Part shown: positions 1 to 64,000 of the stretch, in pieces | How positions within the stretch are numbered: position 1 is the first letter of the stretch | Layout: each line of letters begins with the position of its first letter | Assembly (NCBI GenBank): GCA_022767125.1 | Contig: JALEPZ010000034.1 | Coordinates: 16,840-80,839 of the forward strand | DNA from: Phocaeicola plebeius | Lineage (GTDB): Bacteria > Bacteroidota > Bacteroidia > Bacteroidales > Bacteroidaceae | Direction of reading: 5' to 3' | Length of the DNA: 64,000 nucleotides | Notes under the pieces: generated by a model | What the model was told of the DNA's origin: nothing | Database searches by the model: none | What the model saw: only the letters and a program-made list of their open reading frames with translations | Program-made: the position numbers and the translations under genes

Positions 1-25
1 ACAACAGGATAACTGTTTTTTTCAT
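1..25 (-). CDS. batE: 5' end of probable BatE (MKKTVILL..., truncated by window edge)
   Basis: ATG at 25 on the minus strand, 21 bp downstream of the batD stop, with a signal-peptide-like start. batE follows batD in Bacteroides. Only 8 codons are visible. Confidence 0.45.
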
Positions 26-46
26 ACGCTTCACTCTCCTACCCGA

Positions 47-1891
47 TTATTTATGTTTGATACTGTTTTCCATTTTGCTGATTACCTCCACCGAAGCTGC
101 ATAGACCTTGTCCATCGCTTCGCTCTCGTTGCCCGGTGCATAACGGGCCAGCTCACACTCGTTCAGGGCGGCAATAAAGTCCTGAATGTGTTCGGAGGCC
201 ACTCCGTGTCCGGCCAGTTCCGCTTCGATATTATCCTTTGACAACTGCGAAACGGGCATGCTCAGCTTGTCACTCATATACCCCCAAAGCGCTTTCAGCA
301 CCTCATCATAAAATTCATTCTTCTTGTTGGCTGCCAAGAGCTTTCCTGCCTGCTTCATCCGGCGTGCCGCCACTTTGTTGGCTTTCTTCGTCTTCACACG
401 GGCCACGTTAGCATTCTCCTGCGCCTGTTTGCGGAAATAGATGACAAAGGCGGCAAAAAGCAGGAAGGGTAGCAGATAGGCAGCCCAGTAGCGCCGCGTA
501 CCGAACAGGTAATCTCCTTTCTGGGTATAGGAGGTATCTCCCATCTTGATAAAGCGGATATCCTGGCCGATGACCTTCACGCTTTCCTTACTGGTGAAGT
601 CGGCTACCACCTGCCCGGCATTTCCCTGTCCTTTGGCCACCTTGATGGGGTAGGCTTCGGTCTTCAGCGTCTTGTAGGCATTGGCCTGTACATCAAAATA
701 GGTGAACTCTACAGGAGGAATAGTGAAGTCGCCTGCATGGCGCGGGATTGCCAGGTATTCGATGCTCTTGGATCCACTCACACCGGCACTGGTCACATCG
801 AAATTGTTCGTCACCTTCGGGTCGTAAACCTCGAAATCTTCTGGGAACTTCACCTCGGGAGTGCCCACCAGCTTCAGGTTGCCCGACCCGGTGATGGTCA
901 GTTTAAGGGTGATGGCATCGTTGGTTTTCACCTCCTTGGCATTGATGGACGATGTCAGGCTGAACTGCCCCACACCTCCGGAGAATCCTTCGGGTTTGCC
1001 CGGCAACGGGTCGACCTGGATGGTTACCTTGGGAGTTTGGATTTTCTTCTTGACTTCGACAATGCCTCCGCCGTTGAAGAAGGCATCAAAAGGATCGTCA
1101 GAAGTCTGTACGCGCTGGGCGATGATGCCCTCGAACTCTACCGACGGGATGTCGAGTTTACCGGTCTGTTGGGGGAACAGGACGAACTGCCGCCACACGA
1201 TGGTCTTGTAGTTACGACCTTTGTAATGCTCCAACTTCCATTCTTTCTGACTGGGCAAATCGATTTCCTGGGAATGAAAGCCCTTCAGGTCTGAAATGTT
1301 TCCGAGCAACTGCCGCAGGTCGAGGGTCGTATAGACCTTGTACGTCAACAGAATGGCCTCCTGCTCATGCACATGCGTCTTACTGGCTGTCGTCGTAAAA
1401 AACAGGTCGTTGGGGGATATGCGTCCCTGCGTCGACTGCGAGCGCGACACATTGCCCGTAGCAGCGCTGCCGGCATCATCGGCCTGGTCTTTTGGCAGTA
1501 CCTTGATGGTCAGTGCGTTCGAAAAGTACTTCTCGTTGTCCACTTCAATACTGGCGGCAGGGATGGTATAGGAACCCGCCTCGCCTGCCATCAAGATGTA
1601 CGTATACGTGACCGAACTGCTCGATGACATCTTGCCGTTGATAATCTGCGTACTGCTCTGCATCGAACGGGTAGGGCCCATCAGTACATCGAATCCTTTC
1701 CCGATAGACGGGGCCCGAAAATCTTTTCCTTTTTGGGTGTTCACCGTAAAAGTCAGTCGGAACTGGTCGCCGCTGACCACCACATCGGGTGCATCGGCAG
1801 TCAGGCTCACTTTGTCTGCCCAGACCTGACTCGCCAACGCAAACACCATCAGGAAGAACATCAGTTTTCTCATGCTATTCATTTTATTCAT
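47..1891 (-). CDS. batD: BatD aerotolerance protein (signal peptide, Ig-like repeats, C-terminal TM)
   Basis: 614-aa ORF with a signal peptide, motifs FDVLMGP and KGFHSQEIDLP, and a position after batC. The start may be at 1873. Confidence 0.9.
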   Translation of the reverse strand: MNKMNSMRKLMFFLMVFALASQVWADKVSLTADAPDVVVSGDQFRLTFTVNTQKGKDFRAPSIGKGFDVLMGPTRSMQSSTQIINGKMSSSSSVTYTYILMAGEAGSYTIPAASIEVDNEKYFSNALTIKVLPKDQADDAGSAATGNVSRSQSTQGRISPNDLFFTTTASKTHVHEQEAILLTYKVYTTLDLRQLLGNISDLKGFHSQEIDLPSQKEWKLEHYKGRNYKTIVWRQFVLFPQQTGKLDIPSVEFEGIIAQRVQTSDDPFDAFFNGGGIVEVKKKIQTPKVTIQVDPLPGKPEGFSGGVGQFSLTSSINAKEVKTNDAITLKLTITGSGNLKLVGTPEVKFPEDFEVYDPKVTNNFDVTSAGVSGSKSIEYLAIPRHAGDFTIPPVEFTYFDVQANAYKTLKTEAYPIKVAKGQGNAGQVVADFTSKESVKVIGQDIRFIKMGDTSYTQKGDYLFGTRRYWAAYLLPFLLFAAFVIYFRKQAQENANVARVKTKKANKVAARRMKQAGKLLAANKKNEFYDEVLKALWGYMSDKLSMPVSQLSKDNIEAELAGHGVASEHIQDFIAALNECELARYAPGNESEAMDKVYAASVEVISKMENSIKHK

Positions 1892-1913
1892 TATTCATTG
1901 TCTGTAGGCCGTC

Positions 1914-2612
1914 TTACCAGTCCTTCTCCAGTTTCTTTCCTCTCACTTGAATGGCCTTCTTCACTTTGTCCTGCACATTCTTCTCATCCTGCATCACGGC
2001 ATTGAGCAACTGCTCGGCATTCTCTTTGGACATCTGGTCCTGGTTCTGCTGCTGTTGTTGCTGTTGCTGTTGCTGCTGCTGGTCCTGGTTCTGCTGCTGG
2101 TCCTTGTTCTGCTGTTGGTCATCCTGTTTCTGGTCCTGCTTCTGCTGGTTCTGGTCCTGGTTTTGCTGGTCTTGCTGCTGGTCTTTCAGTAACTTCTGGG
2201 CCAGTGCCAGATTGTAACGCGTTTCGTCATCGTGCGGATTGTTGCGAAGCGACTGCTTGTAAGCCTCTATACACTGGGGGTATTGCTTCGAGGACTGCAG
2301 GATTACCCCCATATTATGGTAAATCTGCGCCAGCTTTCCTTTATCTGTTTCCAGCCGGGAAGCTGCTTCAAACTGTTCCATCGCCTCCTTGGCTTTCTGC
2401 TGCATGAGCAGCGCATTGCCCAGGTTGTAGAGAGCATCCGTCGACTTCGGGTCCTGATCAAGGGCCTTGCGGTAATCCACCTCCGCTTTGACAAACAAGC
2501 TGTCCTTGTAGAGTTTGTTTCCGCTACGCAAGTAGTCACGCGACGTCTTCTGACCGAAAACCACCGAGGCTACCGACAGCATCGCCAACAAGAGTATACT
2601 TTTCTGTAACAT
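1914..2612 (-). CDS. batC: BatC TPR protein with Q-rich tail
   Basis: TPR repeats (ALYNLGNALL, IYHNMGVIL, ETRYNLALA), poly-Q linker and a C-terminal LEKDW. Confidence 0.92.
   Translation of the reverse strand: MLQKSILLLAMLSVASVVFGQKTSRDYLRSGNKLYKDSLFVKAEVDYRKALDQDPKSTDALYNLGNALLMQQKAKEAMEQFEAASRLETDKGKLAQIYHNMGVILQSSKQYPQCIEAYKQSLRNNPHDDETRYNLALAQKLLKDQQQDQQNQDQNQQKQDQKQDDQQQNKDQQQNQDQQQQQQQQQQQQNQDQMSKENAEQLLNAVMQDEKNVQDKVKKAIQVRGKKLEKDW
2043..2180 (-). repeat. CAG/CAA-rich low-complexity tract encoding the Q/D/N linker of BatC, including a run of about 12 Gln
   Basis: (ctg/ttg)n on the plus strand, read directly from the sequence. Confidence 0.85.
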
Positions 2613-2613
2613 A

Positions 2614-3639
2614 TCAGTCCTGTTTAAAGAGTTTTATATTCTTGAACAATGGGTTCTTCTGCTCCAACAGCAGTACATCGGCCACCAGCAGGAGCAAAGC
2701 CAGCCAGGCCAGTACCTGAAACTGTTCGTCGAACTCCGTAAACACCTGTGTCTCCACATCGGCCTTGGCCAGCTTGTTGATTTCAGCATTAAGAGCCTTC
2801 TCAGCATTGTTGGTGTTGTCCACCCGCACATACATGCCGTTGCCGGCCTTGGCAATCTCCTGGCACATCTGTTCGTTGAGCCGTGTCACAATTACATTTC
2901 CGTCCTTGTCGCGACGGAATTCGTTGCTCCCCTCAGCAGGAATGGGCGAGCCATCTGGCGATCCGACACCGAGCACAAACACCCGAATGCCTTTCTTCAC
3001 CGCTTCGGCAGCAGCTTCCGTGGCCCCTCCTTCATGGTTCTCACCATCAGTAATCAGGACAATGGCACGCCCCACTCCTTCATTAGGAGTAAAGCTCTTC
3101 ATCGCCAGGTCGATGGCCCCTCGGATATCAGTGCCTTGCGTGGCGATGAGCGACGGATGGATGGTTTCCAGAAACATCTTTGCCGATACGTAGTCGCTCG
3201 TGATGGGCAACTGAGTAAAGGCTTCACCGGCAAACACGATCAAGGCCACCTTATCGTTGTTGAACTTTTCAATCAGACGCGACAGGAGTTTCTTCGACTT
3301 GTCAAGACGGCTCGGAGTCACATCCTGCGCCAGCATGGAGTTGGAAATGTCCAGGGCCACCACCGTCTCAATGCCCTGCCGCTTCACCGTTTCCATCTTC
3401 GATCCAAACTGCGGACGAGCCAGCATGAAGGCCATCATGGCCAACGAAGCGGCCAGCAGCCAGAACTTCACATCGGGGCGATACTTGGATACATCGGGCA
3501 TCAGCTGCGCCAGCAGCGAGGGATCGCCGTAGACACGCAACCGCTTCCGGCGGCGATAGTTGGAATAGACATACAACACCGCCACCACCGGCACGACGAC
3601 CAGCAAATAGATATACATCGGTTCTCCAAATCGGAACAT
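2614..3639 (-). CDS. batB: BatB VWA-domain protein
   Basis: MIDAS DISNSM, LITDGE, and N- and C-terminal TM segments. Confidence 0.92.
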   Translation of the reverse strand: MFRFGEPMYIYLLVVVPVVAVLYVYSNYRRRKRLRVYGDPSLLAQLMPDVSKYRPDVKFWLLAASLAMMAFMLARPQFGSKMETVKRQGIETVVALDISNSMLAQDVTPSRLDKSKKLLSRLIEKFNNDKVALIVFAGEAFTQLPITSDYVSAKMFLETIHPSLIATQGTDIRGAIDLAMKSFTPNEGVGRAIVLITDGENHEGGATEAAAEAVKKGIRVFVLGVGSPDGSPIPAEGSNEFRRDKDGNVIVTRLNEQMCQEIAKAGNGMYVRVDNTNNAEKALNAEINKLAKADVETQVFTEFDEQFQVLAWLALLLLVADVLLLEQKNPLFKNIKLFKQD

Positions 3640-3654
3640 AGCTTTCTTCGTTAT

Positions 3655-4653
3655 TTAAGGAATTTTCTTTAATACAGTGGTTCGCAACAGGACTTCGAGC
3701 AACACACACACGAAAGCCCACAGGCCGAATACGGCAAAGGCTTCCTCGCGCTTGCTGAATTCCTTCACGTTCAGCTTGGTCTTCTCCAGCTTGTCAATCT
3801 CGCGGTACACCTCCTTCAGCTTCGAGTTGCTCGTGGCACGGTAATAGTTGCCGTTCGTTGTACCGGCAATCTGCGTCAGTGTCTGCTCGTCGATTTCCAC
3901 CGGCACATTCACATACTGCACCCCAGCGTAGGTCTGCATCGGATAGGGCGCCGTCCCGTTGGTGCCAACCCCAATGGTATAAATGCGGATGCCGAACTTG
4001 CGGGCAATCTCTGCAGCCGTCAGCGGTGAAATGTCCCCCCGGTTGTTACTACCGTCGGTCAACAGGATGATGACCTTCGACTTGGCCTTGCTCTCCTTCA
4101 GACGACTCACGGCATTGGCGATACCCATGCCGATAGCCGTTCCGTCTTCAATCAGTCCCCGTTGGGCAATGTCGCCCTTAATGCCGTGAAACAGGTTGAG
4201 CAAAACCCCGTGGTCTACCGTCAGTGGACACTGGGTGAAGGCCTCTCCGGCAAAGATAGTCAGGCCGATATTGTCGTTCGGGCGACCATTGATGAATTCT
4301 GACGCCACCTGCTTGGCTGCCTCCAACCGGTTGGGCTTAAGGTCTTCTGCCAGCATACTGGTCGATACGTCCACCGCCATCATGATGTCAATCCCCTCCA
4401 TCTCCGTGTTCTGCCAGTTATCCGTGGTCTGCGGACGCGCCAGGACCAGCACCAACAGGATGAAGGCCAGCACACGCAAGATGAACGGAGCATGCAACAG
4501 ATACAGTTTCCAGCTCCGAGGAGCGTTCATATACATGCGGGTCGTCGAGACCTGCAAGGTAGGTTCTGTCTTTTTCCGCTTCAGGCAATACCATACGATG
4601 TAGGGTATCAGCAGAATCAGCAGGAACAGGTATTCAATATTCGCAAAAATCAT
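3655..4653 (-). CDS. batA: BatA VWA-domain protein
   Basis: MIDAS DVSTSM, GTAIGMG, LLTDG. ATG at 4653 (MIFANIEYL). Confidence 0.92.
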   Translation of the reverse strand: MIFANIEYLFLLILLIPYIVWYCLKRKKTEPTLQVSTTRMYMNAPRSWKLYLLHAPFILRVLAFILLVLVLARPQTTDNWQNTEMEGIDIMMAVDVSTSMLAEDLKPNRLEAAKQVASEFINGRPNDNIGLTIFAGEAFTQCPLTVDHGVLLNLFHGIKGDIAQRGLIEDGTAIGMGIANAVSRLKESKAKSKVIILLTDGSNNRGDISPLTAAEIARKFGIRIYTIGVGTNGTAPYPMQTYAGVQYVNVPVEIDEQTLTQIAGTTNGNYYRATSNSKLKEVYREIDKLEKTKLNVKEFSKREEAFAVFGLWAFVCVLLEVLLRTTVLKKIP

Positions 4654-4676
4654 AGTCCACACTCATGTTTTTAAGA

Positions 4677-5777
4677 TTAAAAGAACAGGTCGATGATTTG
4701 CCGCACCATTACATACAAGGCCACCGCTGCTCCGAGTGCTGTCACTGCAATGCTGGCCAGCAAAACCCTGCGTCCCTGCTTCGACCGCTTTTCCTCCACT
4801 TTGATTTCTGTCGGTTCCTTTTTCGCATGAGGGTCTTCCTCCTGCTTGGTCTCATTGATGAAGTCTATGGCATTCAGCAGGTTCATGTCGTTCTCGTTCA
4901 TCAAAGGTGCATGCTTGGCAAACTTCACGAGGTCGGCCGTTTCCAGCAGGCGCTGCAAGTCAGCCACCGACTCCTTATCTTTCTCCTGCAAAAGACGTTC
5001 GACAATCTCCGACGAAGTCATTTCCAATGCATTGAAGCCGAAACGTTCCCGTATGTAGGTACGAATGACATCCGTCAGTTCCGTATAATATAACTTAGGG
5101 TTCTCCCGCTGCACTGCCTTGTCGGCCTTAATCTGTTCAATCTGCTGCATGGCGGCCAAGTGGGGAGGCAGTTTGGGCTGTACCTTGATGATCTTGATGA
5201 TCGGCTTGTTATTCCGATAGCGGATAACAAAGAAGACAGCTACGGCTCCCAGCAGCAACATCGCCAGCACGGCATAGACCAGGACTGACACATCGTCCCA
5301 GGTCAACGGCACTGCTCGAACTGTCTTCGGACCGAAGAACTGATCGGGATGCAAGGTATCTACCGGCACCGAATAGACCTTCAGTGCCAAAGCCTTGGAG
5401 AGGTAGGGCCGGCCGTTGACCTTGACCTCGAAAGGAGGCAAGTAATACAATGCCGAGTCGAACGATGTCACCAAATACTCCTGAGAAACCACCCACCGCT
5501 TCCCGTTGTTCAGCCGCTGGGTATCCGGCTGGGCCACTTCCAGAATTTCTACTCCTGTCACCAGAGTATCTTTCAGCAAAGGAAGGGTCAGCGGGTCGTT
5601 GGCATTCAGGCTGACCTCCAGACGTATTTTCGTCTGCTCGCCAATCAGCAACTGCAGCGAATCGATAGTGGCTTCCACCGACACCTGAGCCGAAGCCACC
5701 ACAGCCACCAGCCAGGCAGCCAGGCAACACAAGGTTCTGAGTCCGTTCTTACCTTTATTATATATGTATTGTTTCAT
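4677..5777 (-). CDS. Conserved bat-operon membrane protein (DUF4381/BatD-like)
   Basis: Signal peptide, Ig-like region, internal and C-terminal TM segments; lies between DUF58 and batA as in other Bacteroides. Confidence 0.75.
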   Translation of the reverse strand: MKQYIYNKGKNGLRTLCCLAAWLVAVVASAQVSVEATIDSLQLLIGEQTKIRLEVSLNANDPLTLPLLKDTLVTGVEILEVAQPDTQRLNNGKRWVVSQEYLVTSFDSALYYLPPFEVKVNGRPYLSKALALKVYSVPVDTLHPDQFFGPKTVRAVPLTWDDVSVLVYAVLAMLLLGAVAVFFVIRYRNNKPIIKIIKVQPKLPPHLAAMQQIEQIKADKAVQRENPKLYYTELTDVIRTYIRERFGFNALEMTSSEIVERLLQEKDKESVADLQRLLETADLVKFAKHAPLMNENDMNLLNAIDFINETKQEEDPHAKKEPTEIKVEEKRSKQGRRVLLASIAVTALGAAVALYVMVRQIIDLFF

Positions 5778-5788
5778 CTCTCTTTCCC

Positions 5789-6658
5789 TCAATTTCTTTT
5801 AGCAAATAAGTTCAGCAAGGCCTTGACATAATCCTGATCGGTGCGCACCGATACAGCATCCACATTGCTGTGGGTGAAAAGATTGTTCAGTTTCTCACGG
5901 CGTTCCAACCACCAGTCATGATGAGCACGGCGCAACTTCCTCGAAGAAGTGTCAATCCACTGCTCATGCCCTGTCTCGGCATCACGTACCTTCATCAGCC
6001 CTACGTCGGGCAACTCCTCCAACCGGCGGTCGTAGACCTGGATGGCTACAACATCGTGCTTCCGGTTGGCGATGGTCAGTGCATTCTGGTAGTCATGATC
6101 ATCGAGAAAATCACTCAGCATGAATGCTGTACACCGCTTCTTCAGACTGTTCGTCAGGTATTCGATGGCACACTGTATATCCGTCCGCCGGCTCTCGGGC
6201 TGGAAATCAATCAGTTCTCGGATAATGTACAGAATATGCTTTCTTCCCTTCTTTGGAGGGATGAATTTCTCGATCTTGTCCGAAAAGAAAATGACACCAA
6301 TCTTATCGTTGTTCTGTATGGCCGAAAAGGCGATGGTCGCCGCAATCTCCGTCAGCATGTCACGCTTGAGCTGCTTCACCGTACCGAAATCCAGGCTGTT
6401 GGACACGTCGACAAGCAGCATGACGGTCAGTTCTCGTTCTTCCTCGAATACTTTCACGAAAGGTTTGTCAAAGCGAGCCGTCACGTTCCAGTCAATGTCT
6501 CGCACGTCGTCGCCATATTGGTACTCACGGACTTCCGAAAAGGCCATACCCCTGCCCTTGAAGGCCGAATGATACTGGCCGGCAAAGATATTGCTCGAAA
6601 GTCCGCGCGTCTTGATTTCAATCTGGCGCACACGTTTCAAGAGTTCGCTTGTTTCCAT
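5789..6658 (-). CDS. DUF58 domain protein (MoxR partner)
   Basis: FSEVREYQYGDDVRDIDWNVTAR and FEEERE motifs. Confidence 0.92.
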   Translation of the reverse strand: METSELLKRVRQIEIKTRGLSSNIFAGQYHSAFKGRGMAFSEVREYQYGDDVRDIDWNVTARFDKPFVKVFEEERELTVMLLVDVSNSLDFGTVKQLKRDMLTEIAATIAFSAIQNNDKIGVIFFSDKIEKFIPPKKGRKHILYIIRELIDFQPESRRTDIQCAIEYLTNSLKKRCTAFMLSDFLDDHDYQNALTIANRKHDVVAIQVYDRRLEELPDVGLMKVRDAETGHEQWIDTSSRKLRRAHHDWWLERREKLNNLFTHSNVDAVSVRTDQDYVKALLNLFAKRN

Positions 6659-6683
6659 TCCGTCACACTCCTTTCGTCAGGGT

Positions 6684-7679
6684 TTAGGGCACTTCGACCT
6701 TGTTGAGAATCTTGCTGACGATTTCGTCCGATGTCACATTGGTAGCCTCGGCCTCGTAAGTCAGCCCGATACGATGGCGCAGTACATCATGAGCCACGGC
6801 ACGTACATCTTCCGGAATCACATAACCGCGCCGCTTGATGAAGGCATAGGTACGGGCAGCCAATGCCAGGTTGATGGAGGCACGCGGAGAACCGCCAAAA
6901 CCAATCAGGCTCTTCAATTCCTTCAGACCGTACTGTTCCGGATAACGGGTGGCAAAAACAATATCGGCAATATACTGCTCGATCTTTTCGTCGAGGTAGA
7001 CCTGACGCACCACGCCACGAGCTTCAAGAATATCTTCCGACTTCAGAATCGGTCGCACGTTCACCTTTTCACCGCTGATGTTCTGGCGCATGATCTTTTT
7101 CTCCTCTTCCAGTTTCGGATAGTCGATAATGACCTTCAGCATGAAACGGTCCACCTGGGCTTCGGGCAACGGATAGGTACCTTCCTGCTCGATGGGGTTC
7201 TGCGTTGCCAGCACCAGGAAAGGACGAGGCAGTTCGAACGTTTCCTTGCCCAAGGTCACCTGGCGTTCCTGCATGGCTTCAAGCAAGGCACTCTGTACCT
7301 TGGCAGGTGCACGGTTGATTTCATCAGCCAACACGAAATTGGCAAATACAGGCCCCTTGTTCACCAAGAACTTCTCCTCTTTCTGACTGTATATCATGGT
7401 GCCCACTACATCGGCAGGGAGTAAGTCGGGCGTAAACTGTATACGACTGTATTGGGCATCAATCAACGATGCCAGGGTCTTGATGGCCAAGGTTTTTGCC
7501 AGGCCCGGTACACCTTCGAGCAGGATGTGACCATCGCTCAACAGACCGATCAATAACGATTCCACCAGGTGCTTCTGACCGACAATCACTTGATCCATGC
7601 CAGTCATCAAATTGGTAACGAACGCACTCTGGCGTTCAATACGTTCGTTCAACTCACGAATGTCAATAGCTTCAGCCAT
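6684..7679 (-). CDS. moxR: MoxR-family AAA+ ATPase
   Basis: GVPGLAKT Walker A, RIQFTPDLLPAD, LADEINRA, ATQNPIEQEGTYPLPEAQVDRF. Confidence 0.95.
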   Translation of the reverse strand: MAEAIDIRELNERIERQSAFVTNLMTGMDQVIVGQKHLVESLLIGLLSDGHILLEGVPGLAKTLAIKTLASLIDAQYSRIQFTPDLLPADVVGTMIYSQKEEKFLVNKGPVFANFVLADEINRAPAKVQSALLEAMQERQVTLGKETFELPRPFLVLATQNPIEQEGTYPLPEAQVDRFMLKVIIDYPKLEEEKKIMRQNISGEKVNVRPILKSEDILEARGVVRQVYLDEKIEQYIADIVFATRYPEQYGLKELKSLIGFGGSPRASINLALAARTYAFIKRRGYVIPEDVRAVAHDVLRHRIGLTYEAEATNVTSDEIVSKILNKVEVP

Positions 7680-7757
7680 AATTCTTTTTTTGTAGTAATA
7701 GTTTCAATTTTTTCTGTCATTCTGACCTCCCTCAGAAGGTATCATTTTTTTCGAAGC

Positions 7758-7765
7758 CAAAATTA
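7758..7765 (-). promoter_or_regulatory. Bacteroidetes -7 promoter box for the moxR-bat operon
   Basis: TAATTTTG on the minus strand matches TAnnTTTG, about 80 bp upstream of moxR. Confidence 0.6.
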
Positions 7766-7857
7766 CGGGAATAAATGAACAGAAACAATTAATATTCTTT
7801 AAAAACTCTTCCTGTCCACGGGTTTTTAAGTCTTATTGGACTAAAGAATTTAAAATG

Positions 7858-8853
7858 TCAAGGATCAGCAACAGGTTCCAGCTCAGGCACCCTGACCGTC
7901 AGACCGACCGGTACATGGTCGGCATCGGGAAGAATGTCCTTGTTATAACCAACCAGATACGTCCACAACCGTTTGTTGCCATAATACTTTCTGGCCAGTT
8001 TGACGAGGCTCTCTCCTGGCTGAATGGTATGCGTGGCTAACGTTCCCTTGATGCGGTATTTCACTGCATCGGACAGCACTTTCTTCTCGGGCGGTACGAC
8101 GGGAACGGCAGCCGCTTCCACCGGCTCGGCCACTTCGCTTCCGACAGCCGGAACAGTTACTGACGGAACCGAATCTGTCGCTACCAGGGTATCCACAGGA
8201 GCCACAAGAAGTTTCTGTTTTCCCTGAGCCGTATCGCCCACCGTCAGCAGTACCTTCTCCAGGGAGGCAGGGATGTACCGACGTCCCGAAAGAAGAGTCC
8301 ACACGATGGCACCCCCGACCAACACACCGACCAGCAACAAGGTGGCTATCATGCACCAGGGCAAGCGGAATACTTTCGGAGCGGGGTTCACTATAGCGGG
8401 CTTGTCCTTTTCTTCTTTAGCCGCTACGTGCATTTCGCTTTCTGCCGGCTGAGTCGATGGAAGGGGGGCCTGTGGAAGGGGCTCTTCCACGGCAACCGGT
8501 TCAGCCAGTGTTTCCTCCTCCGGAACCGACTGCGATTCTGCTGCCGCTACCGGTTCCTCCAAATCAGAGAAATGGGCCGTTTCCTTCAGCACAACCGGTT
8601 CGAAATGGGAAAACGGCCGATTAACACCATCACTCAACGTAGCATCAGGCTGGAAGATGACTTGCTGCTGTCCGGCTGCAGTCATCAGCTTGAACGTACC
8701 CAATCCCTTGACTTTCACATATTGATCGGCACGCAGACCTTCTGTCAGCTGCCCGAAGAACTGTCCGACAAACCGTTCGGCTTCTACCGGTGTCAGTCCG
8801 TGGCGTTCGGCCAGTTTCCGGGCCAATGTCTGTAACGTCATTTGTTCATTCAT
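7858..8853 (-). CDS. HU-domain / TM / LysM protein
   Basis: N-terminal HU fold (VKVKGLGTFK), P/E-rich linker, TM helix (IATLLLVGVLVGGAIVWTLL) and C-terminal LysM (HTIQPGESLVKLARKYYG). ATG at 8853. Confidence 0.85.
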   Translation of the reverse strand: MNEQMTLQTLARKLAERHGLTPVEAERFVGQFFGQLTEGLRADQYVKVKGLGTFKLMTAAGQQQVIFQPDATLSDGVNRPFSHFEPVVLKETAHFSDLEEPVAAAESQSVPEEETLAEPVAVEEPLPQAPLPSTQPAESEMHVAAKEEKDKPAIVNPAPKVFRLPWCMIATLLLVGVLVGGAIVWTLLSGRRYIPASLEKVLLTVGDTAQGKQKLLVAPVDTLVATDSVPSVTVPAVGSEVAEPVEAAAVPVVPPEKKVLSDAVKYRIKGTLATHTIQPGESLVKLARKYYGNKRLWTYLVGYNKDILPDADHVPVGLTVRVPELEPVADP

Positions 8854-9139
8854 GTTCCAAAAGATGCTTCGAGGAACCATCTGCCAGCCCTCCGTCAGGA
8901 TGGAAACGCACCACCAGGCGCGGAGGCACCAGCATCCGCTGGCCCGTCACGGGATTCCGGGTGATATGCTCCAGCTCCTTGTCGACGACAAATGACCCGA
9001 AGCCTTCCATCCGCACGTCGTGGCCTTCCTGCAACTCTTGCCCGATGGCGTCGGCCACCGATGCTGCCAGTACCCCCGCCTGTTCCACGGTCATGTCCGT
9101 CTGCTGGGCCAATGCTTCCAGATATTCCTTGTAATTCAT
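8846..9139 (-). CDS. HU family DNA-binding protein
   Basis: GFGSFVV and RNPVTGQRMLVPP motifs. Confidence 0.88.
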   Translation of the reverse strand: MNYKEYLEALAQQTDMTVEQAGVLAASVADAIGQELQEGHDVRMEGFGSFVVDKELEHITRNPVTGQRMLVPPRLVVRFHPDGGLADGSSKHLLEHE

Positions 9140-9168
9140 GTATTCACCTCCTTGTTGTCAGCTTCGGT

Positions 9169-10467
9169 TCAGCGGATTTCAGCGTACAGGTCGAAGTCGT
9201 CGGCATCCACCACCGTGGCCCAATAGAATGTTCCAATGGCCAATCCTTGTCCCTCGTCCTTCACCAGCACCTCCGGGTCCACTTCCGGTGAATCGAACTC
9301 GGTACGTCCCACATAATACTCGCCCTCCTTGCGGTCGATGATGATTTTCAGCGTCTGTCCGATCTTAGCATGACTCAGTTCGGCCGAAATGCCTTGCTGA
9401 ATCTCCATCAGTTCATCCAGACGTTGCTGCTTCACCTCCTGAGGTATGTCGTCCTCGTAGGCTTCAGCCGAATATGTTCCTTCCTCTTCCGAGTAGGCAA
9501 AAGCCCCCATCCGGTCGAACCGGACCTTGCGGACAAAGTCTTTCAGTTCCTCGAACGCCTCTTCCGTCTCTCCGGGATGACCGACCATCAACGTGGTACG
9601 CAAATGAATGCCCGGCACCTCCCGGCGGAATTGGTCGATGAGTGCAAAAGTTTCCTCCTTCGTCACATGACGGCGCATCTTCTCCAATACCGGGTCGCTG
9701 ATATGCTGCAGGGCAATGTCCATGTACTTGCACACATTGTCGTGCTCACGCATTACCCGGAACAAGTCGGTCGGAAAATGGGCCGGATAGGCATAGTGTA
9801 GACGGATCCACTCCACACCGGGAATGGCAGCCATCCGTTCAACCAGTTCGGGCAACATCTGCCGCTGGTAGAGGTCTAGCCCATAATAGGTCAGTTCCTG
9901 TGCAATGACCTGAAACTCTTTCACTCCTTCGGCCACCAGTCCCCGCACTTCATCCAGGATTTCCTCCATCGGGCGAGACACATGCCGTCCGGTAATAATG
10001 GGAATGGCGCAGTAGGAACACTTGCGGTCGCATCCCTCCGAAATCTTCAGGTACGCATAGTGACGGGGGGTCGTCAGATGACGACCGGTGATACCATCCG
10101 CCTCATAGGTCTTCCCAAGGTCTTTCAGCAATTCATTCCAGTTGAACTTGCCATAAAATTTGTCGACCTGCGGAATCTCCACCTGCAGTTCTTTCAGGTA
10201 GCGTTCGGAAAGACAGCCCATCACATAGAGCTTTTTCAGCCGTCCTTCCTCCTTGGCCTGACAGAACTCCAGAATCAGGTTGATGGATTCCTCCTTAGCA
10301 TCGCCAATGAACCCGCAGGTATTGATGACAGCGATTTCCCCTTGCGGATGTTCCGCATCATGAGTCACCTTGTAGCCGTTCTTCTCCAGCTGCTTCATCA
10401 GCTTTTCCGAGTCCACCAGGTTCTTCGAGCAGCCCAACGTTATGATGTCTATGGTATTCTTCTTCAT
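9169..10467 (-). CDS. rimO: Ribosomal protein S12 methylthiotransferase RimO
   Basis: TLGCSKNLVDSE, radical-SAM CDRKCSYC and a TRAM domain. Confidence 0.96.
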   Translation of the reverse strand: MKKNTIDIITLGCSKNLVDSEKLMKQLEKNGYKVTHDAEHPQGEIAVINTCGFIGDAKEESINLILEFCQAKEEGRLKKLYVMGCLSERYLKELQVEIPQVDKFYGKFNWNELLKDLGKTYEADGITGRHLTTPRHYAYLKISEGCDRKCSYCAIPIITGRHVSRPMEEILDEVRGLVAEGVKEFQVIAQELTYYGLDLYQRQMLPELVERMAAIPGVEWIRLHYAYPAHFPTDLFRVMREHDNVCKYMDIALQHISDPVLEKMRRHVTKEETFALIDQFRREVPGIHLRTTLMVGHPGETEEAFEELKDFVRKVRFDRMGAFAYSEEEGTYSAEAYEDDIPQEVKQQRLDELMEIQQGISAELSHAKIGQTLKIIIDRKEGEYYVGRTEFDSPEVDPEVLVKDEGQGLAIGTFYWATVVDADDFDLYAEIR

Positions 10468-11429
10468 TTCTCAGCCGATGAACCAAACAGGGAATCCACA
10501 AACTCGCGGCGGCGGAAGATCTGCAGGTCCTCCATACCTTCGCCCAAACCGATGTATTTCACGGGAATCTTGAACTGGTCTGAAATGCCGATGACCACGC
10601 CTCCCTTGGCTGTACCGTCCAGCTTCGTGATGGCCATGGCATTCACCTCTGTTGCCAGCGTAAATTGCTTGGCCTGTTCAAATGCATTCTGGCCGGTCGA
10701 GCCGTCCAGCACCAGCAACACCTCATGCGGCGCGTCGGGCACCACTTTCTGCATCACCTTCTTGATCTTCGTCAATTCGTTCATCAGTCCCACCTTGTTG
10801 TGCAGACGACCTGCCGTATCGATGATAACCACATCGGCCTGGTTGGCCACGGCCGAACTCAGCGTATCAAATGCCACGGAAGCCGGGTCTGACCCCATCT
10901 TCTGCTTCACCACCGGCACTCCTACCCGTTCGCCCCAGATGAGCAGTTGCTCCACTGCTGCGGCCCGGAACGTATCCGCTGCACCGAGATAGACGGACTT
11001 CCCTGCCTTCTTGAACTGGTAGGCCATCTTTCCGATAGTGGTCGTCTTGCCTACTCCATTGACACCGACTACCATAATGACATAGGGCTTCTTGTCAGAA
11101 GGTACACCGAAATCATCCACATCGGAAGAGTTGTTTTCAGTGAGCAAAGCGGCAATTTCCTCGCGCAGTATATTATTGAGTTCTTGTGTATTAATATACT
11201 TGTCCTTAGCCACTCGGGTCTCAATGCGCTTGATGATTTTCAGCGTAGTCTCCACGCCCACATCCGATGTAATCAGCACCTCTTCCAGATTGTCCAGCAC
11301 CTCATCGTCTACTTTCGACTTGCCGGCCACGGCGCGTGCGATTTTGCCGAACACACTTTCCTTGGTCTTCGACAGGCCCTTATCGAGCGTCTCTTTCTTT
11401 TCCTTCGAGAAAAAACTAAAAAATCCCAT
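10464..11429 (-). CDS. ftsY: SRP receptor FtsY
   Basis: GVNGVGKTTT, DTFRAAA, DTAGR, TKLDGTAKGG. Confidence 0.97.
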   Translation of the reverse strand: MGFFSFFSKEKKETLDKGLSKTKESVFGKIARAVAGKSKVDDEVLDNLEEVLITSDVGVETTLKIIKRIETRVAKDKYINTQELNNILREEIAALLTENNSSDVDDFGVPSDKKPYVIMVVGVNGVGKTTTIGKMAYQFKKAGKSVYLGAADTFRAAAVEQLLIWGERVGVPVVKQKMGSDPASVAFDTLSSAVANQADVVIIDTAGRLHNKVGLMNELTKIKKVMQKVVPDAPHEVLLVLDGSTGQNAFEQAKQFTLATEVNAMAITKLDGTAKGGVVIGISDQFKIPVKYIGLGEGMEDLQIFRRREFVDSLFGSSAEK

Positions 11430-11457
11430 ACTACAATGTTATTATCTGTTTATGACA

Positions 11458-11465
11458 CAAAGATA
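11458..11465 (-). promoter_or_regulatory. -7 promoter box for ftsY-rimO
   Basis: TATCTTTG on the minus strand, just downstream of a terminator and about 30 bp upstream of ftsY. Confidence 0.65.
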
Positions 11466-11486
11466 TAACTAATCTTGAAGACACGC

Positions 11487-11527
11487 AAAAAAAAAGTTCC
11501 TCTCATGAATGCTGAAAGGAACTTTTT
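11487..11527 (-). terminator. Intrinsic terminator of the rpmB-rpmG-DUF4295 operon
   Basis: Stem AAAAGTTCCT...AGGAACTTTT followed by a U-run on the minus strand. Confidence 0.75.
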
Positions 11528-11552
11528 ATGCTTCATATTGCGTATAACGCGA

Positions 11553-11708
11553 TTATTTCTTGAAGAAGTCCTGAACTTTTTCGTTAGGAACCATCTGTTC
11601 ATCGAAGACGTAAGCACCGGTTTTGGGCGACTTTACCATCTTGATAACCTTTGTATAAGAACGTCCTTCTTTACCTGTCTGGAGGGTTGCGACTGTTTTC
11701 TTTGCCAT
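11553..11708 (-). CDS. DUF4295 family small protein (51 aa; absent from the supplied ORF track)
   Basis: Hand translation gives MAKKTVATLQTGKEGRSYTKVIKMVKSPKTGAYVFDEQMVPNEKVQDFFKK; it occupies the conserved position after rpmG. Confidence 0.9.
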   Translation of the reverse strand: MAKKTVATLQTGKEGRSYTKVIKMVKSPKTGAYVFDEQMVPNEKVQDFFKK

Positions 11709-11717
11709 GGTCTACAA

Positions 11718-11906
11718 TTATTTAATTTCTTTGTGAACTGTTACTCTTTTCAAAATCGGATTGTACTTCTTCAGTTCCAATCTTTCGGGGGTATTCTTTC
11801 TGTTCTTCGTCGTAATGTAACGAGAAGTTCCCGGCATACCGCTATCTTTCATTTCCGTGCATTCAAGGATAACCTGAACTCTATTTCCTTTAGCCTTCTT
11901 AGCCAT
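11718..11906 (-). CDS. rpmG: 50S ribosomal protein L33
   Basis: [10 protein letters not shown]...[23 protein letters not shown]. Confidence 0.97.
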
Positions 11907-11925
11907 AGTTTTACTCTCCTTTTAA

Positions 11926-12186
11926 TTAACCAATAATTTTGATAGTTTTCCAATCACAATAACCTTTGGCAACAGCTTCATTCAGCGCAGCGTCCAGGCC
12001 CTTCTTGTTGATAATACGCAAGCCGTTAGCACAAATGTTCAGGCTAATCCAGCAATCCTGTTCTACATAGTAGAATTTCTTTGTAAACAAGTTCACATCG
12101 AACGTTCTTTTCGTTCTTCTCTTAGAGTGTGAAACATTGTTGCCAATCATGGCTTTTTTTCCGGTAATTTGACAAATTTTCGACAT
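11926..12186 (-). CDS. rpmB: 50S ribosomal protein L28
   Basis: [27 protein letters not shown]. Confidence 0.97.
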
Positions 12187-12289
12187 TTCTATCTAGTTTT
12201 TATAGTTTATTCCTTAGTTCTACCAAACGGAGTGCAAAGTAAGTGATTTTATTTGAAATGCACAAACTTTTCACCGACATTTTGCAATT

Positions 12290-12790
12290 TCATTGTTCAT
12301 TTTCGTGATTTTGTACCAATTCCAACAGCATACTCAAGGATTTTTTAGTGGCAGCATGCACATTCAGTTCGCGGCCGTTGTCTTCCTCCAATTTGGCAGT
12401 AATCACTTTTTCCTTACTTCCTGCGGCAATCCAGATAGTTCCTACGGGTTTCTCCGGCGTACCTCCGCCCGGTCCGGCAATGCCAGAAGTAGCAATAGCA
12501 AAACGGGCATGGAAAGCATCAAGGGCTCCATCCACCATTTCACGAACCGTTTCTTCGCTCACCGCCCCGTAGGTGTCCAATGTTTCAGCTTTCACGTGCA
12601 GCAACTCTTGCTTTGCCTCATTGGCATAAGCCACGATGCCGCCTTTATAGAAACGGGAACTACCAGGGATAGCAGTTATATTGGCCGCTACATTGCCTGC
12701 CGTACAGCTCTCTGCAGTAGCCAAGGTAAATCCTTCTTTCCAGAAGATTTCACTTATTTCCTTACTGAGTGTTTTTGTTTCTACAGTCAT
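12290..12790 (-). CDS. cinA: CinA C-terminal family protein (NMN deamidase PncC-like)
   Basis: ATAESCTAG, GAVSEETV, SGIAGPGGG. Confidence 0.9.
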   Translation of the reverse strand: MTVETKTLSKEISEIFWKEGFTLATAESCTAGNVAANITAIPGSSRFYKGGIVAYANEAKQELLHVKAETLDTYGAVSEETVREMVDGALDAFHARFAIATSGIAGPGGGTPEKPVGTIWIAAGSKEKVITAKLEEDNGRELNVHAATKKSLSMLLELVQNHENEQ

Positions 12791-12842
12791 TTTTCTTGTT
12801 ATCGGTTAATTTATAATTGGTATTAGTTGTACATGTTTATAA

Positions 12843-13862
12843 TCATAGGCTCACCCGCGAATAGGCGGGCTGGTCAATGGTGCAGAAATCCTTGTCCTGA
12901 TACTTAAAATGGCCAGTGATGCCAATCATTGCCGCATTGTCCGTGGTGTAGCCGAACTTAGGAATGAAAATGTTCCATCCGTATTTTGCAGCATGCTCAT
13001 GGAAGGCATTGCGCAAGCCGGTATTGGCCGAAACACCGCCTGCTACAGCCACTTCGCGGATGCCTGTCGCCTTCACCGCCTTCCGGAGCTTGTCCATCAG
13101 GATGTCTACCACCGTCTTTTCAAGCGAGGCGGCCAAGTCTTCCTGATGGTGGGCCACAAAGTCGGGATCGTCCTTCAACCAGTCGCGCAGCGAATAGAGG
13201 AACGAAGTCTTCAGCCCGCTGAAGCTGTAATCCAGGCCAGGAGTATGCGGCTTGCTGAACGTATAGGCCAGAGGGTTACCCTGACGCGCCAAGCGGTCGA
13301 TGACAGGCCCGCCGGGATAGCCCAGCCCCATCACTTTAGAACATTTGTCGATGGCCTCACCGGCGGCATCGTCGATGGTCTGCCCCAACACTTCCATCCG
13401 GTTGTAGGCATTTACACGGATTATCTGCGAATTGCCTCCCGACACCAGCAGACAAAGGAACGGGAAGCGGGGCTGACGGTTATCGTCTTCCGACTCCTTG
13501 ATAAAATGGGCCAATACGTGTCCCTGCAGATGGTTGACATCAATCATCGGAATGCCCAACGCACGGGCAAAGCCTTTTGCGAACGATACGCCGACCAGCA
13601 GCGACCCCATCAGGCCCGGACCACGGGTAAAGGCCACCGCACTGAGCTGTTCCTTGCATACACCAGCCCGCTTCAGGGCCTCATGGACAACCGGAACGAT
13701 GTTCTGCTGGTGGGCACGCGATGCCAGTTCGGGCACCACGCCTCCATACGCTTCGTGTACCGCCTGACTGGCGATAACGCTCGACAACAGTACACCATTC
13801 TTCAGCACAGCTGCCGAAGTATCATCACACGACGACTCAATTCCTAGAATAATCGTATCCAT
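12843..13862 (-). CDS. tsaD: tRNA N6-threonylcarbamoyltransferase TsaD
   Basis: GIESSCDDT, GGVVPELASRAH, NHLQGH, DDAAGEA. Confidence 0.97.
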   Translation of the reverse strand: MDTIILGIESSCDDTSAAVLKNGVLLSSVIASQAVHEAYGGVVPELASRAHQQNIVPVVHEALKRAGVCKEQLSAVAFTRGPGLMGSLLVGVSFAKGFARALGIPMIDVNHLQGHVLAHFIKESEDDNRQPRFPFLCLLVSGGNSQIIRVNAYNRMEVLGQTIDDAAGEAIDKCSKVMGLGYPGGPVIDRLARQGNPLAYTFSKPHTPGLDYSFSGLKTSFLYSLRDWLKDDPDFVAHHQEDLAASLEKTVVDILMDKLRKAVKATGIREVAVAGGVSANTGLRNAFHEHAAKYGWNIFIPKFGYTTDNAAMIGITGHFKYQDKDFCTIDQPAYSRVSL

Positions 13863-13886
13863 TCCTTACCTTATTATATATAGTGC

Positions 13887-14741
13887 CTAATAAGTCAATA
13901 TTTCCAGCCCGTTTTCTGTCATCACGAAGGTGTGTTCCCACTGGGCCGAAGGCAATTCATCTTCTGTCACTACGGTCCATCCGTCCTCCTCGTCAATGAA
14001 GACCTCCCAAGTTCCCATATTAATCATCGGCTCTATGGTAAACACCATACCCGGCACCAGCAGCATCCCGGTACCTTTTTTACCATAGTGCACCACGTCG
14101 GGCTCCTCGTGAAATTTCACTCCCACCCCGTGACCGCACAGGTCGCGCACCACTGAAAAGCCGTTCTTCTTGGCATGCTTCTCGATGGCATTGCCGATAT
14201 CGCCCACAAAGCTGAACGGACGGGCGGCCTGCATACCGATTTCCAAACATTCCTTAGCCACATCCACGAGTTTCTGTTTCTGGGGAGTCGTCTTCCCGAT
14301 GACGAACATCCGCGAAGCATCAGCATAGTAGCCGTCAAGAATGGTCGTACAGTCCACGTTCACAATGTCACCCTCTTCCAGAATTTCGTCCTCACTCGGG
14401 ATACCGTGGCAGACCACTTCGTTGATGGAAGTGCATACGCTCTTCGGGAAGCCCTCATAGCCCAGACAGGCTGGAATGCCCCCATGAGCTACCGTATAGT
14501 CGTAGACCAGCCGGTCGATTTCTGCCGTACTCATGCCGGCATGAATCTGTTCGGCCACCCGATCCAGCACGGCCGTATTCAGTAACCCGCTCCTGCGGAT
14601 GCCTTCTATCTGTTCCGGAGTCTTGATCAGATCACGGGTAGGCACCAAGTGCCCCTTGTTCTGATAATACAGCACCTGCTTGTCCAGTTCGGTCAGTTCG
14701 GCACCTTTCGGAATCCTCCAGTTGTTTTTCTTTCTCATCAT
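13887..14741 (-). CDS. map: Type I methionine aminopeptidase (paralog with N-terminal extension)
   Basis: CTSINEVVCHGIP, GHGVG, FTIEPM, SAQWEHT. Confidence 0.95.
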   Translation of the reverse strand: MMRKKNNWRIPKGAELTELDKQVLYYQNKGHLVPTRDLIKTPEQIEGIRRSGLLNTAVLDRVAEQIHAGMSTAEIDRLVYDYTVAHGGIPACLGYEGFPKSVCTSINEVVCHGIPSEDEILEEGDIVNVDCTTILDGYYADASRMFVIGKTTPQKQKLVDVAKECLEIGMQAARPFSFVGDIGNAIEKHAKKNGFSVVRDLCGHGVGVKFHEEPDVVHYGKKGTGMLLVPGMVFTIEPMINMGTWEVFIDEEDGWTVVTEDELPSAQWEHTFVMTENGLEILTY

Positions 14742-14766
14742 AACCTTCCTTTCAATAAAAGTCGTG

Positions 14767-14774
14767 CAAAGTTA
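14767..14774 (-). promoter_or_regulatory. -7 promoter box for map-tsaD
   Basis: TAACTTTG on the minus strand, about 25 bp upstream of map. Confidence 0.6.
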
Positions 14775-14925
14775 GCAGAAAAATCAGAAACCCACTGCAT
14801 ATTCCACAAAAAACTGAAATGAAAAGCCCAAGAATCCCTCCTGCCATCAGCACTCCCTTACTAACAAATTATTTGTTATTCTTGATTTTTTATGGTAAAT
14901 AGTTGGAATTCTCAATTCAATTCCA

Positions 14926-14933
14926 TATATTTG
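14926..14933 (+). promoter_or_regulatory. -7 promoter box for the DUF2582 gene
   Basis: TATATTTG with TTG about 20 bp upstream. Confidence 0.6.
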
Positions 14934-14987
14934 CTTCAGCAATAAGCAAAAAACTAAAACGTACAATTTAACTAAAGGAGGAATAGT

Positions 14988-15206
14988 ATGGACAAACATC
15001 AAATTGGCACAAACGCCGGCATCGTGTGGAACGTGTTAAAAGACAATTCGCATTGGGAATATCATGATCTGAAAAATGCTACAGGACTTTCTGACAGGGA
15101 TTTGAACGCCGCCATCGGTTGGCTGGCGCGTGAAAACAAAGTAGATTTCGATCTCGACCATTGTCAAGACCGCTTATTCTTAAGCGTGAACGTGTACATC
15201 GGATAA
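14988..15206 (+). CDS. Winged-helix protein (DUF2582-like)
   Basis: IGTNAGIVW...AAIGWLARENK family signature. Confidence 0.85.
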   Translation: MDKHQIGTNAGIVWNVLKDNSHWEYHDLKNATGLSDRDLNAAIGWLARENKVDFDLDHCQDRLFLSVNVYIG

Positions 15207-15216
15207 AATGAATAAG

Positions 15217-15268
15217 AAAAAAAAAAGGACAATGAATCAACCTTATGTCGGTCCATTGTCCTTTTTTT
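15217..15268. terminator. Bidirectional intrinsic terminator
   Basis: A-run, GGACAATG...CATTGTCC stem, then T-run, between convergent genes. Confidence 0.8.
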
Positions 15269-15278
15269 ATTGAAAGCA

Positions 15279-15662
15279 TTATCGCTGCGCAAGGTCGATG
15301 CCCTTGTTGTTCAACGTAGTTTGCATCAGCCGAAGATAACTTTTATATTGCTTCTCATCCAGCGTCCGCTTCATCAGTTTCAGATTGCCGTACACTGCTT
15401 TGCGCATCCGCTCTGTCTTCCGGCTCTGAGACCGCGTGGCACCCTCCATCTGCTCCTCAAAATAGTCACAGATATCACTCACCTCTTTTCTCTGTCCGCT
15501 CGTAAGCTGCAGGTACTTAGATAGTTGCGATCGGTTAACGAGAGTAATACAATCCTGTTTACGCTCTTTTACTTGGGGCTCTTTAGCCATTACCGATGCT
15601 GCAAATCCTATAGCAAGCATTGCCATCATACCTATTCGTTTCATACTTTTTCCTTTCTTCAT
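15279..15662 (-). CDS. Secreted hypothetical protein (LTxxQ, Spy/CpxP-like motif)
   Basis: Signal peptide, LQLTSGQ motif and helical character; own TACCTTTG box at 15733-15740. Confidence 0.7.
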   Translation of the reverse strand: MKKGKSMKRIGMMAMLAIGFAASVMAKEPQVKERKQDCITLVNRSQLSKYLQLTSGQRKEVSDICDYFEEQMEGATRSQSRKTERMRKAVYGNLKLMKRTLDEKQYKSYLRLMQTTLNNKGIDLAQR

Positions 15663-16038
15663 TTTTTTGTTACCTGAAAATAATGTTGTCTAATCTCTAC
15701 TATCCGGATAGCTTTCTTTCTTTTTACCGATGCAAAGGTAAGTGACTTGTTTCACCCGACAAAACAAAAGAAGGAGAAAAACCATCATAAATGCCATTTA
15801 TTGACCCATATCAATAAATTGGCGACATTATGCCGAAAAACAGGAAGAATATGTAACAAAATAGTAATCCGTATGACAATCTACCATCAACTGTGCACGC
15901 CATCGCCGTCCCGCCATTGCTTTCCCAGTAAGGAATCACATTGCAAAAGATCATTTTCCATATTTCAACGGGAATAGTTGCATATTTGCATAAAACATCC
16001 TTACTTTGCGGACTCAACCATCAAAAAAACAACGACTT

Positions 16039-17124
16039 ATGAAAAAGAAAGCGTTAATCACCGGTATCACCGGGCAAGACGGCTCCTATCTGGCCGAGTT
16101 CCTCATTGACAAAGGATATGAAGTTCATGGCATCTTGCGCCGTTCTTCTTCGTTCAACACCGGACGTATCGAGCACCTTTATCTCGACGAGTGGGTACGC
16201 GACATGAAAAAAGAACGGCTCGTCAACCTTCATTGGGGCGATATGACCGACTCCAGCTCCCTCATCCGCATCATTGGCGAAGTGAAACCCGACGAAATCT
16301 ACAACCTGGCTGCCCAAAGCCACGTGAAAGTGTCATTCGATGTTCCTGAATATACAGCCGATGCCGATGCCATGGGCACCCTGCGCCTGCTGGAGGCCGT
16401 ACGCATCTGCGGGCTCGACAAAACCTGCCATATCTACCAGGCTTCCACCTCCGAATTATTCGGAAAGGTTCAGGAAGTTCCCCAGAAGGAAACCACTCCT
16501 TTCTATCCTCGCTCGCCGTACGGGGTTGCCAAACAATACGGCTTCTGGATCACCAAGAACTACCGAGAGAGTTACGGCATGTTTGCCGTCAACGGCATTC
16601 TGTTCAACCACGAGAGTGAACGCCGCGGTGAAAACTTTGTGACCCGCAAGATTACGCTGGCCGCTGCACGCATTGAGCAGGGTTACCAGGACAAGCTGTA
16701 CCTGGGCAATCTGGATGCCCGCCGCGACTGGGGCTATGCTAAGGATTATGTAGAATGTATGTGGCTGATTCTCCAGCACGAGACTCCAGAAGACTTTGTC
16801 ATCGCCACCGGCGAAATGCACACCGTACGCGAATTCTGCACGTTGGCGTTCCACTACCTCGGCATCGAACTGCTCTGGGAAGGAGAAGGTGTCAACGAGA
16901 AAGGCATTGATACGGCTACAGGCCGTGTACTCGTAGAAGTCGACCCGAAGTATTTCCGTCCCTGTGAAGTGGAGCAGCTGTTGGGCGACCCTACCAAGGC
17001 CAAGAACTTGCTGGGCTGGAACCCGTGCAAGACCCCTTTCCACGAACTGGTGCGCATCATGGTAGAACACGACCGCAAGTTCGTGCGCAAAATTTATCTT
17101 AAAACACAGATTGATCATGAATAA
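16039..17124 (+). CDS. gmd: GDP-mannose 4,6-dehydratase
   Basis: [34 protein letters not shown] at 16039. Confidence 0.97.
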
Positions 17125-18208
17125 GCCACTCGAAAAGGATACAAAAATCTATGTGGCTGGCCATCGTGGACTCGTGGGCTCCGCCATATGGAACAATCTT
17201 CAGCAACGGGGATATACCCGTCTGGTGGGCCGTACCCACAGCGAACTGGACTTGCTCGACCCGGTAGCGGTCCGCCGCTTCTTCGACGAGGAGCAACCAC
17301 AGGCTGTCGTACTGGCTGCCGCTCATGTAGGAGGCATCCTGGCTAACCTGCGCTACCGTGCCGACTTCATTTACGAAAACCTGCAGATCCAGCAGAATGT
17401 CATCGGCGAAAGTTTCCGGCACGGAGTACAGAAACTGCTGTTCTTAGGTAGCACCTGTATTTATCCGCGCGAAGCACCACAGCCCATGAAGGAGGAAACC
17501 CTTCTCACCTCTCCGCTCGAATATACCAATGAGCCGTATGCCATCGCCAAGATAGCCGGACTGAAGATGTGCGAGAGTTTCAACCTGCAGTACGGCACCA
17601 ACTACATCGCCGTTATGCCGACCAACCTTTACGGGCCGAACGATAATTTCCATTTGGAGAACAGCCATGTGCTACCGGCTATGATCCGGAAAATCCACCT
17701 GGCCCATTGCCTGCAGACGGGCAACTGGGAGGCAGTGCGCAAGGACCTCAACCTGCGTCCGGCCGAAGGAGTAAACGGTCATTGCTCAGAAACGGAGATA
17801 CGGGAGAAACTGGCCCGTTTCGGCATTACTGCCGAGGCGGTGACGCTTTGGGGGACTGGCCGCCCGCTCCGAGAATTCCTATGGAGCGAGGAGATGGCAG
17901 ATGCCAGTGTTCATGTCCTGCTCAACGTGGACTTTCACGACACCTACACAGAAGGAGCGACCGACATCCGCAACTGCCACATCAATGTGGGTACGGGCAA
18001 AGAACTGTCTATCCGTGAAGTGGCCGAAAAAATCAGGCAGGAAATCGGTTACCAAGGCGAACTGCGTTGGGATGCTTCCAAACCCGATGGTACACTGCGC
18101 AAGCTAACCGATGTCAGCAAGCTCCACCGGTTGGGCTGGCATCATCAGGTAGAAATCGACGAAGGCATCCACCGGCTGTACCGCTGGTATCTGGAACACG
18201 AGAAATAA
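17117..18208 (+). CDS. fcl: GDP-L-fucose synthase
   Basis: [36 protein letters not shown]. Confidence 0.96.
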
Positions 18209-18214
18209 GGAGAG

Positions 18215-18604
18215 TCAATGGAAAGTGACATACTTGTTGGTCAAGTAGTTCACTGCTCCATAGACAAACAGGCCGAAAAACTGTGCCAGGTACTCGTTCA
18301 TGCCGAAAAACTCGACCGCAGACAACAGGAACAAGAACTGAAGGCTATACGCCAGTACAAAAGCAACAGAAAAGAGCAGCACCTGCCGCCAGATGCTGCT
18401 CTTTCTATAGGAACCCTCCAATGGGAAAATCCAATATTTACTCCACACGAAGTTATGTGTCTGCGCTACGGCATAGGCCGTCACGTTAGCCAGCAGGTAA
18501 TCCGTACCTGCTCCTTTCATCATTCCTCCGATTACCATCGCCGTTATCAAGGCATTCATCGTACCGATGAAACAGAAACGGACAATGCGGACAGATTCTC
18601 TCAT
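18215..18604 (-). CDS. GtrA family membrane protein
   Basis: VRFCFIG, four TM segments, NFVWSKYWIF. Confidence 0.85.
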   Translation of the reverse strand: MRESVRIVRFCFIGTMNALITAMVIGGMMKGAGTDYLLANVTAYAVAQTHNFVWSKYWIFPLEGSYRKSSIWRQVLLFSVAFVLAYSLQFLFLLSAVEFFGMNEYLAQFFGLFVYGAVNYLTNKYVTFH

Positions 18605-18617
18605 CGGGGAAGATGAA

Positions 18618-20381
18618 TTATTCTTTCGATTTCAGATCAACCACCAGATTCAGTTCATCCAACTGCTTCTGGTCCAGACAGCCCGGTGCATCCAGCATCA
18701 CGTCACGACCCGAATTGTTCTTCGGGAAGGCTATGCAGTCGCGGATGGAATCCAAGCCGGCAAACAGAGAAACCCAACGGTCAAGGCCATAAGCAAGACC
18801 GCCATGAGGGGGCGCACCGAACTTGAAGGCGTTCATCAAGAAACCGAACTGTTCCTGTGCCTTTTCCGGCGTAAAGCCCAGAATCTCGAACATCTTGGCC
18901 TGCAGCTGTGAGTCATGGATACGGATGGAACCGCCACCCACTTCTACACCGTTCACGACCATGTCATAGGCATCGGCACGTACGGCTGCCGGATCGGTAT
19001 CCAGCAAAGGAATGTCCTCGTCCTTAGGATGAGTGAACGGATGGTGCATAGCCATCAGCCGGCCTTCCTCTTCGCTCCACTCGAACATCGGGAAGTCCAC
19101 CACCCACAGACAGGCAAACCGGTTCTTATCGCGCAAGCCCAGCTGGTTCCCCATTTCCAAGCGCAGTTCGCAAAGCTGCTTGCGTGTCTTCATCACATCG
19201 TCACCGCTCAGAATCAGAATCAGGTCGCCCGGCTGAGCACCGAACGCCGCCTTCATCTGCTGTAGAACTTCCTGACTGTAGAATTTGTCCACACTCGACT
19301 TCACCGTACCATCGGCCTCGATGCGGGCATACACCATGCCCTTCGCACCAATCTGCGGACGCTTCACGAAATCCGTCAGGTGATCCAGCTGCTTACGGGT
19401 ATAGTGAGCAGCCCCCTGGGCACAGATACCGCCGATGTAGGCCGCATTGTCGAATACGGAGAATCCATAGCCTTTCAACACGTCCATCAGCTCGACGAAC
19501 TTCATGCCGAAACGCAGGTCAGGCTTGTCACTGCCATAGTACTTCATGGCATCGGCCCACGGCATCCGCAGGAACGGTTCGGTCAGTTCCACGCCGCGCA
19601 GTTCTTTGAACAGGTGCTTGGCCATCCCCTCGAACATGGCAATGATGTCTTCCTGCTCCACAAAACTCATTTCGCAGTCAATCTGCGTAAACTCCGGCTG
19701 GCGGTCGGCACGCAGATCTTCGTCGCGGAAGCACTTCACAATTTGGAAATAGCGGTCGAATCCTGACACCATCAGCAACTGCTTCAACGTCTGGGGCGAC
19801 TGCGGAAGAGCATAGAACTGTCCCGGATTCATGCGCGAAGGTACCACAAAGTCGCGGGCACCTTCAGGAGTCGAACCAATGAGCATCGGTGTCTCCACTT
19901 CCAAAAATCCCTTGCTGTCCAAGTAACGGCGCACCTCCATGGTCATGCGGTGACGCAGCTCCAAGTTCTTCCTTACCGCCGTGCGGCGCAGGTCCAAATA
20001 ACGGTATTTCATGCGCAGGTCGTCTCCACCATCGGTATTGTCTTCGATGGTAAACGGAGGTGTCTGTGCCGTATTCAGGATATTCAGTTCCGAAACGATG
20101 ATTTCAATATCTCCCGTAGGCAGGTTGGCGTTCTTGCTCGAACGTTCGTTGACGGTTCCCTTCACCTGCACCACGAATTCGCGGCCCAAATGGTTGGCAC
20201 GTTCACACAGGTCGGCATTGACCTCGGTATTAAACACCAGCTGGGTGATACCGTAACGATCGCGGAGGTCTACAAAGGTCATGCCTCCCATCTTGCGCGA
20301 ACGCTGCACCCATCCGGCCAGCGTCACGCCTTTGCCTGCATCGGCAAGCCTCAGCTCGCCGCAAGTATGACTTCTGAACAT
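18618..20381 (-). CDS. aspS: Aspartate--tRNA ligase
   Basis: [46 protein letters not shown] promoter box at 20414-20421. Confidence 0.98.
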
Positions 20382-20492
20382 ATTTTTATGAGAATGTTTG
20401 TTTTAAATCACGGCAAAGGTAGCATCTATTTTTCATTTATGCAAGAAAAAAAGCGGCTCTGCTCCACATAATCGGGGGCGTCGTATAGAAAG

Positions 20493-21101
20493 TCAGTCCA
20501 CCATTGAGTCCATAAAAACCAAACTCTCCACTTTTTCCAAACGAGCCTTCAGCCTCAGCATCATAGACCGGCGGATACGGAGCCGCATGATGCAGTCCAT
20601 GTCATACGCCTGAAACACGATTTCCGGTTCCTCCTCCTTGACGATGCGCATCACATCGTTCATGAACGGATATTCAAAACGCACTTCCACCTCCTCATCC
20701 ACCGTCTTCTCAATGACCTCAGCCTCCGCCAGGGCCAGCGCCGTCGCCTCACGGTAGGCCACGATAAGCCCGCTTGTTCCCAACTTAATGCCACCGAAGT
20801 AGCGTACCACCACCACCATCACATCCGTCAGCCCGTTCGAGTTGATCTGACCCAAGATAGGCTTTCCAGCCGTTCCCGACGGCTCGCCGTTGTCGTTGGC
20901 CCGGAAGTCTGTCCGCTTCGGGCCCAGCATGTAGGCATAGCACACATGGCGAGCGTCGTAATATTCCTTCTGGTACTTCTCCAGCTGCTCTTTCACCTCC
21001 TCCACCGACCTCACCGGCAGAGCAAACGCCAGGAACTTGCTCCGTTTCTCCGTATATGATGCCTCCGCTGGAGCCACTATTGTCTTATATGTATCTTCCA
21101 C
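20493..21101 (-). CDS. yigZ: YigZ/IMPACT family protein
   Basis: EKRSKF, ARHVCYAY, DNGEPSGTAGKP, RYFGGIKLG. GTG start. Confidence 0.93.
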   Translation of the reverse strand: MEDTYKTIVAPAEASYTEKRSKFLAFALPVRSVEEVKEQLEKYQKEYYDARHVCYAYMLGPKRTDFRANDNGEPSGTAGKPILGQINSNGLTDVMVVVVRYFGGIKLGTSGLIVAYREATALALAEAEVIEKTVDEEVEVRFEYPFMNDVMRIVKEEEPEIVFQAYDMDCIMRLRIRRSMMLRLKARLEKVESLVFMDSMVD

Positions 21102-21113
21102 TCTCTTCCCCTT

Positions 21114-22082
21114 CTAATGCAACAACCGTTCAATCTCCTCTGAAGGCAACCCCGTATATTTGGCGATGACAGAAACAGGCAATCCATCCATCATCATTCC
21201 TTTTGCGATTTCCAAGGTTCGTTCCGCACTTCCTTCAGCACGACCTTCAGCACGACCTTCAGCACGACCTTCAGCTCGACCTTCCGCCAGACCTTCAGCA
21301 CGACCTTCCGCCAGACCTTCAGCATGACCTTCAGCATGACCTTCCATCTTGGCTGTATTCAACACATCCATCTGAATGGCAATCGCATTCAGGTGTTCAT
21401 CGTAAGCGGCACGTTCCTGACGGGACATGGAATAATAGAGCAATTTCTCACGGGCTTCTCCAAGTCCTGGTGCGTGCGTATCCGGACGGATAACTCCTTC
21501 CTTTAGGTACTGCATCCATTCTTCTAACGGAGTTACAGCCACTTTATTGAACTCGTTCACGCGAATCAGAATATATTCTGGGAAAATTGTCTCTGGAGAA
21601 CGATTGACAATCACATTCCGCTCCTTCTTAGTGATTTGAAGACTGTCTTTTGTATGGACACCCACAAAATGGTTCTGGCCATGGTAAAGATAATCAGTAC
21701 CCTTACCGATGTCAAAATAAAGAATGCTGATGGAATACACCTTTTTTACGTTTTGGTAGGATTCGCCCAAAGAAATGTGTTCCGTAATGGCCTTGGCCAC
21801 CCCGTACAAGATGCGTTCCAGGTAGTAAAGTTCTCGAGTATTCTGCACTTCGATAATGACCATCTCTCCTTTCGAGTTCTTGGCCTTGATATCCACACGA
21901 TTGAACTTATCATCTGAAGAAGACTGGTTTCCTTCACTTTCCAAGATTTCCACGATGGTGACTGGCTCGCCAATAAACGTAGTCAAAAACCCCTCCAACA
22001 CGCCGAAGTTGGCTTTCTGTCGGAGCAGACGTTTGATGGCCCAATCAAACCTAATATAGCGGTCTTGAATCTCTGCTGACAT
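21114..22082 (-). CDS. Rpn family / PD-(D/E)XK nuclease ('putative transposase')
   Basis: RFDWAIKRLL, VDIKAK...IIEVQN catalytic motif, EGxA repeat tail and terminal TGLPSEEIERL. ATG at 22082; own TACCTTTG box at 22107-22114; more AT-rich than its flanks. Confidence 0.92.
   Translation of the reverse strand: MSAEIQDRYIRFDWAIKRLLRQKANFGVLEGFLTTFIGEPVTIVEILESEGNQSSSDDKFNRVDIKAKNSKGEMVIIEVQNTRELYYLERILYGVAKAITEHISLGESYQNVKKVYSISILYFDIGKGTDYLYHGQNHFVGVHTKDSLQITKKERNVIVNRSPETIFPEYILIRVNEFNKVAVTPLEEWMQYLKEGVIRPDTHAPGLGEAREKLLYYSMSRQERAAYDEHLNAIAIQMDVLNTAKMEGHAEGHAEGLAEGRAEGLAEGRAEGRAEGRAEGRAEGSAERTLEIAKGMMMDGLPVSVIAKYTGLPSEEIERLLH
21226..21345 (-). repeat. Tandem array of about 10 x 12 bp (CCTTCAGCACGA on +) encoding EG[HLRS]A
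   Basis: Units counted directly in 21232-21345. Confidence 0.95.
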
Positions 22083-22345
22083 AATATAATACAAGTTTGA
22101 ACGTTACAAAGGTATGTTTTTCTTTTTAATTCTGCAAGTCAAAACACCAAACTAATCAGCCATTCTTTGCTGCATCAACCATCAGTCCTCCCGGTCGGAT
22201 ATAAAAAAAAGAAGAGGTCAGAGTTCAAATTAAATCCAAAAGAATTTTACATCTTGTAGAAATCTTATAATTATACAAATTGCAATAACCATAATCAGAC
22301 TATAAACAAAAAAGTATGATTAACGTGAGTTCGATGAATATCGAT

Positions 22346-22475
22346 CGTATTGGAAAGGACCTGTCTAGGAAAAGCATCCTGTCTTGCTGCGTTGGCAAAG
22401 CCAGCCATCTTCATCGGGAATAAGGTCATTAACCTTACAGCCTCAAAGTTATTAATCTTTCGGAAATAGAATTAT
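22346..22475 (+). repeat. Dispersed ~130-bp element, copy A
   Basis: About 75% identical by hand alignment to 61212-61341; twin near-palindromic boxes AAGGTCATTAACCTT and AAAGTTATTAATCTT, 23 bp apart. Confidence 0.8.
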
Positions 22476-22517
22476 GTCCTTTCCTTCTGCAAGTTTCAAT
22501 TCATAAATTCACGTTAA

Positions 22518-23441
22518 TTACGCTCTTTTCCTCCATCCAACCACCGTTCGACTGAACAAGTCTGTCAGCGGATGGGCGGCAATGATGAGTGTCACCGCCG
22601 TCAGTACGAGCAACACACCTAATACGATGCGCAGTGTCAAGACCTCCCCGAACACCACCACACCGAAGAATAAGGCTGTCACCGGCTCCAGGGCTCCCAG
22701 AATGGCGGTCGGTGTGGATCCAATGTACTGAATGGCCTTCGCCATTGCCACGAGCGAAACTACCGTTGGGAAGAAGGCCAGGCAGCACACGTCGGCCCAC
22801 ATCAGCTGATGACGGATAAGGGGGACGGAAGCTCCGAAATCGAGCCGGACTACAAACAGCAGAAGCCCGAACAGCAGCGAATAGAAAGTGAGCTTGACGG
22901 CCGGTAACTGCCCCAAGGACGAATGGTTGACCGCCACCATGTAGATAGCATACGCAAGCGACGATCCGAAGACCATAGCCACTCCCGTGAGGCTCAGCGT
23001 CTGTCCGCCTTTTCCCCTGTAAAGCAGGGAGATACCCAAAAAGGCCATAGCAATGGACACGGCCGTCAGCACCGACACGTGCTCTTTGAAACACACGGCC
23101 ATAATGACAGCTACCAGCACAGGATAGATGAAGAGCAAGGTCGAGGCAATGCCTGCATCCATATAGTTATAGCTATCGAACAGCAGAAGCGACGAGAGGG
23201 CAAACAGCACTCCCAACCCTGCCAACGGCAACACCTGTCTGAGATGGATGCCAAAGGAAACACCCTTCAGTTTCATCACCGCCATCAGCATCAGCAGGGC
23301 CAGTCCGTAACGGTAAAACAGCACTGCATCGGGGGTCATCCCCTCGCGGCTGTACAAGGGCAGGCCAAAAAGCGGATTTACGCCATAGCTGGCCGCCGCC
23401 AATGCCCCATAGGCATATCCCTTAAAAGCAACGTGGTTCAT
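22518..23441 (-). CDS. EamA/DMT family transporter
   Basis: About 10 TM segments in two EamA repeats (GIASTLLFIYPV, TAILGALEPVTA). TACTTTTG box at 23476-23483. Confidence 0.93.
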   Translation of the reverse strand: MNHVAFKGYAYGALAAASYGVNPLFGLPLYSREGMTPDAVLFYRYGLALLMLMAVMKLKGVSFGIHLRQVLPLAGLGVLFALSSLLLFDSYNYMDAGIASTLLFIYPVLVAVIMAVCFKEHVSVLTAVSIAMAFLGISLLYRGKGGQTLSLTGVAMVFGSSLAYAIYMVAVNHSSLGQLPAVKLTFYSLLFGLLLFVVRLDFGASVPLIRHQLMWADVCCLAFFPTVVSLVAMAKAIQYIGSTPTAILGALEPVTALFFGVVVFGEVLTLRIVLGVLLVLTAVTLIIAAHPLTDLFSRTVVGWRKRA

Positions 23442-23718
23442 TCTTTTCTTCTTTTTTTTGTTGGTTTTCGGGATGCAAAAGTAGTCAAAAAAGAGGGCAG
23501 CTTCTCAAAAATAAGTTTTTTTAAACTCTACACTGGTTCCACCTCTCCCCTTAGGCCATCTGCATCCTCTCCTCTCGCTACTCCGTCGTCATTAGCGGTT
23601 CTCTTCATCTCCCATTCCATACCAGCCTTGTTGACAACCATCAAACCATCGTCTTCCATCTTGTAAGAATCTCACCGGGTTATCTCCCCTCACGAACTTA
23701 CAGAAGTCATCTATTCAT

Positions 23719-24999
23719 CTACCTGTTCTTGCGAAGTTTCTTGACAGCATGTTCGAGCGATTCGGTCGGTTCAATGATATTATAGTCCTTCCAATACCCC
23801 TCGTCCCAATAGTCCTCCACAACATCGTAGAAAACCTGTTGAGGATGGAACGCATCGCGACGGGCAATGATCCGGTCGGGATGTTCTTCCCGTTCCACGA
23901 CCACCATTTCCGAACGGGCCGTATAGGAGGAGGCAAAAAGACGGCGCTTCCAGTCGCACTTGAAGCGGATCTCGTTGCAGAGGTAATGCAGACAGGTTAC
24001 ATCGCCCTGCTGACGGTAAGTAATAAGGAAACGGACCTCCTGCGGACGGAAGCGCAATCCTGCCGGTTTCTTGCGGAGAATGGCAGCAACGGCCAAAGCA
24101 CGGTCGGAAAAGTCGAGAGCAAACTCGGCACGGGAGAAACAAAGGCGCTGGCAGTCGATGAACAGTTTTCCCTCGAAAAGGGCATAGTCCAAACGGACTC
24201 GCGGACAGAAACTGACCACGTAATGCAACCGGTCATCCAACAGGACGGAAGGTTCGAGGCGGAACGCATACAGGTCGAGCGAAGCTTCGTCGAGCAGGAT
24301 ATCGGGATTCTTCGCCACATCGAAAGAGAGGGAAAGGCTGGGGCCTCCTACTACCTTCACCGCCAACGTATCGCTTTGCCGCTGGCTGAGGAGACGGCGG
24401 CCACGGGTCAGCTGCACCTTGTCGTTTCCAATGTCGCGACGGACATACGAGGTCTTGTAGACATCCATCATCGCCTCGGAAATGCCTATGTAACGGTGTC
24501 TTTTCTGAATGGTTTCGCGGTAGAAGGCTGTCATCAGGTTGTCGGTAAGGGGATAATTGGCGGGAACCTTGCGGAGGGCCTGCTCAACGATGCGACGGGC
24601 CTCACCGCCATAGATAACCACTTCATCCAGCTGGCTGGCTACGGGAACCATGACAAGATTGACGGATCGATGGCCTCTACCGTCCTTTTCTTCCGCAGGA
24701 GCAAACCGGGTGTTCAAGTAGCCCAGGTGTGACAGTTCTACACGGGCATCGGACCATCCGGCAGGAATCTTCAACGTGAACTCCCCTTCGGCATTCGTCA
24801 CCGTCCCGACAGTGGTTCCGACCAGTGCCACCGTGACATTCTCCAGTTTTTTGCGGGTGTCGCGGTCACGAACAACACCGGACACAACCTGTTCGCCATC
24901 CGCTGCCTGTGAGGTCTGTGCCCGAAGGGGAAGGCAGGCTGTCGCCCACAGGACGGATATCCCGACCCAACTCATCAAAGCAAATATCCGTTTCATCAT
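23719..24999 (-). CDS. Carboxypeptidase-like regulatory domain (CarbopepD_reg_2) secreted protein
   Basis: Signal peptide, VSGVVRD...GTVTNAEGEFTL and C-terminal YWKDYNIIEPTESL. TAAATTTG box at 25042-25049. Confidence 0.85.
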   Translation of the reverse strand: MMKRIFALMSWVGISVLWATACLPLRAQTSQAADGEQVVSGVVRDRDTRKKLENVTVALVGTTVGTVTNAEGEFTLKIPAGWSDARVELSHLGYLNTRFAPAEEKDGRGHRSVNLVMVPVASQLDEVVIYGGEARRIVEQALRKVPANYPLTDNLMTAFYRETIQKRHRYIGISEAMMDVYKTSYVRRDIGNDKVQLTRGRRLLSQRQSDTLAVKVVGGPSLSLSFDVAKNPDILLDEASLDLYAFRLEPSVLLDDRLHYVVSFCPRVRLDYALFEGKLFIDCQRLCFSRAEFALDFSDRALAVAAILRKKPAGLRFRPQEVRFLITYRQQGDVTCLHYLCNEIRFKCDWKRRLFASSYTARSEMVVVEREEHPDRIIARRDAFHPQQVFYDVVEDYWDEGYWKDYNIIEPTESLEHAVKKLRKNR

Positions 25000-25093
25000 A
25001 TCTTTCTGTTATTACGTGAATGAATAGTGTCTACTCGACTACAAATTTAGTAATTTTTTTATTTCCTGTGTATACAAGTAGCAAAATAATGTT

Positions 25094-25101
25094 TACCTTT
25101 G
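25094..25101 (+). promoter_or_regulatory. -7 promoter box for the riboswitch-controlled operon
   Basis: TACCTTTG immediately upstream of the riboswitch. Confidence 0.75.
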
Positions 25102-25106
25102 CAGCA

Positions 25107-25290
25107 GATTTTGGTGCCCGCGGCCGACAATCCGTCCGCAACGGGTGAAAAGGGAACCAGGTGAAAATCCTGGGCAGACACCGCTGCTGTAAGCTCCGTA
25201 TGCGTCTTCGATATCCGCAATCAGCCACTGTTTCCTCTGGGATACGGGAAGGCATCGAAGATGGGGCAAGCCAGAAGACCTGCCAAAGTC
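25107..25290 (+). ncRNA. Cobalamin (AdoCbl class) riboswitch
   Basis: Ordered conserved blocks GGTG, AAAAGGGAA, GGTGAAAATCC, CGCTGCTGTAA, GCCACTG, GGGAAGG, AAGCCAGAAGACCTGCC; upstream of B12 genes. Confidence 0.93.
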
Positions 25291-25463
25291 GTTGAGTGTA
25301 AAGCTTTCGGGAAATAAAAGCTGCGGACACCCTACATGATGTTTCCTTCTCCGCATGACCAGTGTATGCGACTTGGAGATGTTACCCCTATTGGGTCCTC
25401 TCCAGAAAAGCCTGTAAATGGCTCCGCATGTGTCTTTTGTACCTCCCAAAAGTTTTTTGGATA

Positions 25464-27845
25464 ATGAAAAAACGTGTAAGAATGGACAAGAACAGATGGA
25501 CAGCACTGGTAGGACTACTGTGGCTCTGCCTGCTGGAGGCCGCCGCACAGGGACAATGGACGCTTTCAGGGTTCGTGAAAGACATTCACGGGAAACCTGT
25601 GTCTGCCGCCGCCGTGGCCATACAGGAAACGTCAACTGGTACCTATACGGACGACCACGGAGCATATGCGCTACGGTTGGCTCCGGGTATCCACCGGGTA
25701 ACGGTCACCCTCATCGGCTACCAGCCTCAGGAAGTAGAGGTTCGTCTGCTAAAGAATGAACGGCTGGACTTTGTGCTCCTGGAAGCAGCCATCGGATTGG
25801 AGACAGTCACCGTGACAGGTAAGAGCAAAACTCAGCGACTCCGCGAAGGTGCCTACGCCGTCAATGCCCTCGACATCCGGTCGCTGAGCAGTTCCATCAG
25901 TAGCCTGAGCGATGTGGTCAACCGCACCACCGGCATCTGCATCCGGGAGGAGGGAGGAAAAGGCTCGGACTTTGACCTCTCCATCAACGGCCTGTCGGGC
26001 AACTCCATCCGCTACTTTCTGGACGGTGTACCCCTCGACACGAAAGGGACGGGTATGACGCTGGCCAACTTGCCGGTGAACCTCATCGAACGCATAGAAA
26101 TCTATAAAGGGGTCATTCCGGCCAGTCTGGGCACGGATGCCCTGGGAGGGGCCATCAACATCATCACGCAGCAGCAACAGAAGAACTTTACCGACGTGTC
26201 TTATGGCACCGGCTCATTCCATACCCACCAACTAGATTTCAACGGCCAGTTCACCCTGCCCAAGATGCACCTCATCGTACGGCCCGTACTGGGCGTAAAC
26301 TACTCGAAGAACGATTATAAGATGAAAGGCGTGGAAATCCGCAACGAGGACCGAACGGGCTTCATCGTCACCGACTGCCACCGCTTTCACGATGACTACC
26401 TGTCACTGTTCGGACAGGTGGAAGCTGGCGTGAAGCAACAGCGGTGGGCGGATGAGTTCTTCGTATCGGCCTCCATCGCCAAGACGGACAAGGAGTTGCA
26501 GACTGGCTCAGTACAATCGTGGGTGTACGGCATGGCGGAACGCAACACCCGTTCCTACAGCCTGTCGGCCCGCTACAGCAAAACGGACTTCCTAGTAAAG
26601 GGGCTGGATGTGCAGGCCCACTTATCGCAGACCTGGGACCACTCAGCCACCATCGACACCACCTACCGGAAATACTATTGGGACGGGAGCTATATCAACG
26701 GTTCGTACAGCGAAATCCGTGGACGCGCACGCACATGGCGCCACTACAAGCGGCCCATGACCCTGCTCCGCACCAACTGGGAATATTCCTGGAACGAACA
26801 CCACTCACTCAGTCTGAACTACCTGCTGAATCGTACGGGCAACCGCCAGTACGATGAGGTTGACCCGACCTATGTGCCTACCAACGACGTGCTGCTGAAG
26901 CACGTGACGAGCCTTTCGTACAACCAGTCGTTCTGCGGGGGACGCATGGACAATGTGTTCTTCCTGAAGGAATACATCAACCACCTGAAGGTGGAGCAGA
27001 CAGAACTGGGCACCATCACGGGAACTAGTGAGGCTCCATCTTCTGATACGCAGGCTTTTCTGGGAGGGGGTGCGGGAAGCCGGTTCCGGCTAGCCGAACC
27101 ATTCGCCATAAAGGCCTCCTACGAACATAGTGTCCGGTTACCGATCGCACGGGAACTGCTGGGCAACGGGTCGACCATCTATTCCAACGTCCTCTTGCGT
27201 CCCGAGTGCAGCGAGAATTTCAACATCGGGATATTCGGTACCTGGCAGTTGGGACGCAACCACCGGATCTCCTATGAAGCGAACGGCTTCGTGCGGCTGG
27301 TGGATGACTACATCCAGGCCACTGTCACCGAACAGGAGGGCATGATGCAGTACGAGAACGTGGAGGCCGTCCACGTGAAAGGCATAGAGGGGGAAATACG
27401 CTACGACTGGAACGACCACCTGCACCTCATGGCCAATGCCAGCTACCAAGATGCCCGCGACCAACAGGCATTCAAGAAGGACGGCAAGCCATCGGTGACC
27501 TACAAGAACCGTACCCCGAACAAGCCTTGGGCTTTCGCCAATGCAGAAGCGGCCTACACGTTCCACAACGTGGGACTGCCCACCAGCCGCCTGAAGCTGA
27601 GCATGGATTACCAATGGATCCATTGGTTCTACCTGACCTGGGAGGCATACGGTTCGTCGAAGACGAAGGCCCGAGTGCCCTCGCAGCACATCACCAATGC
27701 CTCGCTACTCTACTCGTGGAACCAGGGTCGCTACAACCTATCGGTAGAGTGTACGAACCTGTTCGACAAGCTTGCCTACGACAATTACATGCTCCAGAAG
27801 CCGGGACGGGCTTTCTTTGCAAAAATCCGACTGTTCCTTCACTGA
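25464..27845 (+). CDS. TonB-dependent receptor (CarbopepD_reg + plug + barrel)
   Basis: N-terminal extension, plug motif INGLSGNSIRYFLDGVP / IERIEIYKG, terminal beta strand with aromatic residues. Start at 25464 or 25482. Confidence 0.92.
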   Translation: MKKRVRMDKNRWTALVGLLWLCLLEAAAQGQWTLSGFVKDIHGKPVSAAAVAIQETSTGTYTDDHGAYALRLAPGIHRVTVTLIGYQPQEVEVRLLKNERLDFVLLEAAIGLETVTVTGKSKTQRLREGAYAVNALDIRSLSSSISSLSDVVNRTTGICIREEGGKGSDFDLSINGLSGNSIRYFLDGVPLDTKGTGMTLANLPVNLIERIEIYKGVIPASLGTDALGGAINIITQQQQKNFTDVSYGTGSFHTHQLDFNGQFTLPKMHLIVRPVLGVNYSKNDYKMKGVEIRNEDRTGFIVTDCHRFHDDYLSLFGQVEAGVKQQRWADEFFVSASIAKTDKELQTGSVQSWVYGMAERNTRSYSLSARYSKTDFLVKGLDVQAHLSQTWDHSATIDTTYRKYYWDGSYINGSYSEIRGRARTWRHYKRPMTLLRTNWEYSWNEHHSLSLNYLLNRTGNRQYDEVDPTYVPTNDVLLKHVTSLSYNQSFCGGRMDNVFFLKEYINHLKVEQTELGTITGTSEAPSSDTQAFLGGGAGSRFRLAEPFAIKASYEHSVRLPIARELLGNGSTIYSNVLLRPECSENFNIGIFGTWQLGRNHRISYEANGFVRLVDDYIQATVTEQEGMMQYENVEAVHVKGIEGEIRYDWNDHLHLMANASYQDARDQQAFKKDGKPSVTYKNRTPNKPWAFANAEAAYTFHNVGLPTSRLKLSMDYQWIHWFYLTWEAYGSSKTKARVPSQHITNASLLYSWNQGRYNLSVECTNLFDKLAYDNYMLQKPGRAFFAKIRLFLH

Positions 27846-27880
27846 CAACAATGATTCATCAACCCAATAACAAAACAGAT

Positions 27881-29203
27881 ATGAAAACAAAAAAATTCTT
27901 ATGGAATGCCTTCATGGCCGTGTGCATGACCCTTTCGGCCACATTGCTGACCGGATGCTCGGACGATGACGAGACGATTGCCAAACCCGAAGAACCGGAA
28001 GTAAAGACCAACTACCGCTTCGACTTGTTTGTATGTGCCAAGAACCACGGCGGAATGAGCCAGAACAAAAACGGAACATTCGTGCGTAGCGTACCGGCCC
28101 TGACAGCCGACCAACCGATGGTAGAATTTACCGGCAAGGGAATCGACATCACCCAAACCTACACGATGGAAAGCATCACGAAAGGGAAGTACTACTACCA
28201 GGTACCCCAATCACCGGCCGACCGGTTCTCGAAGTTCCAGATTCTGACCGACGCCGAAGGCGATGAATACATCCAGACGGTGGCAGAAGTGCCGTTCAAG
28301 GACAACACGTACTATGCCCGCAAGTACACCCATGCCTGGCTTGACGATGCCACTTTGGTGATTGTTGGAACAGATGCTGCCCACAAGATTGTCTATTGGT
28401 CGAAGCTAAAGGATGCAGACACCTCACTCAGCATCGAAAGCGAAGGCACACTGGACATTCCCCTTCCAGAGAACGCCAGCGCACTGTCCACTTCGGGAAT
28501 CCTGACCTATCGGGCATCGGACAAGAAACTATACTATTTCTATAACGCCAAGATAGCAGCCGGTATTACCCAAGCTTCCACATCCACCCTCTACATTGCC
28601 ATCATTGACCCGGCTACCATGAAGGTCGAGTCAAACCTGCCTGTCGACAAAGCCCTGGCCGAGGAGACAGCCGCCAGTGCCTACGGCGAACTGATGCAGA
28701 ACACGGTGATGTATGACGACCAGGACAATCTCTATTTGGCCTGTCTGAAGACCATCAACGATCAGGAATGCGGCACTCTGCTCCGCATGAACGCTGGCCA
28801 AACCACCTTCGACCCGACCTACAACGGATTCCCGAACCCTGAAGGCAAACTGCTGACCATCCAGTTTACCGGTTGCGGAAAGGCACTGGCTTATTCCAGC
28901 AACAACGAACTGGGGACAGGCAAGAACGACGTCAGCTACTTCTACTCAATCATCCGCCTTGCCGACGGCAGCCGCGAACGCTTGAAGTTCAACGGACAAG
29001 AGATGCGCTATTGCAGTGGCCGCTTCTCCCAGCGCAGTGTCGTGCTGGACGGTAAGACCTATTTCGGACTGACTGAAGGAACGGGCGAAGACGAGTATCC
29101 GACCATCTACATCTACGATGCCGAAACCGATAGCGTGGAAGAAGGAATCAAGCTGTCGAAAGGCTTCTGCTTCGACATCATTCGAATACTAGAAGCAGAA
29201 TAA
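27881..29203 (+). CDS. Surface lipoprotein, DUF4374/XusB-like, beta-propeller predicted
   Basis: Lipobox LTG-C followed by acidic SDDDE (surface-export-like signal), beta-rich sequence, directly after the TBDT. The family call is from resemblance only. Confidence 0.65.
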   Translation: MKTKKFLWNAFMAVCMTLSATLLTGCSDDDETIAKPEEPEVKTNYRFDLFVCAKNHGGMSQNKNGTFVRSVPALTADQPMVEFTGKGIDITQTYTMESITKGKYYYQVPQSPADRFSKFQILTDAEGDEYIQTVAEVPFKDNTYYARKYTHAWLDDATLVIVGTDAAHKIVYWSKLKDADTSLSIESEGTLDIPLPENASALSTSGILTYRASDKKLYYFYNAKIAAGITQASTSTLYIAIIDPATMKVESNLPVDKALAEETAASAYGELMQNTVMYDDQDNLYLACLKTINDQECGTLLRMNAGQTTFDPTYNGFPNPEGKLLTIQFTGCGKALAYSSNNELGTGKNDVSYFYSIIRLADGSRERLKFNGQEMRYCSGRFSQRSVVLDGKTYFGLTEGTGEDEYPTIYIYDAETDSVEEGIKLSKGFCFDIIRILEAE

Positions 29204-29219
29204 TCCTCTGGAAGATAAC

Positions 29220-30512
29220 ATGACTTCACAGTTTCTTATTGGAGCAGCCTCATCGGGAAGCGGCAAAACCACTTTCACGATGGGGCTGCTGCGTGCCTTG
29301 AAGAACCGGGGATGCCGCCTCCAGCCGTTCAAGAGCGGCCCCGATTACATCGACCCCCTGTTTCACACGCAGGCCTCGGGACAGGAGTCGGTCAACCTGG
29401 ATGTGTGGATGTCCTCCCCTAACCATGTGCGCACGCTTTATGCCACTTACGGGGCCGGTACGGATGTCTGTGTGGTGGAAGGTGTGATGGGACTTTTCGA
29501 CGGCTATGCCCGGTGGGAGGGCAGTAGCGGCGCACTGGCCGCCTTGCTCAGCATCCCAGTCATCCTGCTGGTCAACGCCCGTTCGGCAGCCTACTCGGTC
29601 GCCCCCCTCATCAACGGCTTTGCCCATTTCCAGCCCGATGTACGGGTGGCGGGAGTGGTATTCAACCGAGTGGCTTCACCGACTCATTTTCAACACTTGA
29701 AAGAAGCCTGCGGCGATATCGGAGTGGACTGTTTCGGCTACCTGCCCCAGTCGCCCGACATCCAAGTGCCTTCACGCCACCTGGGACTGTCCTTGGAGGC
29801 CCGCCAAGAAAGGGAAAAGCAGATAGCCTTGGCCGCCGACCTGATTGAACGCCATGTCGACATCGACCGGCTGCTGGCAGCCAGTCACCTCCCCCTCCCT
29901 GTCTGTGCACCCGTCCCGACTGTCCAGGGGACGCTACGTGTGGCAGTGGCCCGCGACGATGCCTTCAATTTCATCTACCACGAGAATCTGGTGCAACTGC
30001 ACCGACTGGGAGAAGTAAACTTCTTCAGTCCGCTACGCGGCGACCGGCTGCCTTCCGCCGACCTGGTTTACCTGCCTGGCGGCTATCCGGAACTGTTTGC
30101 CCCTGTTCTGTCGGCTCGACAGGACACCCTGAACGACCTGAAGGACTATGCCGAACAAGGCGGACGACTGCTGGCCGAATGCGGGGGGATGATGTACCTC
30201 TCCCAATCCATCACCGATGCCGACGGCGGGCGGTCTTATCCCATGGCTGCCGTGCTGCCCTTCGACTGTACCATGGCTCATGCCCGCCTGCACCTAGGCT
30301 ACCGTCGCCTGGTCATCGACGGCAGCGAGTGGAGAGGACACGAGTTCCACTACTCAGACATCGTACAGCCCGACGCACTGCCCTCCATCGCAGGACAGTT
30401 CAACGGAAAGGGCGTCCCCGTCACTACTTCCCTTTACCGAATCAAGAATGTTATTGCCGGCTACACCCACTTATACTGGGGAGACCGGAATATTTTGGAA
30501 CTATGGAACTGA
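29220..30512 (+). CDS. cbiA: Cobyrinate a,c-diamide synthase
   Basis: SSGSGKTT, FKSGPDYID, VVEGVMGLFDG, GATase AECGGMMYL and GHEFHYS. Confidence 0.95.
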   Translation: MTSQFLIGAASSGSGKTTFTMGLLRALKNRGCRLQPFKSGPDYIDPLFHTQASGQESVNLDVWMSSPNHVRTLYATYGAGTDVCVVEGVMGLFDGYARWEGSSGALAALLSIPVILLVNARSAAYSVAPLINGFAHFQPDVRVAGVVFNRVASPTHFQHLKEACGDIGVDCFGYLPQSPDIQVPSRHLGLSLEARQEREKQIALAADLIERHVDIDRLLAASHLPLPVCAPVPTVQGTLRVAVARDDAFNFIYHENLVQLHRLGEVNFFSPLRGDRLPSADLVYLPGGYPELFAPVLSARQDTLNDLKDYAEQGGRLLAECGGMMYLSQSITDADGGRSYPMAAVLPFDCTMAHARLHLGYRRLVIDGSEWRGHEFHYSDIVQPDALPSIAGQFNGKGVPVTTSLYRIKNVIAGYTHLYWGDRNILELWN

Positions 30513-30529
30513 CAACAGAAAAATACCTC

Positions 30530-31696
30530 ATGAAACGACTCGGCCACGTGTTGAAGGCCACCGCTTACTGCGCTGCCCTGCTTCTGCTGGCCGATTGCTC
30601 GAGCAAGCCCCGTCAGCAGGCGATCGACACAAGCGATGCCCCGGCCGAAGTGGCATTTGTCGAACCCATCATACCGGCCTACGCCGAAGGATTCCACGTG
30701 CACTATACAGACAGTTGCTGCCTATTAGAAATTGCCGACCCCCAGCTGGAACAGCGGCGGATGTTCCGTTACGCTCTGGTGCCCCGGGGCTGCCGTTCAG
30801 CACACCTGCCCGAAGGCTATACTCCCATCGAAGTACCTGTGCGCAGTGTCATCTGCATGACCTCGCTCCAGCTCTCCAACTTTATCAAGCTGGACGAACT
30901 GCAGCGCGTGACCGGCATCACGAGTACCCGCCATCTTTTCAACGCCACCATCCGTGAGCAACTGGCGGCAGGCAAGACCCACAAGATTGGCATCGAGGGC
31001 AATTTCGACAATGAAGTCATCCTTGGCATCCATCCCGATGTCATCCTGATTTCCCCCTTTAAGCGGGGAGGCTATGATGCACTCCGCGAGGTAGGTATTC
31101 CGCTGATACCCCATCTGGGCTACAAGGAAACCAGTCCGTTGGGACAGGCCGAATGGGTGAAGTTCGTCGGCCTGCTCACGGGGACGGAAGAAAAAGCCAA
31201 CCGCATCTTTGCGGATATCGAAAAGCGGTACCTCTACTGGAAAGAACTGGCGGCCCACGTCACGGAACGCCCGACGGTGTTCAGCGGCGACATGCGAGGC
31301 GGCAACTGGTATGCTGCAGGCGGACGGAGCTTCCTGGCCCGGCTGTTCGAAGACGCAGGAGCCGACTATTTCCTAAAGGACAATCCACAATCGGGCGGTG
31401 TCACCTTCGACTTCGAAACCGTCTATGAACAAGCCGCCACCGCCCGCTACTGGCGCATTGTGAACAGCTATCCGGACACCTATTCGTACGACCAGCTGAA
31501 AGCAGAAGACGCCCGATATGCCGACTTCCGGGCCTTCCGGGAAAAAGGAGTGATCTATTGCAACATGACCCAGAAGCCCTATTACGAAAGCATGCCGGTG
31601 GAACCCGACTGCATCCTGGCCGACCTAATCCACGTGTTCCATCCAGAACTGATGCCAGCTGATTACGAACCTGCCTATTACGACCTGCTGCGATGA
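30530..31696 (+). CDS. btuF: ABC substrate-binding lipoprotein (BtuF/FecB-like)
   Basis: Periplasmic-binding protein type 2 motifs (VICMTSLQL, LGQAEWVKF). Start MKRLGH at 30530. Confidence 0.85.
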   Translation: MKRLGHVLKATAYCAALLLLADCSSKPRQQAIDTSDAPAEVAFVEPIIPAYAEGFHVHYTDSCCLLEIADPQLEQRRMFRYALVPRGCRSAHLPEGYTPIEVPVRSVICMTSLQLSNFIKLDELQRVTGITSTRHLFNATIREQLAAGKTHKIGIEGNFDNEVILGIHPDVILISPFKRGGYDALREVGIPLIPHLGYKETSPLGQAEWVKFVGLLTGTEEKANRIFADIEKRYLYWKELAAHVTERPTVFSGDMRGGNWYAAGGRSFLARLFEDAGADYFLKDNPQSGGVTFDFETVYEQAATARYWRIVNSYPDTYSYDQLKAEDARYADFRAFREKGVIYCNMTQKPYYESMPVEPDCILADLIHVFHPELMPADYEPAYYDLLR

Positions 31697-32733
31697 AACC
31701 ATCTGTCTTTCTCCCCATGTGGCTACTGGCAGGAGCTGTCGTCCTGTTATTCCTGCTCAACCTGTCTCTCGGCTCTGTCTCCATCCCCCTGCGCTCCATC
31801 TGGAACATCCTTTGGGGCATGGACGGAAATGAGTCTTTCATCTGGCACAACATCATCTGGAAGTCGCGGATGCCCCAGGCCCTGACTGCCACCATGGCCG
31901 GAGCGGGCCTGTCGGTCAGCGGCCTGCAAATGCAGACCGTCTTCCGTAACCCCCTGGCCGGTCCGTCCGTCCTAGGTGTCAGTTCGGGAGCCAGTCTGGG
32001 CGTAGCCTTCGTTGTCCTCCTTTCGGGCAGTCTGGGAGGTAGAGCCCTCAGCCAGCTGGGTGCCATGGGAGAAGTAGCCCTGACGCTGGCCGCCATCGGC
32101 GGCGCACTGGCCGTCATGGCCCTCATCGTCTATGCCTCCCAGAAAGTGCACGGCCATGTCACCCTTCTCATCATCGGTGTCATGATTGGCTACGTGGCCA
32201 ATGCCGTCATCGGTGTCCTGAAGTTCTTCAGTGTAGAGGAAGACATCCGCGCCTATGTCATCTGGGGATTGGGCAGCTTCGCCCGTGTATCGGGCAACCA
32301 GGTCACCATCTTTGTGTGCATCATGGCCGTCCTCCTCCCCCTCTCTTTCCTGCTGGCCAAGACCCTGAATCTGTTACTGCTGGGCGATGCGTATGCCCGC
32401 AATCTCGGGCTAAACATCCGTCAGGCACGGCTGTGGGTCATCGGCTGTTCGGGCATACTGGTGGCCATCGTCACCGCCTACTGCGGTCCCATCGCCTTTC
32501 TTGGGCTGGCCGTTCCCCATCTCTGTCGGAACATCTTCCGCACCTCCGACCATCGGGTGTTGCTGCCAGCCTCCCTGCTGACCGGCAGTGCCCTGGCCCT
32601 GATTTGCCACCTCATTGCCCGTCTGCCGGGCTTCGAAGGCGCCCTGCCCGTCAATTCGGTCACCGCCCTCGTCGGAGCACCGGTTGTCGTATCCGTCTTG
32701 TTCAAGAAACGCCGTAACGATTGGAGTGAATGA
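31693..32733 (+). CDS. btuC: ABC permease (BtuC/FecCD)
   Basis: RMPQAL, FRNPLAGPSVLG, GPIAFLGLAVPH. Confidence 0.9.
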   Translation: MKPSVFLPMWLLAGAVVLLFLLNLSLGSVSIPLRSIWNILWGMDGNESFIWHNIIWKSRMPQALTATMAGAGLSVSGLQMQTVFRNPLAGPSVLGVSSGASLGVAFVVLLSGSLGGRALSQLGAMGEVALTLAAIGGALAVMALIVYASQKVHGHVTLLIIGVMIGYVANAVIGVLKFFSVEEDIRAYVIWGLGSFARVSGNQVTIFVCIMAVLLPLSFLLAKTLNLLLLGDAYARNLGLNIRQARLWVIGCSGILVAIVTAYCGPIAFLGLAVPHLCRNIFRTSDHRVLLPASLLTGSALALICHLIARLPGFEGALPVNSVTALVGAPVVVSVLFKKRRNDWSE

Positions 32734-33752
32734 TGATGAAGAAAGAAGAAACCATCCGCCTGAAACACCTGTCCACCGGTTATGCGGGCCGAAAAGGTCC
32801 CAAGATTATTGCGGCGGACATCAATGCCACCCTCTGCAGTGGCGAACTGACCTGCCTCATCGGGGCGAACGGTGCCGGGAAATCGACCCTGTTGCGGACA
32901 CTCTCGGCCTTCCTTCCCCCTTTAGCCGGAGAGGTCTGGCTACTGGGCCGCCGCCTGGAAGACTATACCGACAAACAACTAGCCAAAGTCATCGGGGTAG
33001 TGCTGACCGAGAAGTGCCACCTGCGTAACATGTCGGTAGCCGACCTCATCGGTATGGGGCGCAGTCCCTACACCGGCTTTTGGGGAAGTTTCCGGCCAGA
33101 AGACTACCGCATCGTTGAAGAAGCCCTCCGCCTGGTGGGCATCGAGGCCTTGAAAGAACGTAAGGTGGAGACTCTCAGCGATGGCGAACGGCAAAAAGTC
33201 ATGATTGCCAAGGCACTGGCACAAGAAACGCCGATTATCTTCCTCGACGAACCGACCGCCTACCTCGACTATCCAAGCAAGGTGGATATCCTGCACCTGC
33301 TCCATCGCCTATCGCGGGAGATGAACAAGACCATCTTCCTCTCGACACACGACCTGGAACTGGCGCTGCAGATTGCCGACCAGCTGTGGCTAATGGACCG
33401 CCAGCAAGGAATTTGGACCGGGACACCGGAAGACCTGGCCCTGGACGGACGACTCGACGGGTTCTTCCAGGCTCGTGGCATCGTCTTCGACAGTAACACC
33501 GGTCTCTACCGCATGGACCAAGCCTATACGGAAGAAGTGCGGCTGGAAGGCACCGGATGTCGGGCGGCAATGGTGCAGAAGGCCCTACGCCGTAACGGCA
33601 TCCGTGCCCACAGCGAGGCCCGCTCGACCTGCTGCATCCGGACCGGTGAAGGCACGGATTTCCAACTACTGGACCACGAAGGGCGCGTGACCACCGTCCG
33701 TACCATCCGTGAACTGATAACGACGGTGGAAAATCTACTGAAACAACCATGA
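32730..33752 (+). CDS. btuD: ABC ATPase (BtuD/FecE-like) with C-terminal extension
   Basis: GANGAGKST, LSDGERQK, FLDEPT, STHD. Confidence 0.9.
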   Translation: MMMKKEETIRLKHLSTGYAGRKGPKIIAADINATLCSGELTCLIGANGAGKSTLLRTLSAFLPPLAGEVWLLGRRLEDYTDKQLAKVIGVVLTEKCHLRNMSVADLIGMGRSPYTGFWGSFRPEDYRIVEEALRLVGIEALKERKVETLSDGERQKVMIAKALAQETPIIFLDEPTAYLDYPSKVDILHLLHRLSREMNKTIFLSTHDLELALQIADQLWLMDRQQGIWTGTPEDLALDGRLDGFFQARGIVFDSNTGLYRMDQAYTEEVRLEGTGCRAAMVQKALRRNGIRAHSEARSTCCIRTGEGTDFQLLDHEGRVTTVRTIRELITTVENLLKQP

Positions 33753-34261
33753 AACGCCTACTACTGATTACCGGCGGAGCCCGCTCCGGAAAGAGTGCCT
33801 ACGCCGAACGGACAGCCCTCTCTCTGTCACCGAACCCCATCTACCTGGCTACCGCCCGCATCTGGGATGAAGAATTCCGGAAACGGGTGGAACGCCACCG
33901 GCAGGCCCGAGGACCGGAGTGGACCAACATCGAGGAAGAAAAAGAACTGGGCCGCCACTGTGTGGAAGGACGGGTAGTCCTGGTAGACTGCCTCACACTG
34001 TGGTGCACCAACTTCTTCTTTGACCTGAATGCTGACATCGACCGCGCTTTTCAGGAACTCCGACAGGAATTCGACCGGCTGACGGCCCAAGAGGCCACAT
34101 TCGTGTTCGTGACCAACGAAATCGGTCTCGGAGGAACCTCGGAAAACGAAATGCAGCGGAAATTCACCGACCTGCAGGGATGGATGAACCAGTATGTGGC
34201 GGCCAGGGCCGACGAAGTCGTACTGATGGTGTCGGGCATCCCAGTCCGTATCAAAGGGTAA
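33749..34261 (+). CDS. cobU: Adenosylcobinamide kinase / phosphate guanylyltransferase
   Basis: GGARSGKSAYAE, VDCLTLW, VTNEIGLG. Confidence 0.96.
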   Translation: MKRLLLITGGARSGKSAYAERTALSLSPNPIYLATARIWDEEFRKRVERHRQARGPEWTNIEEEKELGRHCVEGRVVLVDCLTLWCTNFFFDLNADIDRAFQELRQEFDRLTAQEATFVFVTNEIGLGGTSENEMQRKFTDLQGWMNQYVAARADEVVLMVSGIPVRIKG

Positions 34262-34308
34262 ACCGCCCCTACGGAAATACAAAACAAAAAAACAATACGT
34301 AAATCACT

Positions 34309-35352
34309 ATGAACATGAAAACATTCCACATCGATCAGCCGGACGAACAACTCCGCCCTGCGCTCATTGACAAAATCAACAACCTAACCAAGCCGAAAGG
34401 CTCGTTGGGACGACTCGAAGAACTGGCCTTGCAAATCGGCATGATCCAACAGACCCTCTCTCCCTGCCTCACTCGGCCACAGAACATCATTTTCGCTGCC
34501 GACCACGGCATCGTGGAAGAAGGGGTCAGCCTGTCTCCCAAGGAAATCACCTGGCAACAGATCAGCAACTTCCTCCACGGAGGAGCCGGGGTCAACTTCC
34601 TGTGCCGGCAACACGGTTTCGAGCTGAAAATCGTGGATGCCGGTGTCGACTACGAACTGCCTTATGAAAAGGGCATTATCAACCGGAAGGTACGGAGGGG
34701 TACCCGCAACTATCTGCACGAGGCTGCCATGACACAAGAAGAACTGGAACAGTGTATCGACTCCGGCGCCGAAATGGTTCGCCAGTGCCACGACGACGGC
34801 AGCAACGTGATCAGCTTCGGCGAAATGGGTATCGGCAACACCTCCTCTTCCTCAATCTGGATGAGCTGTCTGGCAGGTATTCCCTTGGAAGAATGCGTAG
34901 GAGCCGGCAGCGGGCTGGACCACAAAGGAATCCGCCACAAGTATGAAGTGCTCCGCCACGCATTGGATAACTACTCGGGCACGAGCGAGCCGATCGATAT
35001 CCTCCGCTATTTCGGCGGACTGGAGATGGTCATGGCCGTAGGAGCCATGCTGCAGGCAGCCGAACTCCGGATGGTGATTCTGGTGGACGGCTTCATCATG
35101 ACCAACTGTATGCTGGCAGCCAGCCGGCTCTATCCCGCCGTGACCGACTATGCCGTTTTCTGTCATTGCGGCGACGAGGCGGGCCACCGCCGGGTGCTCG
35201 ACGCCCTTCATGCCCATCCGCTGTTGGATCTCGGCCTGCGCCTGGGCGAAGGGACAGGAGCCATCTGTGCCTACCCCATCATCGATTCAGCCGTCCGGAT
35301 GATCAACGAGATGGATACTTTTGCCGGGGCAGCTATCACTAAATACTTCTGA
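34309..35352 (+). CDS. cobT: Nicotinate-nucleotide--dimethylbenzimidazole phosphoribosyltransferase
   Basis: [37 protein letters not shown]. Confidence 0.96.
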
Positions 35353-35355
35353 CCC

Positions 35356-36102
35356 ATGGACCTGCTGGCTGCCCTGATTTTCTTCACCCGCCTTCCCCTG
35401 TGGAAATGGAAGGCGGTACCGGCTGAGTGCTTCAAGCACGTGGTTCCCTACTGGCCACTCGTGGGCTGGCTGACGGGCGGCACCCTGAGTGCCGTCGTGT
35501 ATGCCGCCGCTCAGATTTTCCCACTGCCCGTCGCCTGGCTGCTGGCCCTGACGGTCCGCCTCCTGCTCACAGGATGTCTCCACGAAGATGGGCTAGCCGA
35601 CTTTCTCGACGGGTTCGGGGGAGGGACAACCCGCGAGCGGACGCTGGCTATCATGAAAGACTCGCACATCGGCACTTACGGAGTCATCGGGCTGGTGGTC
35701 TACTTCCTCCTGCTCTGGCAGGTGGGCAGCTACCTCCCGCTGTCAGTCCTTGCCCCACTTTCGGTATGCGCCGACTGCTGGTCCAAAGCGGCCAGTGCCC
35801 AGCTGGTAAACTTCCTGCCCTATGCTCGCACGGAATCGGAAAGCAAGGCGAAGGTGGTGTATAGCCGGATGCGGCCTACAGAAGGAGGCTTGGTCCTCCT
35901 CGGCGGTGGACTGCCGGTACTTCTGCTGCTCCCCAGTTCGTGCTGGATAGCCCTCCTCGCCCCATGGGGAATCGTAGCGATTCTCATCCGACTTATGAAA
36001 CGGCGGATCGGCGGCTATACCGGCGATTGCTGCGGAGCGACGTTCCTGCTCAGCGAACTCAGTTTTTACCTTGTCTGCGGCGGTCTGCTACTCTGTTTCT
36101 AA
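35356..36102 (+). CDS. cobS: Cobamide synthase
   Basis: FFTRLP, HEDGLADFLDG, IMKDSHIG, GGYTGD. Confidence 0.95.
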   Translation: MDLLAALIFFTRLPLWKWKAVPAECFKHVVPYWPLVGWLTGGTLSAVVYAAAQIFPLPVAWLLALTVRLLLTGCLHEDGLADFLDGFGGGTTRERTLAIMKDSHIGTYGVIGLVVYFLLLWQVGSYLPLSVLAPLSVCADCWSKAASAQLVNFLPYARTESESKAKVVYSRMRPTEGGLVLLGGGLPVLLLLPSSCWIALLAPWGIVAILIRLMKRRIGGYTGDCCGATFLLSELSFYLVCGGLLLCF

Positions 36103-36145
36103 AGGCCAAAATACATACCGTTTGTCAATAAATAAAAAAAAGCTT

Positions 36146-36676
36146 ATGGAATTAGTACTCATCCGACACACCTCGGTAGATGTTCCACCCGGCGTATGCT
36201 ACGGCCAGACAGATGTCCCCTTGAAGGATAGTTTCGAGAACGAAGCGGCACACACCCAGCTGTTACTGCAGCCCTACACTCCTTTCGATGCCGTATACAC
36301 CAGTCCGCTGACCCGCTGCACCCGACTGGCTGAACGATGCGGCTATCCGACAGCCCAGCACGACAAGCGACTGTTGGAACTGGATTTCGGAGAATGGGAA
36401 ATGCAGGCTTTCGATGCCATCCGCGACCCACGCCTACAGGAGTGGTATGACGACTATCTGCACGTAGCCCCCACCGGAGGCGAGTCCTTCCAACAGCAAT
36501 ATGCACGTGTCAGCCACTTTTTGGAAGAGCTGAGGGGGAAGTCTTTCCGCCGGGCAGCCGTCTTTGCCCACGGAGGGGTACTGCTCTGTGCCCGGCTTTA
36601 CGTAGGGGAACTCACCCCCGACCAACTGTTCGGTTCACTCACGCCCTACGGAGGAGTGGTCTGTCTCCAGCTATAG
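36146..36676 (+). CDS. cobC: Alpha-ribazole phosphatase (histidine phosphatase)
   Basis: LIRHT, YTSPLTRC, LLELDFGEWE, FAHGG. ATG at 36146. Confidence 0.93.
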   Translation: MELVLIRHTSVDVPPGVCYGQTDVPLKDSFENEAAHTQLLLQPYTPFDAVYTSPLTRCTRLAERCGYPTAQHDKRLLELDFGEWEMQAFDAIRDPRLQEWYDDYLHVAPTGGESFQQQYARVSHFLEELRGKSFRRAAVFAHGGVLLCARLYVGELTPDQLFGSLTPYGGVVCLQL

Positions 36677-37597
36677 AAGCCAGACTGCTAGACCAACCAG
36701 CACCAGCATCAGGAACTCCGCCCGTCGGGTGACACGGATGGCCACCCGCATATCAGCAAGCCCCAGCCGTCGGTCGGTCGTTCCGATGAACGGTTTCCAC
36801 ACCACCTCCCCGAAGTAAGAATGAGGACCTCCGAAACGGCAGTTGAGAATACCAGCCATCGCCGCCTCGGGATAGCCAGAATTGGGGCTGGCATGGCACT
36901 TGCCGTAACGGACGACAAACCGCCACCCAGACAGGAAATTCGCAGCCACCAGCAGCAGGACAGCCGTCAACCGGGCCGGCACGTAGTTGGCCACATCGTC
37001 CATCCGAGCGGCAAAACAGCCGAATTCAGCATAACGCTCGTTGCGGTAACCGATCATGGAATCCAACGTATTCACCATCTTGTAAACCATCATGCCAGGC
37101 ACTCCCAACAAGGCCCACCAGAACAGCGGGGCAACGACCCCGTCGCTCAAGTTCTCCGCCAAGGTTTCGAGGGCCGCCGTCCGCACCTCCTGAGCCGAGA
37201 GTTCTGAGGTGTCTCGGCCGACAATGCGGGCCACCTGCCGTCGGCCTTCCTCCAACGAACGATCAACGGCGAAAAACACTTCCCGCACTTCCCGCACCAA
37301 TGTCGTACCGGCCAGACAGTAGAAAGTCAGTACCACCTGCAGCGCCAAAGACAACCCAAAGGAAACGAGACTAGCCAAGACCAGTATGCCCCCGACAGCC
37401 AGTCCTGTGCCCACTACCAATGAAATGGCCAGTACCGCCCCTTTCCAGCGGCGTCCCTTTCCCCTGTTCCAGGCATGTTCTCCCCTCGCAATGAGCCGGC
37501 CGAATCCCACCACAGGATGTGGCAGACCAACGGGATCGCCCAACCAGCGGTCGAGCAACCCGGCCAACAACAGTGTTATCAGTCGTTCCATAGACAT
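36671..37597 (-). CDS. cbiB: Adenosylcobinamide-phosphate synthase
   Basis: LGDP..LPHPV, ETLAENLSDG, VNTLDSMIGY, SPNSGYPEAA. Confidence 0.96.
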   Translation of the reverse strand: MSMERLITLLLAGLLDRWLGDPVGLPHPVVGFGRLIARGEHAWNRGKGRRWKGAVLAISLVVGTGLAVGGILVLASLVSFGLSLALQVVLTFYCLAGTTLVREVREVFFAVDRSLEEGRRQVARIVGRDTSELSAQEVRTAALETLAENLSDGVVAPLFWWALLGVPGMMVYKMVNTLDSMIGYRNERYAEFGCFAARMDDVANYVPARLTAVLLLVAANFLSGWRFVVRYGKCHASPNSGYPEAAMAGILNCRFGGPHSYFGEVVWKPFIGTTDRRLGLADMRVAIRVTRRAEFLMLVLVGLAVWLL

Positions 37598-37603
37598 CTC
37601 CTC

Positions 37604-38635
37604 CTATATTTCCAGCCATTGGGCGATGGCCGCCACCAGGCGGTCGTTCTCCTCAGGCCGCTGTGTGGAGATTCGAAAAAAGCAATCGTCCAGTCCCTCG
37701 AAGTTCGATGCATCCCGAATCAGTAGACCATGCTCTTTCGCTAGATAGTCTTTCAAGGCCGCTGCCCGCCCCACCCGCAAGCGAGCCAGCTGGAAGTGCG
37801 TCTGCGTGTCCCAAACCTCCACGGCACCTAGTTTCTCCAACTGCAGCCGCAATCGGCGAGTCTCGCGCAGGTAAGGCTCCACCTCCATCGGTGCCTCTTC
37901 CGGATGGTCCAACAAATAGATACCGGCTTGAATGGCCAACTGATTGACCGACCAGGGCATCCGGTTGGCCCGCAACCGTTTCAGCAAGGAAGGGACTCCC
38001 GTCACATAACCCAGACGCAGACCGGGAACCGCATAGCGCTTCGTCAACGAATGAAGGAGCAACACATTCGGGAAAGCTGCCGCCTCCGCCGGACTCCATA
38101 AACGTTCCAGCGTAAAGGCTTCATAAGACTGGTCAATGACGAAGCACACCTGAGGATTCCGTTCCACCACGCGCTTCAGGATTTCCCGGTCCGTCACCAG
38201 CCCTGTAGGATTGTTGGGATTGCACAGCCTCAACATCCCAACCCCTTCCGGCAGGCGGTACCGCTCGCGGGAGCCGGGCAACGCATACAAGGTCTTCACC
38301 GTGTGAGCATGCATCCGGCAGGCATCGGCATACTCGCTGAAGGTCGGCTGTACAACCGCTGAACCGCTGCCGCGGAAGGTCTGCGCCAGCAGATAGATAG
38401 CCTCCGTCGCCCCATTGGTCACACAAACGCCCCCCTTCGGCAGACGAAAACGGTCTGCCAGCCGGTCCTCCAATGTATACGGTTCCGGTTCGGGATAGGA
38501 ACCGAGGGTGTCTAAGCAGGCCCGCAAGTGGGCCTTCAGTCCGCTCAGATCGATGTCCGGACAGACATTCGAACTGAAATTGGCCGTAATGGCCGTGTCA
38601 TACGCATATGCGTCGTCTCCGTGTCCGTTAATCAT
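37604..38635 (-). CDS. cobD: L-threonine-O-3-phosphate decarboxylase
   Basis: GHGDD, NFSSN, CNPNNPTG, SLTKRYAVPGLRLGY. Confidence 0.92.
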   Translation of the reverse strand: MINGHGDDAYAYDTAITANFSSNVCPDIDLSGLKAHLRACLDTLGSYPEPEPYTLEDRLADRFRLPKGGVCVTNGATEAIYLLAQTFRGSGSAVVQPTFSEYADACRMHAHTVKTLYALPGSRERYRLPEGVGMLRLCNPNNPTGLVTDREILKRVVERNPQVCFVIDQSYEAFTLERLWSPAEAAAFPNVLLLHSLTKRYAVPGLRLGYVTGVPSLLKRLRANRMPWSVNQLAIQAGIYLLDHPEEAPMEVEPYLRETRRLRLQLEKLGAVEVWDTQTHFQLARLRVGRAAALKDYLAKEHGLLIRDASNFEGLDDCFFRISTQRPEENDRLVAAIAQWLEI

Positions 38636-40136
38636 GATTGTTGGTCTTCAGTATTTCGTACAGCAAAGGCAAGTTCACGTACTTCCGCACGTGATCGGCC
38701 AATTTGTCGTACTGTTGTTCCTTAAATTGGTGGTAATCGAAGCAGGATGCCGCTGCCGACAGTTTCGCTCGATGCGGCTCCAGCAGGAAGTCCACGAAGG
38801 CAGGATTGTCCAGGATGCCGTGGATATAAGTCCCCATGCAACCCGTTCCGGCCCAGCAGCCTTCGTCGGTGCCGTCAGCCAACCTGTTCAGCGGCAGCGC
38901 CTGTACGCCCGGCCGACGCTCCGTTTTCCCCATGTGGATTTCATACCCCTCCATCATGGTCTCATCACGTCCATGCAGCGTGAAACGGACTTGCCGCGTC
39001 ACCTTGTCACCTTGCATCTCGGTCGCCACCGGCAGCAAGCCCAGACCAGGCAGGCTCTCCTGCTCCCCTTCCAAGTGATTCGGATCGCTCACCCATTCCC
39101 CCATCAGCTGATAGCCGCCACAGATGCCCATCACAGTCGCCCCCTTCCGGCGGGCGCGGACAATGGCCTGGGCCACCCCGTTGCGACGAATGTCGTGCAA
39201 ATCGTCAAGGGTACTCTTCGTTCCCGGTAGCAGGATGATGTCTGCCTGTGCCAGCTCGTCCACATTGTTAGTATAGAACAAGTGAAGCCGCTCGTCGCGT
39301 TCCAGCACATTGAAGTCGGTGAAGTTGCTCATATGGCGCAGCAACACCACGGCCACGTTCACCTTCCCCTGTTCGGCCCGATACGCTTTGGCCGCCAGGG
39401 CCACCGAATCCTCCTCCTCAATGTGGATATCCTTGAAATACGGAATGACCCCCAGTACAGGAATTCCGCACAGTTCTTCCAGCTGCTTCACCCCCGACTC
39501 GAAAAGACGAAGGTCGCCGCGGAATTTGTTAATGAGGATGCCTTTCACCCGTTTCCGCTCCTCAGGACGTAGCAGGAGAAGCGACCCGTAGACACTGGCA
39601 AAGACTCCTCCCCGGTCGATGTCCCCCACCAGCAGCACATCGGCTCCGGCATGCATCGCCATGGGCAAGTTCACCAAGTCAGTGTCGCGAAGATTGATTT
39701 CTGCCAGGCTCCCTGCCCCCTCCAGTACGATGGGATGATAGCGGGCCGCCAGCCGGTCGTAGGCCGCACAGACCGCCTGCCACAACTCTTCCCGACCTTC
39801 GCGACGGAAATAGTCATACGCACTCCGGTTTCCGATGGGACGTCCGTTCAATACCACCTGGGACGTATGGTCGCTCTGTGGTTTCAGCAACAAGGGGTTC
39901 ATGTCCGTGTGACAAGGAATGCCGGCCGCTTCGGCCTGCACAGCCTGTGCCCTACCGATTTCCAGTCCCTCGGGCGTGGCAAACGAATTCAAGGCCATGT
40001 TCTGGGCCTTGAAAGGGGCAGGATGGTAGCCATCTTGCCGGAAGATGCGACAGAAGGCAGCGGCCAGCACACTCTTGCCCACGTCGCTGCCCGTCCCCGC
40101 CAGCATCAGCGGATGGAGTTGTCTGTTCTTGTTCAT
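38628..40136 (-). CDS. cobQ: Cobyric acid synthase (CobQ/CbiP)
   Basis: GTGSDVGKS, PFKAQNM, LEGAGS, GICGGYQ, GTYIHG. True start MNKNRQ at 40136. Confidence 0.96.
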   Translation of the reverse strand: MNKNRQLHPLMLAGTGSDVGKSVLAAAFCRIFRQDGYHPAPFKAQNMALNSFATPEGLEIGRAQAVQAEAAGIPCHTDMNPLLLKPQSDHTSQVVLNGRPIGNRSAYDYFRREGREELWQAVCAAYDRLAARYHPIVLEGAGSLAEINLRDTDLVNLPMAMHAGADVLLVGDIDRGGVFASVYGSLLLLRPEERKRVKGILINKFRGDLRLFESGVKQLEELCGIPVLGVIPYFKDIHIEEEDSVALAAKAYRAEQGKVNVAVVLLRHMSNFTDFNVLERDERLHLFYTNNVDELAQADIILLPGTKSTLDDLHDIRRNGVAQAIVRARRKGATVMGICGGYQLMGEWVSDPNHLEGEQESLPGLGLLPVATEMQGDKVTRQVRFTLHGRDETMMEGYEIHMGKTERRPGVQALPLNRLADGTDEGCWAGTGCMGTYIHGILDNPAFVDFLLEPHRAKLSAAASCFDYHQFKEQQYDKLADHVRKYVNLPLLYEILKTNNHD

Positions 40137-40702
40137 AGATTTCGTCGATAGGAAAAAGACTGCCAACGCTCCTCCTGCCGGTCGGCCTGCCACAGCGCGT
40201 GACGGGCCAAGACGAAAAAGAGGTCGGACAGCCGGTTCAAATAGCGTAACACGAGTTCGGGAACAGGATCTTGCCGGTGGAGGGTCCAGAGCCGCCGTTC
40301 GGCCCGACGGGCCACAGTACGGGCCATGTGCAGGTGAGCCGCCATGGGTGTTCCTCCGGGCAGCAGGAAATGGGCCGACTCGCCCATCTCGGCAGTCAGT
40401 CTGTCCATTGTAACTTCGCAGTCCTCTACCCACCCCTCCTCCAGCCGGTTGGGATGGCCGTTGCGCAAGGAAGAAGGAGTGGCCACCTGGCTCATCACGG
40501 CCATCAGCCGCAGCTGCACCTCACGCAACAGCGACTGCCAGTCATGGCTGTCGGGCAGCAGGGAGCGGACCACGCCCACCACCGCATTCAGCTCGTCCAG
40601 ACAGCCGTTCGCTTCGATGCGGATGTCATCCTTCGGCACCCGCCCGCCCCCGGCCACACGGGTCATCCCCCGGTCGCCGCTTCGTGTATAAATTCGTTTC
40701 AT
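40133..40702 (-). CDS. PduO-type ATP:corrinoid adenosyltransferase
   Basis: IYTRSGDRG, DELN, ARTVARRAER, LNRLSDLFF. ATG at 40702. Confidence 0.95.
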   Translation of the reverse strand: MKRIYTRSGDRGMTRVAGGGRVPKDDIRIEANGCLDELNAVVGVVRSLLPDSHDWQSLLREVQLRLMAVMSQVATPSSLRNGHPNRLEEGWVEDCEVTMDRLTAEMGESAHFLLPGGTPMAAHLHMARTVARRAERRLWTLHRQDPVPELVLRYLNRLSDLFFVLARHALWQADRQEERWQSFSYRRNL

Positions 40703-40724
40703 ATAAACTTTCTGCTTAACTGGC

Positions 40725-40756
40725 TGCAAAATTAAAAATAATATCCTAATTTTGCA
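40725..40756. promoter_or_regulatory. Back-to-back divergent -7 promoter boxes
   Basis: TGCAAAATTA (40725-40734) and TAATTTTGCA (40747-40756) form a perfect 10-bp inverted repeat; each arm contains TAATTTTG, matching TAnnTTTG. Confidence 0.7.
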
Positions 40757-40813
40757 CTGACTTGGGTGAATGAATCCCCACATTAATCGACTACTAACAG
40801 AATATTCTGCATT

Positions 40814-42226
40814 ATGGACAATCCAAGGTTGGTCGTGGCCGGCATAGGGCCGGGCAGCGCAAACGACATCACGCCGGCTGTAATCCAGGCGGTACAGAAC
40901 AGCGAGGTAATCATCGGTTACCACTATTATTTCCAGTTCATCGAACCCTTCCTGCAGCCTGGCACCCGCTGCATCGACACGGGCATGCGGCGCGAGCGCG
41001 ACCGAGCCCGACAGGCTTTCGAACTGGCCGAACAGGGACAGCGGGTCTGTATCATCAGTTCGGGTGATGCCGGCATCTACGGCATGGCACCGCTGATATT
41101 CGAGATGAAACGGGAGCGCAACAGTCCAGTGGAGATTGAGGTATTACCCGGCATCAGTGCCTTCCAGAAGGCAGCCGCCCTTCTCGGCGCTCCGTTGGGA
41201 CACGACTGCTGCCTGATATCCCTCTCTGACCTACTCACGCCCTGGGGCACCATCGAGAAACGCATCCGGGCCGCTGCCTCGGCCGACTTCGTCACGGCGG
41301 TCTACAATCCCAAGAGTGAAGGGCGCTACTGGCAGCTCTACCGGCTGAAGGAGCTGTTCCTGGAGGAACGCGACCCGAAGACACCGGTGGGCTATGTGAA
41401 ACAGGCAGGACGACCTGACGAACAGACCGTGGTGACCACTCTGGCCGACTTCGACCCCGAACAGGTGGATATGTTCACCATCGTCCTCATCGGCAATTCC
41501 CAGTCGTATGCACCCGGCGGCCCGGTCATCGTGACCCCACGCGGCTACTACTCGGCACCAGAAGCCGAATCCGGCACCGGTATCGGGCAGGGAATCATGA
41601 TGAACAGCTTCCGCACCATCGAGCAGGAGCTGCATCACCCTGACTTACCCCTTGGAAAGAAATGGGCCTTACTCCATGCCATCCATACCACTGCCGACTT
41701 CGAGATGGAACGCTGGCTACACGTTGACGACGGTGCCGTAGAAACCCTCTACCGTGCCTGTGCCGAAGGCCGCATCCGCCACATCATCACCGATGTAACC
41801 ATGGCTGCAGCCGGCATCCGCAAGGGGGCCCTCCAACGATTGGGCATCCATGCGGAATGCTACCTGGGCGACGAACGGGTGGCACAACTGGCCTGCGACA
41901 AACACATTACCCGCACCCAGGCCGGTATCCGCCTGGCAGTAGAAGAACATCCCGAGGCCCTCTATGTATTCGGCAACGCCCCCACCGCCCTGATGGAACT
42001 CTGCGACCTGATACGCAAGGGCAAGGCTCATCCTGCCGGCATCATTGCCGCCCCAGTAGGGTTCGTCCATGTCTGCGAGAGCAAGCATCAAGTGAAACCA
42101 TTCACCCACATTCCCAAACTGATTGTCGAAGGGCGGAAAGGCGGCAGCAACCTGGCTGCCACACTGGTCAATGCCATCCTCTGCTTCGATGATGCAGCAA
42201 CACTCAAACCTGGACGCGATGTGTAA
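40814..42226 (+). CDS. cbiH: CbiH (C17-methyltransferase)-CbiC (methylmutase) fusion
   Basis: GIGPG, ISSGDAGIYGM, ISLSDLLTPW; C-half IHTTADF, FGNAPTAL, GRKGGS. Confidence 0.94.
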   Translation: MDNPRLVVAGIGPGSANDITPAVIQAVQNSEVIIGYHYYFQFIEPFLQPGTRCIDTGMRRERDRARQAFELAEQGQRVCIISSGDAGIYGMAPLIFEMKRERNSPVEIEVLPGISAFQKAAALLGAPLGHDCCLISLSDLLTPWGTIEKRIRAAASADFVTAVYNPKSEGRYWQLYRLKELFLEERDPKTPVGYVKQAGRPDEQTVVTTLADFDPEQVDMFTIVLIGNSQSYAPGGPVIVTPRGYYSAPEAESGTGIGQGIMMNSFRTIEQELHHPDLPLGKKWALLHAIHTTADFEMERWLHVDDGAVETLYRACAEGRIRHIITDVTMAAAGIRKGALQRLGIHAECYLGDERVAQLACDKHITRTQAGIRLAVEEHPEALYVFGNAPTALMELCDLIRKGKAHPAGIIAAPVGFVHVCESKHQVKPFTHIPKLIVEGRKGGSNLAATLVNAILCFDDAATLKPGRDV

Positions 42227-43406
42227 GCAGACCTTTTATGTCATCGGAATGACCGACGGCCAGGAAACGTCGTTCCCGGATGAAGTCCGCGAACGGCTGG
42301 CGCAAGGGAAGGTTTTCTCAGGCGGTAAGCGCCACCGCGAGATCGTAAGTCCGCTGCTACCGGAAGGGGTCTCATGGATTGACATTACCGTGCCCCTCGA
42401 CAGCGTGTTCGCCCAATATGAAGGTCATCCCGAGATTGTGGTCTTCGCTTCGGGTGACCCCCTGTTCTATGGATTCGCCGCTACCCTCCAGCGGCGGATG
42501 CCCGAAGCACGGCTGGTGGTCTACCCTACCTTCCATTCGCTACAGCTTCTGGCCCACCGCCTCCTGCTGCCGTATCAAGACTTACATCCAGTGTCACTGA
42601 CCGGCCGTCCCTGGAACGAGCTGGACGAAGCCCTCATTAGCGGCGAACGCCTCATCGGAGTGTTGACCGACCGCCGCAAGACCCCGGCAGCCATTGCCCG
42701 GCGACTGCTCGACTATGGCTACGACAACTACCGGATGCTTCTCGGCGAACGGCTGGGCCATGCCGCCAAAGAACGGGTGCGCAAACTGCAACTTTCTGAA
42801 GCGGCAACGGCAGAGACCGATTTTCCCAACTGTCTCCTGCTGGAGCGAACGGCCCTCCGACCCCGCCCTTTCGGACTGCCCGAAAGCGAGTTCCACCTGC
42901 TGGACGGACGGGTAAACATGATTACCAAGATGCCTATCCGCCTGTTGACCCTCAGCCAGCTGGACCTGCGCCACCGGCACACGTTCTGGGACATCGGCTT
43001 CTGCACCGGCTCAGTATCCATCGAAGCCAAATTGCAGTTCCCCCACCTGCAGATCGTGGCATTTGAGCAGCGCGAGGAAGGACGGGAACTGATAGAGCAG
43101 AATGCCCGGAAATTCGGGACACCGGGCATCCAAGCCCTCATCGGTGACTTTCTGGAGGCCAACCTCTCTGAGTTGCCCCGTCCCGAAGCTGTCTTCATCG
43201 GCGGCCACGGGGGACGGCTGGCTGACCTCCTCCGACGGGTGGACGAAGCCCTGCTGCCAGGCGGGGTCATCGTTTTCAATTCCGTCAGTGCCGACAGCCT
43301 CCGTCTGTTCGAGGAAAGCCTGGTTCCCCTCCACCGCCGCGTCACCCGCCGACTGGCTGTGACCGTCGATTCGTTTAACCCTATAACCATTCTTAAAGCT
43401 GAATGA
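42219..43406 (+). CDS. cbiE: CbiE-CbiT fusion
   Basis: FASGDPLFYG; TKMPIR, WDIGFCTGSVSIE, FIGGHGG. ATG at 42219. Confidence 0.93.
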   Translation: MCKQTFYVIGMTDGQETSFPDEVRERLAQGKVFSGGKRHREIVSPLLPEGVSWIDITVPLDSVFAQYEGHPEIVVFASGDPLFYGFAATLQRRMPEARLVVYPTFHSLQLLAHRLLLPYQDLHPVSLTGRPWNELDEALISGERLIGVLTDRRKTPAAIARRLLDYGYDNYRMLLGERLGHAAKERVRKLQLSEAATAETDFPNCLLLERTALRPRPFGLPESEFHLLDGRVNMITKMPIRLLTLSQLDLRHRHTFWDIGFCTGSVSIEAKLQFPHLQIVAFEQREEGRELIEQNARKFGTPGIQALIGDFLEANLSELPRPEAVFIGGHGGRLADLLRRVDEALLPGGVIVFNSVSADSLRLFEESLVPLHRRVTRRLAVTVDSFNPITILKAE

Positions 43407-45223
43407 TTGCTATCCTGTTGATTTCTGAATCGGCCCTTCCCCTGGCCGAAACCTTACGGCGTGAGCTGGCCGACACGGTCTTCTATTCCCACAAGGAATT
43501 GCCGGGCTGCACCGCCGTCCCTTCATTCTCCCGTTGGCTCTCCGACCATGTCCAGGAGTATTCTGCCATTGTCTTCATCGGTGCCTTGGGCATCTGTGTG
43601 CGGACCATCATCCCTTGCCTGCACAACAAGTACACCGATCCGGCCGTGGTCTGTGTGGACACCACCGGACGCTACGCCATCCCGGTTCTTTCGGGTCATA
43701 TCGGCGGAGCCAACGAACTGAGCCGCCGCATTGCCGCCCTGTTTGGCGGGGAAGCTGTCGTGACCACCCAAAGCGACAACATGGGACTATGGGCCCTCGA
43801 TACCCTGGCCCGACAGTATGGCTGGCAGACCGATGCCACCCGGGCCCACATGAACCGCTGCATTTTCCTCTTTGTCGGCCAACGGCCCACAGCCCTGCTG
43901 CTGGAAGTGCGCGACCGGGGAACAGCGGAGCTTGAAAGAAACCTGCCGGCTCATGTCCGGGTGTTTTACCGCCTTGCGGACATCCCACAGGATGAATTCG
44001 AACTGCTGATTGCCGTCACCCCCTTCCTACCTGTTCCAGGCGAAGTACATCTGCCGGTCCTCTACTATTACCCCCCAGTGCTCCACCTCGGCATGGGCTG
44101 CAAGAAGCAGTGCCGCCCCGACGGAGTGGCCGACTACATCTCTGGGCAGCTGAAGGACCACCGGCTCGCTCCGCAGTCTGTCGCTTCCATCAGCACCATC
44201 ACCCTGAAACAGAACGAGCCGCTTCTCCATGCCCTTCACGATACCTGGCCCCAATCGCGCCTTCATGTCTATCCCGCGGAAGAATTGGCCGATATCGAGG
44301 TGCCCCATCCTTCAGAACAAGCCTTCCGGGTGACGGGACTCTACGGCGTGGCCGAAGCAGCTGCTCTGAAGAGCGGAAAGGAAGGTCCGCTACTCATCGA
44401 CAAACAGAAAGGCTGCCTATACGAGGGACATTACTTCACTTTCGCTGTCTGCCTCGACCGCCCTGCATCGCGCTGCGGACACATCGAGATTGTGGGAGCC
44501 GGACCCGGTGACCCCGAACTGATATCGATACGAGGCCGCCGTTTCCTCGAACAGGCCGACCTTATTCTCTATGCCGGCAGCTTGGTACCCGTCGAACTGA
44601 CTGCCTGTGCCAAGAACGGAGCCACGGTGCGTAGTTCCGCCTCCCTCACCCTGGAAGAGCAGTTCGAACTGATGAAGTCGTTCTACGACCAGGGCCTTCT
44701 GGTGGTGCGCCTCCACACGGGTGACCCCTGTATCTACGGGGCCATTCAGGAGCAGATGGCCTTCTTCGACCGCCACCACATGAGTTACCACATCACCCCC
44801 GGCATTTCCTCGTTCCAAGCTGCTGCTGCTGCTCTCCGCTCGCAGTTCACCATTCCCGAAAAGGTACAGACCATCATCCTGACCCGCGGCGAGGGTCGGA
44901 CCCCCATGCCGGAAAAAGAACAGCTCCACCTGCTGGCCCGCTCGCAAAGTACCCTGTGCATCTACCTGAGTGCCGGCATCGTGGAAAAGGTGCAGGAAGA
45001 ACTGCTGCAAGCCTATCCGCCCGAGACACCGGTGGCCGCCTGCTACAAGCTGACCTGGAAAGAGGAACGCATCTACCGAGGACAGCTGAAGGACCTGGCT
45101 CGCCTTGTTCGCGACAACAAACTGACTCTGACCACTTTGCTTGTAGTGGGCGAAGCCATCGATAACCGCCGAGGACTATCACGGCTCTATGCCCACGATT
45201 TCCATCACTTGTACCGGCCATGA
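43403..45223 (+). CDS. cbiG: CbiG-CbiF fusion
   Basis: K..DPAVV, LSGHIGGAN, GVAEAAAL; C-half GAGPGDPELI, RLHTGDP. Confidence 0.93.
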   Translation: MIAILLISESALPLAETLRRELADTVFYSHKELPGCTAVPSFSRWLSDHVQEYSAIVFIGALGICVRTIIPCLHNKYTDPAVVCVDTTGRYAIPVLSGHIGGANELSRRIAALFGGEAVVTTQSDNMGLWALDTLARQYGWQTDATRAHMNRCIFLFVGQRPTALLLEVRDRGTAELERNLPAHVRVFYRLADIPQDEFELLIAVTPFLPVPGEVHLPVLYYYPPVLHLGMGCKKQCRPDGVADYISGQLKDHRLAPQSVASISTITLKQNEPLLHALHDTWPQSRLHVYPAEELADIEVPHPSEQAFRVTGLYGVAEAAALKSGKEGPLLIDKQKGCLYEGHYFTFAVCLDRPASRCGHIEIVGAGPGDPELISIRGRRFLEQADLILYAGSLVPVELTACAKNGATVRSSASLTLEEQFELMKSFYDQGLLVVRLHTGDPCIYGAIQEQMAFFDRHHMSYHITPGISSFQAAAAALRSQFTIPEKVQTIILTRGEGRTPMPEKEQLHLLARSQSTLCIYLSAGIVEKVQEELLQAYPPETPVAACYKLTWKEERIYRGQLKDLARLVRDNKLTLTTLLVVGEAIDNRRGLSRLYAHDFHHLYRP

Positions 45224-47007
45224 TACTTATATTAGGAGGAACCACCGAAGGACGGCTGGCAGTGAGGGTGGCCGATGAAGCCGGTTCGCCCTATTTCTAC
45301 TCAACGAAAGGACACGAACAACAGGTGACCTGCCGGAACGGGACGCACCTGACAGGCGGCATGGACGGGGCGGCCCTGACGGAATGCTGCCGCACCCACG
45401 GCATCCGGCTGCTAGTGGACGCAGCCCATCCCTTTGCCACCGAGCTTCACCGCCATGTGGCCGAAGCAGCCCGGCAACTGCACCTGCCCGTCGTACGCAT
45501 CGAACGGCAGTACCCATCCCGTTCGTCGGACATCGTGTGGTGTGACGACTACGACGATGCCCTGCACCGTCTGGAACAAGACGGTATCAGCCGCTTACTT
45601 GCCCTTACCGGTGTACAGACCATCGGCCGCCTGCGCCCGTACTGGCAACACCACACCTGCTGGTTCCGCATCCTGCCCCGTCCCTCTTCGATGGCACTGG
45701 CGCAGGAACAGGGATTCGACAAATGCAATCTGGTATTCTATCAGGTTAACGACGAAGAGCGGTTGGTGCAGCAGCTGTCGCCCGATGCCCTTCTGACCAA
45801 AGAGAGCGGCGAATCGGGCGGATTTGCGGCAAAGGTAACCGCAGCCCGTGCCGCCGGCATCCCCATCTATGCCGTAAAACGCCCTCCCCTGCCCGACGGC
45901 TTCCACCTCGTCACGGGTGAACATGGGTTGCGCAAGGCCATTGAACAGGCTGTTCCGGGATTCTTTCCCCTACGCAGCGGCTTCACCACAGGAGCCTGTG
46001 CCACGGCGGCCACCAAGGCGGCCCTGCTGGCTTTGCTGGGGCAGACGGTCGGTGAGGAAGTCACCATCACCCTGCCCGACGGCGAACACATTGCCCTCCC
46101 CCTCCACGAAGTGACACGGGCGGACGATGCCGCCACTGCCGCTGTCCGGAAGGACGCAGGCGATGACCCCGACATAACAAACGGACGGCTGATTCTTTCC
46201 ACTGTCCGCTTCTCCTCCTGTCCGGGCATCCGGTTCCTGCAAGGCGAAGGCGTAGGCCGTGTCACCCTTCCCGGCCTGGGCTTGCCTGTCGGCGAACCGG
46301 CCATCAACCCTACGCCCCGACGGATGATGGAACAGGAAGTCACTGCCCTCTATCAAGGCGGGGTAGACATCACCCTCTCCATACCCGGCGGACGGGAACT
46401 GGCCTTGCGCACATTCAATCCCAAATTAGGGGTCACAGACGGACTTTCCATTATCGGTACATCGGGCATTGTCCATCCGTTCTCATCGGAAGCCTTTGTC
46501 GAGACCATCCGCCGCGAAATCGAGGTTTTCCGAGCCGTAGGCGGTGAACGGCTCGTCATCAATTCGGGAGCACGGAGCGAACGTTTCCTCCGAGACCACT
46601 ACCCCGACCTGCCGCCACAGGCTTTTGTCCACTATGGCAACTACGTCGGTGCGACGCTTCGTGCAGCAGCAGACCTAGAAGTCGGCCGGCTCACCCTGGG
46701 CATCATGATTGGCAAGGCAGTGAAACTGGCAGAAGGCCAGCTCGATACCCACAGCCGGGAACATCTCATGAACAAGGTCTTCCTGCAACAGCTGGCCGCC
46801 GACGCCAGCTGCAGCGAAGCAGCCCATACTGTTATCGAAGAACTGACCCTGGCCCGCGAGCTGTGGACCCGACTGTCGGTCGCCGACCTCGACCGGTTCC
46901 TGACAGCCCTACTGGCCGCCTGCCGCCGCTGGTGCCGCACGGTCTATCCCAAGGGCGAACTGACCCTCCTGCTGATGGACGAGGAGGGACAAATCAGATG
47001 CGGTTGA
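45220..47007 (+). CDS. cbiD: CbiJ-CbiD fusion
   Basis: LILGGTTEG, VDAAHPFA, TKESGESGG; C-half GFTTGACA, KDAGDDPD, GLSIIGTSG. Confidence 0.93.
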   Translation: MILILGGTTEGRLAVRVADEAGSPYFYSTKGHEQQVTCRNGTHLTGGMDGAALTECCRTHGIRLLVDAAHPFATELHRHVAEAARQLHLPVVRIERQYPSRSSDIVWCDDYDDALHRLEQDGISRLLALTGVQTIGRLRPYWQHHTCWFRILPRPSSMALAQEQGFDKCNLVFYQVNDEERLVQQLSPDALLTKESGESGGFAAKVTAARAAGIPIYAVKRPPLPDGFHLVTGEHGLRKAIEQAVPGFFPLRSGFTTGACATAATKAALLALLGQTVGEEVTITLPDGEHIALPLHEVTRADDAATAAVRKDAGDDPDITNGRLILSTVRFSSCPGIRFLQGEGVGRVTLPGLGLPVGEPAINPTPRRMMEQEVTALYQGGVDITLSIPGGRELALRTFNPKLGVTDGLSIIGTSGIVHPFSSEAFVETIRREIEVFRAVGGERLVINSGARSERFLRDHYPDLPPQAFVHYGNYVGATLRAAADLEVGRLTLGIMIGKAVKLAEGQLDTHSREHLMNKVFLQQLAADASCSEAAHTVIEELTLARELWTRLSVADLDRFLTALLAACRRWCRTVYPKGELTLLLMDEEGQIRCG

Positions 47008-48169
47008 TTCTCCGGCGGATAATCCAGCAGTTCATCCCCGTGACAAAGAAGCTGAGCACAGTGCCCAACACGACGGCCAGCCAAGGCATTCCCCCTTGCA
47101 AGTCGGGGAACATCTGTCCGATGGCAAACAGGTAATAGTCGCGCACCACCACTACGACTCCTAACGACAACACCAGCACCACCGCATTGAGCAGAATGGT
47201 CAGACACTGATAGGGGAAGGACACCCGTGCCGGACTATATCCCATCAGCAGCAAATTTTCCAGTTTCGTGGTGTTCTTCTGGAGCAATAAATAGATACTG
47301 AGCATGAGAATGTAGAACGAAAGCAGGCTGATAAGCAATCCCACGGAGAGAACAATACCCACGATGAGTTTGAGAAACCAGGTTGTCTTTCCGGCATCCA
47401 ACTTATCGCCTTCCGTATCGTAGCCCTTCTGTCGGAAATACCGGGCGATGCGGTCGTCTGTGGGATTGTTTACCTCGACGATGAGACGCGAAGGACGAAC
47501 CTCCTCCCCGCTTCCGTAGGTAGCATTGGCCCATTGCAAGAAAGCTTCGGGTACCAGCAAGGTGTTGAGCCGGTTCGAGAATCCAACGATGTGCCCCTTC
47601 ATCCGTCCGGCCTGTCCGTTTCCGCGAAGCAGGACATCGAGGTTCATCATGCCCATGACTCCTTCGGACACCTGCGGCAGGTGACGGCTTTGGGCAAACC
47701 CGAAGTTATAGAGATTCAAGTAGCTGCGGGGTATGATGATGGGGATTTCCTCCTCACCCGGATGAAACTGCCATTTGTCGAGCCGGATATCCACGAAGCG
47801 GTCGGGAACAGACTCGAAGAACATATCGGTAGCAAGGTTCATGCCCTGGATGCCCAGGCTGGCCGACACCCGGAAGCGGGCGGGCAGGAAGGCCCCCACG
47901 CTCTTGGTGAACGGTTGCTCCCGCAGCTCCTCGCAGTCAGCCTCACTGAACGTACTGCTTTTGCCGACAAAGGTTCCAAGGGTACTGACTTTCTTGCTCA
48001 CAATCAGGAAGTCTTTCTTGATGAAGCTGTCGCCTTGCGTGAAGACCGGCAGCACATCATAGTAGAACTGCATACTCAGCAGCACGATGACCATGCCCAC
48101 CCAGTTGGCGAGAAAAAAACCCGTCAATTGGGGAATGCTGAGATGATGGCGTAACAATTTCCAAACCAT
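46994..48169 (-). CDS. FtsX/MacB-like ABC permease
   Basis: One N-terminal TM, a large periplasmic domain and three C-terminal TM segments. Confidence 0.8.
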   Translation of the reverse strand: MVWKLLRHHLSIPQLTGFFLANWVGMVIVLLSMQFYYDVLPVFTQGDSFIKKDFLIVSKKVSTLGTFVGKSSTFSEADCEELREQPFTKSVGAFLPARFRVSASLGIQGMNLATDMFFESVPDRFVDIRLDKWQFHPGEEEIPIIIPRSYLNLYNFGFAQSRHLPQVSEGVMGMMNLDVLLRGNGQAGRMKGHIVGFSNRLNTLLVPEAFLQWANATYGSGEEVRPSRLIVEVNNPTDDRIARYFRQKGYDTEGDKLDAGKTTWFLKLIVGIVLSVGLLISLLSFYILMLSIYLLLQKNTTKLENLLLMGYSPARVSFPYQCLTILLNAVVLVLSLGVVVVVRDYYLFAIGQMFPDLQGGMPWLAVVLGTVLSFFVTGMNCWIIRRRINRI

Positions 48170-48188
48170 AATTGCTGATACTTATTGT

Positions 48189-48836
48189 TTAGGTATGAAG
48201 CACTTCATCATAGGCCAGGGGCAGGTGGTTTCCGATGGACGTCACCACAATCCCAGCTCCCTGTCGGTCTGCCTCGGCGGTCAGGATACTTGCCATGACC
48301 GCCGCATTTGCACCGTCAAGGTGACTGATCGGCTCGTCGAGAAAGAGAAAATCGAACGGCTGACACAAGGCCCGAATGAAGGCCACACGCTGCTGCTGAC
48401 CGAACGACATCTTGCCGATACACTGGTCCTTCTTGTCGTCAATACTCAACTGAAGGAACCACTCGTCGAGGGTCTTCTTCGACTGAAATCCCCCGGTGAG
48501 GCGGTTTTTCAGCTGCACGTTCTCCCAAGCAGTCAGTTCGGGAAAGAGACGCAGTTCCTGAAAGAGCAGGCTGAGCGAACGGATACGCAGATGGGTCCAC
48601 TGTGCCGTGGAAAATGAGCGGATGTTCTGCCCATCGAAAGAAATGATGCCCTGATAGTCCTTGCGATAGCCGTAGACAAAGCTGCAGAGCGACGACTTGC
48701 CGGTGCCAGACGCCGCCTCTACCAGGTATTTCTTGCCCTTCTCGAAGACGACCCGACAATGCCAGATGCCGGAATCCACAAAGGAACGGTCTGCAAAGAC
48801 CTGCGGCAAGACATATTGAAGTTCAATACGGTTCAT
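48189..48836 (-). CDS. ABC ATP-binding protein with divergent motifs
   Basis: AASGTGKS, LLFQ, MSFGQQQR, FLDEP. ATG at 48836 overlaps the upstream TGA. Confidence 0.88.
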   Translation of the reverse strand: MNRIELQYVLPQVFADRSFVDSGIWHCRVVFEKGKKYLVEAASGTGKSSLCSFVYGYRKDYQGIISFDGQNIRSFSTAQWTHLRIRSLSLLFQELRLFPELTAWENVQLKNRLTGGFQSKKTLDEWFLQLSIDDKKDQCIGKMSFGQQQRVAFIRALCQPFDFLFLDEPISHLDGANAAVMASILTAEADRQGAGIVVTSIGNHLPLAYDEVLHT

Positions 48837-50350
48837 CGCCACATCGTTTGCAAAAAGTTCTGACGTTTGTCCTTCATCACCAGTTCCACCCGAGCATTCA
48901 CTCCGTCATCGCTCTCTACGGTCAGGTAGTCCAGTCCTGCCAGGATGGCGAGGAACTGCGCCATGACATCGCTGCCCTTCAGCTGCTGGCTGAACGTATA
49001 GTGCAGCACATTCGCATTCAGGGCCAGGTAGAAATACTTGCCGGCCACCTCTCCACCCCAAGGATTGTCGCGCAGGGACAGACCCAGCACACGGGCATCC
49101 ACCAGGTTACGGTCGTTGGTCAGGTAGAAACGGTTCTTCTTCACCCCCAACCACAGACTGCCCTTGCCCATCCATCCCCCCTTGGTACGGAACTCATAGC
49201 CCTCCTGTCCGCCGCCGAGCAGCTGCATCTGTCCGCCAGTCAGGGCCAACAGCGGCTTCAGTTCCTCGAAGGTATGCAGGAAGTCCGATCCGGTAACGTC
49301 GGCCCAAGCAATGAAGTGCTGACCCGACAGGTCGGTCAAAGCCAAGGCCACATCCCCCTTTACCGCCGAGAAGATGGCCTCAAAGTCGATGGGCATCATC
49401 GAATGCTCCAGCTCGTGGGCCACCATGGAATTCTCACACAGCCAGCGGTAAAGAGCCGCCCCGTCCCATCGCCCGGTCATCCAACACAGCGTATTGGCCG
49501 GAAACAGGTCGAGGTACTTCCCCTCGACCGGGGTCACCACCTGGTGCAACTTTTCCTGAAAATCCAGCATCACGGGGTCGGTAGTCAGCGAACGGATATC
49601 CATCACGGCCTTGCCGGCATCGAAACGGACCACCGAGAGGTATTTCACATTTTCCTGACACAACTCCGCCGACAGTCCCATGGTCAGCGGTGCCAGCCAC
49701 TGGTGGGGCAGCAGATTCATGGCAGCGAGAGCCACGATATCGCCATCAGCTGTCTGCAACTGCCGGAAAGCGTCAGTAGCAGAAAAGCCCGACTGTTCGT
49801 CCTGGCGCAAAAGCAGGGCCACCGCGGACTGCATCTCACGGGCATCGCTCGTCTGCGGATCTACCATCGCCAGAAAGGCACTGCGGTTATAGGCCACCAG
49901 CACCTTTCCCAGCGTTGTCCATGTGCAACCGTCACTCTCCTTCAGTTCACTACAGATTTGCTGTTCTGCCAGCATCTCCATCAGTTCCTCCAGTTTTCCT
50001 TTCTGCGACACTTTAGCCAATAGGCCGAAGCGTTCTCCCTGAGGCTCGGCGAAGAAATAGACATTCGTCTTCAGGTCCAGTCCGCTCTCGTCGGGCCGAT
50101 TCATAATGTGGTCAATCAGGCCGGAAGAGCCTTCCATCCCGCTTTTCAGCGCATCGCTGATGCGACGGATTGCCGGCTGTCCCACCGCTCCGTTCAGTCC
50201 GCTTTTGGCAGCCATGGAGGCAAAGTCGGCCCTCACCACCAGAGCGGCATCTTTAGGCAGGGCACATTCATAACTGTGCCGAGGTCCACAAGCAGTGAGG
50301 CACAACAACAAGAGCAGCAACCATCCGCCCATCCTTTGTTTCGTTTTCAT
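48833..50350 (-). CDS. DUF4836-like lipoprotein
   Basis: Lipobox LTA-C and GLDLKTNVYFF; family call from resemblance and synteny. Confidence 0.75.
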   Translation of the reverse strand: MKTKQRMGGWLLLLLLCLTACGPRHSYECALPKDAALVVRADFASMAAKSGLNGAVGQPAIRRISDALKSGMEGSSGLIDHIMNRPDESGLDLKTNVYFFAEPQGERFGLLAKVSQKGKLEELMEMLAEQQICSELKESDGCTWTTLGKVLVAYNRSAFLAMVDPQTSDAREMQSAVALLLRQDEQSGFSATDAFRQLQTADGDIVALAAMNLLPHQWLAPLTMGLSAELCQENVKYLSVVRFDAGKAVMDIRSLTTDPVMLDFQEKLHQVVTPVEGKYLDLFPANTLCWMTGRWDGAALYRWLCENSMVAHELEHSMMPIDFEAIFSAVKGDVALALTDLSGQHFIAWADVTGSDFLHTFEELKPLLALTGGQMQLLGGGQEGYEFRTKGGWMGKGSLWLGVKKNRFYLTNDRNLVDARVLGLSLRDNPWGGEVAGKYFYLALNANVLHYTFSQQLKGSDVMAQFLAILAGLDYLTVESDDGVNARVELVMKDKRQNFLQTMWR

Positions 50351-50363
50351 GTGTTTTGTATGT

Positions 50364-51062
50364 TTAGTTCGATAGTAGCTGGAAAGTCATGACCCCCGAC
50401 AAGGCCGCCGTCTCGGTGCGCAGCCGCGACCGTCCCAGACTGACCGCCTGAAAGCCGGACGCTTCCGCCAGCTCCACTTCTTCAGGACTGAAATCTCCCT
50501 CGGGACCAATGAGCAGCAGCACCTCTCCGCCGGGCTTCATCACGTCTTTCAACAGCGGCTTCTCGCTCTCGTAGCAATGGGCAATGAATTTCTGTCCGCC
50601 AAAGTCGCGAGACACGAATGTACGGAAGTCCGTCAGGTCATTTACAATCGGTTTGCGGGCCTTGAGCGACTGCTTCATGGCCGATACGACAATTTTGTCT
50701 ACCCGTTCAGTCTTGAGCACCTTCCGCTCCGAAAAACGGCAAAGAAGGAAAGTCAGTTCGTCGAGTCCCAGTTCCGTCGCCTTTTCGGCAAACCATTCGG
50801 TGCGGTCCATGTTCTTGGTGGGTGCCATGGCCAAGTGTAGCCGTCCTCTCCAGAACGGAGGCTGGGGAAGGGTTTCTGTCACTCGCACCTGGCAGCGTTT
50901 GCCAGATGTCGCACTGATGACCGCACGGTAGAAGGCACCCTTGCCATCGGTCAGTATCACCTCATCGCCTACTCCTAGGCGCAACACGCGCAGACAATGG
51001 CCGGCCTCTTCCTCGGGCAGTTCCGGACATGTAGCGATATCAGGGGTATAGAATACATGCAT
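50364..51062 (-). CDS. rsmE: 16S rRNA m3U1498 methyltransferase
   Basis: HCLRVLRL, EKATELG, LIGPEGDF, LRTETAA. TACTTTTG box at 51167-51174. Confidence 0.96.
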   Translation of the reverse strand: MHVFYTPDIATCPELPEEEAGHCLRVLRLGVGDEVILTDGKGAFYRAVISATSGKRCQVRVTETLPQPPFWRGRLHLAMAPTKNMDRTEWFAEKATELGLDELTFLLCRFSERKVLKTERVDKIVVSAMKQSLKARKPIVNDLTDFRTFVSRDFGGQKFIAHCYESEKPLLKDVMKPGGEVLLLIGPEGDFSPEEVELAEASGFQAVSLGRSRLRTETAALSGVMTFQLLSN

Positions 51063-51309
51063 TTCTCAATTATCTCCTTATTATATATTGTCACATTTAT
51101 CCACTAAACGAGTTTCGCCGGCTTCTTGTCGTGAAACAGCAGTGAAACCCACAGCAACATTGGGAACAAAAGTACGTCTTTTTTTTGAATCCCCCTTTCT
51201 TGCGCCGCCTTTTCTTACGAAAAAGCATCAGAAATGAGCTTAACAGTTAATGTATATTAATAACAAGCGTTTTCTTGGCCAATAATTATGTTGTATAGCA
51301 TAAAAGTTA

Positions 51310-51317
51310 TACCTTTG
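51310..51317 (+). promoter_or_regulatory. -7 promoter box driving a short non-coding unit
   Basis: TACCTTTG with GTTG about 20 bp upstream and no ORF downstream. Confidence 0.7.
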
Positions 51318-51321
51318 CATC

Positions 51322-51388
51322 GTGTTTTTCATGGTATTAGATTTAAGGTTAATGAAGATTGGGAATCTGGGAAGATTCCCTTTTTTTT
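51322..51388 (+). ncRNA. Candidate free-standing ~67-nt sRNA
   Basis: Promoter box, unstructured AU-rich body (GTGTTTTTCATGGTATTAGATTTAAGGTTAA) and strong intrinsic terminator; no ORF. Confidence 0.75.
51361..51388 (+). terminator. Intrinsic terminator of the sRNA candidate
   Basis: GGGAATCT-GGGA-AGATTCCC followed by T8. Confidence 0.88.
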
Positions 51389-51471
51389 GCTGCATCCGGA
51401 AGCCTTCAAAGGAGAAAGCTGAGCAGCAGAAGAAAGGAGACGATTAGAGAGACGTGCCATAATAACAATCC

Positions 51472-51518
51472 GCCTGTCCTTTTGCTTCTCCTAATGAGTA
51501 ACCAGCAAAATGACAGGC
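51472..51518 (-). terminator. Interrupted hairpin downstream of the ior-paaK operon (possible terminator or stabiliser)
   Basis: GCCTGTC/GACAGGC plus TTTTGCT/AGCAAAA stems about 40 bp after the aminotransferase stop; the U-tract is weak. Confidence 0.45.
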
Positions 51519-51555
51519 AGAGATAGTTTTGAACACTCCCGAGCAAAAGAAGCCC

Positions 51556-52899
51556 TTACCGACTGGAGGGCGAAGTGTCCCCAATTGCCTGACAATGTCT
51601 ACGATGGAACGCCTCAATTCTTTCCCGAAAGAGCGGCTGGAGATCTTCAGAGAAGAACGAAGTACAGATGCGGACACCCTGCTGCGTCGACCCCATTGTA
51701 TCCAGCGGATAGACAGCAATGCCGTAATACATCAACTCACGCGTCAGCTGCAGGTCGTTCATTCCCGGATACTGTACGGTGAAATAAAAGCCATCAGCCA
51801 GCGGTGCCCCTAAGTCGTTGTCGTAAACAAGGTAGAATCCGTTGGAAAGTAACACTTCTTTCATGAACCGAGCACGGCGGCCGTATTCCTTCACATCGTC
51901 CAGGAAATTGTAGGAGCCGTCGCAAGCCGCTTCCATGAGTGCGGCCATGGCATGCTGCACACTGTGAGTAGTACCGCTGGAGAACGTGTACATCAGTCGG
52001 TTGGCAAAGAAATTGCCGAACTCACCCACGCCGAAATTCTCCTGCAGCGACGGGTATACACGGTGATAGAGGCGGTTGCTGATGCAGCAGACCCCGATGC
52101 GCTGGCCTGCGTAGGAAAAGGCCTTCGAGCCGGAAACAGAAAGCATATAGTTATCCGTATAGCGAGCTACTGTGGCCTGATAGGGTGCCTCAAAGGGGTG
52201 CGAGAGGTCACGACGGAAGTCCATGGCAAAATAAGCAAGGTCTTCCAGCACGATGAAATCATAGTGCGTAGCCAGACGACCGATGCCCTCCAGTTCTTCC
52301 TCGTTGAAACACACCCACGACGGGTTGTTGGGATTGGAATAGACGATTCCGCAGATATTATACTGGGATACCATTTCCTCCAGTTTGTCAATCAGGTCCT
52401 TGCCACGGTAGTCGTGGATATCGAGTCCGATATGGCGGATGCCGATGACATCACATTGCGTGGTCTGCACCGGAAATCCCGGATGGATGAACAGCACCGT
52501 TGGCTCGCCTTTCTCGTTGGTCACTGAAGCATGTTTCCAGATGGTGAAGGCGGCGAAGGTACCCTGCATAGACCCGGTAGTCGGTATGCAGCAGAGCGGG
52601 TCGATGTCCACCCCGATAAAGGCTTTGACAAACTGTGAAGCTGCCTGCTTGATGCGCGGTATTCCCCCATTGGGTGGGTAAATCGTAGCACACCCGTTGG
52701 CCAGAGCTTCCTGCTCCGCCTTCAAGGCGATGGCTGAGGGCTGCAGTCCTGGAACCCCCATCTCCAAGTGGATTACTTTCTCTCCGGTCTTTTCTTCCAG
52801 CGTCCGCGACAAGGCCTGAATGTCGCGGATGGTTGCTTGTGAGAAGTCACCGAGTCCCATCCGGTTAATGGTCTCGGTGACAATAGTATAGTCAAACAT
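51556..52899 (-). CDS. PLP-dependent aminotransferase class I/II
   Basis: HLEMGVPG, YSNPNNPSW, EDLAY, SGSKAFSYAGQRIG (PLP Lys). ATG at 52899. Confidence 0.92.
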   Translation of the reverse strand: MFDYTIVTETINRMGLGDFSQATIRDIQALSRTLEEKTGEKVIHLEMGVPGLQPSAIALKAEQEALANGCATIYPPNGGIPRIKQAASQFVKAFIGVDIDPLCCIPTTGSMQGTFAAFTIWKHASVTNEKGEPTVLFIHPGFPVQTTQCDVIGIRHIGLDIHDYRGKDLIDKLEEMVSQYNICGIVYSNPNNPSWVCFNEEELEGIGRLATHYDFIVLEDLAYFAMDFRRDLSHPFEAPYQATVARYTDNYMLSVSGSKAFSYAGQRIGVCCISNRLYHRVYPSLQENFGVGEFGNFFANRLMYTFSSGTTHSVQHAMAALMEAACDGSYNFLDDVKEYGRRARFMKEVLLSNGFYLVYDNDLGAPLADGFYFTVQYPGMNDLQLTRELMYYGIAVYPLDTMGSTQQGVRICTSFFSEDLQPLFRERIEAFHRRHCQAIGDTSPSSR

Positions 52900-52901
52900 G
52901 C

Positions 52902-54209
52902 TCAATTCTTGAAGTTTCTCTTATCGTTCACGTGTTTTGCCTTCCCGATGGAACGCTGAATCTGACCCGGCTCCTTGATGTGGATGTTCGGCTTGATGCC
53001 CACCATCGACACAATGCGGTCGTAGAGCGGCTTTATGTACGGCATCTGGCGGGAAGGATTAGGCGAGAAGTACTCGCTGCGGAGTTCCACGTCGAGGTCG
53101 AAGGTATCCTCGTTGTTCTTGCGGTCAACGGTGATGAAATACTGCGCCGTGAAGGCCGGGAACTCAGTGAGACAAGTCTCGATCTGGCTGGGGAACACGT
53201 TCACTCCGCGGATAATCATCATGTCATCGGAACGACCCAGGATGCGGTCCATGCGCACAGCCGTACGTCCGCATTCGCACTTGTCGTAGATGAGGCGCGT
53301 AAGGTCGCGGGTACGATAGCGGATAATCGGCATTGCCTCCTTGCAGAGCGACGTGAACACCAGTTCCCCGAACTCACCCGGTTCGCACGGTTCCAGCGTA
53401 TCGGGATTGATGATTTCGGGGAAAAACATATCTTCCCAGAGATGGGTACCGTTCTGGCATTCGCATTCGCCTCCCACTCCCGGTCCGCACATTTCCGTGA
53501 GTCCGTATATGTCGATGGCCTTGATGCCCAAGCGTTCCTGCAGTTCCTTGCGCATTCCCTCCGTCCAAGGTTCCGCACCGAAGAAACCGACTCGCAGTTT
53601 CAGGTCTTCCTTCTTTACGCTTTCGCTCTTCTCTATTACTTCCGCCAGGTGAAGGGCATACGAAGGCGTGCAGCAGAGCACCGACGAGCCGAAATCCTTC
53701 ATCAGCATGATCTGCTTCTCGGAGTTACCGGCCGAAGTAGGCAACTGCACGGCACCCAGCAGGCCGGCTGCATCGTGTGCACCAAGTCCTCCCGTAAAGA
53801 GTCCGTAGCCATAACTCACCTGAACAATGTCTCCCTTGGTGACACCGCCTGCCGCCATGACTCGAGCCGCCCCTTCCGCCCACATGGCGAGGTCGTTCTT
53901 GGTATAAGTGCCCACCACCGGCTTTCCGGTCGTGCCCGACGAAGCATGGATGCGTACCACCTCACTCTGCGGAACGGCCTGGAGGCCGAAAGGATATTCA
54001 TCGCGAAGGTCGTGCTTGGTAGTAAAAGGCAGACGATGGATGTCGTCAATCGATTTGATATCTTCGGGTTTGATGCCCATCTTGTCCATTTTCCGGCGAT
54101 AGAAGGGCACTTTCTCATAACATGTCTTTACGGTCTTGATAAGCCGCTCAGTCTGCAGCTTGCGCATAGACTCCCGGTCCATGCATTCCATTGCTCTGTT
54201 TAAAATCAT
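52902..54209 (-). CDS. paaK: Phenylacetate/aryl-acid--CoA ligase, copy 1
   Basis: HASSGTTGKP, YGYGLFTGGLG, DIYGLTEMCGPG, RYRTRD, GRSDDMMIIRGVNVFP. Confidence 0.93.
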   Translation of the reverse strand: MILNRAMECMDRESMRKLQTERLIKTVKTCYEKVPFYRRKMDKMGIKPEDIKSIDDIHRLPFTTKHDLRDEYPFGLQAVPQSEVVRIHASSGTTGKPVVGTYTKNDLAMWAEGAARVMAAGGVTKGDIVQVSYGYGLFTGGLGAHDAAGLLGAVQLPTSAGNSEKQIMLMKDFGSSVLCCTPSYALHLAEVIEKSESVKKEDLKLRVGFFGAEPWTEGMRKELQERLGIKAIDIYGLTEMCGPGVGGECECQNGTHLWEDMFFPEIINPDTLEPCEPGEFGELVFTSLCKEAMPIIRYRTRDLTRLIYDKCECGRTAVRMDRILGRSDDMMIIRGVNVFPSQIETCLTEFPAFTAQYFITVDRKNNEDTFDLDVELRSEYFSPNPSRQMPYIKPLYDRIVSMVGIKPNIHIKEPGQIQRSIGKAKHVNDKRNFKN

Positions 54210-54314
54210 AATCTATCAGTTTAAAGTTTCTTTCTTAAGTCAAATCATGGGCTGACCATCTCCGTGGTAAGGTCATCCGGACAATCAGGATTCCCCCTTC
54301 GCCCCTATCCCATT

Positions 54315-55874
54315 TTATTTATAGCAGTCGAAGATTCCGTCGACTATGCGGCGGTCCATCTTCGAGGTACAAAGACTAACGAGAGCCACCACCACGAAAC
54401 CGCCTACCATTGCCACCGCTCCACAATCTATCGGGTTTAGGAGGGCATTACCGAGCATCATGTTCACTACGGTCAGTCCAACCCCCCAGACGAAGCAAGC
54501 CCACACGGCAAGTCGGGTCACCCCTTTCCAGTAGAGGCCCATCAGGAACGGGGCAAGGAAAGCACCGGCAAGCGCTCCCCAGGAGATACCCATCAGCTGG
54601 GCAATGAACTGGGGCGGATTGAGGGCAATCATCAGTGAAAGGGCGATAAAGAACACGATGAACACCCGCATGACCAATACCTTCCGACGTTCAATCTTCT
54701 CGGCCACGAGGTCATCGATTTCACCGCCGGCCACCTCGCCTTCCTGCGATTTTTTATCGCGGTAGATGAGGTCGAGGGTCATGGTCGAAGAGGAAGTAAG
54801 TGCCAAAGAAGCAAGGGTGGACATAGAAGCCGAGAGAACCAGCAACACGACAAGGGCAATGAGTACATCGGGCAGGGTCTCCAGCATCGACGGTACAATG
54901 CTGTCGAAAGCATACTTCTGCTTCTCTACGCTGAAGGCCGGCTCAGGGAACAGACGGCCAAAGCCCCCAAGGAAGTAGCAGCCTCCCGCCACCACCAATG
55001 CAAAGATCGTGGAGATGATGGTGCCGCGGCGGATAGCCGACTCGTCGGTGATGGAATAAAACTTGCCGACCATCTGTGGCAGTCCCCATGTACCCAGCGA
55101 AGTAAGGATAACCACGCCGAGCAGACTCAGCGGAGCAGGCCCGAAGCAGGAGGCGAAATCGCCGGGCTGAAAGCGGGCGAAAAGCCCCGACTTGTCTTCC
55201 AGGTCATGGGCCGTCGGCACCGCCTCCCCCATCTTGGTTATTGCCTCCACAAGGCCACCCTGATGATGGAGTACCACGGCAATCACGGTCGAAATGCCGA
55301 AGAGCATGATAATGCCTTGAATGAAGTCGTTAATGGCCGTTGCCTTGTATCCACCGAGAATGACATAGACGGCGGTGAGCAGGGCCATGATGATGGCGCA
55401 GTAGGCATACGGAATTCCGAAGCCCATCTCGAAGAGTTTAGAGATACCCATATAGACACCTGCCGTGTAGGGGATGAGGAAGATAAAGGCAATGACGGAG
55501 GCCGCCACGCGAAGGCCCTCGTCTGCATACCGAGTGCCGAAGAAGTCGGGCATAGTGCGGCTCTGTATGTGCTGCGTCATCAGTTTGGTGCGTTTGCCCA
55601 GCACCAGCCACGCCAGCAACGAGCCGATAACGGCGTTGCCCACTCCGATCCACGATGCTGACATGCCGTATTTCCAGCCGAATTGGCCGGCGTAGCCCAC
55701 GAACACGACAGCAGAAAAATAAGAGGTGCCATAAGCAAAGGCAGTGAGCCAAGGACCCACGGAACGTCCGCCCAGTACGAAGCCGTCGACCGACTTCGCC
55801 TGCTTTCTCGAATACACTCCCACTGCTACTGTGACGCAGAGGAAGATAATGGTCAATAAAATCTTGATGAACAT
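54315..55874 (-). CDS. Sodium:solute symporter (SSS) family
   Basis: GFVLGGRSVGPWL, YVILGG, SASMST and about 13 TM segments. ATG at 55874. Confidence 0.92.
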   Translation of the reverse strand: MFIKILLTIIFLCVTVAVGVYSRKQAKSVDGFVLGGRSVGPWLTAFAYGTSYFSAVVFVGYAGQFGWKYGMSASWIGVGNAVIGSLLAWLVLGKRTKLMTQHIQSRTMPDFFGTRYADEGLRVAASVIAFIFLIPYTAGVYMGISKLFEMGFGIPYAYCAIIMALLTAVYVILGGYKATAINDFIQGIIMLFGISTVIAVVLHHQGGLVEAITKMGEAVPTAHDLEDKSGLFARFQPGDFASCFGPAPLSLLGVVILTSLGTWGLPQMVGKFYSITDESAIRRGTIISTIFALVVAGGCYFLGGFGRLFPEPAFSVEKQKYAFDSIVPSMLETLPDVLIALVVLLVLSASMSTLASLALTSSSTMTLDLIYRDKKSQEGEVAGGEIDDLVAEKIERRKVLVMRVFIVFFIALSLMIALNPPQFIAQLMGISWGALAGAFLAPFLMGLYWKGVTRLAVWACFVWGVGLTVVNMMLGNALLNPIDCGAVAMVGGFVVVALVSLCTSKMDRRIVDGIFDCYK

Positions 55875-55888
55875 ATGCTGTATTTTTC

Positions 55889-56983
55889 TTAAAATGCCAC
55901 TTGCACCTGTGCCTGCAGCAGGCTCCGATTGTTCCCCTGCAATGCCTTCATGGCATCGCTGCGTAGGCTGTAGGTATATTGTGCCTGTACACGGCACTTC
56001 TTGAAGATCCAATACTGCAGTCCTGCCATGAGGTTTGTCTTCTTCAACCGGGCATCGGTATTATAGTTCATATAGTCGGCCATAGCCACTACATCCAGGC
56101 CTTTATAGACGGGAATGGCCGTCGAAAGGTAAGCTCCAAAACTCTTGCAGCCACCGTCCTTGCCGCCAATCAGCTCTGAGCGCACCACCGCACAACGATG
56201 GTGGTGGTAGTCGCTGCCCGCCCGCTTCGACTTCCACTCCACACCTGCCGAGTAACGGTTCTGGCGATAGGTATCGCCCACCTGCACGGTGGGGTTATAG
56301 GCGGAAGCGTTCATGGCCGTCCCGTAGCCCAGCTGTCCGGAAACAGACAACCGGAAGTTGGGAACCGGCTTGTATTCGAGTTTCGCAATCACGTTCTTCT
56401 TGTTGTCCTTGTCGGCAGCATTGGTCTGTCCGCCATTCACCACCTCCAGCACATAAAACAAGTGACCGCTGAAGAGGGATCCGTAAGCCATCAGTCCCAT
56501 GTCGCGGCCGGCAGGATTGCCCATCAAAGGATCGGCCCCACACAGCCAGAACACGCCCTGCGACATAGGCGAAATGCTCTCTAGCACGGTGGGCGACATG
56601 GGATTCTCCATAGAAATTTCCGTCTTTGACTGGCCAAATCGGAGGTTCAGTGCCTTTAACGGACGGTATTCGAGATAATACTCCTGCATGTCCTTACTCT
56701 TGAAGTCGTGCATAAAGAAAGCATAAAACTGGGGAGTGACGTTAGCTCCCACCATAAGGATGGCGCGGTACATTTCGAACGAATTGGCATTCTGGCCGTT
56801 CTCGGTCAGGGTGGCTGTGTAGCCGGCCTGCGCATATCCCGTCACTTTCAGGCGCGAGGCCACGGCATCGGCCCAGTATGCCACATCCTTCTCCTGGTTT
56901 GTTGCCGGAGGACTGGTCATCTCCCCCCATGCCATAGCTGCCGAAAACAGCCAGACAGCAAGGCCAACAAAGGTTTTTTTCAT
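55889..56983 (-). CDS. Outer-membrane porin (OprO/OprP-like)
   Basis: Signal peptide, amphipathic beta strands, GRDMGLM motif and terminal QVQVAF. Confidence 0.8.
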   Translation of the reverse strand: MKKTFVGLAVWLFSAAMAWGEMTSPPATNQEKDVAYWADAVASRLKVTGYAQAGYTATLTENGQNANSFEMYRAILMVGANVTPQFYAFFMHDFKSKDMQEYYLEYRPLKALNLRFGQSKTEISMENPMSPTVLESISPMSQGVFWLCGADPLMGNPAGRDMGLMAYGSLFSGHLFYVLEVVNGGQTNAADKDNKKNVIAKLEYKPVPNFRLSVSGQLGYGTAMNASAYNPTVQVGDTYRQNRYSAGVEWKSKRAGSDYHHHRCAVVRSELIGGKDGGCKSFGAYLSTAIPVYKGLDVVAMADYMNYNTDARLKKTNLMAGLQYWIFKKCRVQAQYTYSLRSDAMKALQGNNRSLLQAQVQVAF

Positions 56984-57414
56984 AAATCGATTTTTTTCAG
57001 TTCATTTTCAGTGATATAATCCAATTGGTTCAGCATAATCGCTTCCTCTGCCTTGTCGGGACTGTCGGGACGAATCACCACAATGCCACATCCTCCGAAG
57101 AGGAACGAGTACATGTATTTGATTTCCACGCCGACCTGTGTTACCAGCCGGACGATTTCCGCTGCCGCCCCCGGCTGGTTGCTGGCAAGGCGGATGGCAT
57201 AGACATTGGTGATGGTAGCCGAGATGTTCTTGTCGCGCAACAGGCGGAAAGCCCTTTCTGGATCGTTGCAGATGATGCGGTAGATGCCGAACCCGTCGGT
57301 ATCGCCCAGTGTACTAACGATGATGCTGATGCCATTGTCACGCAACATTTCGAGAATCCGTAGCAACGCACCGCTACGGTTCTCGATAAAAATGGAAAGC
57401 TGTTTTATTGTCAT
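56980..57414 (-). CDS. Tandem-ACT-domain small protein
   Basis: MTIKQLSIFIENRSG...NQPG...IKYMYSF, typical of ACT proteins found beside paaK. Confidence 0.9.
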   Translation of the reverse strand: MTIKQLSIFIENRSGALLRILEMLRDNGISIIVSTLGDTDGFGIYRIICNDPERAFRLLRDKNISATITNVYAIRLASNQPGAAAEIVRLVTQVGVEIKYMYSFLFGGCGIVVIRPDSPDKAEEAIMLNQLDYITENELKKIDL

Positions 57415-57428
57415 ATTTCTTCTCTACA

Positions 57429-58763
57429 TTATTTATAAACGGTTCGCTTGTCTACTACGCGCACTGCCTTTCCTTCGCTGACGGGCAGCGTACCCTTGGG
57501 CACGAGCTTCACGATGGGGGTCAGCAGAATTTCATCCTTCAGTGCACGGGTGATGGACTTCTGCAGGGCCGTGAGCCGCTGGTAGTCGTCGGTGAAGAGC
57601 TGTTCCAATTCCACCTCCACGGTCATGTTATCGTTGTTCTCGTCGGTGGTGAGAGTGATGAGGTAGTTGTTGGCCAGCTCTTTGAACTGCATCAGGATCT
57701 TCTCGATCTGTATGGGGAAGATGTTCACTCCGCGCAGCACCATCATGTCGTCCGAGCGGCCTCTCATGCGGTCGATGCGCACGTGGTTGCGTCCGCAGGG
57801 GCAAGACCGTCCAAGCACCCGTGTCAAGTCGCGTGTGCGGTAGCGCAGCAGCGGCATGGCTTCGCGGTTGAGGGTGGTGAGCACCAGTTCGCCGATTTCT
57901 CCGTCGGGCACCGGTTCCAGCGTTTCGGGGTCCACAATCTCCACGATGTAGTAATCTTCCCAAAAGTGGAGTCCGTTTTGCTCCTTACATTCGAATCCTA
58001 CACCGGGTCCGCACATCTCCGACATGCCGAAGGAGTTGTAGGCCTTCACACCCATCATTTCTTCGATTCTCTGGCGCTGCTCTTCCGAGTGCGGCTCCGC
58101 ACCGATGGCCAGCACGCGCAGCTTTGTGTCGCGGCGGGGGTCAATGCCTTGCTCCACCATCACCTCGTGCAGGCGGGTCACGTACGACGGCACAGCATGT
58201 ACGGCAGTGGTTCCGAAGTCGGTCATAAACTTGATCTGGCGCAGCGAGTTGCCCGCCGCCGCCGGGATGGTCAGCATACCGATGCGTTCGGCCCCATATT
58301 GGAACCCGAGTCCTCCCGTAAACATGCCGTAGCCCGAAGAATTCTGGAACACATCGTCGGGACGCAGTCCCACCATCCACAGGTTGCGGGCCACCTGATT
58401 GGCCCACTCGTCGAGGTCTTTCTGGGTGTGCAGGATGACGGTAGGGTTACCGGTCGTTCCCGACGACGAATGCAGACGCACACATTCAGTAAGGGGCACA
58501 GAAGCAAGGCCGAACGGATACGTATCGCGAAGGTCCTGCTTGGTGGTGAAGGGAATGCGGCGGATGTCGTCTACGCACGTAATGCTCTCTGGCGACACGC
58601 CCGCTCTTTCCAGCCGTTCCTTATACACTGGGTTGTTCATACAGTGCGCCACAGTGGCCCGCAACCGGTCCACCTGCAGCGCAGCAATTTCCGTCCTCGA
58701 CATCGTCTCCCGTTCAGGGTCGAGGTATTCTGACTTCCAGTCAGGTAAAGGTCTTCTGTACAT
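57429..58763 (-). CDS. paaK: Phenylacetate/aryl-acid--CoA ligase, copy 2
   Basis: HSSSGTTGNP, GYGMFTGGLG, NSFGMSEMCGPG, RYRTRD, GRSDDMMVLRGVNIFP. Confidence 0.93.
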   Translation of the reverse strand: MYRRPLPDWKSEYLDPERETMSRTEIAALQVDRLRATVAHCMNNPVYKERLERAGVSPESITCVDDIRRIPFTTKQDLRDTYPFGLASVPLTECVRLHSSSGTTGNPTVILHTQKDLDEWANQVARNLWMVGLRPDDVFQNSSGYGMFTGGLGFQYGAERIGMLTIPAAAGNSLRQIKFMTDFGTTAVHAVPSYVTRLHEVMVEQGIDPRRDTKLRVLAIGAEPHSEEQRQRIEEMMGVKAYNSFGMSEMCGPGVGFECKEQNGLHFWEDYYIVEIVDPETLEPVPDGEIGELVLTTLNREAMPLLRYRTRDLTRVLGRSCPCGRNHVRIDRMRGRSDDMMVLRGVNIFPIQIEKILMQFKELANNYLITLTTDENNDNMTVEVELEQLFTDDYQRLTALQKSITRALKDEILLTPIVKLVPKGTLPVSEGKAVRVVDKRTVYK

Positions 58764-58769
58764 GCTTCT

Positions 58770-59342
58770 TCAATTGTTCGCCCCCTTGTCAAACGCCTTC
58801 AGGTTAGCCTCTACCACAGCCTCACCCTTGCGGGCAAAGATGTTGGCCACAGCGTTGCGCAGGGCTTCCGATGAAACGATTTCGATGTATTTCGCAGCCA
58901 TTCCCAGCAGCACCACGTTGGCCGAACGGGCCGAACCGGCTTCCTTGGCCACATTCTCGATGTCGAGCATGATGACTTTGTTGGGCAAGGCGTTCAGTTC
59001 GTCGAACAGTGCCTGCTCATCAGGATAGTTGGGAATGTTGACAAAGGGTTTGTTGCTGGTCACGATGACCCCGTCCTTAGCCAGATAAGGCAGATAGCGC
59101 AGGGCCTCCATCGGTTCCATGGAGATAATCATATCAGCTCCTCCCTTCTGGATCAGATCGCTATAGATGGTTGTCGTAGAAAGGCGGAGGTTCGACTGCA
59201 CGTCACCACCGCGCTGGCTCATGCCATGTACTTCCGCCTGTTTCAGGTGGATGCCCGCCAACGTGGCCGCTTCGCCGATAATAGTTGCAATGGAGAGGAT
59301 ACCTTGTCCTCCCACACCACACAATATAATGTCTTTTTTCAT
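58770..59342 (-). CDS. iorB: Indolepyruvate (arylpyruvate):ferredoxin oxidoreductase beta subunit
   Basis: GVGGQGIL, EVHGMSQRGGDV, ANVVLLG. Confidence 0.95.
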   Translation of the reverse strand: MKKDIILCGVGGQGILSIATIIGEAATLAGIHLKQAEVHGMSQRGGDVQSNLRLSTTTIYSDLIQKGGADMIISMEPMEALRYLPYLAKDGVIVTSNKPFVNIPNYPDEQALFDELNALPNKVIMLDIENVAKEAGSARSANVVLLGMAAKYIEIVSSEALRNAVANIFARKGEAVVEANLKAFDKGANN

Positions 59343-59357
59343 ACGTTCAAATAATGC

Positions 59358-60980
59358 TTAGTTCTTCTTTCTCTCCCGTGCGTGCCGGGCGGCCGTCTGA
59401 ATGCACTCGCGGCGCGGGATAATCACTGAGACTCCGTTGTACTCGATCTCTTCCTTAATGGTACGGGTTATTTCCTCCATGTTCTTCGGCAGGGGCACCA
59501 CCACGCGTACGTGTGCTGGATCTACGCCCAGGCCGATGCAGATAGCTTCGAACTTGTTGGTACCTGCCGAGTCCTGTCCGCCGGTCATGCCGGTGGTGAG
59601 GTTATCCGAAATGATTACCGTGATGTTCGACCCGTCGTTGACGGCATCGAGCAGTCCTGTCATACCGGAGTGAGTGAAAGTAGAGTCACCTATAACGGCA
59701 ATGGCAGGAAACAGTCCGGCATCGGCCGCTCCCTTGGCCATGGTGATAGACGCCCCCATGTCAACGCAGCTCGAGAGGGCCTTATAGGGCGGCAGTGCTC
59801 CGAGGGTATAGCAGCCGATGTCGCCAAAGATGCGATGGTCGGGATAGTCGGCAGCCACCTTGTTCAGGGCCGCATACACATCGCGGTGGCCACATCCCTG
59901 GCAGAGCTGGGGCGGACGGGCGGCAAGGTTCTTGGCCACGGGCAAAATGGCCGGCAGGTCCACGCCCATGGCAACAGCCACACAATCGGGTGTCAGTTCA
60001 CCGGTCCGGGGCAGTGTGCCTGTCAGCCTTCCCGTCACGGGGTAGTCCGTTCCGAGCATCCCCTTCACGGCCTCTTCCACCACAGGCTGTCCGTCTTCCA
60101 CCACGAGGATCTTTGCACTCTCATGGGCCAACTGGCGGATGCGCTCTTCCGAAAGCGGGTATTGCGACACCTTTTCTATATTATAGCAGGCCTGTTTCTC
60201 CAAGGGCAACTGGGCAATAGCCTCTTTCACGTAGTTGTAGCCGATGCCGCAGGCCACGATGCCCGTCTTCTCTACCGTAGGGACCGTTTCGCTATATTCG
60301 CTTCGGTTGAACGGCGACCGGTGGCTGGCTTGAATCATGTCAGCCTGCTTCCCGATTAGTGCGTCGTATTTCTTTCGGGCAATGCCGGGCAGCAACACCC
60401 ATGCGTCGGTAGAGATATGAAGAGCGTTCTGTTCGCGCGGTTCCTTCACCATCACTCCCGCACGGGAATGGGCCAGGCGGGTCACCACGCGCAGCAACAC
60501 GGGTTCCTTGATGGCCTCCGAATAGTCGAAAGCCACTTCCATCATATCATACGCCTCCTGTTGGTCGGAAGGTTCGAAGACAGGCAACAGGGCAAATTTT
60601 CCATAAAAGCGGGAATCCTGCTCATTCTGACTGGAATGCATCGAGGGGTCGTCGGCAGCCAGTACCACCAATCCGCCCTGTACGCCGGTAATGGCGCTGT
60701 TGATGAAAGCATCGGCACAGACATTCATGCCCACATGTTTCATGCAGACAAGAGCCCGCTTGCCTGCATACGACATTCCAAGGGCCGCCTCCATGGCTGT
60801 TTTCTCATTCGTACACCAGCGCGAATGGATGCCGCGCTCTTTGGCTAAGGGATGATGCTGGATGAACTCGGTAATTTCTGTCGAGGGGGTGCCGGGATAG
60901 GCATAAACTCCGCTCAGACCAGCATGTATGGCGCCGAGTGCAATCGCTTCATCTCCCAAAAGAAGTTTCTTTTCCATCAT
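59358..60980 (-). CDS. iorA: Indolepyruvate (arylpyruvate):ferredoxin oxidoreductase alpha subunit
   Basis: YAYPGTPSTEI, NEKTAME, RPPQLCQGCGHR, GDIGCY, ThDP motif GDSTFTHSG...N. Confidence 0.96.
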   Translation of the reverse strand: MMEKKLLLGDEAIALGAIHAGLSGVYAYPGTPSTEITEFIQHHPLAKERGIHSRWCTNEKTAMEAALGMSYAGKRALVCMKHVGMNVCADAFINSAITGVQGGLVVLAADDPSMHSSQNEQDSRFYGKFALLPVFEPSDQQEAYDMMEVAFDYSEAIKEPVLLRVVTRLAHSRAGVMVKEPREQNALHISTDAWVLLPGIARKKYDALIGKQADMIQASHRSPFNRSEYSETVPTVEKTGIVACGIGYNYVKEAIAQLPLEKQACYNIEKVSQYPLSEERIRQLAHESAKILVVEDGQPVVEEAVKGMLGTDYPVTGRLTGTLPRTGELTPDCVAVAMGVDLPAILPVAKNLAARPPQLCQGCGHRDVYAALNKVAADYPDHRIFGDIGCYTLGALPPYKALSSCVDMGASITMAKGAADAGLFPAIAVIGDSTFTHSGMTGLLDAVNDGSNITVIISDNLTTGMTGGQDSAGTNKFEAICIGLGVDPAHVRVVVPLPKNMEEITRTIKEEIEYNGVSVIIPRRECIQTAARHARERKKN

Positions 60981-61029
60981 TTTACAATTATTATATCGTA
61001 GATTTTGTATCGTTTAAGGGTTCTGGGCA

Positions 61030-61037
61030 CAAAGTTA
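61030..61037 (-). promoter_or_regulatory. -7 promoter box for the ior-paaK operon
   Basis: TAACTTTG on the minus strand, 50 bp upstream of iorA. Confidence 0.65.
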
Positions 61038-61211
61038 GCGTTTATTCTTTTAATAGCAACAAAAAATTACATTTTGTTTATGTATATAGGTATTTCGTAT
61101 ACAGTCGTATTTTGACATATCCTTACGAAGCTAATGCAACAGGCGGTAGGTCGGTTGCGAAATAAGGAATATCCTGGCAAGCGAAGCAAAGGGACTTTCG
61201 GCAGTGAATAC

Positions 61212-61341
61212 CGTATAGGGAAAGACTTGTCAGGGAAAAGCATCCTGTTGGCTACGTGTCCAAATCCAGCTACCTTCATGGGCAATAAGATTCATAATCT
61301 TACAGTTGTAAGGTTATGAATCTTATCAGGAATGGGATTAT
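61212..61341 (+). repeat. Dispersed ~130-bp element, copy B
   Basis: Homologous to 22346-22475; contains a near-perfect 20-bp hairpin ATAAGATTCATAATCTTACA-GT-TGTAAGGTTATGAATCTTAT. Confidence 0.8.
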
Positions 61342-61355
61342 CACAAAAAAAAAAA

Positions 61356-62975
61356 TTAGAATTTAACCTCCCGACACAGACAAACCCTTTGATGGGTGAC
61401 AGGATGAACGAACTCTAGGGCAGCGGCATGCAGGCACAAACGATGGGCTGGTGTACCATAGAGCACATCTCCCACAATCGGGAAATCCAGGCCGCGGGCA
61501 TGAGCAGCATGGACCCGCAACTGATGCGTGCGGCCCGTCAGCGGAAAGAAATCCACCAGCGTACGTCCGTTCTGACGGCAACGCACCACATACTGCGTCA
61601 GGGCCGTTTTCCCTTCTAATTCATCCACCTTCTGCCGCGGACGGTCAAGCCAGTCGGGCGACAGGGGCAAGTCGATGGTACCGGTATCTGAAGGGAGAAC
61701 TCCTTCCAGCAAGGCGGTATACCGTTTGCGTACCTGCCTCGTCTCGAACAGCCGCTGCAACTGTTCATGTACCTCTTTTGTTTTGGCTGCCAGCAGCAGG
61801 CCCGATGTGTCCATGTCAAGGCGGTGGACCAGCAAGGGTCCTGTAGCCGACGGGTAGCGACAGCGCAGGCGCGTCAGCACCGAATCATCGGATTTCTTAC
61901 CCGGTACCGACAGTAGGCCGGCCGGCTTGTCCACTACCACCAGCCACTCATCTTCGTAGACCACCTCCAGCTCCCCTTCCTGAACAACATGCTCCAGAGG
62001 ATCCGGCTCAACCTCCAGTCCCTGCAAGGTATGGCGCAGAATCGGCGCGCACTTACCTTGACAGGAGGGATAGAACACTCCTTGACGGCGCACCTCGTTC
62101 TTCGGAGAGTCGCCCCACCAGAATTCCCCGAAGGCTAAGGGATGGAGTTCGTTCAGATAAGCATGCTGGAGCAACTTGGGCAGCGCACATTCGCCAGCCC
62201 CTGCCGGCGGGGTATGTGCCGGCGTATCTCGAAACAGCTCGGTCAGGTCGCGCGTCTCTCCCCGCGCATTGAGCAGCCGGAACTGCCGGAACAAGCGGTT
62301 CTGCAAGGCAGCCGAGCGCGACTTCCGCTCCTGTCTCCATGCCTCCAGCTGCCCGTTCCATTGCCTCAGTTCCGCTTCCTGTACTTCCAGTTCCGCTTTC
62401 ATCCGCCGTTCCAGCCGCTTGTATTCTGCCTTTTCGAACTGGCTCTCGCGCACCAATGCCTGGCGGCCCTCCTCGTCCAGGTTTGTCCGACTACGCAGTT
62501 CTTCCCGAAGGCGTTTCCGCTCTTTCAATGCCTGCCGCGCCGTTTCCAGCTGAACCTGCACCTCCTGCCGCAACTTCTCCGTACGGTTTACGCAGTCCCG
62601 GTAAGCCGCGGAGGCCACCACCTCGTCCATACGATGGTTGATGTCTGAAATCTGCTCCTCCTCGCGACGGAAGAAACCATCGGGACGTAGCAGGTCATAG
62701 ACTGGGGGGACAAAATAATCGTGACGGTTACTCCCTGCCAAGATTCCCGAGAAGGCTGCCGTAAACCCTACACTTCCGTCATCGAGCTGCACGACGAGCA
62801 CCCCGAACATCTTGCCCTGCCGCAATTCCTCCTGCCAGTCGGTACGGGCAGAAAGATAACGCTCCACCTCCTGTGCGGCCAAGACCGTCAGGGGATGGGG
62901 CGTATAGTGAAAAGGATACGTGAACCGTTCGGGCAGAGGAATGTCCGAGATGTCCGTTGTAAACCGATGAATCAT
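61356..62975 (-). CDS. Long-form RluA family pseudouridine synthase
   Basis: [30 protein letters not shown]; coiled-coil N-terminal half. Confidence 0.93.
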
Positions 62976-63796
62976 TCCAAGATGCGTTGTCGGGTAAAGC
63001 AGTCGGCGAATTTCTGGTCTACCTCTTCCACGGCCTCCTTGAAGATGCCGAAGACCGCCGAACCAGAGCCGCTCATCTGGGCGTAGACTGCTCCCAGGTC
63101 ATACAGCTGGTCCTTAATAGCCGCTATTTCGGGATGGCTGACAAAGACGCTCTTCTCGAAATCATTCTTCAGGCAGTCTTTCCACTCCGCAATGGGCCGG
63201 GCGATGGCTTCCTTCAGAGGAATTTCCGGACGCTGCGGACGGATGTTAGCGTAGGCCTCCCGCGTGGAAACGGAGATATCGGGCTTGATGACAACAACAT
63301 GATAGCCCTTCAGCGAGAGAGCAATCGGCTCGAACACGTTTCCCGTGCCCGTAGCCAGTACCGGACGGTTTTGGATGAAGAACGGGCAGTCCGCACCCAG
63401 CCGCGACGCATAACTCTCCATCTCGGCAGGAGTAAGGCCGAGGTTGAACTTCTTGTTGAGTGTCTTGATCATGAACGCACAGTCGGACGACCCTCCTCCC
63501 AGTCCAGCTTCGGTAGGGATATGCTTGTGCAGGTGAATGTCCACGGGTACCAGATGATGCTTTTCGTTCAACAGCCGATAGGCCTTCACCACGAGGTTAT
63601 CCTCCGGACTGCCATCGAGATTAGCTCCAGTTACGTGCAGGCGGAACGATTCGTCGCAGCCCGAGAGTCGTGTCACTTCGAGCGCATCCTGCAGGTTGAT
63701 GGGATAGAACACCGTTTCGAGGTTATGATAGCCATCGGGGCGTTTCTCGACTACGCTCAGTCCCAGGTTTATCTTAGCGTTCGGATAAGTTATCAT
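62972..63796 (-). CDS. ispE: 4-diphosphocytidyl-2-C-methyl-D-erythritol kinase
   Basis: [39 protein letters not shown] box at 63822-63829. Confidence 0.96.
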
Positions 63797-63944
63797 GTAA
63801 AATTCATTTTGGTTACGGGGTCAAATATAAGCATTCTTTTTGATTTCTTTGTAGATTTCGTCCAAAAAGTTTTCAAGCCATCTGCCCAAAGGGGTAAAGG
63901 GACAAGATTTTCTCTGAGTCACCTTAATTTAGCAGACGAACTGG

Positions 63945-64000
63945 ACACCCTAATTATTAACCTACCTTGAGGCATAAAGGTTATTAACCTTATCTGATGA
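63945..64000 (-). repeat. Dispersed element, copy C (inverted, cut by window edge)
   Basis: TTGAGGC-ATA-AAGGTTATTAACCTTAT-CT-GATGA matches the reverse complement of copy A (TTGAGGC-TGT-AAGGTTAATGACCTTAT-TCCC-GATGA). Confidence 0.65.

Follow-up and report, generated by a model that had tools for sequence, protein, structure and literature searches.

The stretch of DNA considered here (the "window") comprises 64,000 nt of contig JALEPZ010000034.1, forward strand positions 16,840 to 80,839, from Phocaeicola plebeius GCA_022767125.1, a 3.1-Mb MAG of 125 contigs with 92.8% completeness that we refer to as G000. The B12 cluster of this genome lies mid-contig on the 83-kb contig and opens with a receptor gene directly downstream of a cobalamin riboswitch. 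Its features are collected in Table 1.

Table 1. Features of the B12 cluster, with positions counted within the window
Feature	Position	Strand	Evidence
Cobalamin riboswitch, head of cluster	25094..25301	+	RF00174, 101.6 bits, E 2.9e-24
TonB-dependent outer-membrane receptor	25464..27845	+	Pfam Plug, TonB_dep_Rec_b-barrel, CarbopepD_reg_2
Surface lipoprotein (predicted), XusB/BtuG-like beta-propeller	27881..29203	+	lipobox; fold search
CbiA, cobyrinic acid a,c-diamide synthase	29220..30512	+	NF002204, 440 bits, cut-off 254
Periplasmic binding lipoprotein, BtuF-like	30530..31696	+	Pfam Peripla_BP_2; lipoprotein signal
FecCD-family ABC permease, BtuC-like	31693..32733	+	PF01032, 248.6 bits
ABC ATPase, BtuD-like	32730..33752	+	PF00005, 108 bits
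CobU	33749..34261	+	PF02283, 186.7 bits
CobT	34309..35352	+	PF02277, 447.6 bits
CobS	35356..36102	+	PF02654, 187 bits
CobC phosphatase	36146..36676	+	PF00300, 93.5 bits; ORF opening 36071
CbiB	36671..37597	-	PF03186, 349.7 bits
CobD-type aminotransferase/decarboxylase	37604..38635	-	PF00155, 118 bits; synteny with CobQ and CbiB in all relatives
CobQ/CbiP, cobyric acid synthase	38628..40118	-	NF001989, 611 bits, cut-off 273
PduO-type corrinoid adenosyltransferase	40133..40702	-	PF01923, 190 bits
CbiH-CbiC fusion	40814..42226	+	CbiH TIGR01466, 317.7 bits, cut-off 246; CbiC PF02570, 211.8 bits
CbiE-CbiT fusion	42123..43406	+	TIGR02467, 159.7 bits (cut-off 92.9); TIGR02469, 105.9 bits (cut-off 78.3)
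CbiG-CbiF fusion	43403..45223	+	Pfam CbiG_N, CbiG_mid, CbiG_C; CbiF TIGR01465, 339 bits, cut-off 260
CbiJ-CbiD fusion	45220..47007	+	CbiD TIGR00312, 384 bits, cut-off 200; CbiJ PF02571, 169 bits

Enzymes were called with Pfam and with NCBIfam at curated cut-offs. By these models the cbi, cob and pduO genes listed in the preliminary description are indeed present, intact and full length: CbiH-C, CbiE-T, CbiG-F, CbiJ-D, CbiA, CobQ, CobD, CbiB, PduO and CobUTSC. The lower pathway is thus complete in the window (CobQ, CobD, CbiB, CobU, CobT, CobS, CobC and the adenosyltransferase), and CbiH is the first ring enzyme present. CbiC and CbiG are supported by Pfam, while CbiJ falls below the TIGR00715 cut-off (114 vs 130) and passes by Pfam only. 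The true start of the CbiE-CbiT fusion is probably near 42220. One placement has to be corrected: positions 30530-33752 had been assigned to cobQ, cobD and cbiB, but encode a BtuFCD-like importer (binding lipoprotein, FecCD permease and ABC ATPase); those three genes, together with pduO, occupy 36671-40702 on the minus strand.

The head of the cluster has the layout of a BtuBG/XusAB-type pair, that is, a TonB-dependent receptor followed by a predicted surface beta-propeller lipoprotein. The receptor ORF opens at 25362, but a signal peptide follows the Met at 25464, which is the likely start; the protein shares 58% identity with the receptor at the head of the ring genes in a congener, G015. 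The lipoprotein carries a lipobox and is predicted to be surface exposed because an acidic stretch follows the lipobox Cys. It matched no Pfam family, even at a relaxed threshold, and a PDB sequence search was empty. Its AF2 model (pLDDT 82) has a predicted XusB/BtuG-like fold, the best PDB matches being B. fragilis XusB (9HQK/9HQE, E 2e-14, TM 0.62-0.75) and then BtuG1/2 (8PTD/8PTF). The BtuF-like lipoprotein is the orthologue of a 388-aa protein of G015. The same riboswitch element precedes the orthologous receptor in G064, G087, G070 and G015, and downstream of it, in relatives, the genes for the receptor, the lipoprotein, the importer and every enzyme all point the same way.

What the window lacks is the entry to the pathway. 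The preliminary description reported no cobalt chelatase, C20-methyltransferase or SirA/CysG, and this holds for all 125 contigs as well as for the window; the whole-genome HMM searches that it proposed, for CbiK/CbiX/CobN, CbiL and CysG/SirA-type genes, were all negative. CbiK (PF06180), CbiX (PF01903) and CobN (PF02514) gave zero matches on any contig, the CbiL model TIGR01467 gave only weak matches to the CbiH and CbiF domains (≤32 bits), and family searches of the genome found no CobA, HemB or HemC. A tblastn search of G000 with a congener's CbiK, CbiL and IhtB-like protein returned no match, and unfiltered Bacteroidales-specific CbiL and CbiK HMMs run against six-frame peptides of every contig returned no candidate, not even fragments. 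A census of the TP-methylase family (PF00590) counts exactly four domains in G000, namely CbiH, CbiE, CbiF and RsmI. The last of these, on contig C86, had been considered as a hidden CbiL or CobA and was rejected (TIGR00096, 244 bits, cut-off 168). An orphan HemD-like gene, the only one present of HemB, HemC, HemD and CobA, was likewise rejected as a source of the missing steps, scoring far below the NCBIfam cut-offs. In congeners, a CbiK-like 400-aa protein might be taken for a substitute chelatase; it is a lipoprotein adjoining a second TonB receptor, presumably resembling IhtB of P. gingivalis, and is absent from G000. The cobalt transporter CbiM is uninformative as a discriminator, because a search of 30 ring-carrying Phocaeicola genomes did not find it in any.

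Judged by its gene content, G000 is unable to make uroporphyrinogen III (because HemB and HemC are absent), to methylate it (CobA), to insert cobalt (CbiK, CbiX and CobN) or to add the C20 methyl group (CbiL). Lower-ligand synthesis genes (bluB, bza) had also been reported missing, and the genome agrees: BluB was not found, and the sole ThiC-family gene is the ThiC common to ring-less congeners.

The same absence recurs in relatives. In the ring-gene tree G000 forms one clade with G064, G087 (98% complete), G070, G075 and G018, and CbiL and CbiK are missing in all five congeners; G087 and G070 have the pathway as a single co-directional run from the TonB receptor to CobC, without cbiK or cbiL. 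In a tree of 83 clusters, one clade (support 1.0) unites the G000-group genomes with 19 gut and rumen loci, and no CbiL was found in this clade, whether genome-wide (G124-G127) or within ±10 kb (the rest). CbiL is also missing from four rumen Bacteroidales genomes that fall in this ring-gene clade, and CobA is absent from 10 of 10 CbiL-less genomes. The only unassigned family that recurs at all is a secreted nucleoside-hydrolase-like protein, present in four rumen loci and missing in G000, G087 and G070.

Elsewhere in the order the picture is the usual one. Of 400 Bacteroidales genomes with a completeness of 95% or more, 27 carry CbiD, and the same 27 and no others carry CbiL, so the CbiL detector is sensitive and the enzyme is not generally dispensable. 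In relatives that have cbiK and cbiL, both lie in or beside the ring cluster; in line with the preliminary description, Bacteroidales cob clusters normally carry them nearby. The distribution of the chelatase is less tidy: some CbiL-less genomes keep a canonical CbiK (G125 and G126, and also G085, G100 and G041), and several fully complete congeners (G049, G123 and G057) have CbiL without canonical CbiK. The CbiK of G015 carries a signal peptide, which suggests a periplasmic location. Finally, the cultured isolate Phocaeicola faecalis FXJYN30E22 (G024) shows an independent loss: cbiL is cleanly and apparently recently deleted at the operon end, beside sequence with 80-87% nucleotide identity to a P. 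vulgatus-like cluster.

The ring genes are not decaying: every domain of every ring fusion is constrained. All are full length and free of stops. For the pair G000 and G064 (dS 0.13-0.40), dN/dS ranges from 0.038 to 0.153 by gene and from 0.031 to 0.171 by domain, no different from the lower-pathway genes (0.045-0.157); for G070 and G018 it is 0.03-0.10. Within the CbiH-CbiC fusion the values are 0.031 for CbiH and 0.039 for CbiC, and CbiH is among the most constrained domains (0.031, 0.073 and 0.040). Between G070 and G087, dS is saturated, at above 1. These substitution ratios indicate that every enzyme from CbiH to CobS has been kept under purifying selection.

The preliminary description offered two explanations for the truncation. 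The first, that cbiK and cbiL lie elsewhere in the genome, is not supported: neither has a match on any contig, and the five clade congeners share the absence. The second has the pathway entered by an imported early cobalt-tetrapyrrole, Co-factor III for example, and of the readings considered it now has the best support; we infer it from the purifying selection on CbiH and later domains, the single riboswitch that heads the receptor, the importer and the enzymes, and the predicted XusB/BtuG-like fold of the lipoprotein. Most likely, G000 and its relatives complete B12 starting from a partly built cobalt ring that other microbes have made, because the enzymes for starting the ring have been lost and the genes from CbiH onward kept beside a B12-regulated importer. 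Whether the cluster is a "late-entry" corrin salvage pathway in this full sense is a matter on which we are evenly balanced; that a ring-stage intermediate is taken up by the dedicated, riboswitch-controlled Xus/BtuG-like system is a more tentative proposal, toward which we lean slightly less than halfway. Under such a scheme, scarcity of cobamide would switch the operon on and the ABC system would carry the ring intermediate into the cytoplasm. CbiH, F, G, D, J, T, E and C would convert it to cobyrinic acid, and CbiA, CobQ, CobD, CbiB, PduO and CobUTSC would complete a cobamide, whose lower ligand is probably a purine or a salvaged base, since BluB and Bza are absent. Two G000 proteins with B12-binding domains, 920 and 718 aa long, are most likely MetH and methylmalonyl-CoA mutase and point to a demand for the cofactor.

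Some observations sit awkwardly with import of an early ring. The early cobalt-precorrins are unstable and, in producers, mostly stay bound to enzymes, and the literature searched contained no report of their exchange between species. As with BtuBG and BtuFCD, the cargo of the putative receptor, the lipoprotein and the binding protein could be cobinamide or complete cobamides. The CbiK of the CbiL-less G125 and G126 is unexpected if the imported ring is already cobalt-loaded and C20-methylated; it could be reconciled if that CbiK is periplasmic, as the signal peptide of the G015 enzyme suggests, with a metal-free trimethylated ring or some other compound as its substrate.

Other explanations have to be weighed against import of a ring-stage intermediate. 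That cbiK, cbiL and perhaps cobA sit in the unassembled 7% of the genome is the obvious concern with a 92.8% complete, 125-contig MAG, yet it is highly improbable. The cluster is contiguous and mid-contig, whereas relatives hold these genes in or beside the ring cluster; six independently assembled clade genomes and four in the wider clade share the absence, with uninterrupted runs in G087 and G070; the detector is sensitive; and no fragments were found. The missing entry genes are not due to an assembly gap. Nor is there much to be said for the ring genes being a non-functional relic of a recent loss, with degradation still to come. Losses of cbiL do happen, as the deletion in P. faecalis attests, but in the G000 clade the loss is older than the saturated divergence between G070 and G087, and the genes are still intact with dN/dS no higher than 0.17. 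For this clade the relic reading is already contradicted, and we regard it as very remote.

Two further readings keep the pathway functional. A non-homologous enzyme, or a broadened CbiH, CbiF or CbiE, might perform C20 methylation (and cobalt insertion), in which case the pathway would start from imported sirohydrochlorin or precorrin-2, as proposed for Porphyromonas gingivalis. The canonical CbiK in G125, G126, G085, G100 and G041 would fit continued processing of cobalt-factor II, and with CbiL-bearing congeners lacking canonical CbiK, chelatase bookkeeping in the genus is already unorthodox. However, the only four TP-methylase domains of G000 are all accounted for, the fusion proteins have no extra domain (their lengths are the sums of known domains), and CbiD and CbiL go together in 27 of 27 cases elsewhere in the order. 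A conserved unknown cluster gene was also considered as the replacement enzyme and rejected, no unassigned family being recurrent across the clade's 22 clusters. We consider a hidden replacement unlikely. Alternatively, the importer may serve late corrinoids only (cobyric acid, cobinamide or complete cobamides), with the ring genes moonlighting or serving a later entry at cobalt-precorrin-5 or -6. BtuG is, after all, the second-best structural match of the lipoprotein, and the known variants that salvage cobinamide or cobyrinate manage with the lower pathway alone (PMC6593275). Against this, CbiH stands first among the remaining enzymes and is one of the most constrained domains; if entry came later, the domains acting before that point should decay, as they have in the many Bacteroidales that keep the lower pathway only. 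This, too, seems to us improbable, at about one chance in eight.

Entry at the ring stage, if true, would matter beyond this genome. Cobamide sharing shapes gut communities, and the goods established as exchanged are, to our knowledge, limited to complete cobamides and cobinamide, plus ALA in the case of a few Firmicutes. A pathway that is stable and under selection yet has no possible start before CbiH would imply that ring-stage cobalt intermediates are available in the pig gut and rumen, with a specific importer, and would make this the first known exchange between species of a B12 intermediate at the ring stage. It would give a testable answer to why haem-auxotrophic Bacteroidales retain corrin-ring genes, bring a further class into the genome-based prediction of B12 phenotypes (at present such genomes are liable to be scored as producers or as cobinamide salvagers) and suggest ligands for the uncharacterised Xus/BtuG-like receptor family. 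Because the cultured P. faecalis lost cbiL independently, the P. gingivalis "enigma" would become experimentally approachable.

Several known systems resemble this cluster in part. One is the corrin pathway without precorrin-2 synthesis of P. gingivalis (Roper et al. 2000, as cited in PMC6461909 and PMC6593275), one of the "precorrin-2 auxotrophs" among Bacteroidales (PMC6593275). There, too, an anaerobic-type ring pathway with fused genes occurs in a haem-auxotrophic member of the order without HemB, HemC and CobA, where its retention has been explained by salvage. Unlike G000, these auxotrophs keep CbiK and CbiL, as G015 does, and could start from precorrin-2 or sirohydrochlorin. With both missing, G000 falls outside that group and goes two steps past it: its first possible substrate is already cobalt-loaded and C20-methylated. 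Nor does it have the complete anaerobic corrin-ring pathway (variant P1, PMC6593275), which breaks at CbiK/CbiX/CobN and CbiL.

Truncation from the top with everything downstream retained is the signature from which precursor salvage is inferred (PMC6593275, PMC6461909). In this G000 resembles the tetrapyrrole precursor salvagers of Shelton et al. 2019 (PMC6461909), whose predicted dependence on an exogenous intermediate was verified for ALA. Their five types, defined by the precursor needed (which we read as ALA through precorrin-2), all require a complete corrin-ring set, and none enters within the ring-modification stage. G000 lacks precursor genes as they do but does not have the complete ring, and by those thresholds would probably be filed outside them. 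Cobinamide salvagers in the same scheme have nucleotide-loop genes but few or no ring genes, whereas G000 has eight ring enzymes, all constrained. The Aba, Acbr and Acbi variants (cobyrinate, cobyrinate-diamide and cobinamide salvage; PMC6593275) likewise combine a partial pathway with BtuBFCD-type transport and use the corrinoid of others, but they have lost all the ring-modifying enzymes that G000 retains from CbiH to CbiC. As for uptake, the receptor and surface beta-propeller lipoprotein recall the XusAB xenosiderophore and BtuBG cobamide pairs of Bacteroides (9HQK, 9HQE, 8PTD, 8PTF, 8BLW), the lipoprotein being about 17% identical to XusB and 11-12% to BtuG. Control by a cobalamin riboswitch is shared with btuBG; unlike either pair, that of G000 heads an operon of ring-biosynthesis genes.

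The cobalamin riboswitch is followed on the plus strand by genes for a TonB-dependent receptor, a 440-aa lipoprotein, CbiA, a Peripla_BP_2 lipoprotein, a FecCD permease, an ABC ATPase, CobU, CobT, CobS, and CobC. CbiB, CobD, CobQ, and a PduO-type adenosyltransferase come next on the minus strand, and four fusions (CbiH-CbiC, CbiE-CbiT, CbiG-CbiF, and CbiJ-CbiD) come last, on the plus strand. CbiH, CbiE, CbiT, CbiF, CbiD, CbiA, and CobQ are confirmed by NCBIfam models at curated cut-offs; CbiC, CbiG, and CbiJ are assigned by Pfam. These searches agree with the gene list of the preliminary description, which had wrongly placed cobQ, cobD, and cbiB where a BtuFCD-like importer lies. A FopS-family Bacteroidetes sRNA lies downstream of the cluster.

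Coordinates of features in the window and in compared genomes
Feature	Location	Detail
Cobalamin riboswitch	window 25094-25301	upstream of plus-strand genes; RF00174, 101.6 bits
BtuF-like binding protein	window 30530-31696	
ABC ATPase	window 32730-33752	
FopS-family sRNA	window 51322-51390	RF04319, 75.7 bits
Orphan HemD-like gene	G000:C71:12294-12929	PF02602, 114.6 bits
CbiK with signal peptide	L022:2546-3478 (G015); L030:477-1310	PF06180, 250-256 bits
End of synteny at cbiL start	L020:10404 (G024) vs L045:15072-15846	80-87% nucleotide identity
Second cobalamin riboswitch and genes behind it	L110:1105-6653 (G087); L112:4457-6409 (G070)	
Secreted protein, ~460 aa	L039:2557-3960; L040:2725-4086; L041:3798-5180; L047:2643-4016	

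The same description held that the entry steps are missing, and this proved true of the whole 3.12-Mb assembly (G000; 125 contigs, 92.8% complete), in which the window occupies C75:16840-80839. Whole-genome family searches gave no match for CbiK, CbiX, CobN, HemB, or HemC, and the CbiL and CobA models matched only the CbiH and CbiF domains and one gene on contig C86, a candidate rejected as RsmI by NCBIfam. The genome holds exactly four PF00590 domains: CbiF, CbiH, RsmI, and CbiE. Nothing was found by tblastn with CbiK, CbiL, and the CbiK-like lipoprotein of a congener. Custom HMMs from 25 Bacteroidales CbiL and 20 CbiK sequences, searched unfiltered against the complete six-frame translation, matched only CbiG-F (37 bits), CbiH-C (25 bits), and RsmI (14 bits) for CbiL, and gave zero matches for CbiK. 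The suggestion that cbiK and cbiL lie elsewhere in the genome is therefore not supported, as neither was found on any of the 125 contigs. The orphan HemD-like gene, in a genome without HemB, HemC, and CobA, scores far under the NCBIfam cut-offs for uroporphyrinogen-III synthase. The reported lack of bluB and bza also stands: BluB was not found in the genome, and the sole ThiC-family gene, being common to ring-less congeners, is ThiC and not Bza.

The missing entry steps are not an assembly gap. In a tree of four concatenated ring proteins, G000 (93% complete), its nearest relative G064 (82%), G087 (98%), G018 (54%), G070 (88%), and G075 (83%) form one clade, and all six lack both CbiL and CbiK; every member is a MAG, the best 98% complete. 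Across the genus, CbiJ-D occurs in 30 of 108 genomes, CbiL in 19, and canonical CbiK (score >230 bits) in 16, and searches for CobA in 24 sampled congeners and in ten genomes lacking CbiL found none. In G087 and G070 the entire pathway is a single co-directional run behind a single riboswitch (receptor, lipoprotein, CbiA, binding protein, permease, ATPase, CbiH-C, CbiE-T, CbiG-F, CbiJ-D, PduO, CobQ, CobD, CbiB, CobUTSC) that leaves no space for cbiK or cbiL. In the congener G015, which has both, cbiL is divergent, upstream of the riboswitch, and cbiK directly precedes cbiA; in G000 these sites are contiguous and empty. An 83-cluster tree unites these Phocaeicola with 19 gut or rumen Bacteroidales loci (support 1.0), and CbiL was seen within 10 kb in no member of that clade. 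The four rumen members searched genome-wide (G124-G127) lack CbiL, and a fifth rumen genome (G128), of a separate clade, also lacks it. In an evenly drawn sample of 400 Bacteroidales genomes of 95% completeness or more, CbiD occurs in 27 and CbiL in precisely the same 27, which makes the CbiL negative in the G000 clade meaningful. Because the ring-gene tree possibly differs from the species tree, it is uncertain how many times the loss happened independently. The cultured isolate P. faecalis (G024) represents a separate cbiL loss, by clean deletion at the operon end; its synteny with a P. vulgatus-like cluster stops exactly at the cbiL start.

Some CbiL-less genomes keep CbiK. The copies of G015 and L030 carry a clear Sec signal peptide, so the CbiK kept by CbiL-less genomes is probably periplasmic, as is, judging from sequence, the "canonical" CbiK of these Bacteroidales. 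The predicted site resembles that of Desulfovibrio CbiK-P, and the G015 and L030 proteins may not be the cytoplasmic cobaltochelatase of usual annotation. In the genus search, three P. vulgatus-like genomes that are complete or nearly so carry CbiL without canonical CbiK: in G049 and G123, the only CbiK-like protein is a 408-aa surface lipoprotein adjoining a TonB receptor, and G057 has zero CbiK-family matches. In the CbiL-less clade, clusters from rumen MAGs encode a ~460-aa secreted protein beside the CobQ/CobD genes. It matches the inosine-uridine nucleoside hydrolase domain weakly and may act on a corrinoid or on a nucleotide loop.

The 440-aa lipoprotein of the predicted importer, in which acidic residues follow the lipobox, belongs to no Pfam family. 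Its AF2 model (12 orthologues, pLDDT 82) is a beta-propeller whose best PDB match is B. fragilis XusB (E 2e-14, TM 0.62-0.75), followed by BtuG1 and BtuG2. The BtuF-like binding protein, a lipoprotein as well, has ~100 residues ahead of its Peripla_BP_2 domain, and the ABC ATPase is ~90 residues longer than typical BtuD; both extensions are kept in congeners. Receptor and lipoprotein are orthologous to the pair heading the G015 ring genes (58% and 47% identity), so the pair accompanies ring genes in general and is not peculiar to the truncated pathway. G087 and G070 have a second cobalamin riboswitch directly ahead of the main operon. In G087 it heads an XusABC-like trio under B12 control (TonB receptor, 429-aa protein without Pfam family, PepSY_TM membrane protein), and in G070 it heads the PepSY_TM protein; the G000 window lacks this set.

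The ring genes are not decaying. All four fusions are full length and stop-free in 31 genomes, and the dN/dS ratios measure constraint, saying nothing on the reaction catalysed. As the loss is older than all compared divergences, the ring enzymes, including the first remaining one, have stayed functional in genomes that hold neither CbiK nor CbiL. The organism is probably a cobamide user, for G000 encodes two proteins with B12-binding domains, one of 920 aa (most likely MetH) and one of 718 aa (most likely methylmalonyl-CoA mutase).

Nei-Gojobori estimates for cobamide genes and domains
Pair	Gene or domain	dN/dS	dS
G000 vs G064	CbiH-C	0.038	0.32
G000 vs G064	CbiG-F	0.079	0.22
G000 vs G064	CbiE-T	0.132	0.18
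G000 vs G064	CbiJ-D	0.153	0.26
G000 vs G064	lower-pathway genes	0.045-0.157	0.20-0.51
G000 vs G064	CbiH domain	0.031	0.26
G000 vs G064	CbiF domain	0.048	0.26
G000 vs G064	CbiC domain	0.039	0.40
G000 vs G064	CbiG, CbiE, CbiT, CbiJ, CbiD domains	0.12-0.17	0.13-0.30
G070 vs G018	ring domains	0.03-0.10	about 0.5
G070 vs G087	ring domains	0.01-0.13	above 1 (saturated)

CbiH needs a ring that contains cobalt and is methylated at C20. In the CbiG reaction, C20 is released together with its methyl group as acetaldehyde, and the CbiL step therefore cannot simply be skipped. We give roughly even chances to a late-entry corrin salvage pathway starting at CbiH. The main rival, a hidden C20 methylase or chelatase, gains from the CbiK retained in some CbiL-less genomes, but G000 has no spare methylase domain, the fusions carry no extra domain, and no unknown gene recurs across the clusters; we consider it improbable. 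Slightly less probable again, beside the continued working of the first remaining enzyme, is that the ring genes serve from a later entry point only. Recent decay, set against intact and constrained fusions, and an assembly gap, set against the shared absence in relatives, are both highly unlikely.

Apart from the C20 step, the pathway chemistry used here is the established scheme summarised in PMC8123684 and PMC7242693. As relayed in PMC6461909 and PMC6593275, Roper et al. (2000) found that P. gingivalis has genes from precorrin-2 onward and not the earlier ones; PMC6593275 terms such Bacteroidales precorrin-2 auxotrophs and, in its appendix as reproduced in PMC8123684, counts B. vulgatus and B. 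dorei as ring-complete. The five types of precursor salvager recognised in PMC6461909 all presuppose a complete set of ring genes. On a tested feature in each case, the G000 cluster falls outside the "complete anaerobic pathway," the "tetrapyrrole precursor salvager," the "cobinamide salvager," and the "P. gingivalis type." We found no description of a selected pathway entering at CbiH in PMC6593275, PMC6461909, or the literature searched. By analogy, the cluster would work like a precursor salvager moved two steps downstream; precorrin-2 auxotrophs and precursor salvagers are already known, and a selected entry at CbiH, if the late-entry reading holds, is new relative to these.

Follow-up and report, generated by a model that had tools for sequence, protein, structure and literature searches.

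An operon of Phocaeicola plebeius that combines a predicted outer-membrane porin and a sodium symporter with aryl-acid genes: a candidate salvage system for aromatic amino acids

The 64,000-nucleotide stretch of the Phocaeicola plebeius genome analyzed here (GenBank assembly GCA_022767125.1, contig JALEPZ010000034.1, positions 16,840 to 80,839; hereinafter the window) contains eight co-directional minus-strand genes at 51556-60980. Open reading frames together with family scans identify these, in gene order, as iorA, iorB, paaK1, a gene for a pair of ACT domains, a porin, a Na+:solute symporter (SSS), paaK2, and an aminotransferase, bearing out all eight gene calls of a preliminary description of the locus. 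The successive spacers measure 15, 6, 14, -4, 11, 105, and -4 (or +2) bp, in agreement with its account of gaps of 15 bp or less, or overlaps, and a single gap of about 105 bp. The one promoter box that it placed ahead of the genes corresponds to a Bacteroidetes-type promoter (61030-61063, minus strand), recognizable in the sequence itself ~50 nt before the iorA start codon (ATG), with a -33 TTTG at 61060-61063 and a -7 TAACTTTG at 61030-61037; a sigma-70 scan of the iorA upstream region yielded nothing better. A scan for terminator-like structures recovered a G+C-rich hairpin at 51361-51380, 176 bp 3′ of the aminotransferase stop codon. An FopS sRNA match also occupies 51322-51390 on the plus strand, convergent with the operon, and the hairpin is possibly a two-way terminator common to both.

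The iorA gene (59358-60980, minus strand) codes for a 540-aa protein with POR_N and TPP_enzyme_C domains, the alpha subunit of an indolepyruvate/arylpyruvate:ferredoxin oxidoreductase (TIGR03336, 502.7 bits). The match extends over positions 2-542 of the 595-position model, so that the protein lacks the C-terminal 2x[4Fe-4S] ferredoxin part, as noted earlier from the sequence, and none of the eight genes of the operon codes for a ferredoxin. The Bacteroidales IorA homologs are all 527-564 aa long and without the ferredoxin domain, and those of Firmicutes are 573-574 aa long with two CxxCxxCxxxC motifs; on sequence comparison a ferredoxin-less IorA is normal for Bacteroidales. A 55-aa 2x[4Fe-4S] ferredoxin is encoded in the genome on C77. 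The beta subunit, encoded by iorB (58770-59342, minus strand), is a 190-aa protein scoring 296 bits with NF005324 (cut-off 222) and containing the PF01558 domain.

Both ligases, encoded by paaK1 (57429-58763, minus strand) and paaK2 (52902-54209, minus strand), combine AMP-binding and AMP-binding_C_2 domains and are classified as AMP-forming arylacetate-CoA ligases (TIGR02155, 461.6 and 537.6 bits, respectively), with 46% identity to each other. In the ligase tree, paaK1 belongs to the long-branched clade A, whose ligase genes always have an ACT gene following them; ligases of the paaK2 type (clade B) are flanked in relatives by genes for PaaI and an aminotransferase. The ACT gene (56980-57414, minus strand) specifies a stand-alone tandem-ACT protein of 144 aa (PF19571 ACT_8, 172.5 bits; closest solved structure 2f06, E 3e-25), presumed to be a small-molecule sensor partnering PaaK1. 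The last gene (minus strand, 51556-52899 if read from an ATG, or to 52905 from a TTG) codes for a class I/II PLP aminotransferase of 447-449 aa (PF00155, 71.9 bits) with the PLP lysine in the motif SGSK, whose closest solved structure is the putative aminotransferase 3g0t (E 3e-133); a homolog with 45-47% identity is carried by the core iorAB-aminotransferase-paaK-ACT operon of relatives in the same genus. At the position of the 105-bp spacer between the SSS gene and paaK2 (54210-54314, minus strand), the closest relatives have a gene for a 134-aa PaaI-type hydroxyphenylacetyl-CoA thioesterase (TIGR02286, 93.9 bits; gene maps of L013, L014, L015, L019, L021, L022, L024 and others), so that the operon, which looked complete in the earlier description, is not the full form. 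The PaaI gene is absent from the window, with no detectable remnant, and a 50% identical homolog is found elsewhere in the genome (C32:4591-4980).

The porin gene (55889-56983, minus strand) encodes a 364-aa outer-membrane protein with a signal peptide and a weak Porin_O_P match. Its AlphaFold2 model is a predicted 16-strand barrel (pLDDT 86.7, pTM 0.81) with OprP (2o4v) as the top structural match and the anion-selective Omp32 (2fgq) and 1e54 also among the top ones; this modeled likeness to the phosphate-specific OprP and to anion-selective porins would fit a carboxylate substrate. The SSS gene (54315-55877, minus strand; 520 aa; PF00474, 182 bits) is proposed to code for an arylacetate importer, although an amino acid itself could be its cargo. 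Its best family score is with PutP (189 against a cut-off of 515), followed by PanF (155 against 328); models of the ActP type give only 50-64 bits, far below their equivalog cut-offs. Orthologs were found in Prevotella, Lachnospiraceae, and Treponema, and in the SSS tree the Bacteroidales clade is nested among Firmicutes and Treponema sequences. That PutP and PanF are the best matches might suggest that the porin and SSS carry an unrelated solute (proline, pantothenate, or another small anion) and that their location is a genomic accident, but both scores fall far short of the cut-offs. Consistent with such an accident, the neighbors are unrelated in ~60% of the loci from Bacteroidales and in the majority of those from Lachnospiraceae, and none of the 24 searched genomes of the same genus has the SSS, though most still carry iorAB.

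Gene neighborhoods argue otherwise. The synteny search proposed in the preliminary description found the porin adjoining the SSS in 41 of 45 SSS-holding Bacteroidales loci, and ~17 of the 45, from Prevotella and other Bacteroidales, have adjacent ior, paaK, ACT, or aminotransferase genes in four different orders; because the same genes recur in so many shuffled loci, their linkage is more than chance. At two loci (L017 and L020) the porin-SSS pair adjoins a paaK1-type ligase alone, and where the pair stands by itself in Prevotella-type genomes, such a ligase is encoded elsewhere in 20/20. Among Firmicutes, SSS genes directly adjoin paaK-iorA-iorB-ACT-paaK-ACT clusters or the gene for an AMP-dependent ligase of 545 aa, and an adjacent aryl- or acyl-CoA ligase is seen in almost all subclades of the SSS tree. 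The association with the ligase is one-way only, since the paaK1 type is also present in 13 of the 24 same-genus genomes without the SSS. These relatives have iorA-iorB-aminotransferase-paaK-ACT at one locus and a two-gene paaK1-ACT unit at another, with neither porin nor SSS; the earlier statement that the paaK genes of Bacteroides thetaiotaomicron are split over two loci without transporters thus fits the same-genus genomes. Given insertions among aryl-acid genes that recur in four orders and two phyla, and the tyrosine-specific leaders and IorA co-occurrence described below, we regard an unrelated solute as very improbable.

A T-box leader lies directly upstream of the SSS ortholog in 16 of 29 Clostridia loci, and 14 of these 16 leaders contain the tyrosine specifier GAA-UAC-A; the SSS proteins behind them are 54-59% identical to that of the window. 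At three loci (L170, L171, and L172), the leader heads SSS-ligase-iorA-iorB(-paaK-ACT) operons, and induction of such operons by tyrosine starvation would be sensible only for synthesis. In most T-box loci, the leader sits before a lone SSS gene, and the separate ligase-iorAB loci of those Clostridia genomes show no T-box. Where a transporter gene alone stands behind such a T-box, the simplest reading is that its cargo is tyrosine itself, and the usual substrate of T-box-controlled transporters is the amino acid cognate to the leader. The operon could accordingly be anabolic with a porin and SSS that import an aromatic amino acid (tyrosine, perhaps phenylalanine or tryptophan), protonated aryl acids diffusing in passively, so that direct uptake would be combined with salvage synthesis; the best SSS family score, with the proline carrier PutP, points the same way, though far below the cut-off. 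Against this, IorA is present in 190 of 193 SSS-positive Clostridia genomes versus 117 of 206 SSS-negative ones (odds ratio 48, uncorrected for phylogeny or genome completeness), and a tyrosine carrier would not need IorA. Moreover, acid-CoA ligases are the commonest SSS neighbors across all subclades, the predicted porin fold resembles anion channels, several SSS members carry monocarboxylates, and we know of none that carries tyrosine; we therefore consider amino-acid import unlikely. The Bacteroidales loci are without T-boxes, and the regulatory evidence is transferred from orthologs in another phylum. This signal points to tyrosine or 4-hydroxyphenylacetate, rather than to the phenylacetate and indole-3-acetate stressed in the preliminary description.

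The gene set by itself is direction-symmetrical. The preliminary description took the porin, inward symporter, and aminotransferase as a sign of assimilation, but an importing, amino-acid-oxidizing operon would look alike: a sister cluster in another Bacteroidales family (L124) joins an ADP-forming acyl-CoA synthetase and VOR to an SSS and an aminotransferase 38% and 48% identical to those of the window, and is probably catabolic. Imported aromatic amino acids might be transaminated and oxidatively decarboxylated by IorAB to aryl-acetyl-CoA, with aryl acetates excreted via reversed PaaK (consuming AMP + PPi) or PaaI, and with a yield of reduced ferredoxin. IorAB mutants of B. thetaiotaomicron are said to make less phenylacetate, reportedly a result of Zhu et al. 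from 2023. Oxidative flux is real in this relative, whose IOR participates in the conversion of phenylalanine to phenylacetate (PMC13285125), 2-oxoacid:ferredoxin oxidoreductases are reversible, and a PaaI thioesterase lies within the clusters of close relatives. Yet the window has no PaaI gene, and tyrosine-starvation control of the orthologous Clostridia operons would be incompatible with tyrosine degradation. Besides, PaaI is found with PaaK in paa operons for acid activation, too. The operon has two AMP-forming ligases and no phosphotransacylase and kinase or ADP-forming synthetase, which favors assimilation, as the characterized oxidative clusters use a phosphotransacylase and kinase (PMC13285125). 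HpdDEFG/HpdJ/HpdK of Clostridium scatologenes (PMC13285125), like L124, share with the operon a 2-oxoacid:ferredoxin oxidoreductase and a CoA-ester enzyme but conserve ATP through the phosphotransacylase and kinase or the ADP-forming synthetase. In one screen, quantifiable indole-3-acetate came from 0 of 66 Bacteroidota strains (bioRxiv 10.64898/2026.01.29.702580). We judge net catabolism to be quite improbable. The earlier assimilation reading is hence favored on grounds other than its own: the tyrosine T-boxes, the SSS-ligase adjacency, and the near-confinement of the SSS to genomes that carry IorA.

Synthesis of aromatic amino acids by an aryl-acid (IOR) pathway was reportedly described in Methanococcus maripaludis by Porat et al. 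in 2004. For rumen anaerobes, labeling of phenylalanine from phenylacetate (Allison, 1965) and of tryptophan from indoleacetate (Sauer et al., 1975) is listed in PMC7356843. Like the operon, these systems couple activation by an aryl-CoA ligase to reductive carboxylation of the IOR type and then to transamination, and de novo synthesis is present as well; the operon adds the porin and SSS, two ligase paralogs with an ACT partner, and a ferredoxin-less IorA. We know of no dedicated importers described for them, and to our knowledge the genes behind the rumen physiology have apparently never been firmly assigned. The B. thetaiotaomicron system likewise has a short Bacteroidales-type IorAB (PPFOR) and a co-located AMP-forming PaaK-type ligase; it is described genetically as a phenylacetate producer with no transporters reported, whereas the present locus brings all the genes together, with import genes and a second module of ligase and aminotransferase in addition. 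The IOR-adjacent ligase of Bacteroides is an arylacetate-CoA ligase in vitro, for which the authors suggest a biosynthetic role (PMC13285125). The Clostridia T-box operons share the orthologous SSS, IorAB, PaaK, and ACT and the logic of uptake, activation, and carboxylation, but have a tRNA-sensing leader, no porin (being monoderm), a ferredoxin domain on IorA, and in many cases the 545-aa FadD-like ligase, in place of the plain promoter and porin seen here. In Pseudomonas putida, PhaJ/PhaK (PaaL/PaaM) are said to serve the aerobic phenylacetyl-CoA catabolon as permease and porin for phenylacetate, reportedly the work of Olivera et al. in 1998. There too, a specific channel in the outer membrane, a permease of the SSS superfamily, and a PaaK ligase are encoded together for the capture of phenylacetate; the system is an analog and not an ortholog, in that the SSS of the window scores better with PutP and PanF than with the ActP type, to which PaaL presumably belongs, its porin is of the OprP/16-strand type, and the imported acid would be carboxylated anaerobically on the way to amino acids instead of having its ring cleaved aerobically.

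Taken together, we lean, somewhat past even, toward an operon that imports aryl acids and rebuilds aromatic amino acids from them. Aryl-acetate anions released by neighboring fermenters (4-hydroxyphenylacetate, phenylacetate, and perhaps indole-3-acetate being the candidates) would pass the outer membrane by way of the porin and be taken up by the SSS with Na+. The two AMP-forming ligases, probably differing in aryl specificity, would trap them as CoA thioesters, which IorAB would reductively carboxylate to arylpyruvates at the expense of a reduced, stand-alone ferredoxin whose gene lies elsewhere, and the aminotransferase would convert these to tyrosine, phenylalanine, or tryptophan, an end product that we infer the tandem-ACT protein to sense. 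As the enzymes are reversible, flux may reverse at amino-acid excess. While the chemistry itself has been on record from the 1960s on, we know of no earlier description of the outer-membrane channel and sodium symporter that accompany it here. On the earlier question of whether the genome has the shikimate and trp routes, it holds markers of de novo phenylalanine, tyrosine, and tryptophan synthesis; with no auxotrophy to satisfy, the route would be an optional, cost-saving, and non-essential form of salvage.

ORF calling on the minus strand of 51556-60980 recovers eight genes, identified through Pfam and NCBIfam as iorA, iorB, paaK1, a tandem-ACT gene, a porin, a Na+:solute symporter (SSS; 54315-55877), paaK2 and an aminotransferase, with successive spacers of 15, 6, 14, -4, 11, 105 and -4 (or +2) bp. 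At a distance of ~50 nt, iorA is preceded by a promoter of the Bacteroidetes type (TTTG - 22 nt - TAACTTTG), its boxes falling within the 376 bp that separate iorA from an upstream pseudouridine-synthase-like gene; Rfam contains no riboswitch or other known RNA matching the operon leader. The preliminary description had listed these genes, their spacing and the promoter accurately in every detail that the ORFs, domain profiles and sequence allow to be checked. A plus-strand gene for a FopS-family sRNA (51322-51390; RF04319, 75.7 bits, gathering score 56) runs towards the 3′ end of the operon and terminates in a hairpin at 51361-51380; the same region gives a weak secondary match to GibS in Rfam.

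By their domains, IorA and IorB are predicted members of the indolepyruvate:ferredoxin oxidoreductase (IOR) family: IorA (540 aa) combines POR_N and TPP-binding domains (PF01855 and PF02775) and matches TIGR03336 with 502.7 bits up to model position 542 of 595, and IorB has a POR (gamma-type) domain and scores 296 bits against NF005324 (cut-off 222). The C-terminal 2x[4Fe-4S] ferredoxin-like domain of the archaeal and Firmicutes enzymes is absent from this IorA, as had been noticed earlier; this absence is, however, no peculiarity of the operon, since all Bacteroidales IorA proteins examined (527-564 aa) have tails without Cys motifs, in contrast to the Firmicutes versions (573-574 aa), whose tails carry two CxxCxxCxxxC motifs. 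With IorA of ~540 aa also found in 30 of 41 relatives, the ferredoxin-less form is a lineage-wide trait. A 2x[4Fe-4S] ferredoxin of 55 aa is encoded elsewhere in the genome. An in-frame TAG reported inside IorA of several Clostridia genomes proved, in the two loci examined (L195 and L196), to be the natural stop, two residues before the alignment end.

PaaK1 (444 aa) and PaaK2 (435 aa) are PaaK-type ligases with 46% identity to each other, both carrying AMP-binding (PF00501) and PaaK-type C-terminal AMP-binding_C_2 (PF14535) domains. Their TIGR02155 scores (461.6 and 537.6 bits, respectively) lie under the equivalog cut-off of 646.3 bits, which marks them as family members rather than strict equivalogs of the aerobic PaaK; in a PaaK tree, three Bacteroidales clades match the modules of the operon. 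The stand-alone tandem-ACT protein, a homologue of structure 2f06, shows a full-length match to the ACT_8 family (PF19571, 172.5 bits, residues 1-141). For the remaining enzyme, the PF00155 match (71.9 bits, residues 43-416), an SGSK lysine motif and the similarity to structure 3g0t (E 3e-133) support assignment to the class I/II PLP aminotransferases, with an aromatic compound as its putative substrate. Ligase, IOR and aminotransferase, the enzymes of the aryl-acid pathway of Methanococcus maripaludis, thus stand together in one operon, whose chemistry matches that pathway and also the labelling physiology of rumen anaerobes; the IorAB and ligase of Bacteroides thetaiotaomicron are homologues of the operon enzymes.

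The operon had been described as looking complete, but its closest relatives have more: at the position of the 105-bp gap between SSS and paaK2 (54210-54314), the nearest relatives and several others have a gene for a 134-aa PaaI-type hydroxyphenylacetyl-CoA thioesterase (e.g., 11587-11991 in L013, a locus from another genome). No similarity to PaaI is detectable within the gap, which is compatible with either its loss or its never having been gained. A PaaI homologue with 50% identity is encoded elsewhere in the genome (contig C32, 4591-4980).

The SSS protein (520 aa) matches PF00474 with 182.3 bits over residues 33-455 (cut-off 22.8) and TIGR00813 with 171 bits, slightly below the cut-off of 184. 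It stays below the equivalog cut-offs of PutP (189 vs 515.5), PanF (155 vs 328), ActP (50-64 vs 750-1099) and MctC (79 vs 670); these scores place it in the sodium:solute symporter family, probably outside the PutP, PanF and ActP/PaaL-type subfamilies. The porin (364 aa), which has a signal peptide, gives a borderline Porin_O_P match (PF07396, 20.9 bits, exactly at the cut-off and spanning the last 60 residues only). Its AlphaFold2 model (pLDDT 86.7) is a 16-strand β-barrel, and the predicted fold resembles that of the phosphate-specific OprP (2o4v), the top Foldseek match (E 6.6e-14, TM 0.66), with general 16-strand porins nearly equal and the anion-selective Omp32 and 1e54 among the top structural matches. 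The invariant positions of the porin alignment include many Arg and Lys residues. The design parallels the porin, permease and ligase of Pseudomonas putida (PhaK, PhaJ and PaaK), but only by analogy: the SSS does not pass the ActP-type models, the branch to which PaaL belongs. In the literature searched, we found no description of the porin-SSS pair, of T-box control of this SSS family, or of the consolidated operon.

To examine the synteny that the preliminary description had proposed as a check, we retrieved the best 80 genomic loci encoding an SSS relative and mapped all eight operon proteins onto them. Among these, the closest public loci are from pig-gut Prevotella (SUG722, P2-180 and SUG272; SSS 90-92% identical), and the porin adjoins the SSS in 41 of the 45 Bacteroidales loci. 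About 17 of the 45 also contain ior, paaK, ACT or aminotransferase genes, in four gene orders: that of the window, iorAB-paaK2-AT-paaK1-ACT-porin-SSS, SSS-porin-iorAB-paaK1-ACT-PaaI-paaK2-AT and iorAB-AT-porin-SSS-paaK-paaK1-ACT (AT, aminotransferase). That the genes stay linked through rearrangement points to a common function. The porin-SSS pair of two loci (L017 and L020) lies next to a lone paaK1-type ligase gene. Same-genus relatives have a core iorA-iorB-AT-paaK-ACT operon plus a separate paaK1-ACT pair and no SSS. Measured against these split loci, the window operon is a consolidated, expanded form with iorAB, paaK1-ACT, porin-SSS and paaK2-AT as its four modules. A strict co-occurrence of SSS and paaK1-type ligase was rejected, as it is true one way only: the ligase is found in 20/20 SSS genomes tested, yet also in 13/24 same-genus genomes without SSS.

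Gene content alone leaves the direction of the pathway unsettled, as amino-acid import followed by transamination and oxidation would employ the same parts. For instance, a locus from another Bacteroidales family (L124; contig C19 of genome G037, 7215-15211) encodes an ADP-forming acyl-CoA synthetase, an SSS (38% identical to that of the window), an aminotransferase (48%) and a three-subunit VOR, and has the look of a catabolic counterpart, in mirror image, to the window operon. Given this symmetry, three independent lines of evidence were sought. T-boxes are gene switches turned on by uncharged cognate tRNA. Of 399 Clostridia genomes sampled, 193 encode a member of the SSS family, and in 16 of the best 29 Clostridia loci (L143-L163 and L170-L172 among them) Rfam recognizes a T-box leader immediately in front of the SSS gene, with a tyrosine codon in the specifier loop (GAA-UAC-A) in 14 of the 16. 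In three genomes (L170-L172) the Tyr T-box heads a tight operon of SSS, a 545-aa AMP-ligase, iorA and iorB, to which one adds paaK and ACT. Induction of IOR and ligase by tyrosine starvation makes sense only if tyrosine is made by them; this control of orthologous operons, observed in another phylum than that of the window organism, lends indirect support to a flow of aryl-acetate carbon into aromatic amino acids. The same observation speaks against a catabolic role for the operon, which would be in keeping with the related SSS and aminotransferase of L124 and with the oxidative flux reported for B. thetaiotaomicron IorAB (PMC13285125). Moreover, both operon ligases are AMP-forming, whereas characterised oxidative clusters use a phosphotransacylase plus kinase (PMC13285125), and we regard a catabolic operon as quite improbable. 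The ligase beside the Bacteroides IOR is active on aryl acetates in vitro, with a biosynthetic role suggested by the authors (PMC13285125), and none of 66 Bacteroidota strains screened had quantifiable indole-3-acetate production (bioRxiv 10.64898/2026.01.29.702580).

As to the cargo, the SSS tree has an aryl- or acyl-CoA ligase gene adjacent in almost every subclade. A transporter gene beside a CoA ligase gene usually signals acid capture, and that the SSS carries some unrelated solute seems very improbable. The pathway could also be anabolic with a carrier that imports the amino acid itself: tyrosine is the simplest cargo for an SSS that stands alone under T-box control, and the best score of the window SSS, though far under the cut-off, is to the proline carrier PutP. 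In genomes with a T-box-controlled SSS, no T-box was found within 3.5-5 kb upstream of the separate ligase-iorAB loci, which makes one common Tyr regulon less likely and favors such a carrier. No T-box was found either in the first Firmicutes loci in which the SSS abuts paaK-iorAB (L062, L067, L081, L089 and L091), which are thus under some other regulation; in the Lactonifactor longoviformis locus among these (L067), the SSS gene is closely followed by a group II intron domain (11691-11887; RF02001, 138 bits). Against a plain tyrosine carrier, which needs no IOR, IorA is present in 190/193 SSS-positive versus 117/206 SSS-negative Clostridia genomes (odds ratio 48, kinship and completeness ignored). 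On balance, we consider import of the amino acid unlikely, and aryl-acid import and assimilation remains the reading that we favor, as somewhat more probable than its negation.

Auxotrophy as a reason for the operon can be set aside, as the check for a shikimate/trp pathway envisaged at the outset turned up markers of de novo Phe, Tyr and Trp synthesis in the genome (prephenate dehydratase, chorismate synthase, a TyrA-like hit and TrpA); TrpA is also found in 12/12 other full-cluster genomes tested. The assembly (G000) has two full-length chorismate synthase genes (contigs C47, 54600-55628, and C92, 8325-9272; 464 and 370 bits, respectively); such a pair may reflect genuine paralogy or some contamination of the assembly.

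In the SSS tree, the Bacteroidales proteins are nested among Firmicutes and Treponema (L086 and L088) sequences, with the catabolic-looking L124 paralogue as a distant outgroup. This nesting, and the absence of the SSS from 24 same-genus genomes, suggests that it was acquired horizontally by Bacteroidales, with the porin recruited thereafter. We tentatively propose, as a conjecture that may well prove wrong, that this SSS family is a Na+-coupled importer of aryl acetates (4-hydroxyphenylacetate and phenylacetate), the first such in anaerobes, and occurs in roughly half the Clostridia genomes sampled; that it moved horizontally into Prevotella, where an OprP-like anion porin was recruited for uptake across two membranes; and that its carriers are net aryl-acetate consumers in gut and rumen.

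Aryl acetates connect gut protein fermentation with host disease markers, phenylacetate giving rise to phenylacetylglutamine and 4-hydroxyphenylacetate to p-cresol, and Bacteroidales IorAB is currently regarded as a producer of them. Should the operon run inward, abundant Prevotella and many Clostridia would instead be consumers, and it would be a mistake to read iorAB or paaK counts in metagenomes as a capacity for production; in Clostridia, the T-box is an easily verified sign of which way the pathway runs. A rumen physiology on record since 1965 now has candidate genes, transporters included, and the same cluster in a cultured isolate, Prevotella sp. P2-180, opens this old question to direct experiment. 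If the SSS is indeed an importer of aryl acetates, hosts rich in Prevotella could be less exposed to the precursors of phenylacetylglutamine and p-cresol.

Follow-up and report, generated by a model that had tools for sequence, protein, structure and literature searches.

We propose that an eight-gene operon of a pig-gut Phocaeicola plebeius probably converts arylacetates and aromatic amino acids into one another, salvage being the most likely direction, through two PaaK-like ligases that belong to two old subfamilies and have overlapping substrate preferences. This reading takes the unusual HD motif of one ligase as a clade marker, and the block carrying the operon as a replacement of native genes by DNA of Prevotella-like origin. 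Positions refer to the window, the whole stretch of 64,000 nucleotides that was analysed.

Organisation of the operon

Eight co-oriented minus-strand genes are arranged as iorA-iorB-paaK(copy 2)-ACT-porin-Na+/solute symporter-paaK(copy 1)-aminotransferase, and the spacing between neighbouring genes ranges from about -4 to 105 nt, the 105-nt gap preceding copy 1. An earlier note on this DNA had placed two PaaK-like genes in one operon, and the shared orientation, the small gaps and the recurring gene order agree with it; the run is probably co-transcribed behind a single Bacteroidetes-type promoter motif. The same order was seen in an independent pig-gut assembly (L199) and in 19/80 related loci. 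Prevotella sp. P5-92 and P2-180 (L038, L040), both in culture, also carry this operon. A misassembled or chimeric contig was ruled out by the independent assembly and by the same site in the sister species. Using the pattern TTG-N19-TAnnTTTG, which we take to be the Bacteroidetes consensus, a scan located a putative promoter at 61030..61059 on the minus strand, 50 nt upstream of iorA. Matching motifs precede iorA in the Prevotella loci L031, L032, L036 and L040, and in the sister species (L136) the motif stands before the porin. Scans for sigma-70 promoters and terminators gave matches at chance level only, and Rfam detected no riboswitch or other cis RNA upstream of or within the operon.

All genes lie on the minus strand. 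The probable alpha subunit of indolepyruvate:ferredoxin oxidoreductase (IOR) is encoded by iorA (59358..60980, 540 aa; POR_N and TPP_enzyme_C domains), whose best match is TIGR03336 (E 1e-150, 503 bits against a cut-off of 651) over positions 2-542 of a model of length 595, the last ~50 model positions being absent from the protein. The beta subunit gene iorB (58770..59342, 190 aa) scored 296 bits to NF005324, above the cut-off of 222, and copy 2 of the ligase (57429..58763, 444 aa) starts 6 nt past it. A tandem ACT-domain protein follows (56980..57414; 144 aa, or 140 aa according to the gene caller), matching Pfam ACT_8 (E 6e-51) and PDB 2F06 (E 7e-24). The next gene encodes a probable outer-membrane porin (55889..56983, 364 aa) with a weak Porin_O_P match at the cut-off (E 2e-4), a signal-like N-terminal stretch and a terminal Phe, the last two from inspection of the sequence. 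The sodium:solute symporter (54315..55874, 519 aa, with its start as called in L199) matches Pfam SSF (E 2e-53) and scores under every specific NCBIfam cut-off. Copy 1 of the ligase (52902..54209, 435 aa) precedes a class I/II PLP aminotransferase (51556..52899, 447 aa from ATG), identified through Aminotran_1_2 (E 7e-20) and PDB 3G0T, a 'putative aminotransferase' (E 3e-133); its genomic context makes it a candidate aromatic aminotransferase.

Proposed pathway and its direction

In the proposed pathway, arylacetates would be imported by the porin and the symporter and converted to aryl-acetyl-CoA by the two AMP-forming ligases, as expected from family chemistry and shown for the Bacteroides thetaiotaomicron relative of copy 2. 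The reversible IorAB, with reduced ferredoxin, would then carboxylate aryl-acetyl-CoA to arylpyruvates, from which the aminotransferase would form Phe, Tyr and Trp. The ACT protein probably senses pathway products. A complex prediction pairing it with copy 2 scored 0.29, with the mark at 0.32, and carries no weight either way. The IOR-linked ligase of B. thetaiotaomicron, which its position beside the IOR genes suggests is BT_0428, was reported as an 'IA ligase' by authors who argue for biosynthesis (PMC13285125). A search of five genomes, this one (92.8% complete) among them, found no ring-oxidation gene PaaA (PF05138), while 4/14 genomes matched in a control, and the operon falls outside the paa ring-degradation pathway (PaaABCE). 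The genome carries genes for de novo aromatic biosynthesis (TrpA, prephenate dehydratase, prephenate dehydrogenase and chorismate synthase), so arylacetate salvage would be optional and auxotrophy is unsupported as its driver. Our literature search found no paper bringing PaaK, ACT and IOR together.

The genes could instead work in a catabolic or overflow direction, the aminotransferase and IorAB oxidising aromatic amino acids to aryl-acetyl-CoA, the acids being freed by a thioesterase or by the ligases in reverse (with AMP + PPi), and the symporter importing amino acids. Deletion of BT0430 (iorA) in B. thetaiotaomicron abolishes phenylacetate production from Phe (bioRxiv 10.64898/2026.09.28.754936), which indicates that IOR also runs oxidatively. 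In one related locus (L048) the gene immediately upstream of the HD ligase encodes a thioesterase of the 4HBT family, and the best specific model for the symporter, although far below its cut-off, is the amino-acid transporter PutP. We nevertheless consider this direction unlikely: AMP-forming ligases normally favour acyl-CoA synthesis (PMC13285125), the operon holds neither a thioesterase nor an ADP-forming ligase, and two differently shaped pockets would better suit the capture of external acids. Salvage remains our preferred direction.

Two intact ligases with different predicted pockets

Both ligase ORFs are intact, and the proteins are 46% identical over 430 columns. Each has the AMP-binding and AMP-binding_C_2 domains and the ANL motifs SSGTTG, YG/FG-x-x-E, YRTRD, GRSDD and GKA (K423, K432), placing both in the PaaK-like ANL clade. 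The PaaK fold with its N-terminal helical microdomain was recognised in copy 1 from an AlphaFold model (pLDDT 90.6; TM 0.94 to 2Y27 over 432 columns) and in copy 2 from its sequence similarity to BT_0428. The best PDB match of copy 1 is PaaK1 (E 3e-127), with 428 bits to Burkholderia PaaK1 versus 396 to BT_0428. By phmmer, copy 2 matched the 4R1L/4RVN sequence (E 2e-193, 646 bits), and its NSS sequence and its place after iorB identify it as an IOR-linked ligase of the BT_0428 type. Against the equivalog model for catabolic phenylacetate-CoA ligases (TIGR02155, cut-off 646 bits), copies 1 and 2 reached 538 and 462 bits.

All four motifs quoted in the earlier note were located, at residues 131-148 (53766..53819) and 233-239 (53493..53513) of copy 1 and residues 141-158 (58290..58343) and 243-249 (58017..58037) of copy 2, and the segments do carry pocket residues, as it had supposed. 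The phenyl contacts of B. cenocepacia PaaK1 are Y136, F141, A147, A214, I236 and P245 (PMC4619459, a secondary source), which we mapped onto both copies through sequence alignment, not docked coordinates. Copy 1 matches 6/6 of them (YFAAIP, including Y133, F138, A144 and, in the A5 motif, I234) and has a PaaK1-type aryl pocket. Copy 2 matches 3/6 (SFFASP, including S143, F148, F154 and, in the A5 motif, S244 for PaaK1 I236); it differs from copy 1 at the other 3/6 and resembles BT_0428, in which the 141-158 segment is identical. The signature YFAAIP occurs in 96/98 HD and 29/43 HY proteins, and SFFASP in 60/61 NSS proteins.

Because copy 1 reproduces the PaaK1 pocket in full and copy 2 carries the BT_0428-like signature, the two ligases likely have different but overlapping aryl-acid preferences, as far as sequence can tell. 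The pocket of copy 1 would suit phenylacetate and 4-hydroxyphenylacetate; that of copy 2, reshaped by Tyr->Ser, Ile->Ser and Ala->Phe, may best fit indoleacetate and accept other arylacetates. The division of labour among phenyl-, hydroxyphenyl- and indoleacetate suggested earlier thus gains from the differing pockets, from purifying selection and from the retention of one ligase of each kind in related genomes. A strict three-way split is doubtful, since the formation of CoA esters by the IOR-linked ligase of B. thetaiotaomicron was assayed with each of the three acids, as the Fig. S11 legend of PMC13285125 describes. Purifying selection is strong on both genes (dN/dS about 0.004 and 0.02), and values of 0.004-0.03 rule out a pseudogene or relaxed copy. 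Metatranscriptome contigs from two studies overlap parts of both genes, a weak hint of expression given that strand and level were unreadable and DNA carry-over is possible.

It is distinctly improbable that the ligases share much the same substrate range and that both persist because they differ in kinetics (one of high, one of low affinity) or in regulation (one under ACT control, one not). The three-acid assay would fit, as would the Km values of Burkholderia PaaK1 and PaaK2, which differ only about 2.4-fold (62 vs 150 uM; PMC9493321), and the position of the ACT gene, which follows NSS ligases in 58/61, HY ligases in 38/43 and HD ligases in 0/95 loci. However, the 3/6 first-shell differences are fixed within each subfamily, the assay as its legend gives it was only qualitative (20 mM acid, 10 uM enzyme), and the ACT linkage is labile, a Bacteroides-type NSS copy (L148) having no ACT gene.

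Ancestry of the ligases and foreign origin of the operon

The two copies represent two old subfamilies and not a recent duplication. Recent tandem duplication was ruled out by a tree of 50%-identity representatives, in which branches are long and the deep branching order is unsure, and by the AU test on a single clade of copy 1 and copy 2 (p-AU 2e-52). Across the genus, PaaK matches split into groups of 55-58% and 44-48% identity. Of the 174 Bacteroidaceae genomes in which PaaK matched at all, about 149 show two matches and about 25 only one. Related genomes retain one ligase of each subfamily, which fits different roles.

The earlier note had asked whether one copy was acquired horizontally. 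Transfer is upheld, since both ligases nest among Prevotella sequences, yet it concerns the whole operon and not one copy: an ancestor shared by this Phocaeicola and its sister species received the operon from a Prevotella-like donor. Grouping each copy with native Phocaeicola homologues was rejected (p-AU 2e-10 and 7e-5). The foreign block extends from the promoter to the aminotransferase (51556..61067, minus strand), as judged from DNA identity, protein identities and trees, the DNA being 74-84% identical to Prevotella loci between about 51607 and 61067, with no such identity in the flanks. The flanking ispE and rsmE share 68/72% identity with a Phocaeicola genome and 52-55% with Prevotella, and the operon genes show the reverse. 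Where another genome (G373) has 5.4 kb at the native site of iorA-iorB-aminotransferase-paaK-ACT, this one has a clean gap (C56:9063-9291); the native iorAB locus was deleted from this genome and replaced by the foreign block. The sister species kept the native enzymes and, of the foreign block, only the porin and symporter. Both lineages once carried four ligases, and each retained one per subfamily. In this genome the foreign HD gene has taken the place of the native HY-type gene, and the sister species lost HD and retained its native HY, which points to equivalence. Apparent transfers into Firmicutes (L052, L056) were not accepted, as the neighbouring genes match Bacteroidales-type loci such as L094 and the contigs are probably mis-binned; nor was a transfer into Alistipes (L053).

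The HD motif as a clade marker

The earlier note had pointed to HDAAG in copy 1 as a departure from the usual HYGAE; our analysis does not support reading it as a pocket change. H145-D146 lie on the following helix (142-150), the Asp is outside the PaaK1 contact list, and its position varies across the family: only 41/112 representatives have Tyr there, and the Bacteroides-type copy has Ala. A first-shell change was ruled out, the first shell of the HD clade being equal to that of ordinary HYG proteins. Sequence comparison suggests instead that the motif marks a Prevotella-centred clade (tree support 100) with a long stem branch (0.40) followed by near-frozen sequence. F209, G246-G247, D146 and a C-terminal segment are specific to the clade, which is common in rumen and hindgut Bacteroidales; its ligases adjoin iorAB in most loci, and some stand alone.

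A bolder and quite unlikely reading gives the HD ligases of Bacteroidales in herbivore and pig guts a function of their own: having lost the ACT neighbour and altered both the C-terminal domain and second-shell residues of the pocket, they would either be free of feedback by amino acids or act on a different set of acids. If true, their spread together with a porin and a symporter of their own would point to a scavenging module without regulation, one that reduces the precursors of skatole and p-cresol in the gut. A new substrate such as branched-chain isovalerate or 2-methylbutyrate, made accessible by substitutions in the second shell (Phe209 in place of Ala/Ile, Gly247 in place of Tyr/Phe and Asp146 in place of Tyr), would accord with the stem branch, the clade-specific residues and the abundance of the clade where branched-chain acid carboxylation is known (PMC7356843), but is very unlikely given a first-shell signature shared with PaaK1 and HY proteins, the usual iorAB neighbours and the opposite HD/HY choices of the two sister species. 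We retain the HD motif as a clade marker.

Relation to known systems and significance

The closest system is the B. thetaiotaomicron iorA-iorB-BT_0428 cluster (PDB 4R1L/4R1M/4RVN/4RVO; PMC13285125), where IorAB likewise lies beside an NSS-type AMP-forming arylacetate-CoA ligase whose pocket segments copy 2 shares. The operon described here adds a second ligase, an ACT gene, a porin, a symporter and an aminotransferase, and is a block of Prevotella descent carried by a Phocaeicola. B. cenocepacia PaaK1/PaaK2 (2Y27, 2Y4N, 2Y4O), of which PaaK1 accepts 4-hydroxyphenylacetate more readily (PMC7497051), had been cited as a parallel. They are alike in fold (TM 0.94), ANL motifs and the six phenyl contacts of copy 1, but the analogy is loose: those paralogues are 69% identical and catabolic, feeding aerobic paa ring degradation (PMC4498308), whereas the ligases here are 46% identical and of separate ancestry. 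Native Phocaeicola loci (iorA-iorB-aminotransferase-paaK(HY)-ACT and paaK(NSS)-ACT) hold the same gene families with one ligase per subfamily, but in two loci with two ACT genes, without porin or symporter, and at 46-76% protein identity to the genes in the window. The logic of ligase, reversible IOR and aminotransferase is also common to the anabolic IOR route of methanogens (PMC13285125) and to arylacetate carboxylation in the rumen, whose cultures can form Phe from phenylacetate (PMC7356843), although the direction here is only proposed.

Skatole, p-cresol and phenylacetylglutamine all derive from arylacetates, and PMC13285125 and the BT0430 knockout give conflicting evidence on whether the iorAB-paaK genes of Bacteroidales are a source or a sink of these acids. 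The operon unites the whole candidate route and its transporters behind one putative promoter, its six-residue pocket signature predicts which ligase takes which acid, and two sister species that retained opposite halves of a duplicated set provide a natural experiment. The complete route, the prediction and the natural experiment together make the operon a convenient test system of an already known kind, and not a new kind of system.

Two intact ligases in one operon

Both PaaK-like genes reported in the earlier note were confirmed on the minus strand, copy 1 at 52902-54209 (435 aa) and copy 2 at 57429-58763 (444 aa), with intact reading frames, every quoted motif in place and 46% protein identity to each other. 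Copy 1 falls in a clade (HD) of the PaaK1-like subfamily, whose ordinary members, the native Phocaeicola proteins included, form the HY group, and copy 2 joins BT_0428 in the NSS group. The two belong to a run of eight same-strand genes encoding IorA, IorB, copy 2, a tandem-ACT protein, a probable porin, a sodium:solute symporter, copy 1 and a class I/II aminotransferase, an order identical in an independent pig-gut assembly. The co-oriented genes lie behind a single Bacteroidetes-type promoter motif (61030-61059), kept in related loci, and are probably co-transcribed. Between the aminotransferase gene and rsmE, a Bacteroidetes FopS sRNA was found on the plus strand (51322-51390; Rfam RF04319, 75.7 bits), with a T-tailed hairpin at 51361-51380, and is kept in the sister species G373. 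Cobalamin biosynthesis genes, including CbiG/methylase and CbiJ-CbiD fusions, occupy 40133-47007 according to the annotation of the pig-gut assembly (L199).

Each ligase has the full set of catalytic motifs. Against Prevotella, dN/dS was approximately 0.004 in copy 1, which is 99% identical as protein and about 84% as DNA, and 0.02 in copy 2; neither gene is undergoing decay. A distant third ANL-family gene of the same genome (contig C58, about 56444-57565) shares 24% identity with each copy.

Transfer of the whole operon

Ligases of related genomes in the genus carry the names Phocaeicola vulgatus, dorei and massiliensis, which places the host in Phocaeicola. Of its flanking genes, ispE shares 68% and rsmE 72% identity with a complete Phocaeicola genome, against 52-55% with each of three from Prevotella. 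The operon genes show the reverse, at 77-99% identity to a Prevotella locus (L031) and 46-76% to that Phocaeicola genome. DNA similarity to Prevotella loci spans about 51607-61067 and ends at the flanks. Each copy is nested within Prevotella sequences in the tree, and AU tests rejected grouping either ligase with native Phocaeicola homologues (p-AU 2e-10 and 7e-5) as well as uniting the copies as one group (p-AU 2e-52). Since the symporter occurs in just 3/108 and the HD-type ligase in just 2/70 Phocaeicola genomes, transfer into Phocaeicola is the simpler direction. Synonymous differences from the closest Prevotella are almost saturated, which makes the event an old one, and the operon's surroundings showed no mobile-element gene. 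The phylogeny proposed to detect horizontal gain of one copy returned a foreign origin, but transfer of the whole operon, rather than of a single ligase, is the well-supported reading.

At 61356-63796 (an rluA-like gene and ispE), DNA is only about 83% identical to G373, compared with 90-92% on the other flank, and recombination may have taken place here, beside the foreign block. NSS-type ligases of G373 (L206) and genome G023 (L142) share 85-86% identity with copy 2, versus 76% for most Phocaeicola; the L206 ligase clusters with Prevotellaceae/Bacteroidales sequences, which suggests a separate, earlier replacement.

Reciprocal loss in the sister species

At the equivalent site in G373 (L135-L140; 83-92% DNA identity), two stretches have been lost, one from iorA through the ACT gene and one from copy 1 through the aminotransferase gene, leaving porin and symporter alone of the operon; a clean deletion fuses the iorA promoter to the porin (also L225; contig C117). 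G373 retains elsewhere an iorA-iorB-aminotransferase-paaK(HY)-ACT locus and a paaK(NSS)-ACT locus. Where it holds the former, native 5.4-kb locus, the P. plebeius genome did the opposite and is reduced to a 228-bp gap (contig C56:9063-9291), and no further close PaaK or IorA was found in that genome outside the operon. Both lineages end with one ligase per subfamily, plus porin and symporter. The ligase subfamilies would then be non-redundant, the HY form able to stand in for the HD form and the transporters the lasting gain, a reading of one pair of events that carries no statistic.

Two ligases are the norm in Bacteroidaceae

A PaaK match was found in 174/301 Bacteroidaceae genomes and two matches in about 149 of the 174 (a count made for this analysis, with scoring limited to five candidates in each genome), making two ligases the norm of the family. 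Phocaeicola matches form two identity groups (55-58% and 44-48%), mostly split over two loci. Of the 80 loci most similar to copy 1, a copy 2 gene is present as well in 44, and 19 have the exact eight-gene order; Prevotella-like gut lineages thus commonly place both ligases in one operon. One Phocaeicola-assigned genome (G004, L146-L148) has three PaaK-like genes; two of them are of Bacteroides type, in a cluster that bears the name Bacteroides, reflecting either transfer or bin contamination. HD ligases of 88-92% identity occur in records named Anaerovoracaceae, Clostridium CAG:217 and Alistipes putredinis (L052, L056, L053); these contigs are probably mis-binned, because the gene content of L052 is near-identical to that of a Bacteroidales locus (L094).

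Acyl pockets and the HD motif

The phenyl-ring contacts of Burkholderia cenocepacia PaaK1 are Y136, F141, A147, A214, I236 and P245 (PMC4619459). In a gap-free alignment, copy 1 matches all six (Y133, F138, A144, A212, I234, P243). This YFAAIP signature is present in 96/98 HD proteins and, apart from I/L variation, in ordinary HY proteins; copy 2, 60 of 61 NSS proteins and BT_0428 carry SFFASP instead. Phenylacetates substituted at position 3 or 4 are better accepted by PaaK1 than by PaaK2 (PMC7497051). In B. thetaiotaomicron, the IOR-linked ligase, which from gene position is probably BT_0428, is named an indoleacetate ligase and was assayed for indole-, phenyl- and hydroxyphenylacetyl-CoA formation (PMC13285125). 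The copy 2 pocket is predicted to be wider, shorter and more polar. The suggested division of labour is partly supported: copy 1 would favour phenyl- and hydroxyphenylacetate and copy 2 indoleacetate, with overlapping ranges.

The HD of HDAAG, described as a departure from the usual HYGAE, is present and clade-defining: H-D/E is almost invariant among the 120 proteins closest to copy 1, and the clade has tree support of 100. However, the Asp is absent from the listed contacts, lying two residues beyond the pocket Ala on helix 142-150 of the copy 1 model (TM 0.94 to PaaK1), and its position is Tyr in only 41/112 family representatives (Ala in the Bacteroides-type copy). Further fixed changes in the clade include F209, G246-G247 and residues 384-411, and an ACT gene follows the ligase in 0/95 HD, 58/61 NSS and 38/43 HY loci. 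These changes and the absent ACT neighbour are a lead only, because they reflect a single event in evolution, the link to ACT comes and goes in other loci (for example L148), and all three groups differ most from one another in the C-terminal region.

Direction of the pathway

Salvage of arylacetates into aromatic amino acids fits the transporters in the operon, the negative search for PaaA in this and four other genomes, the tendency of AMP-forming ligases to favour thioester formation and the formation of Phe from phenylacetate by rumen cultures (PMC7356843); the PMC13285125 authors likewise argue for biosynthesis. However, deleting BT0430 in B. thetaiotaomicron abolishes phenylacetate production (bioRxiv 10.64898/2026.09.28.754936), and the host is equipped for de novo aromatic amino acid synthesis. 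The route may run either way according to supply. In Candidatus Prevotella equi, a 4HBT-family thioesterase gene (L048:8543-8956) immediately precedes the genes for an HD ligase and an aminotransferase. Chorismate synthase has two matches in the P. plebeius genome (contigs C47:54600-55628 and C92:8325-9272) and one in each of the four other genomes searched.

The operon belongs to the known Bacteroidales iorAB-arylacetate ligase system, and the pocket difference between its two ligases is a concrete prediction open to testing.
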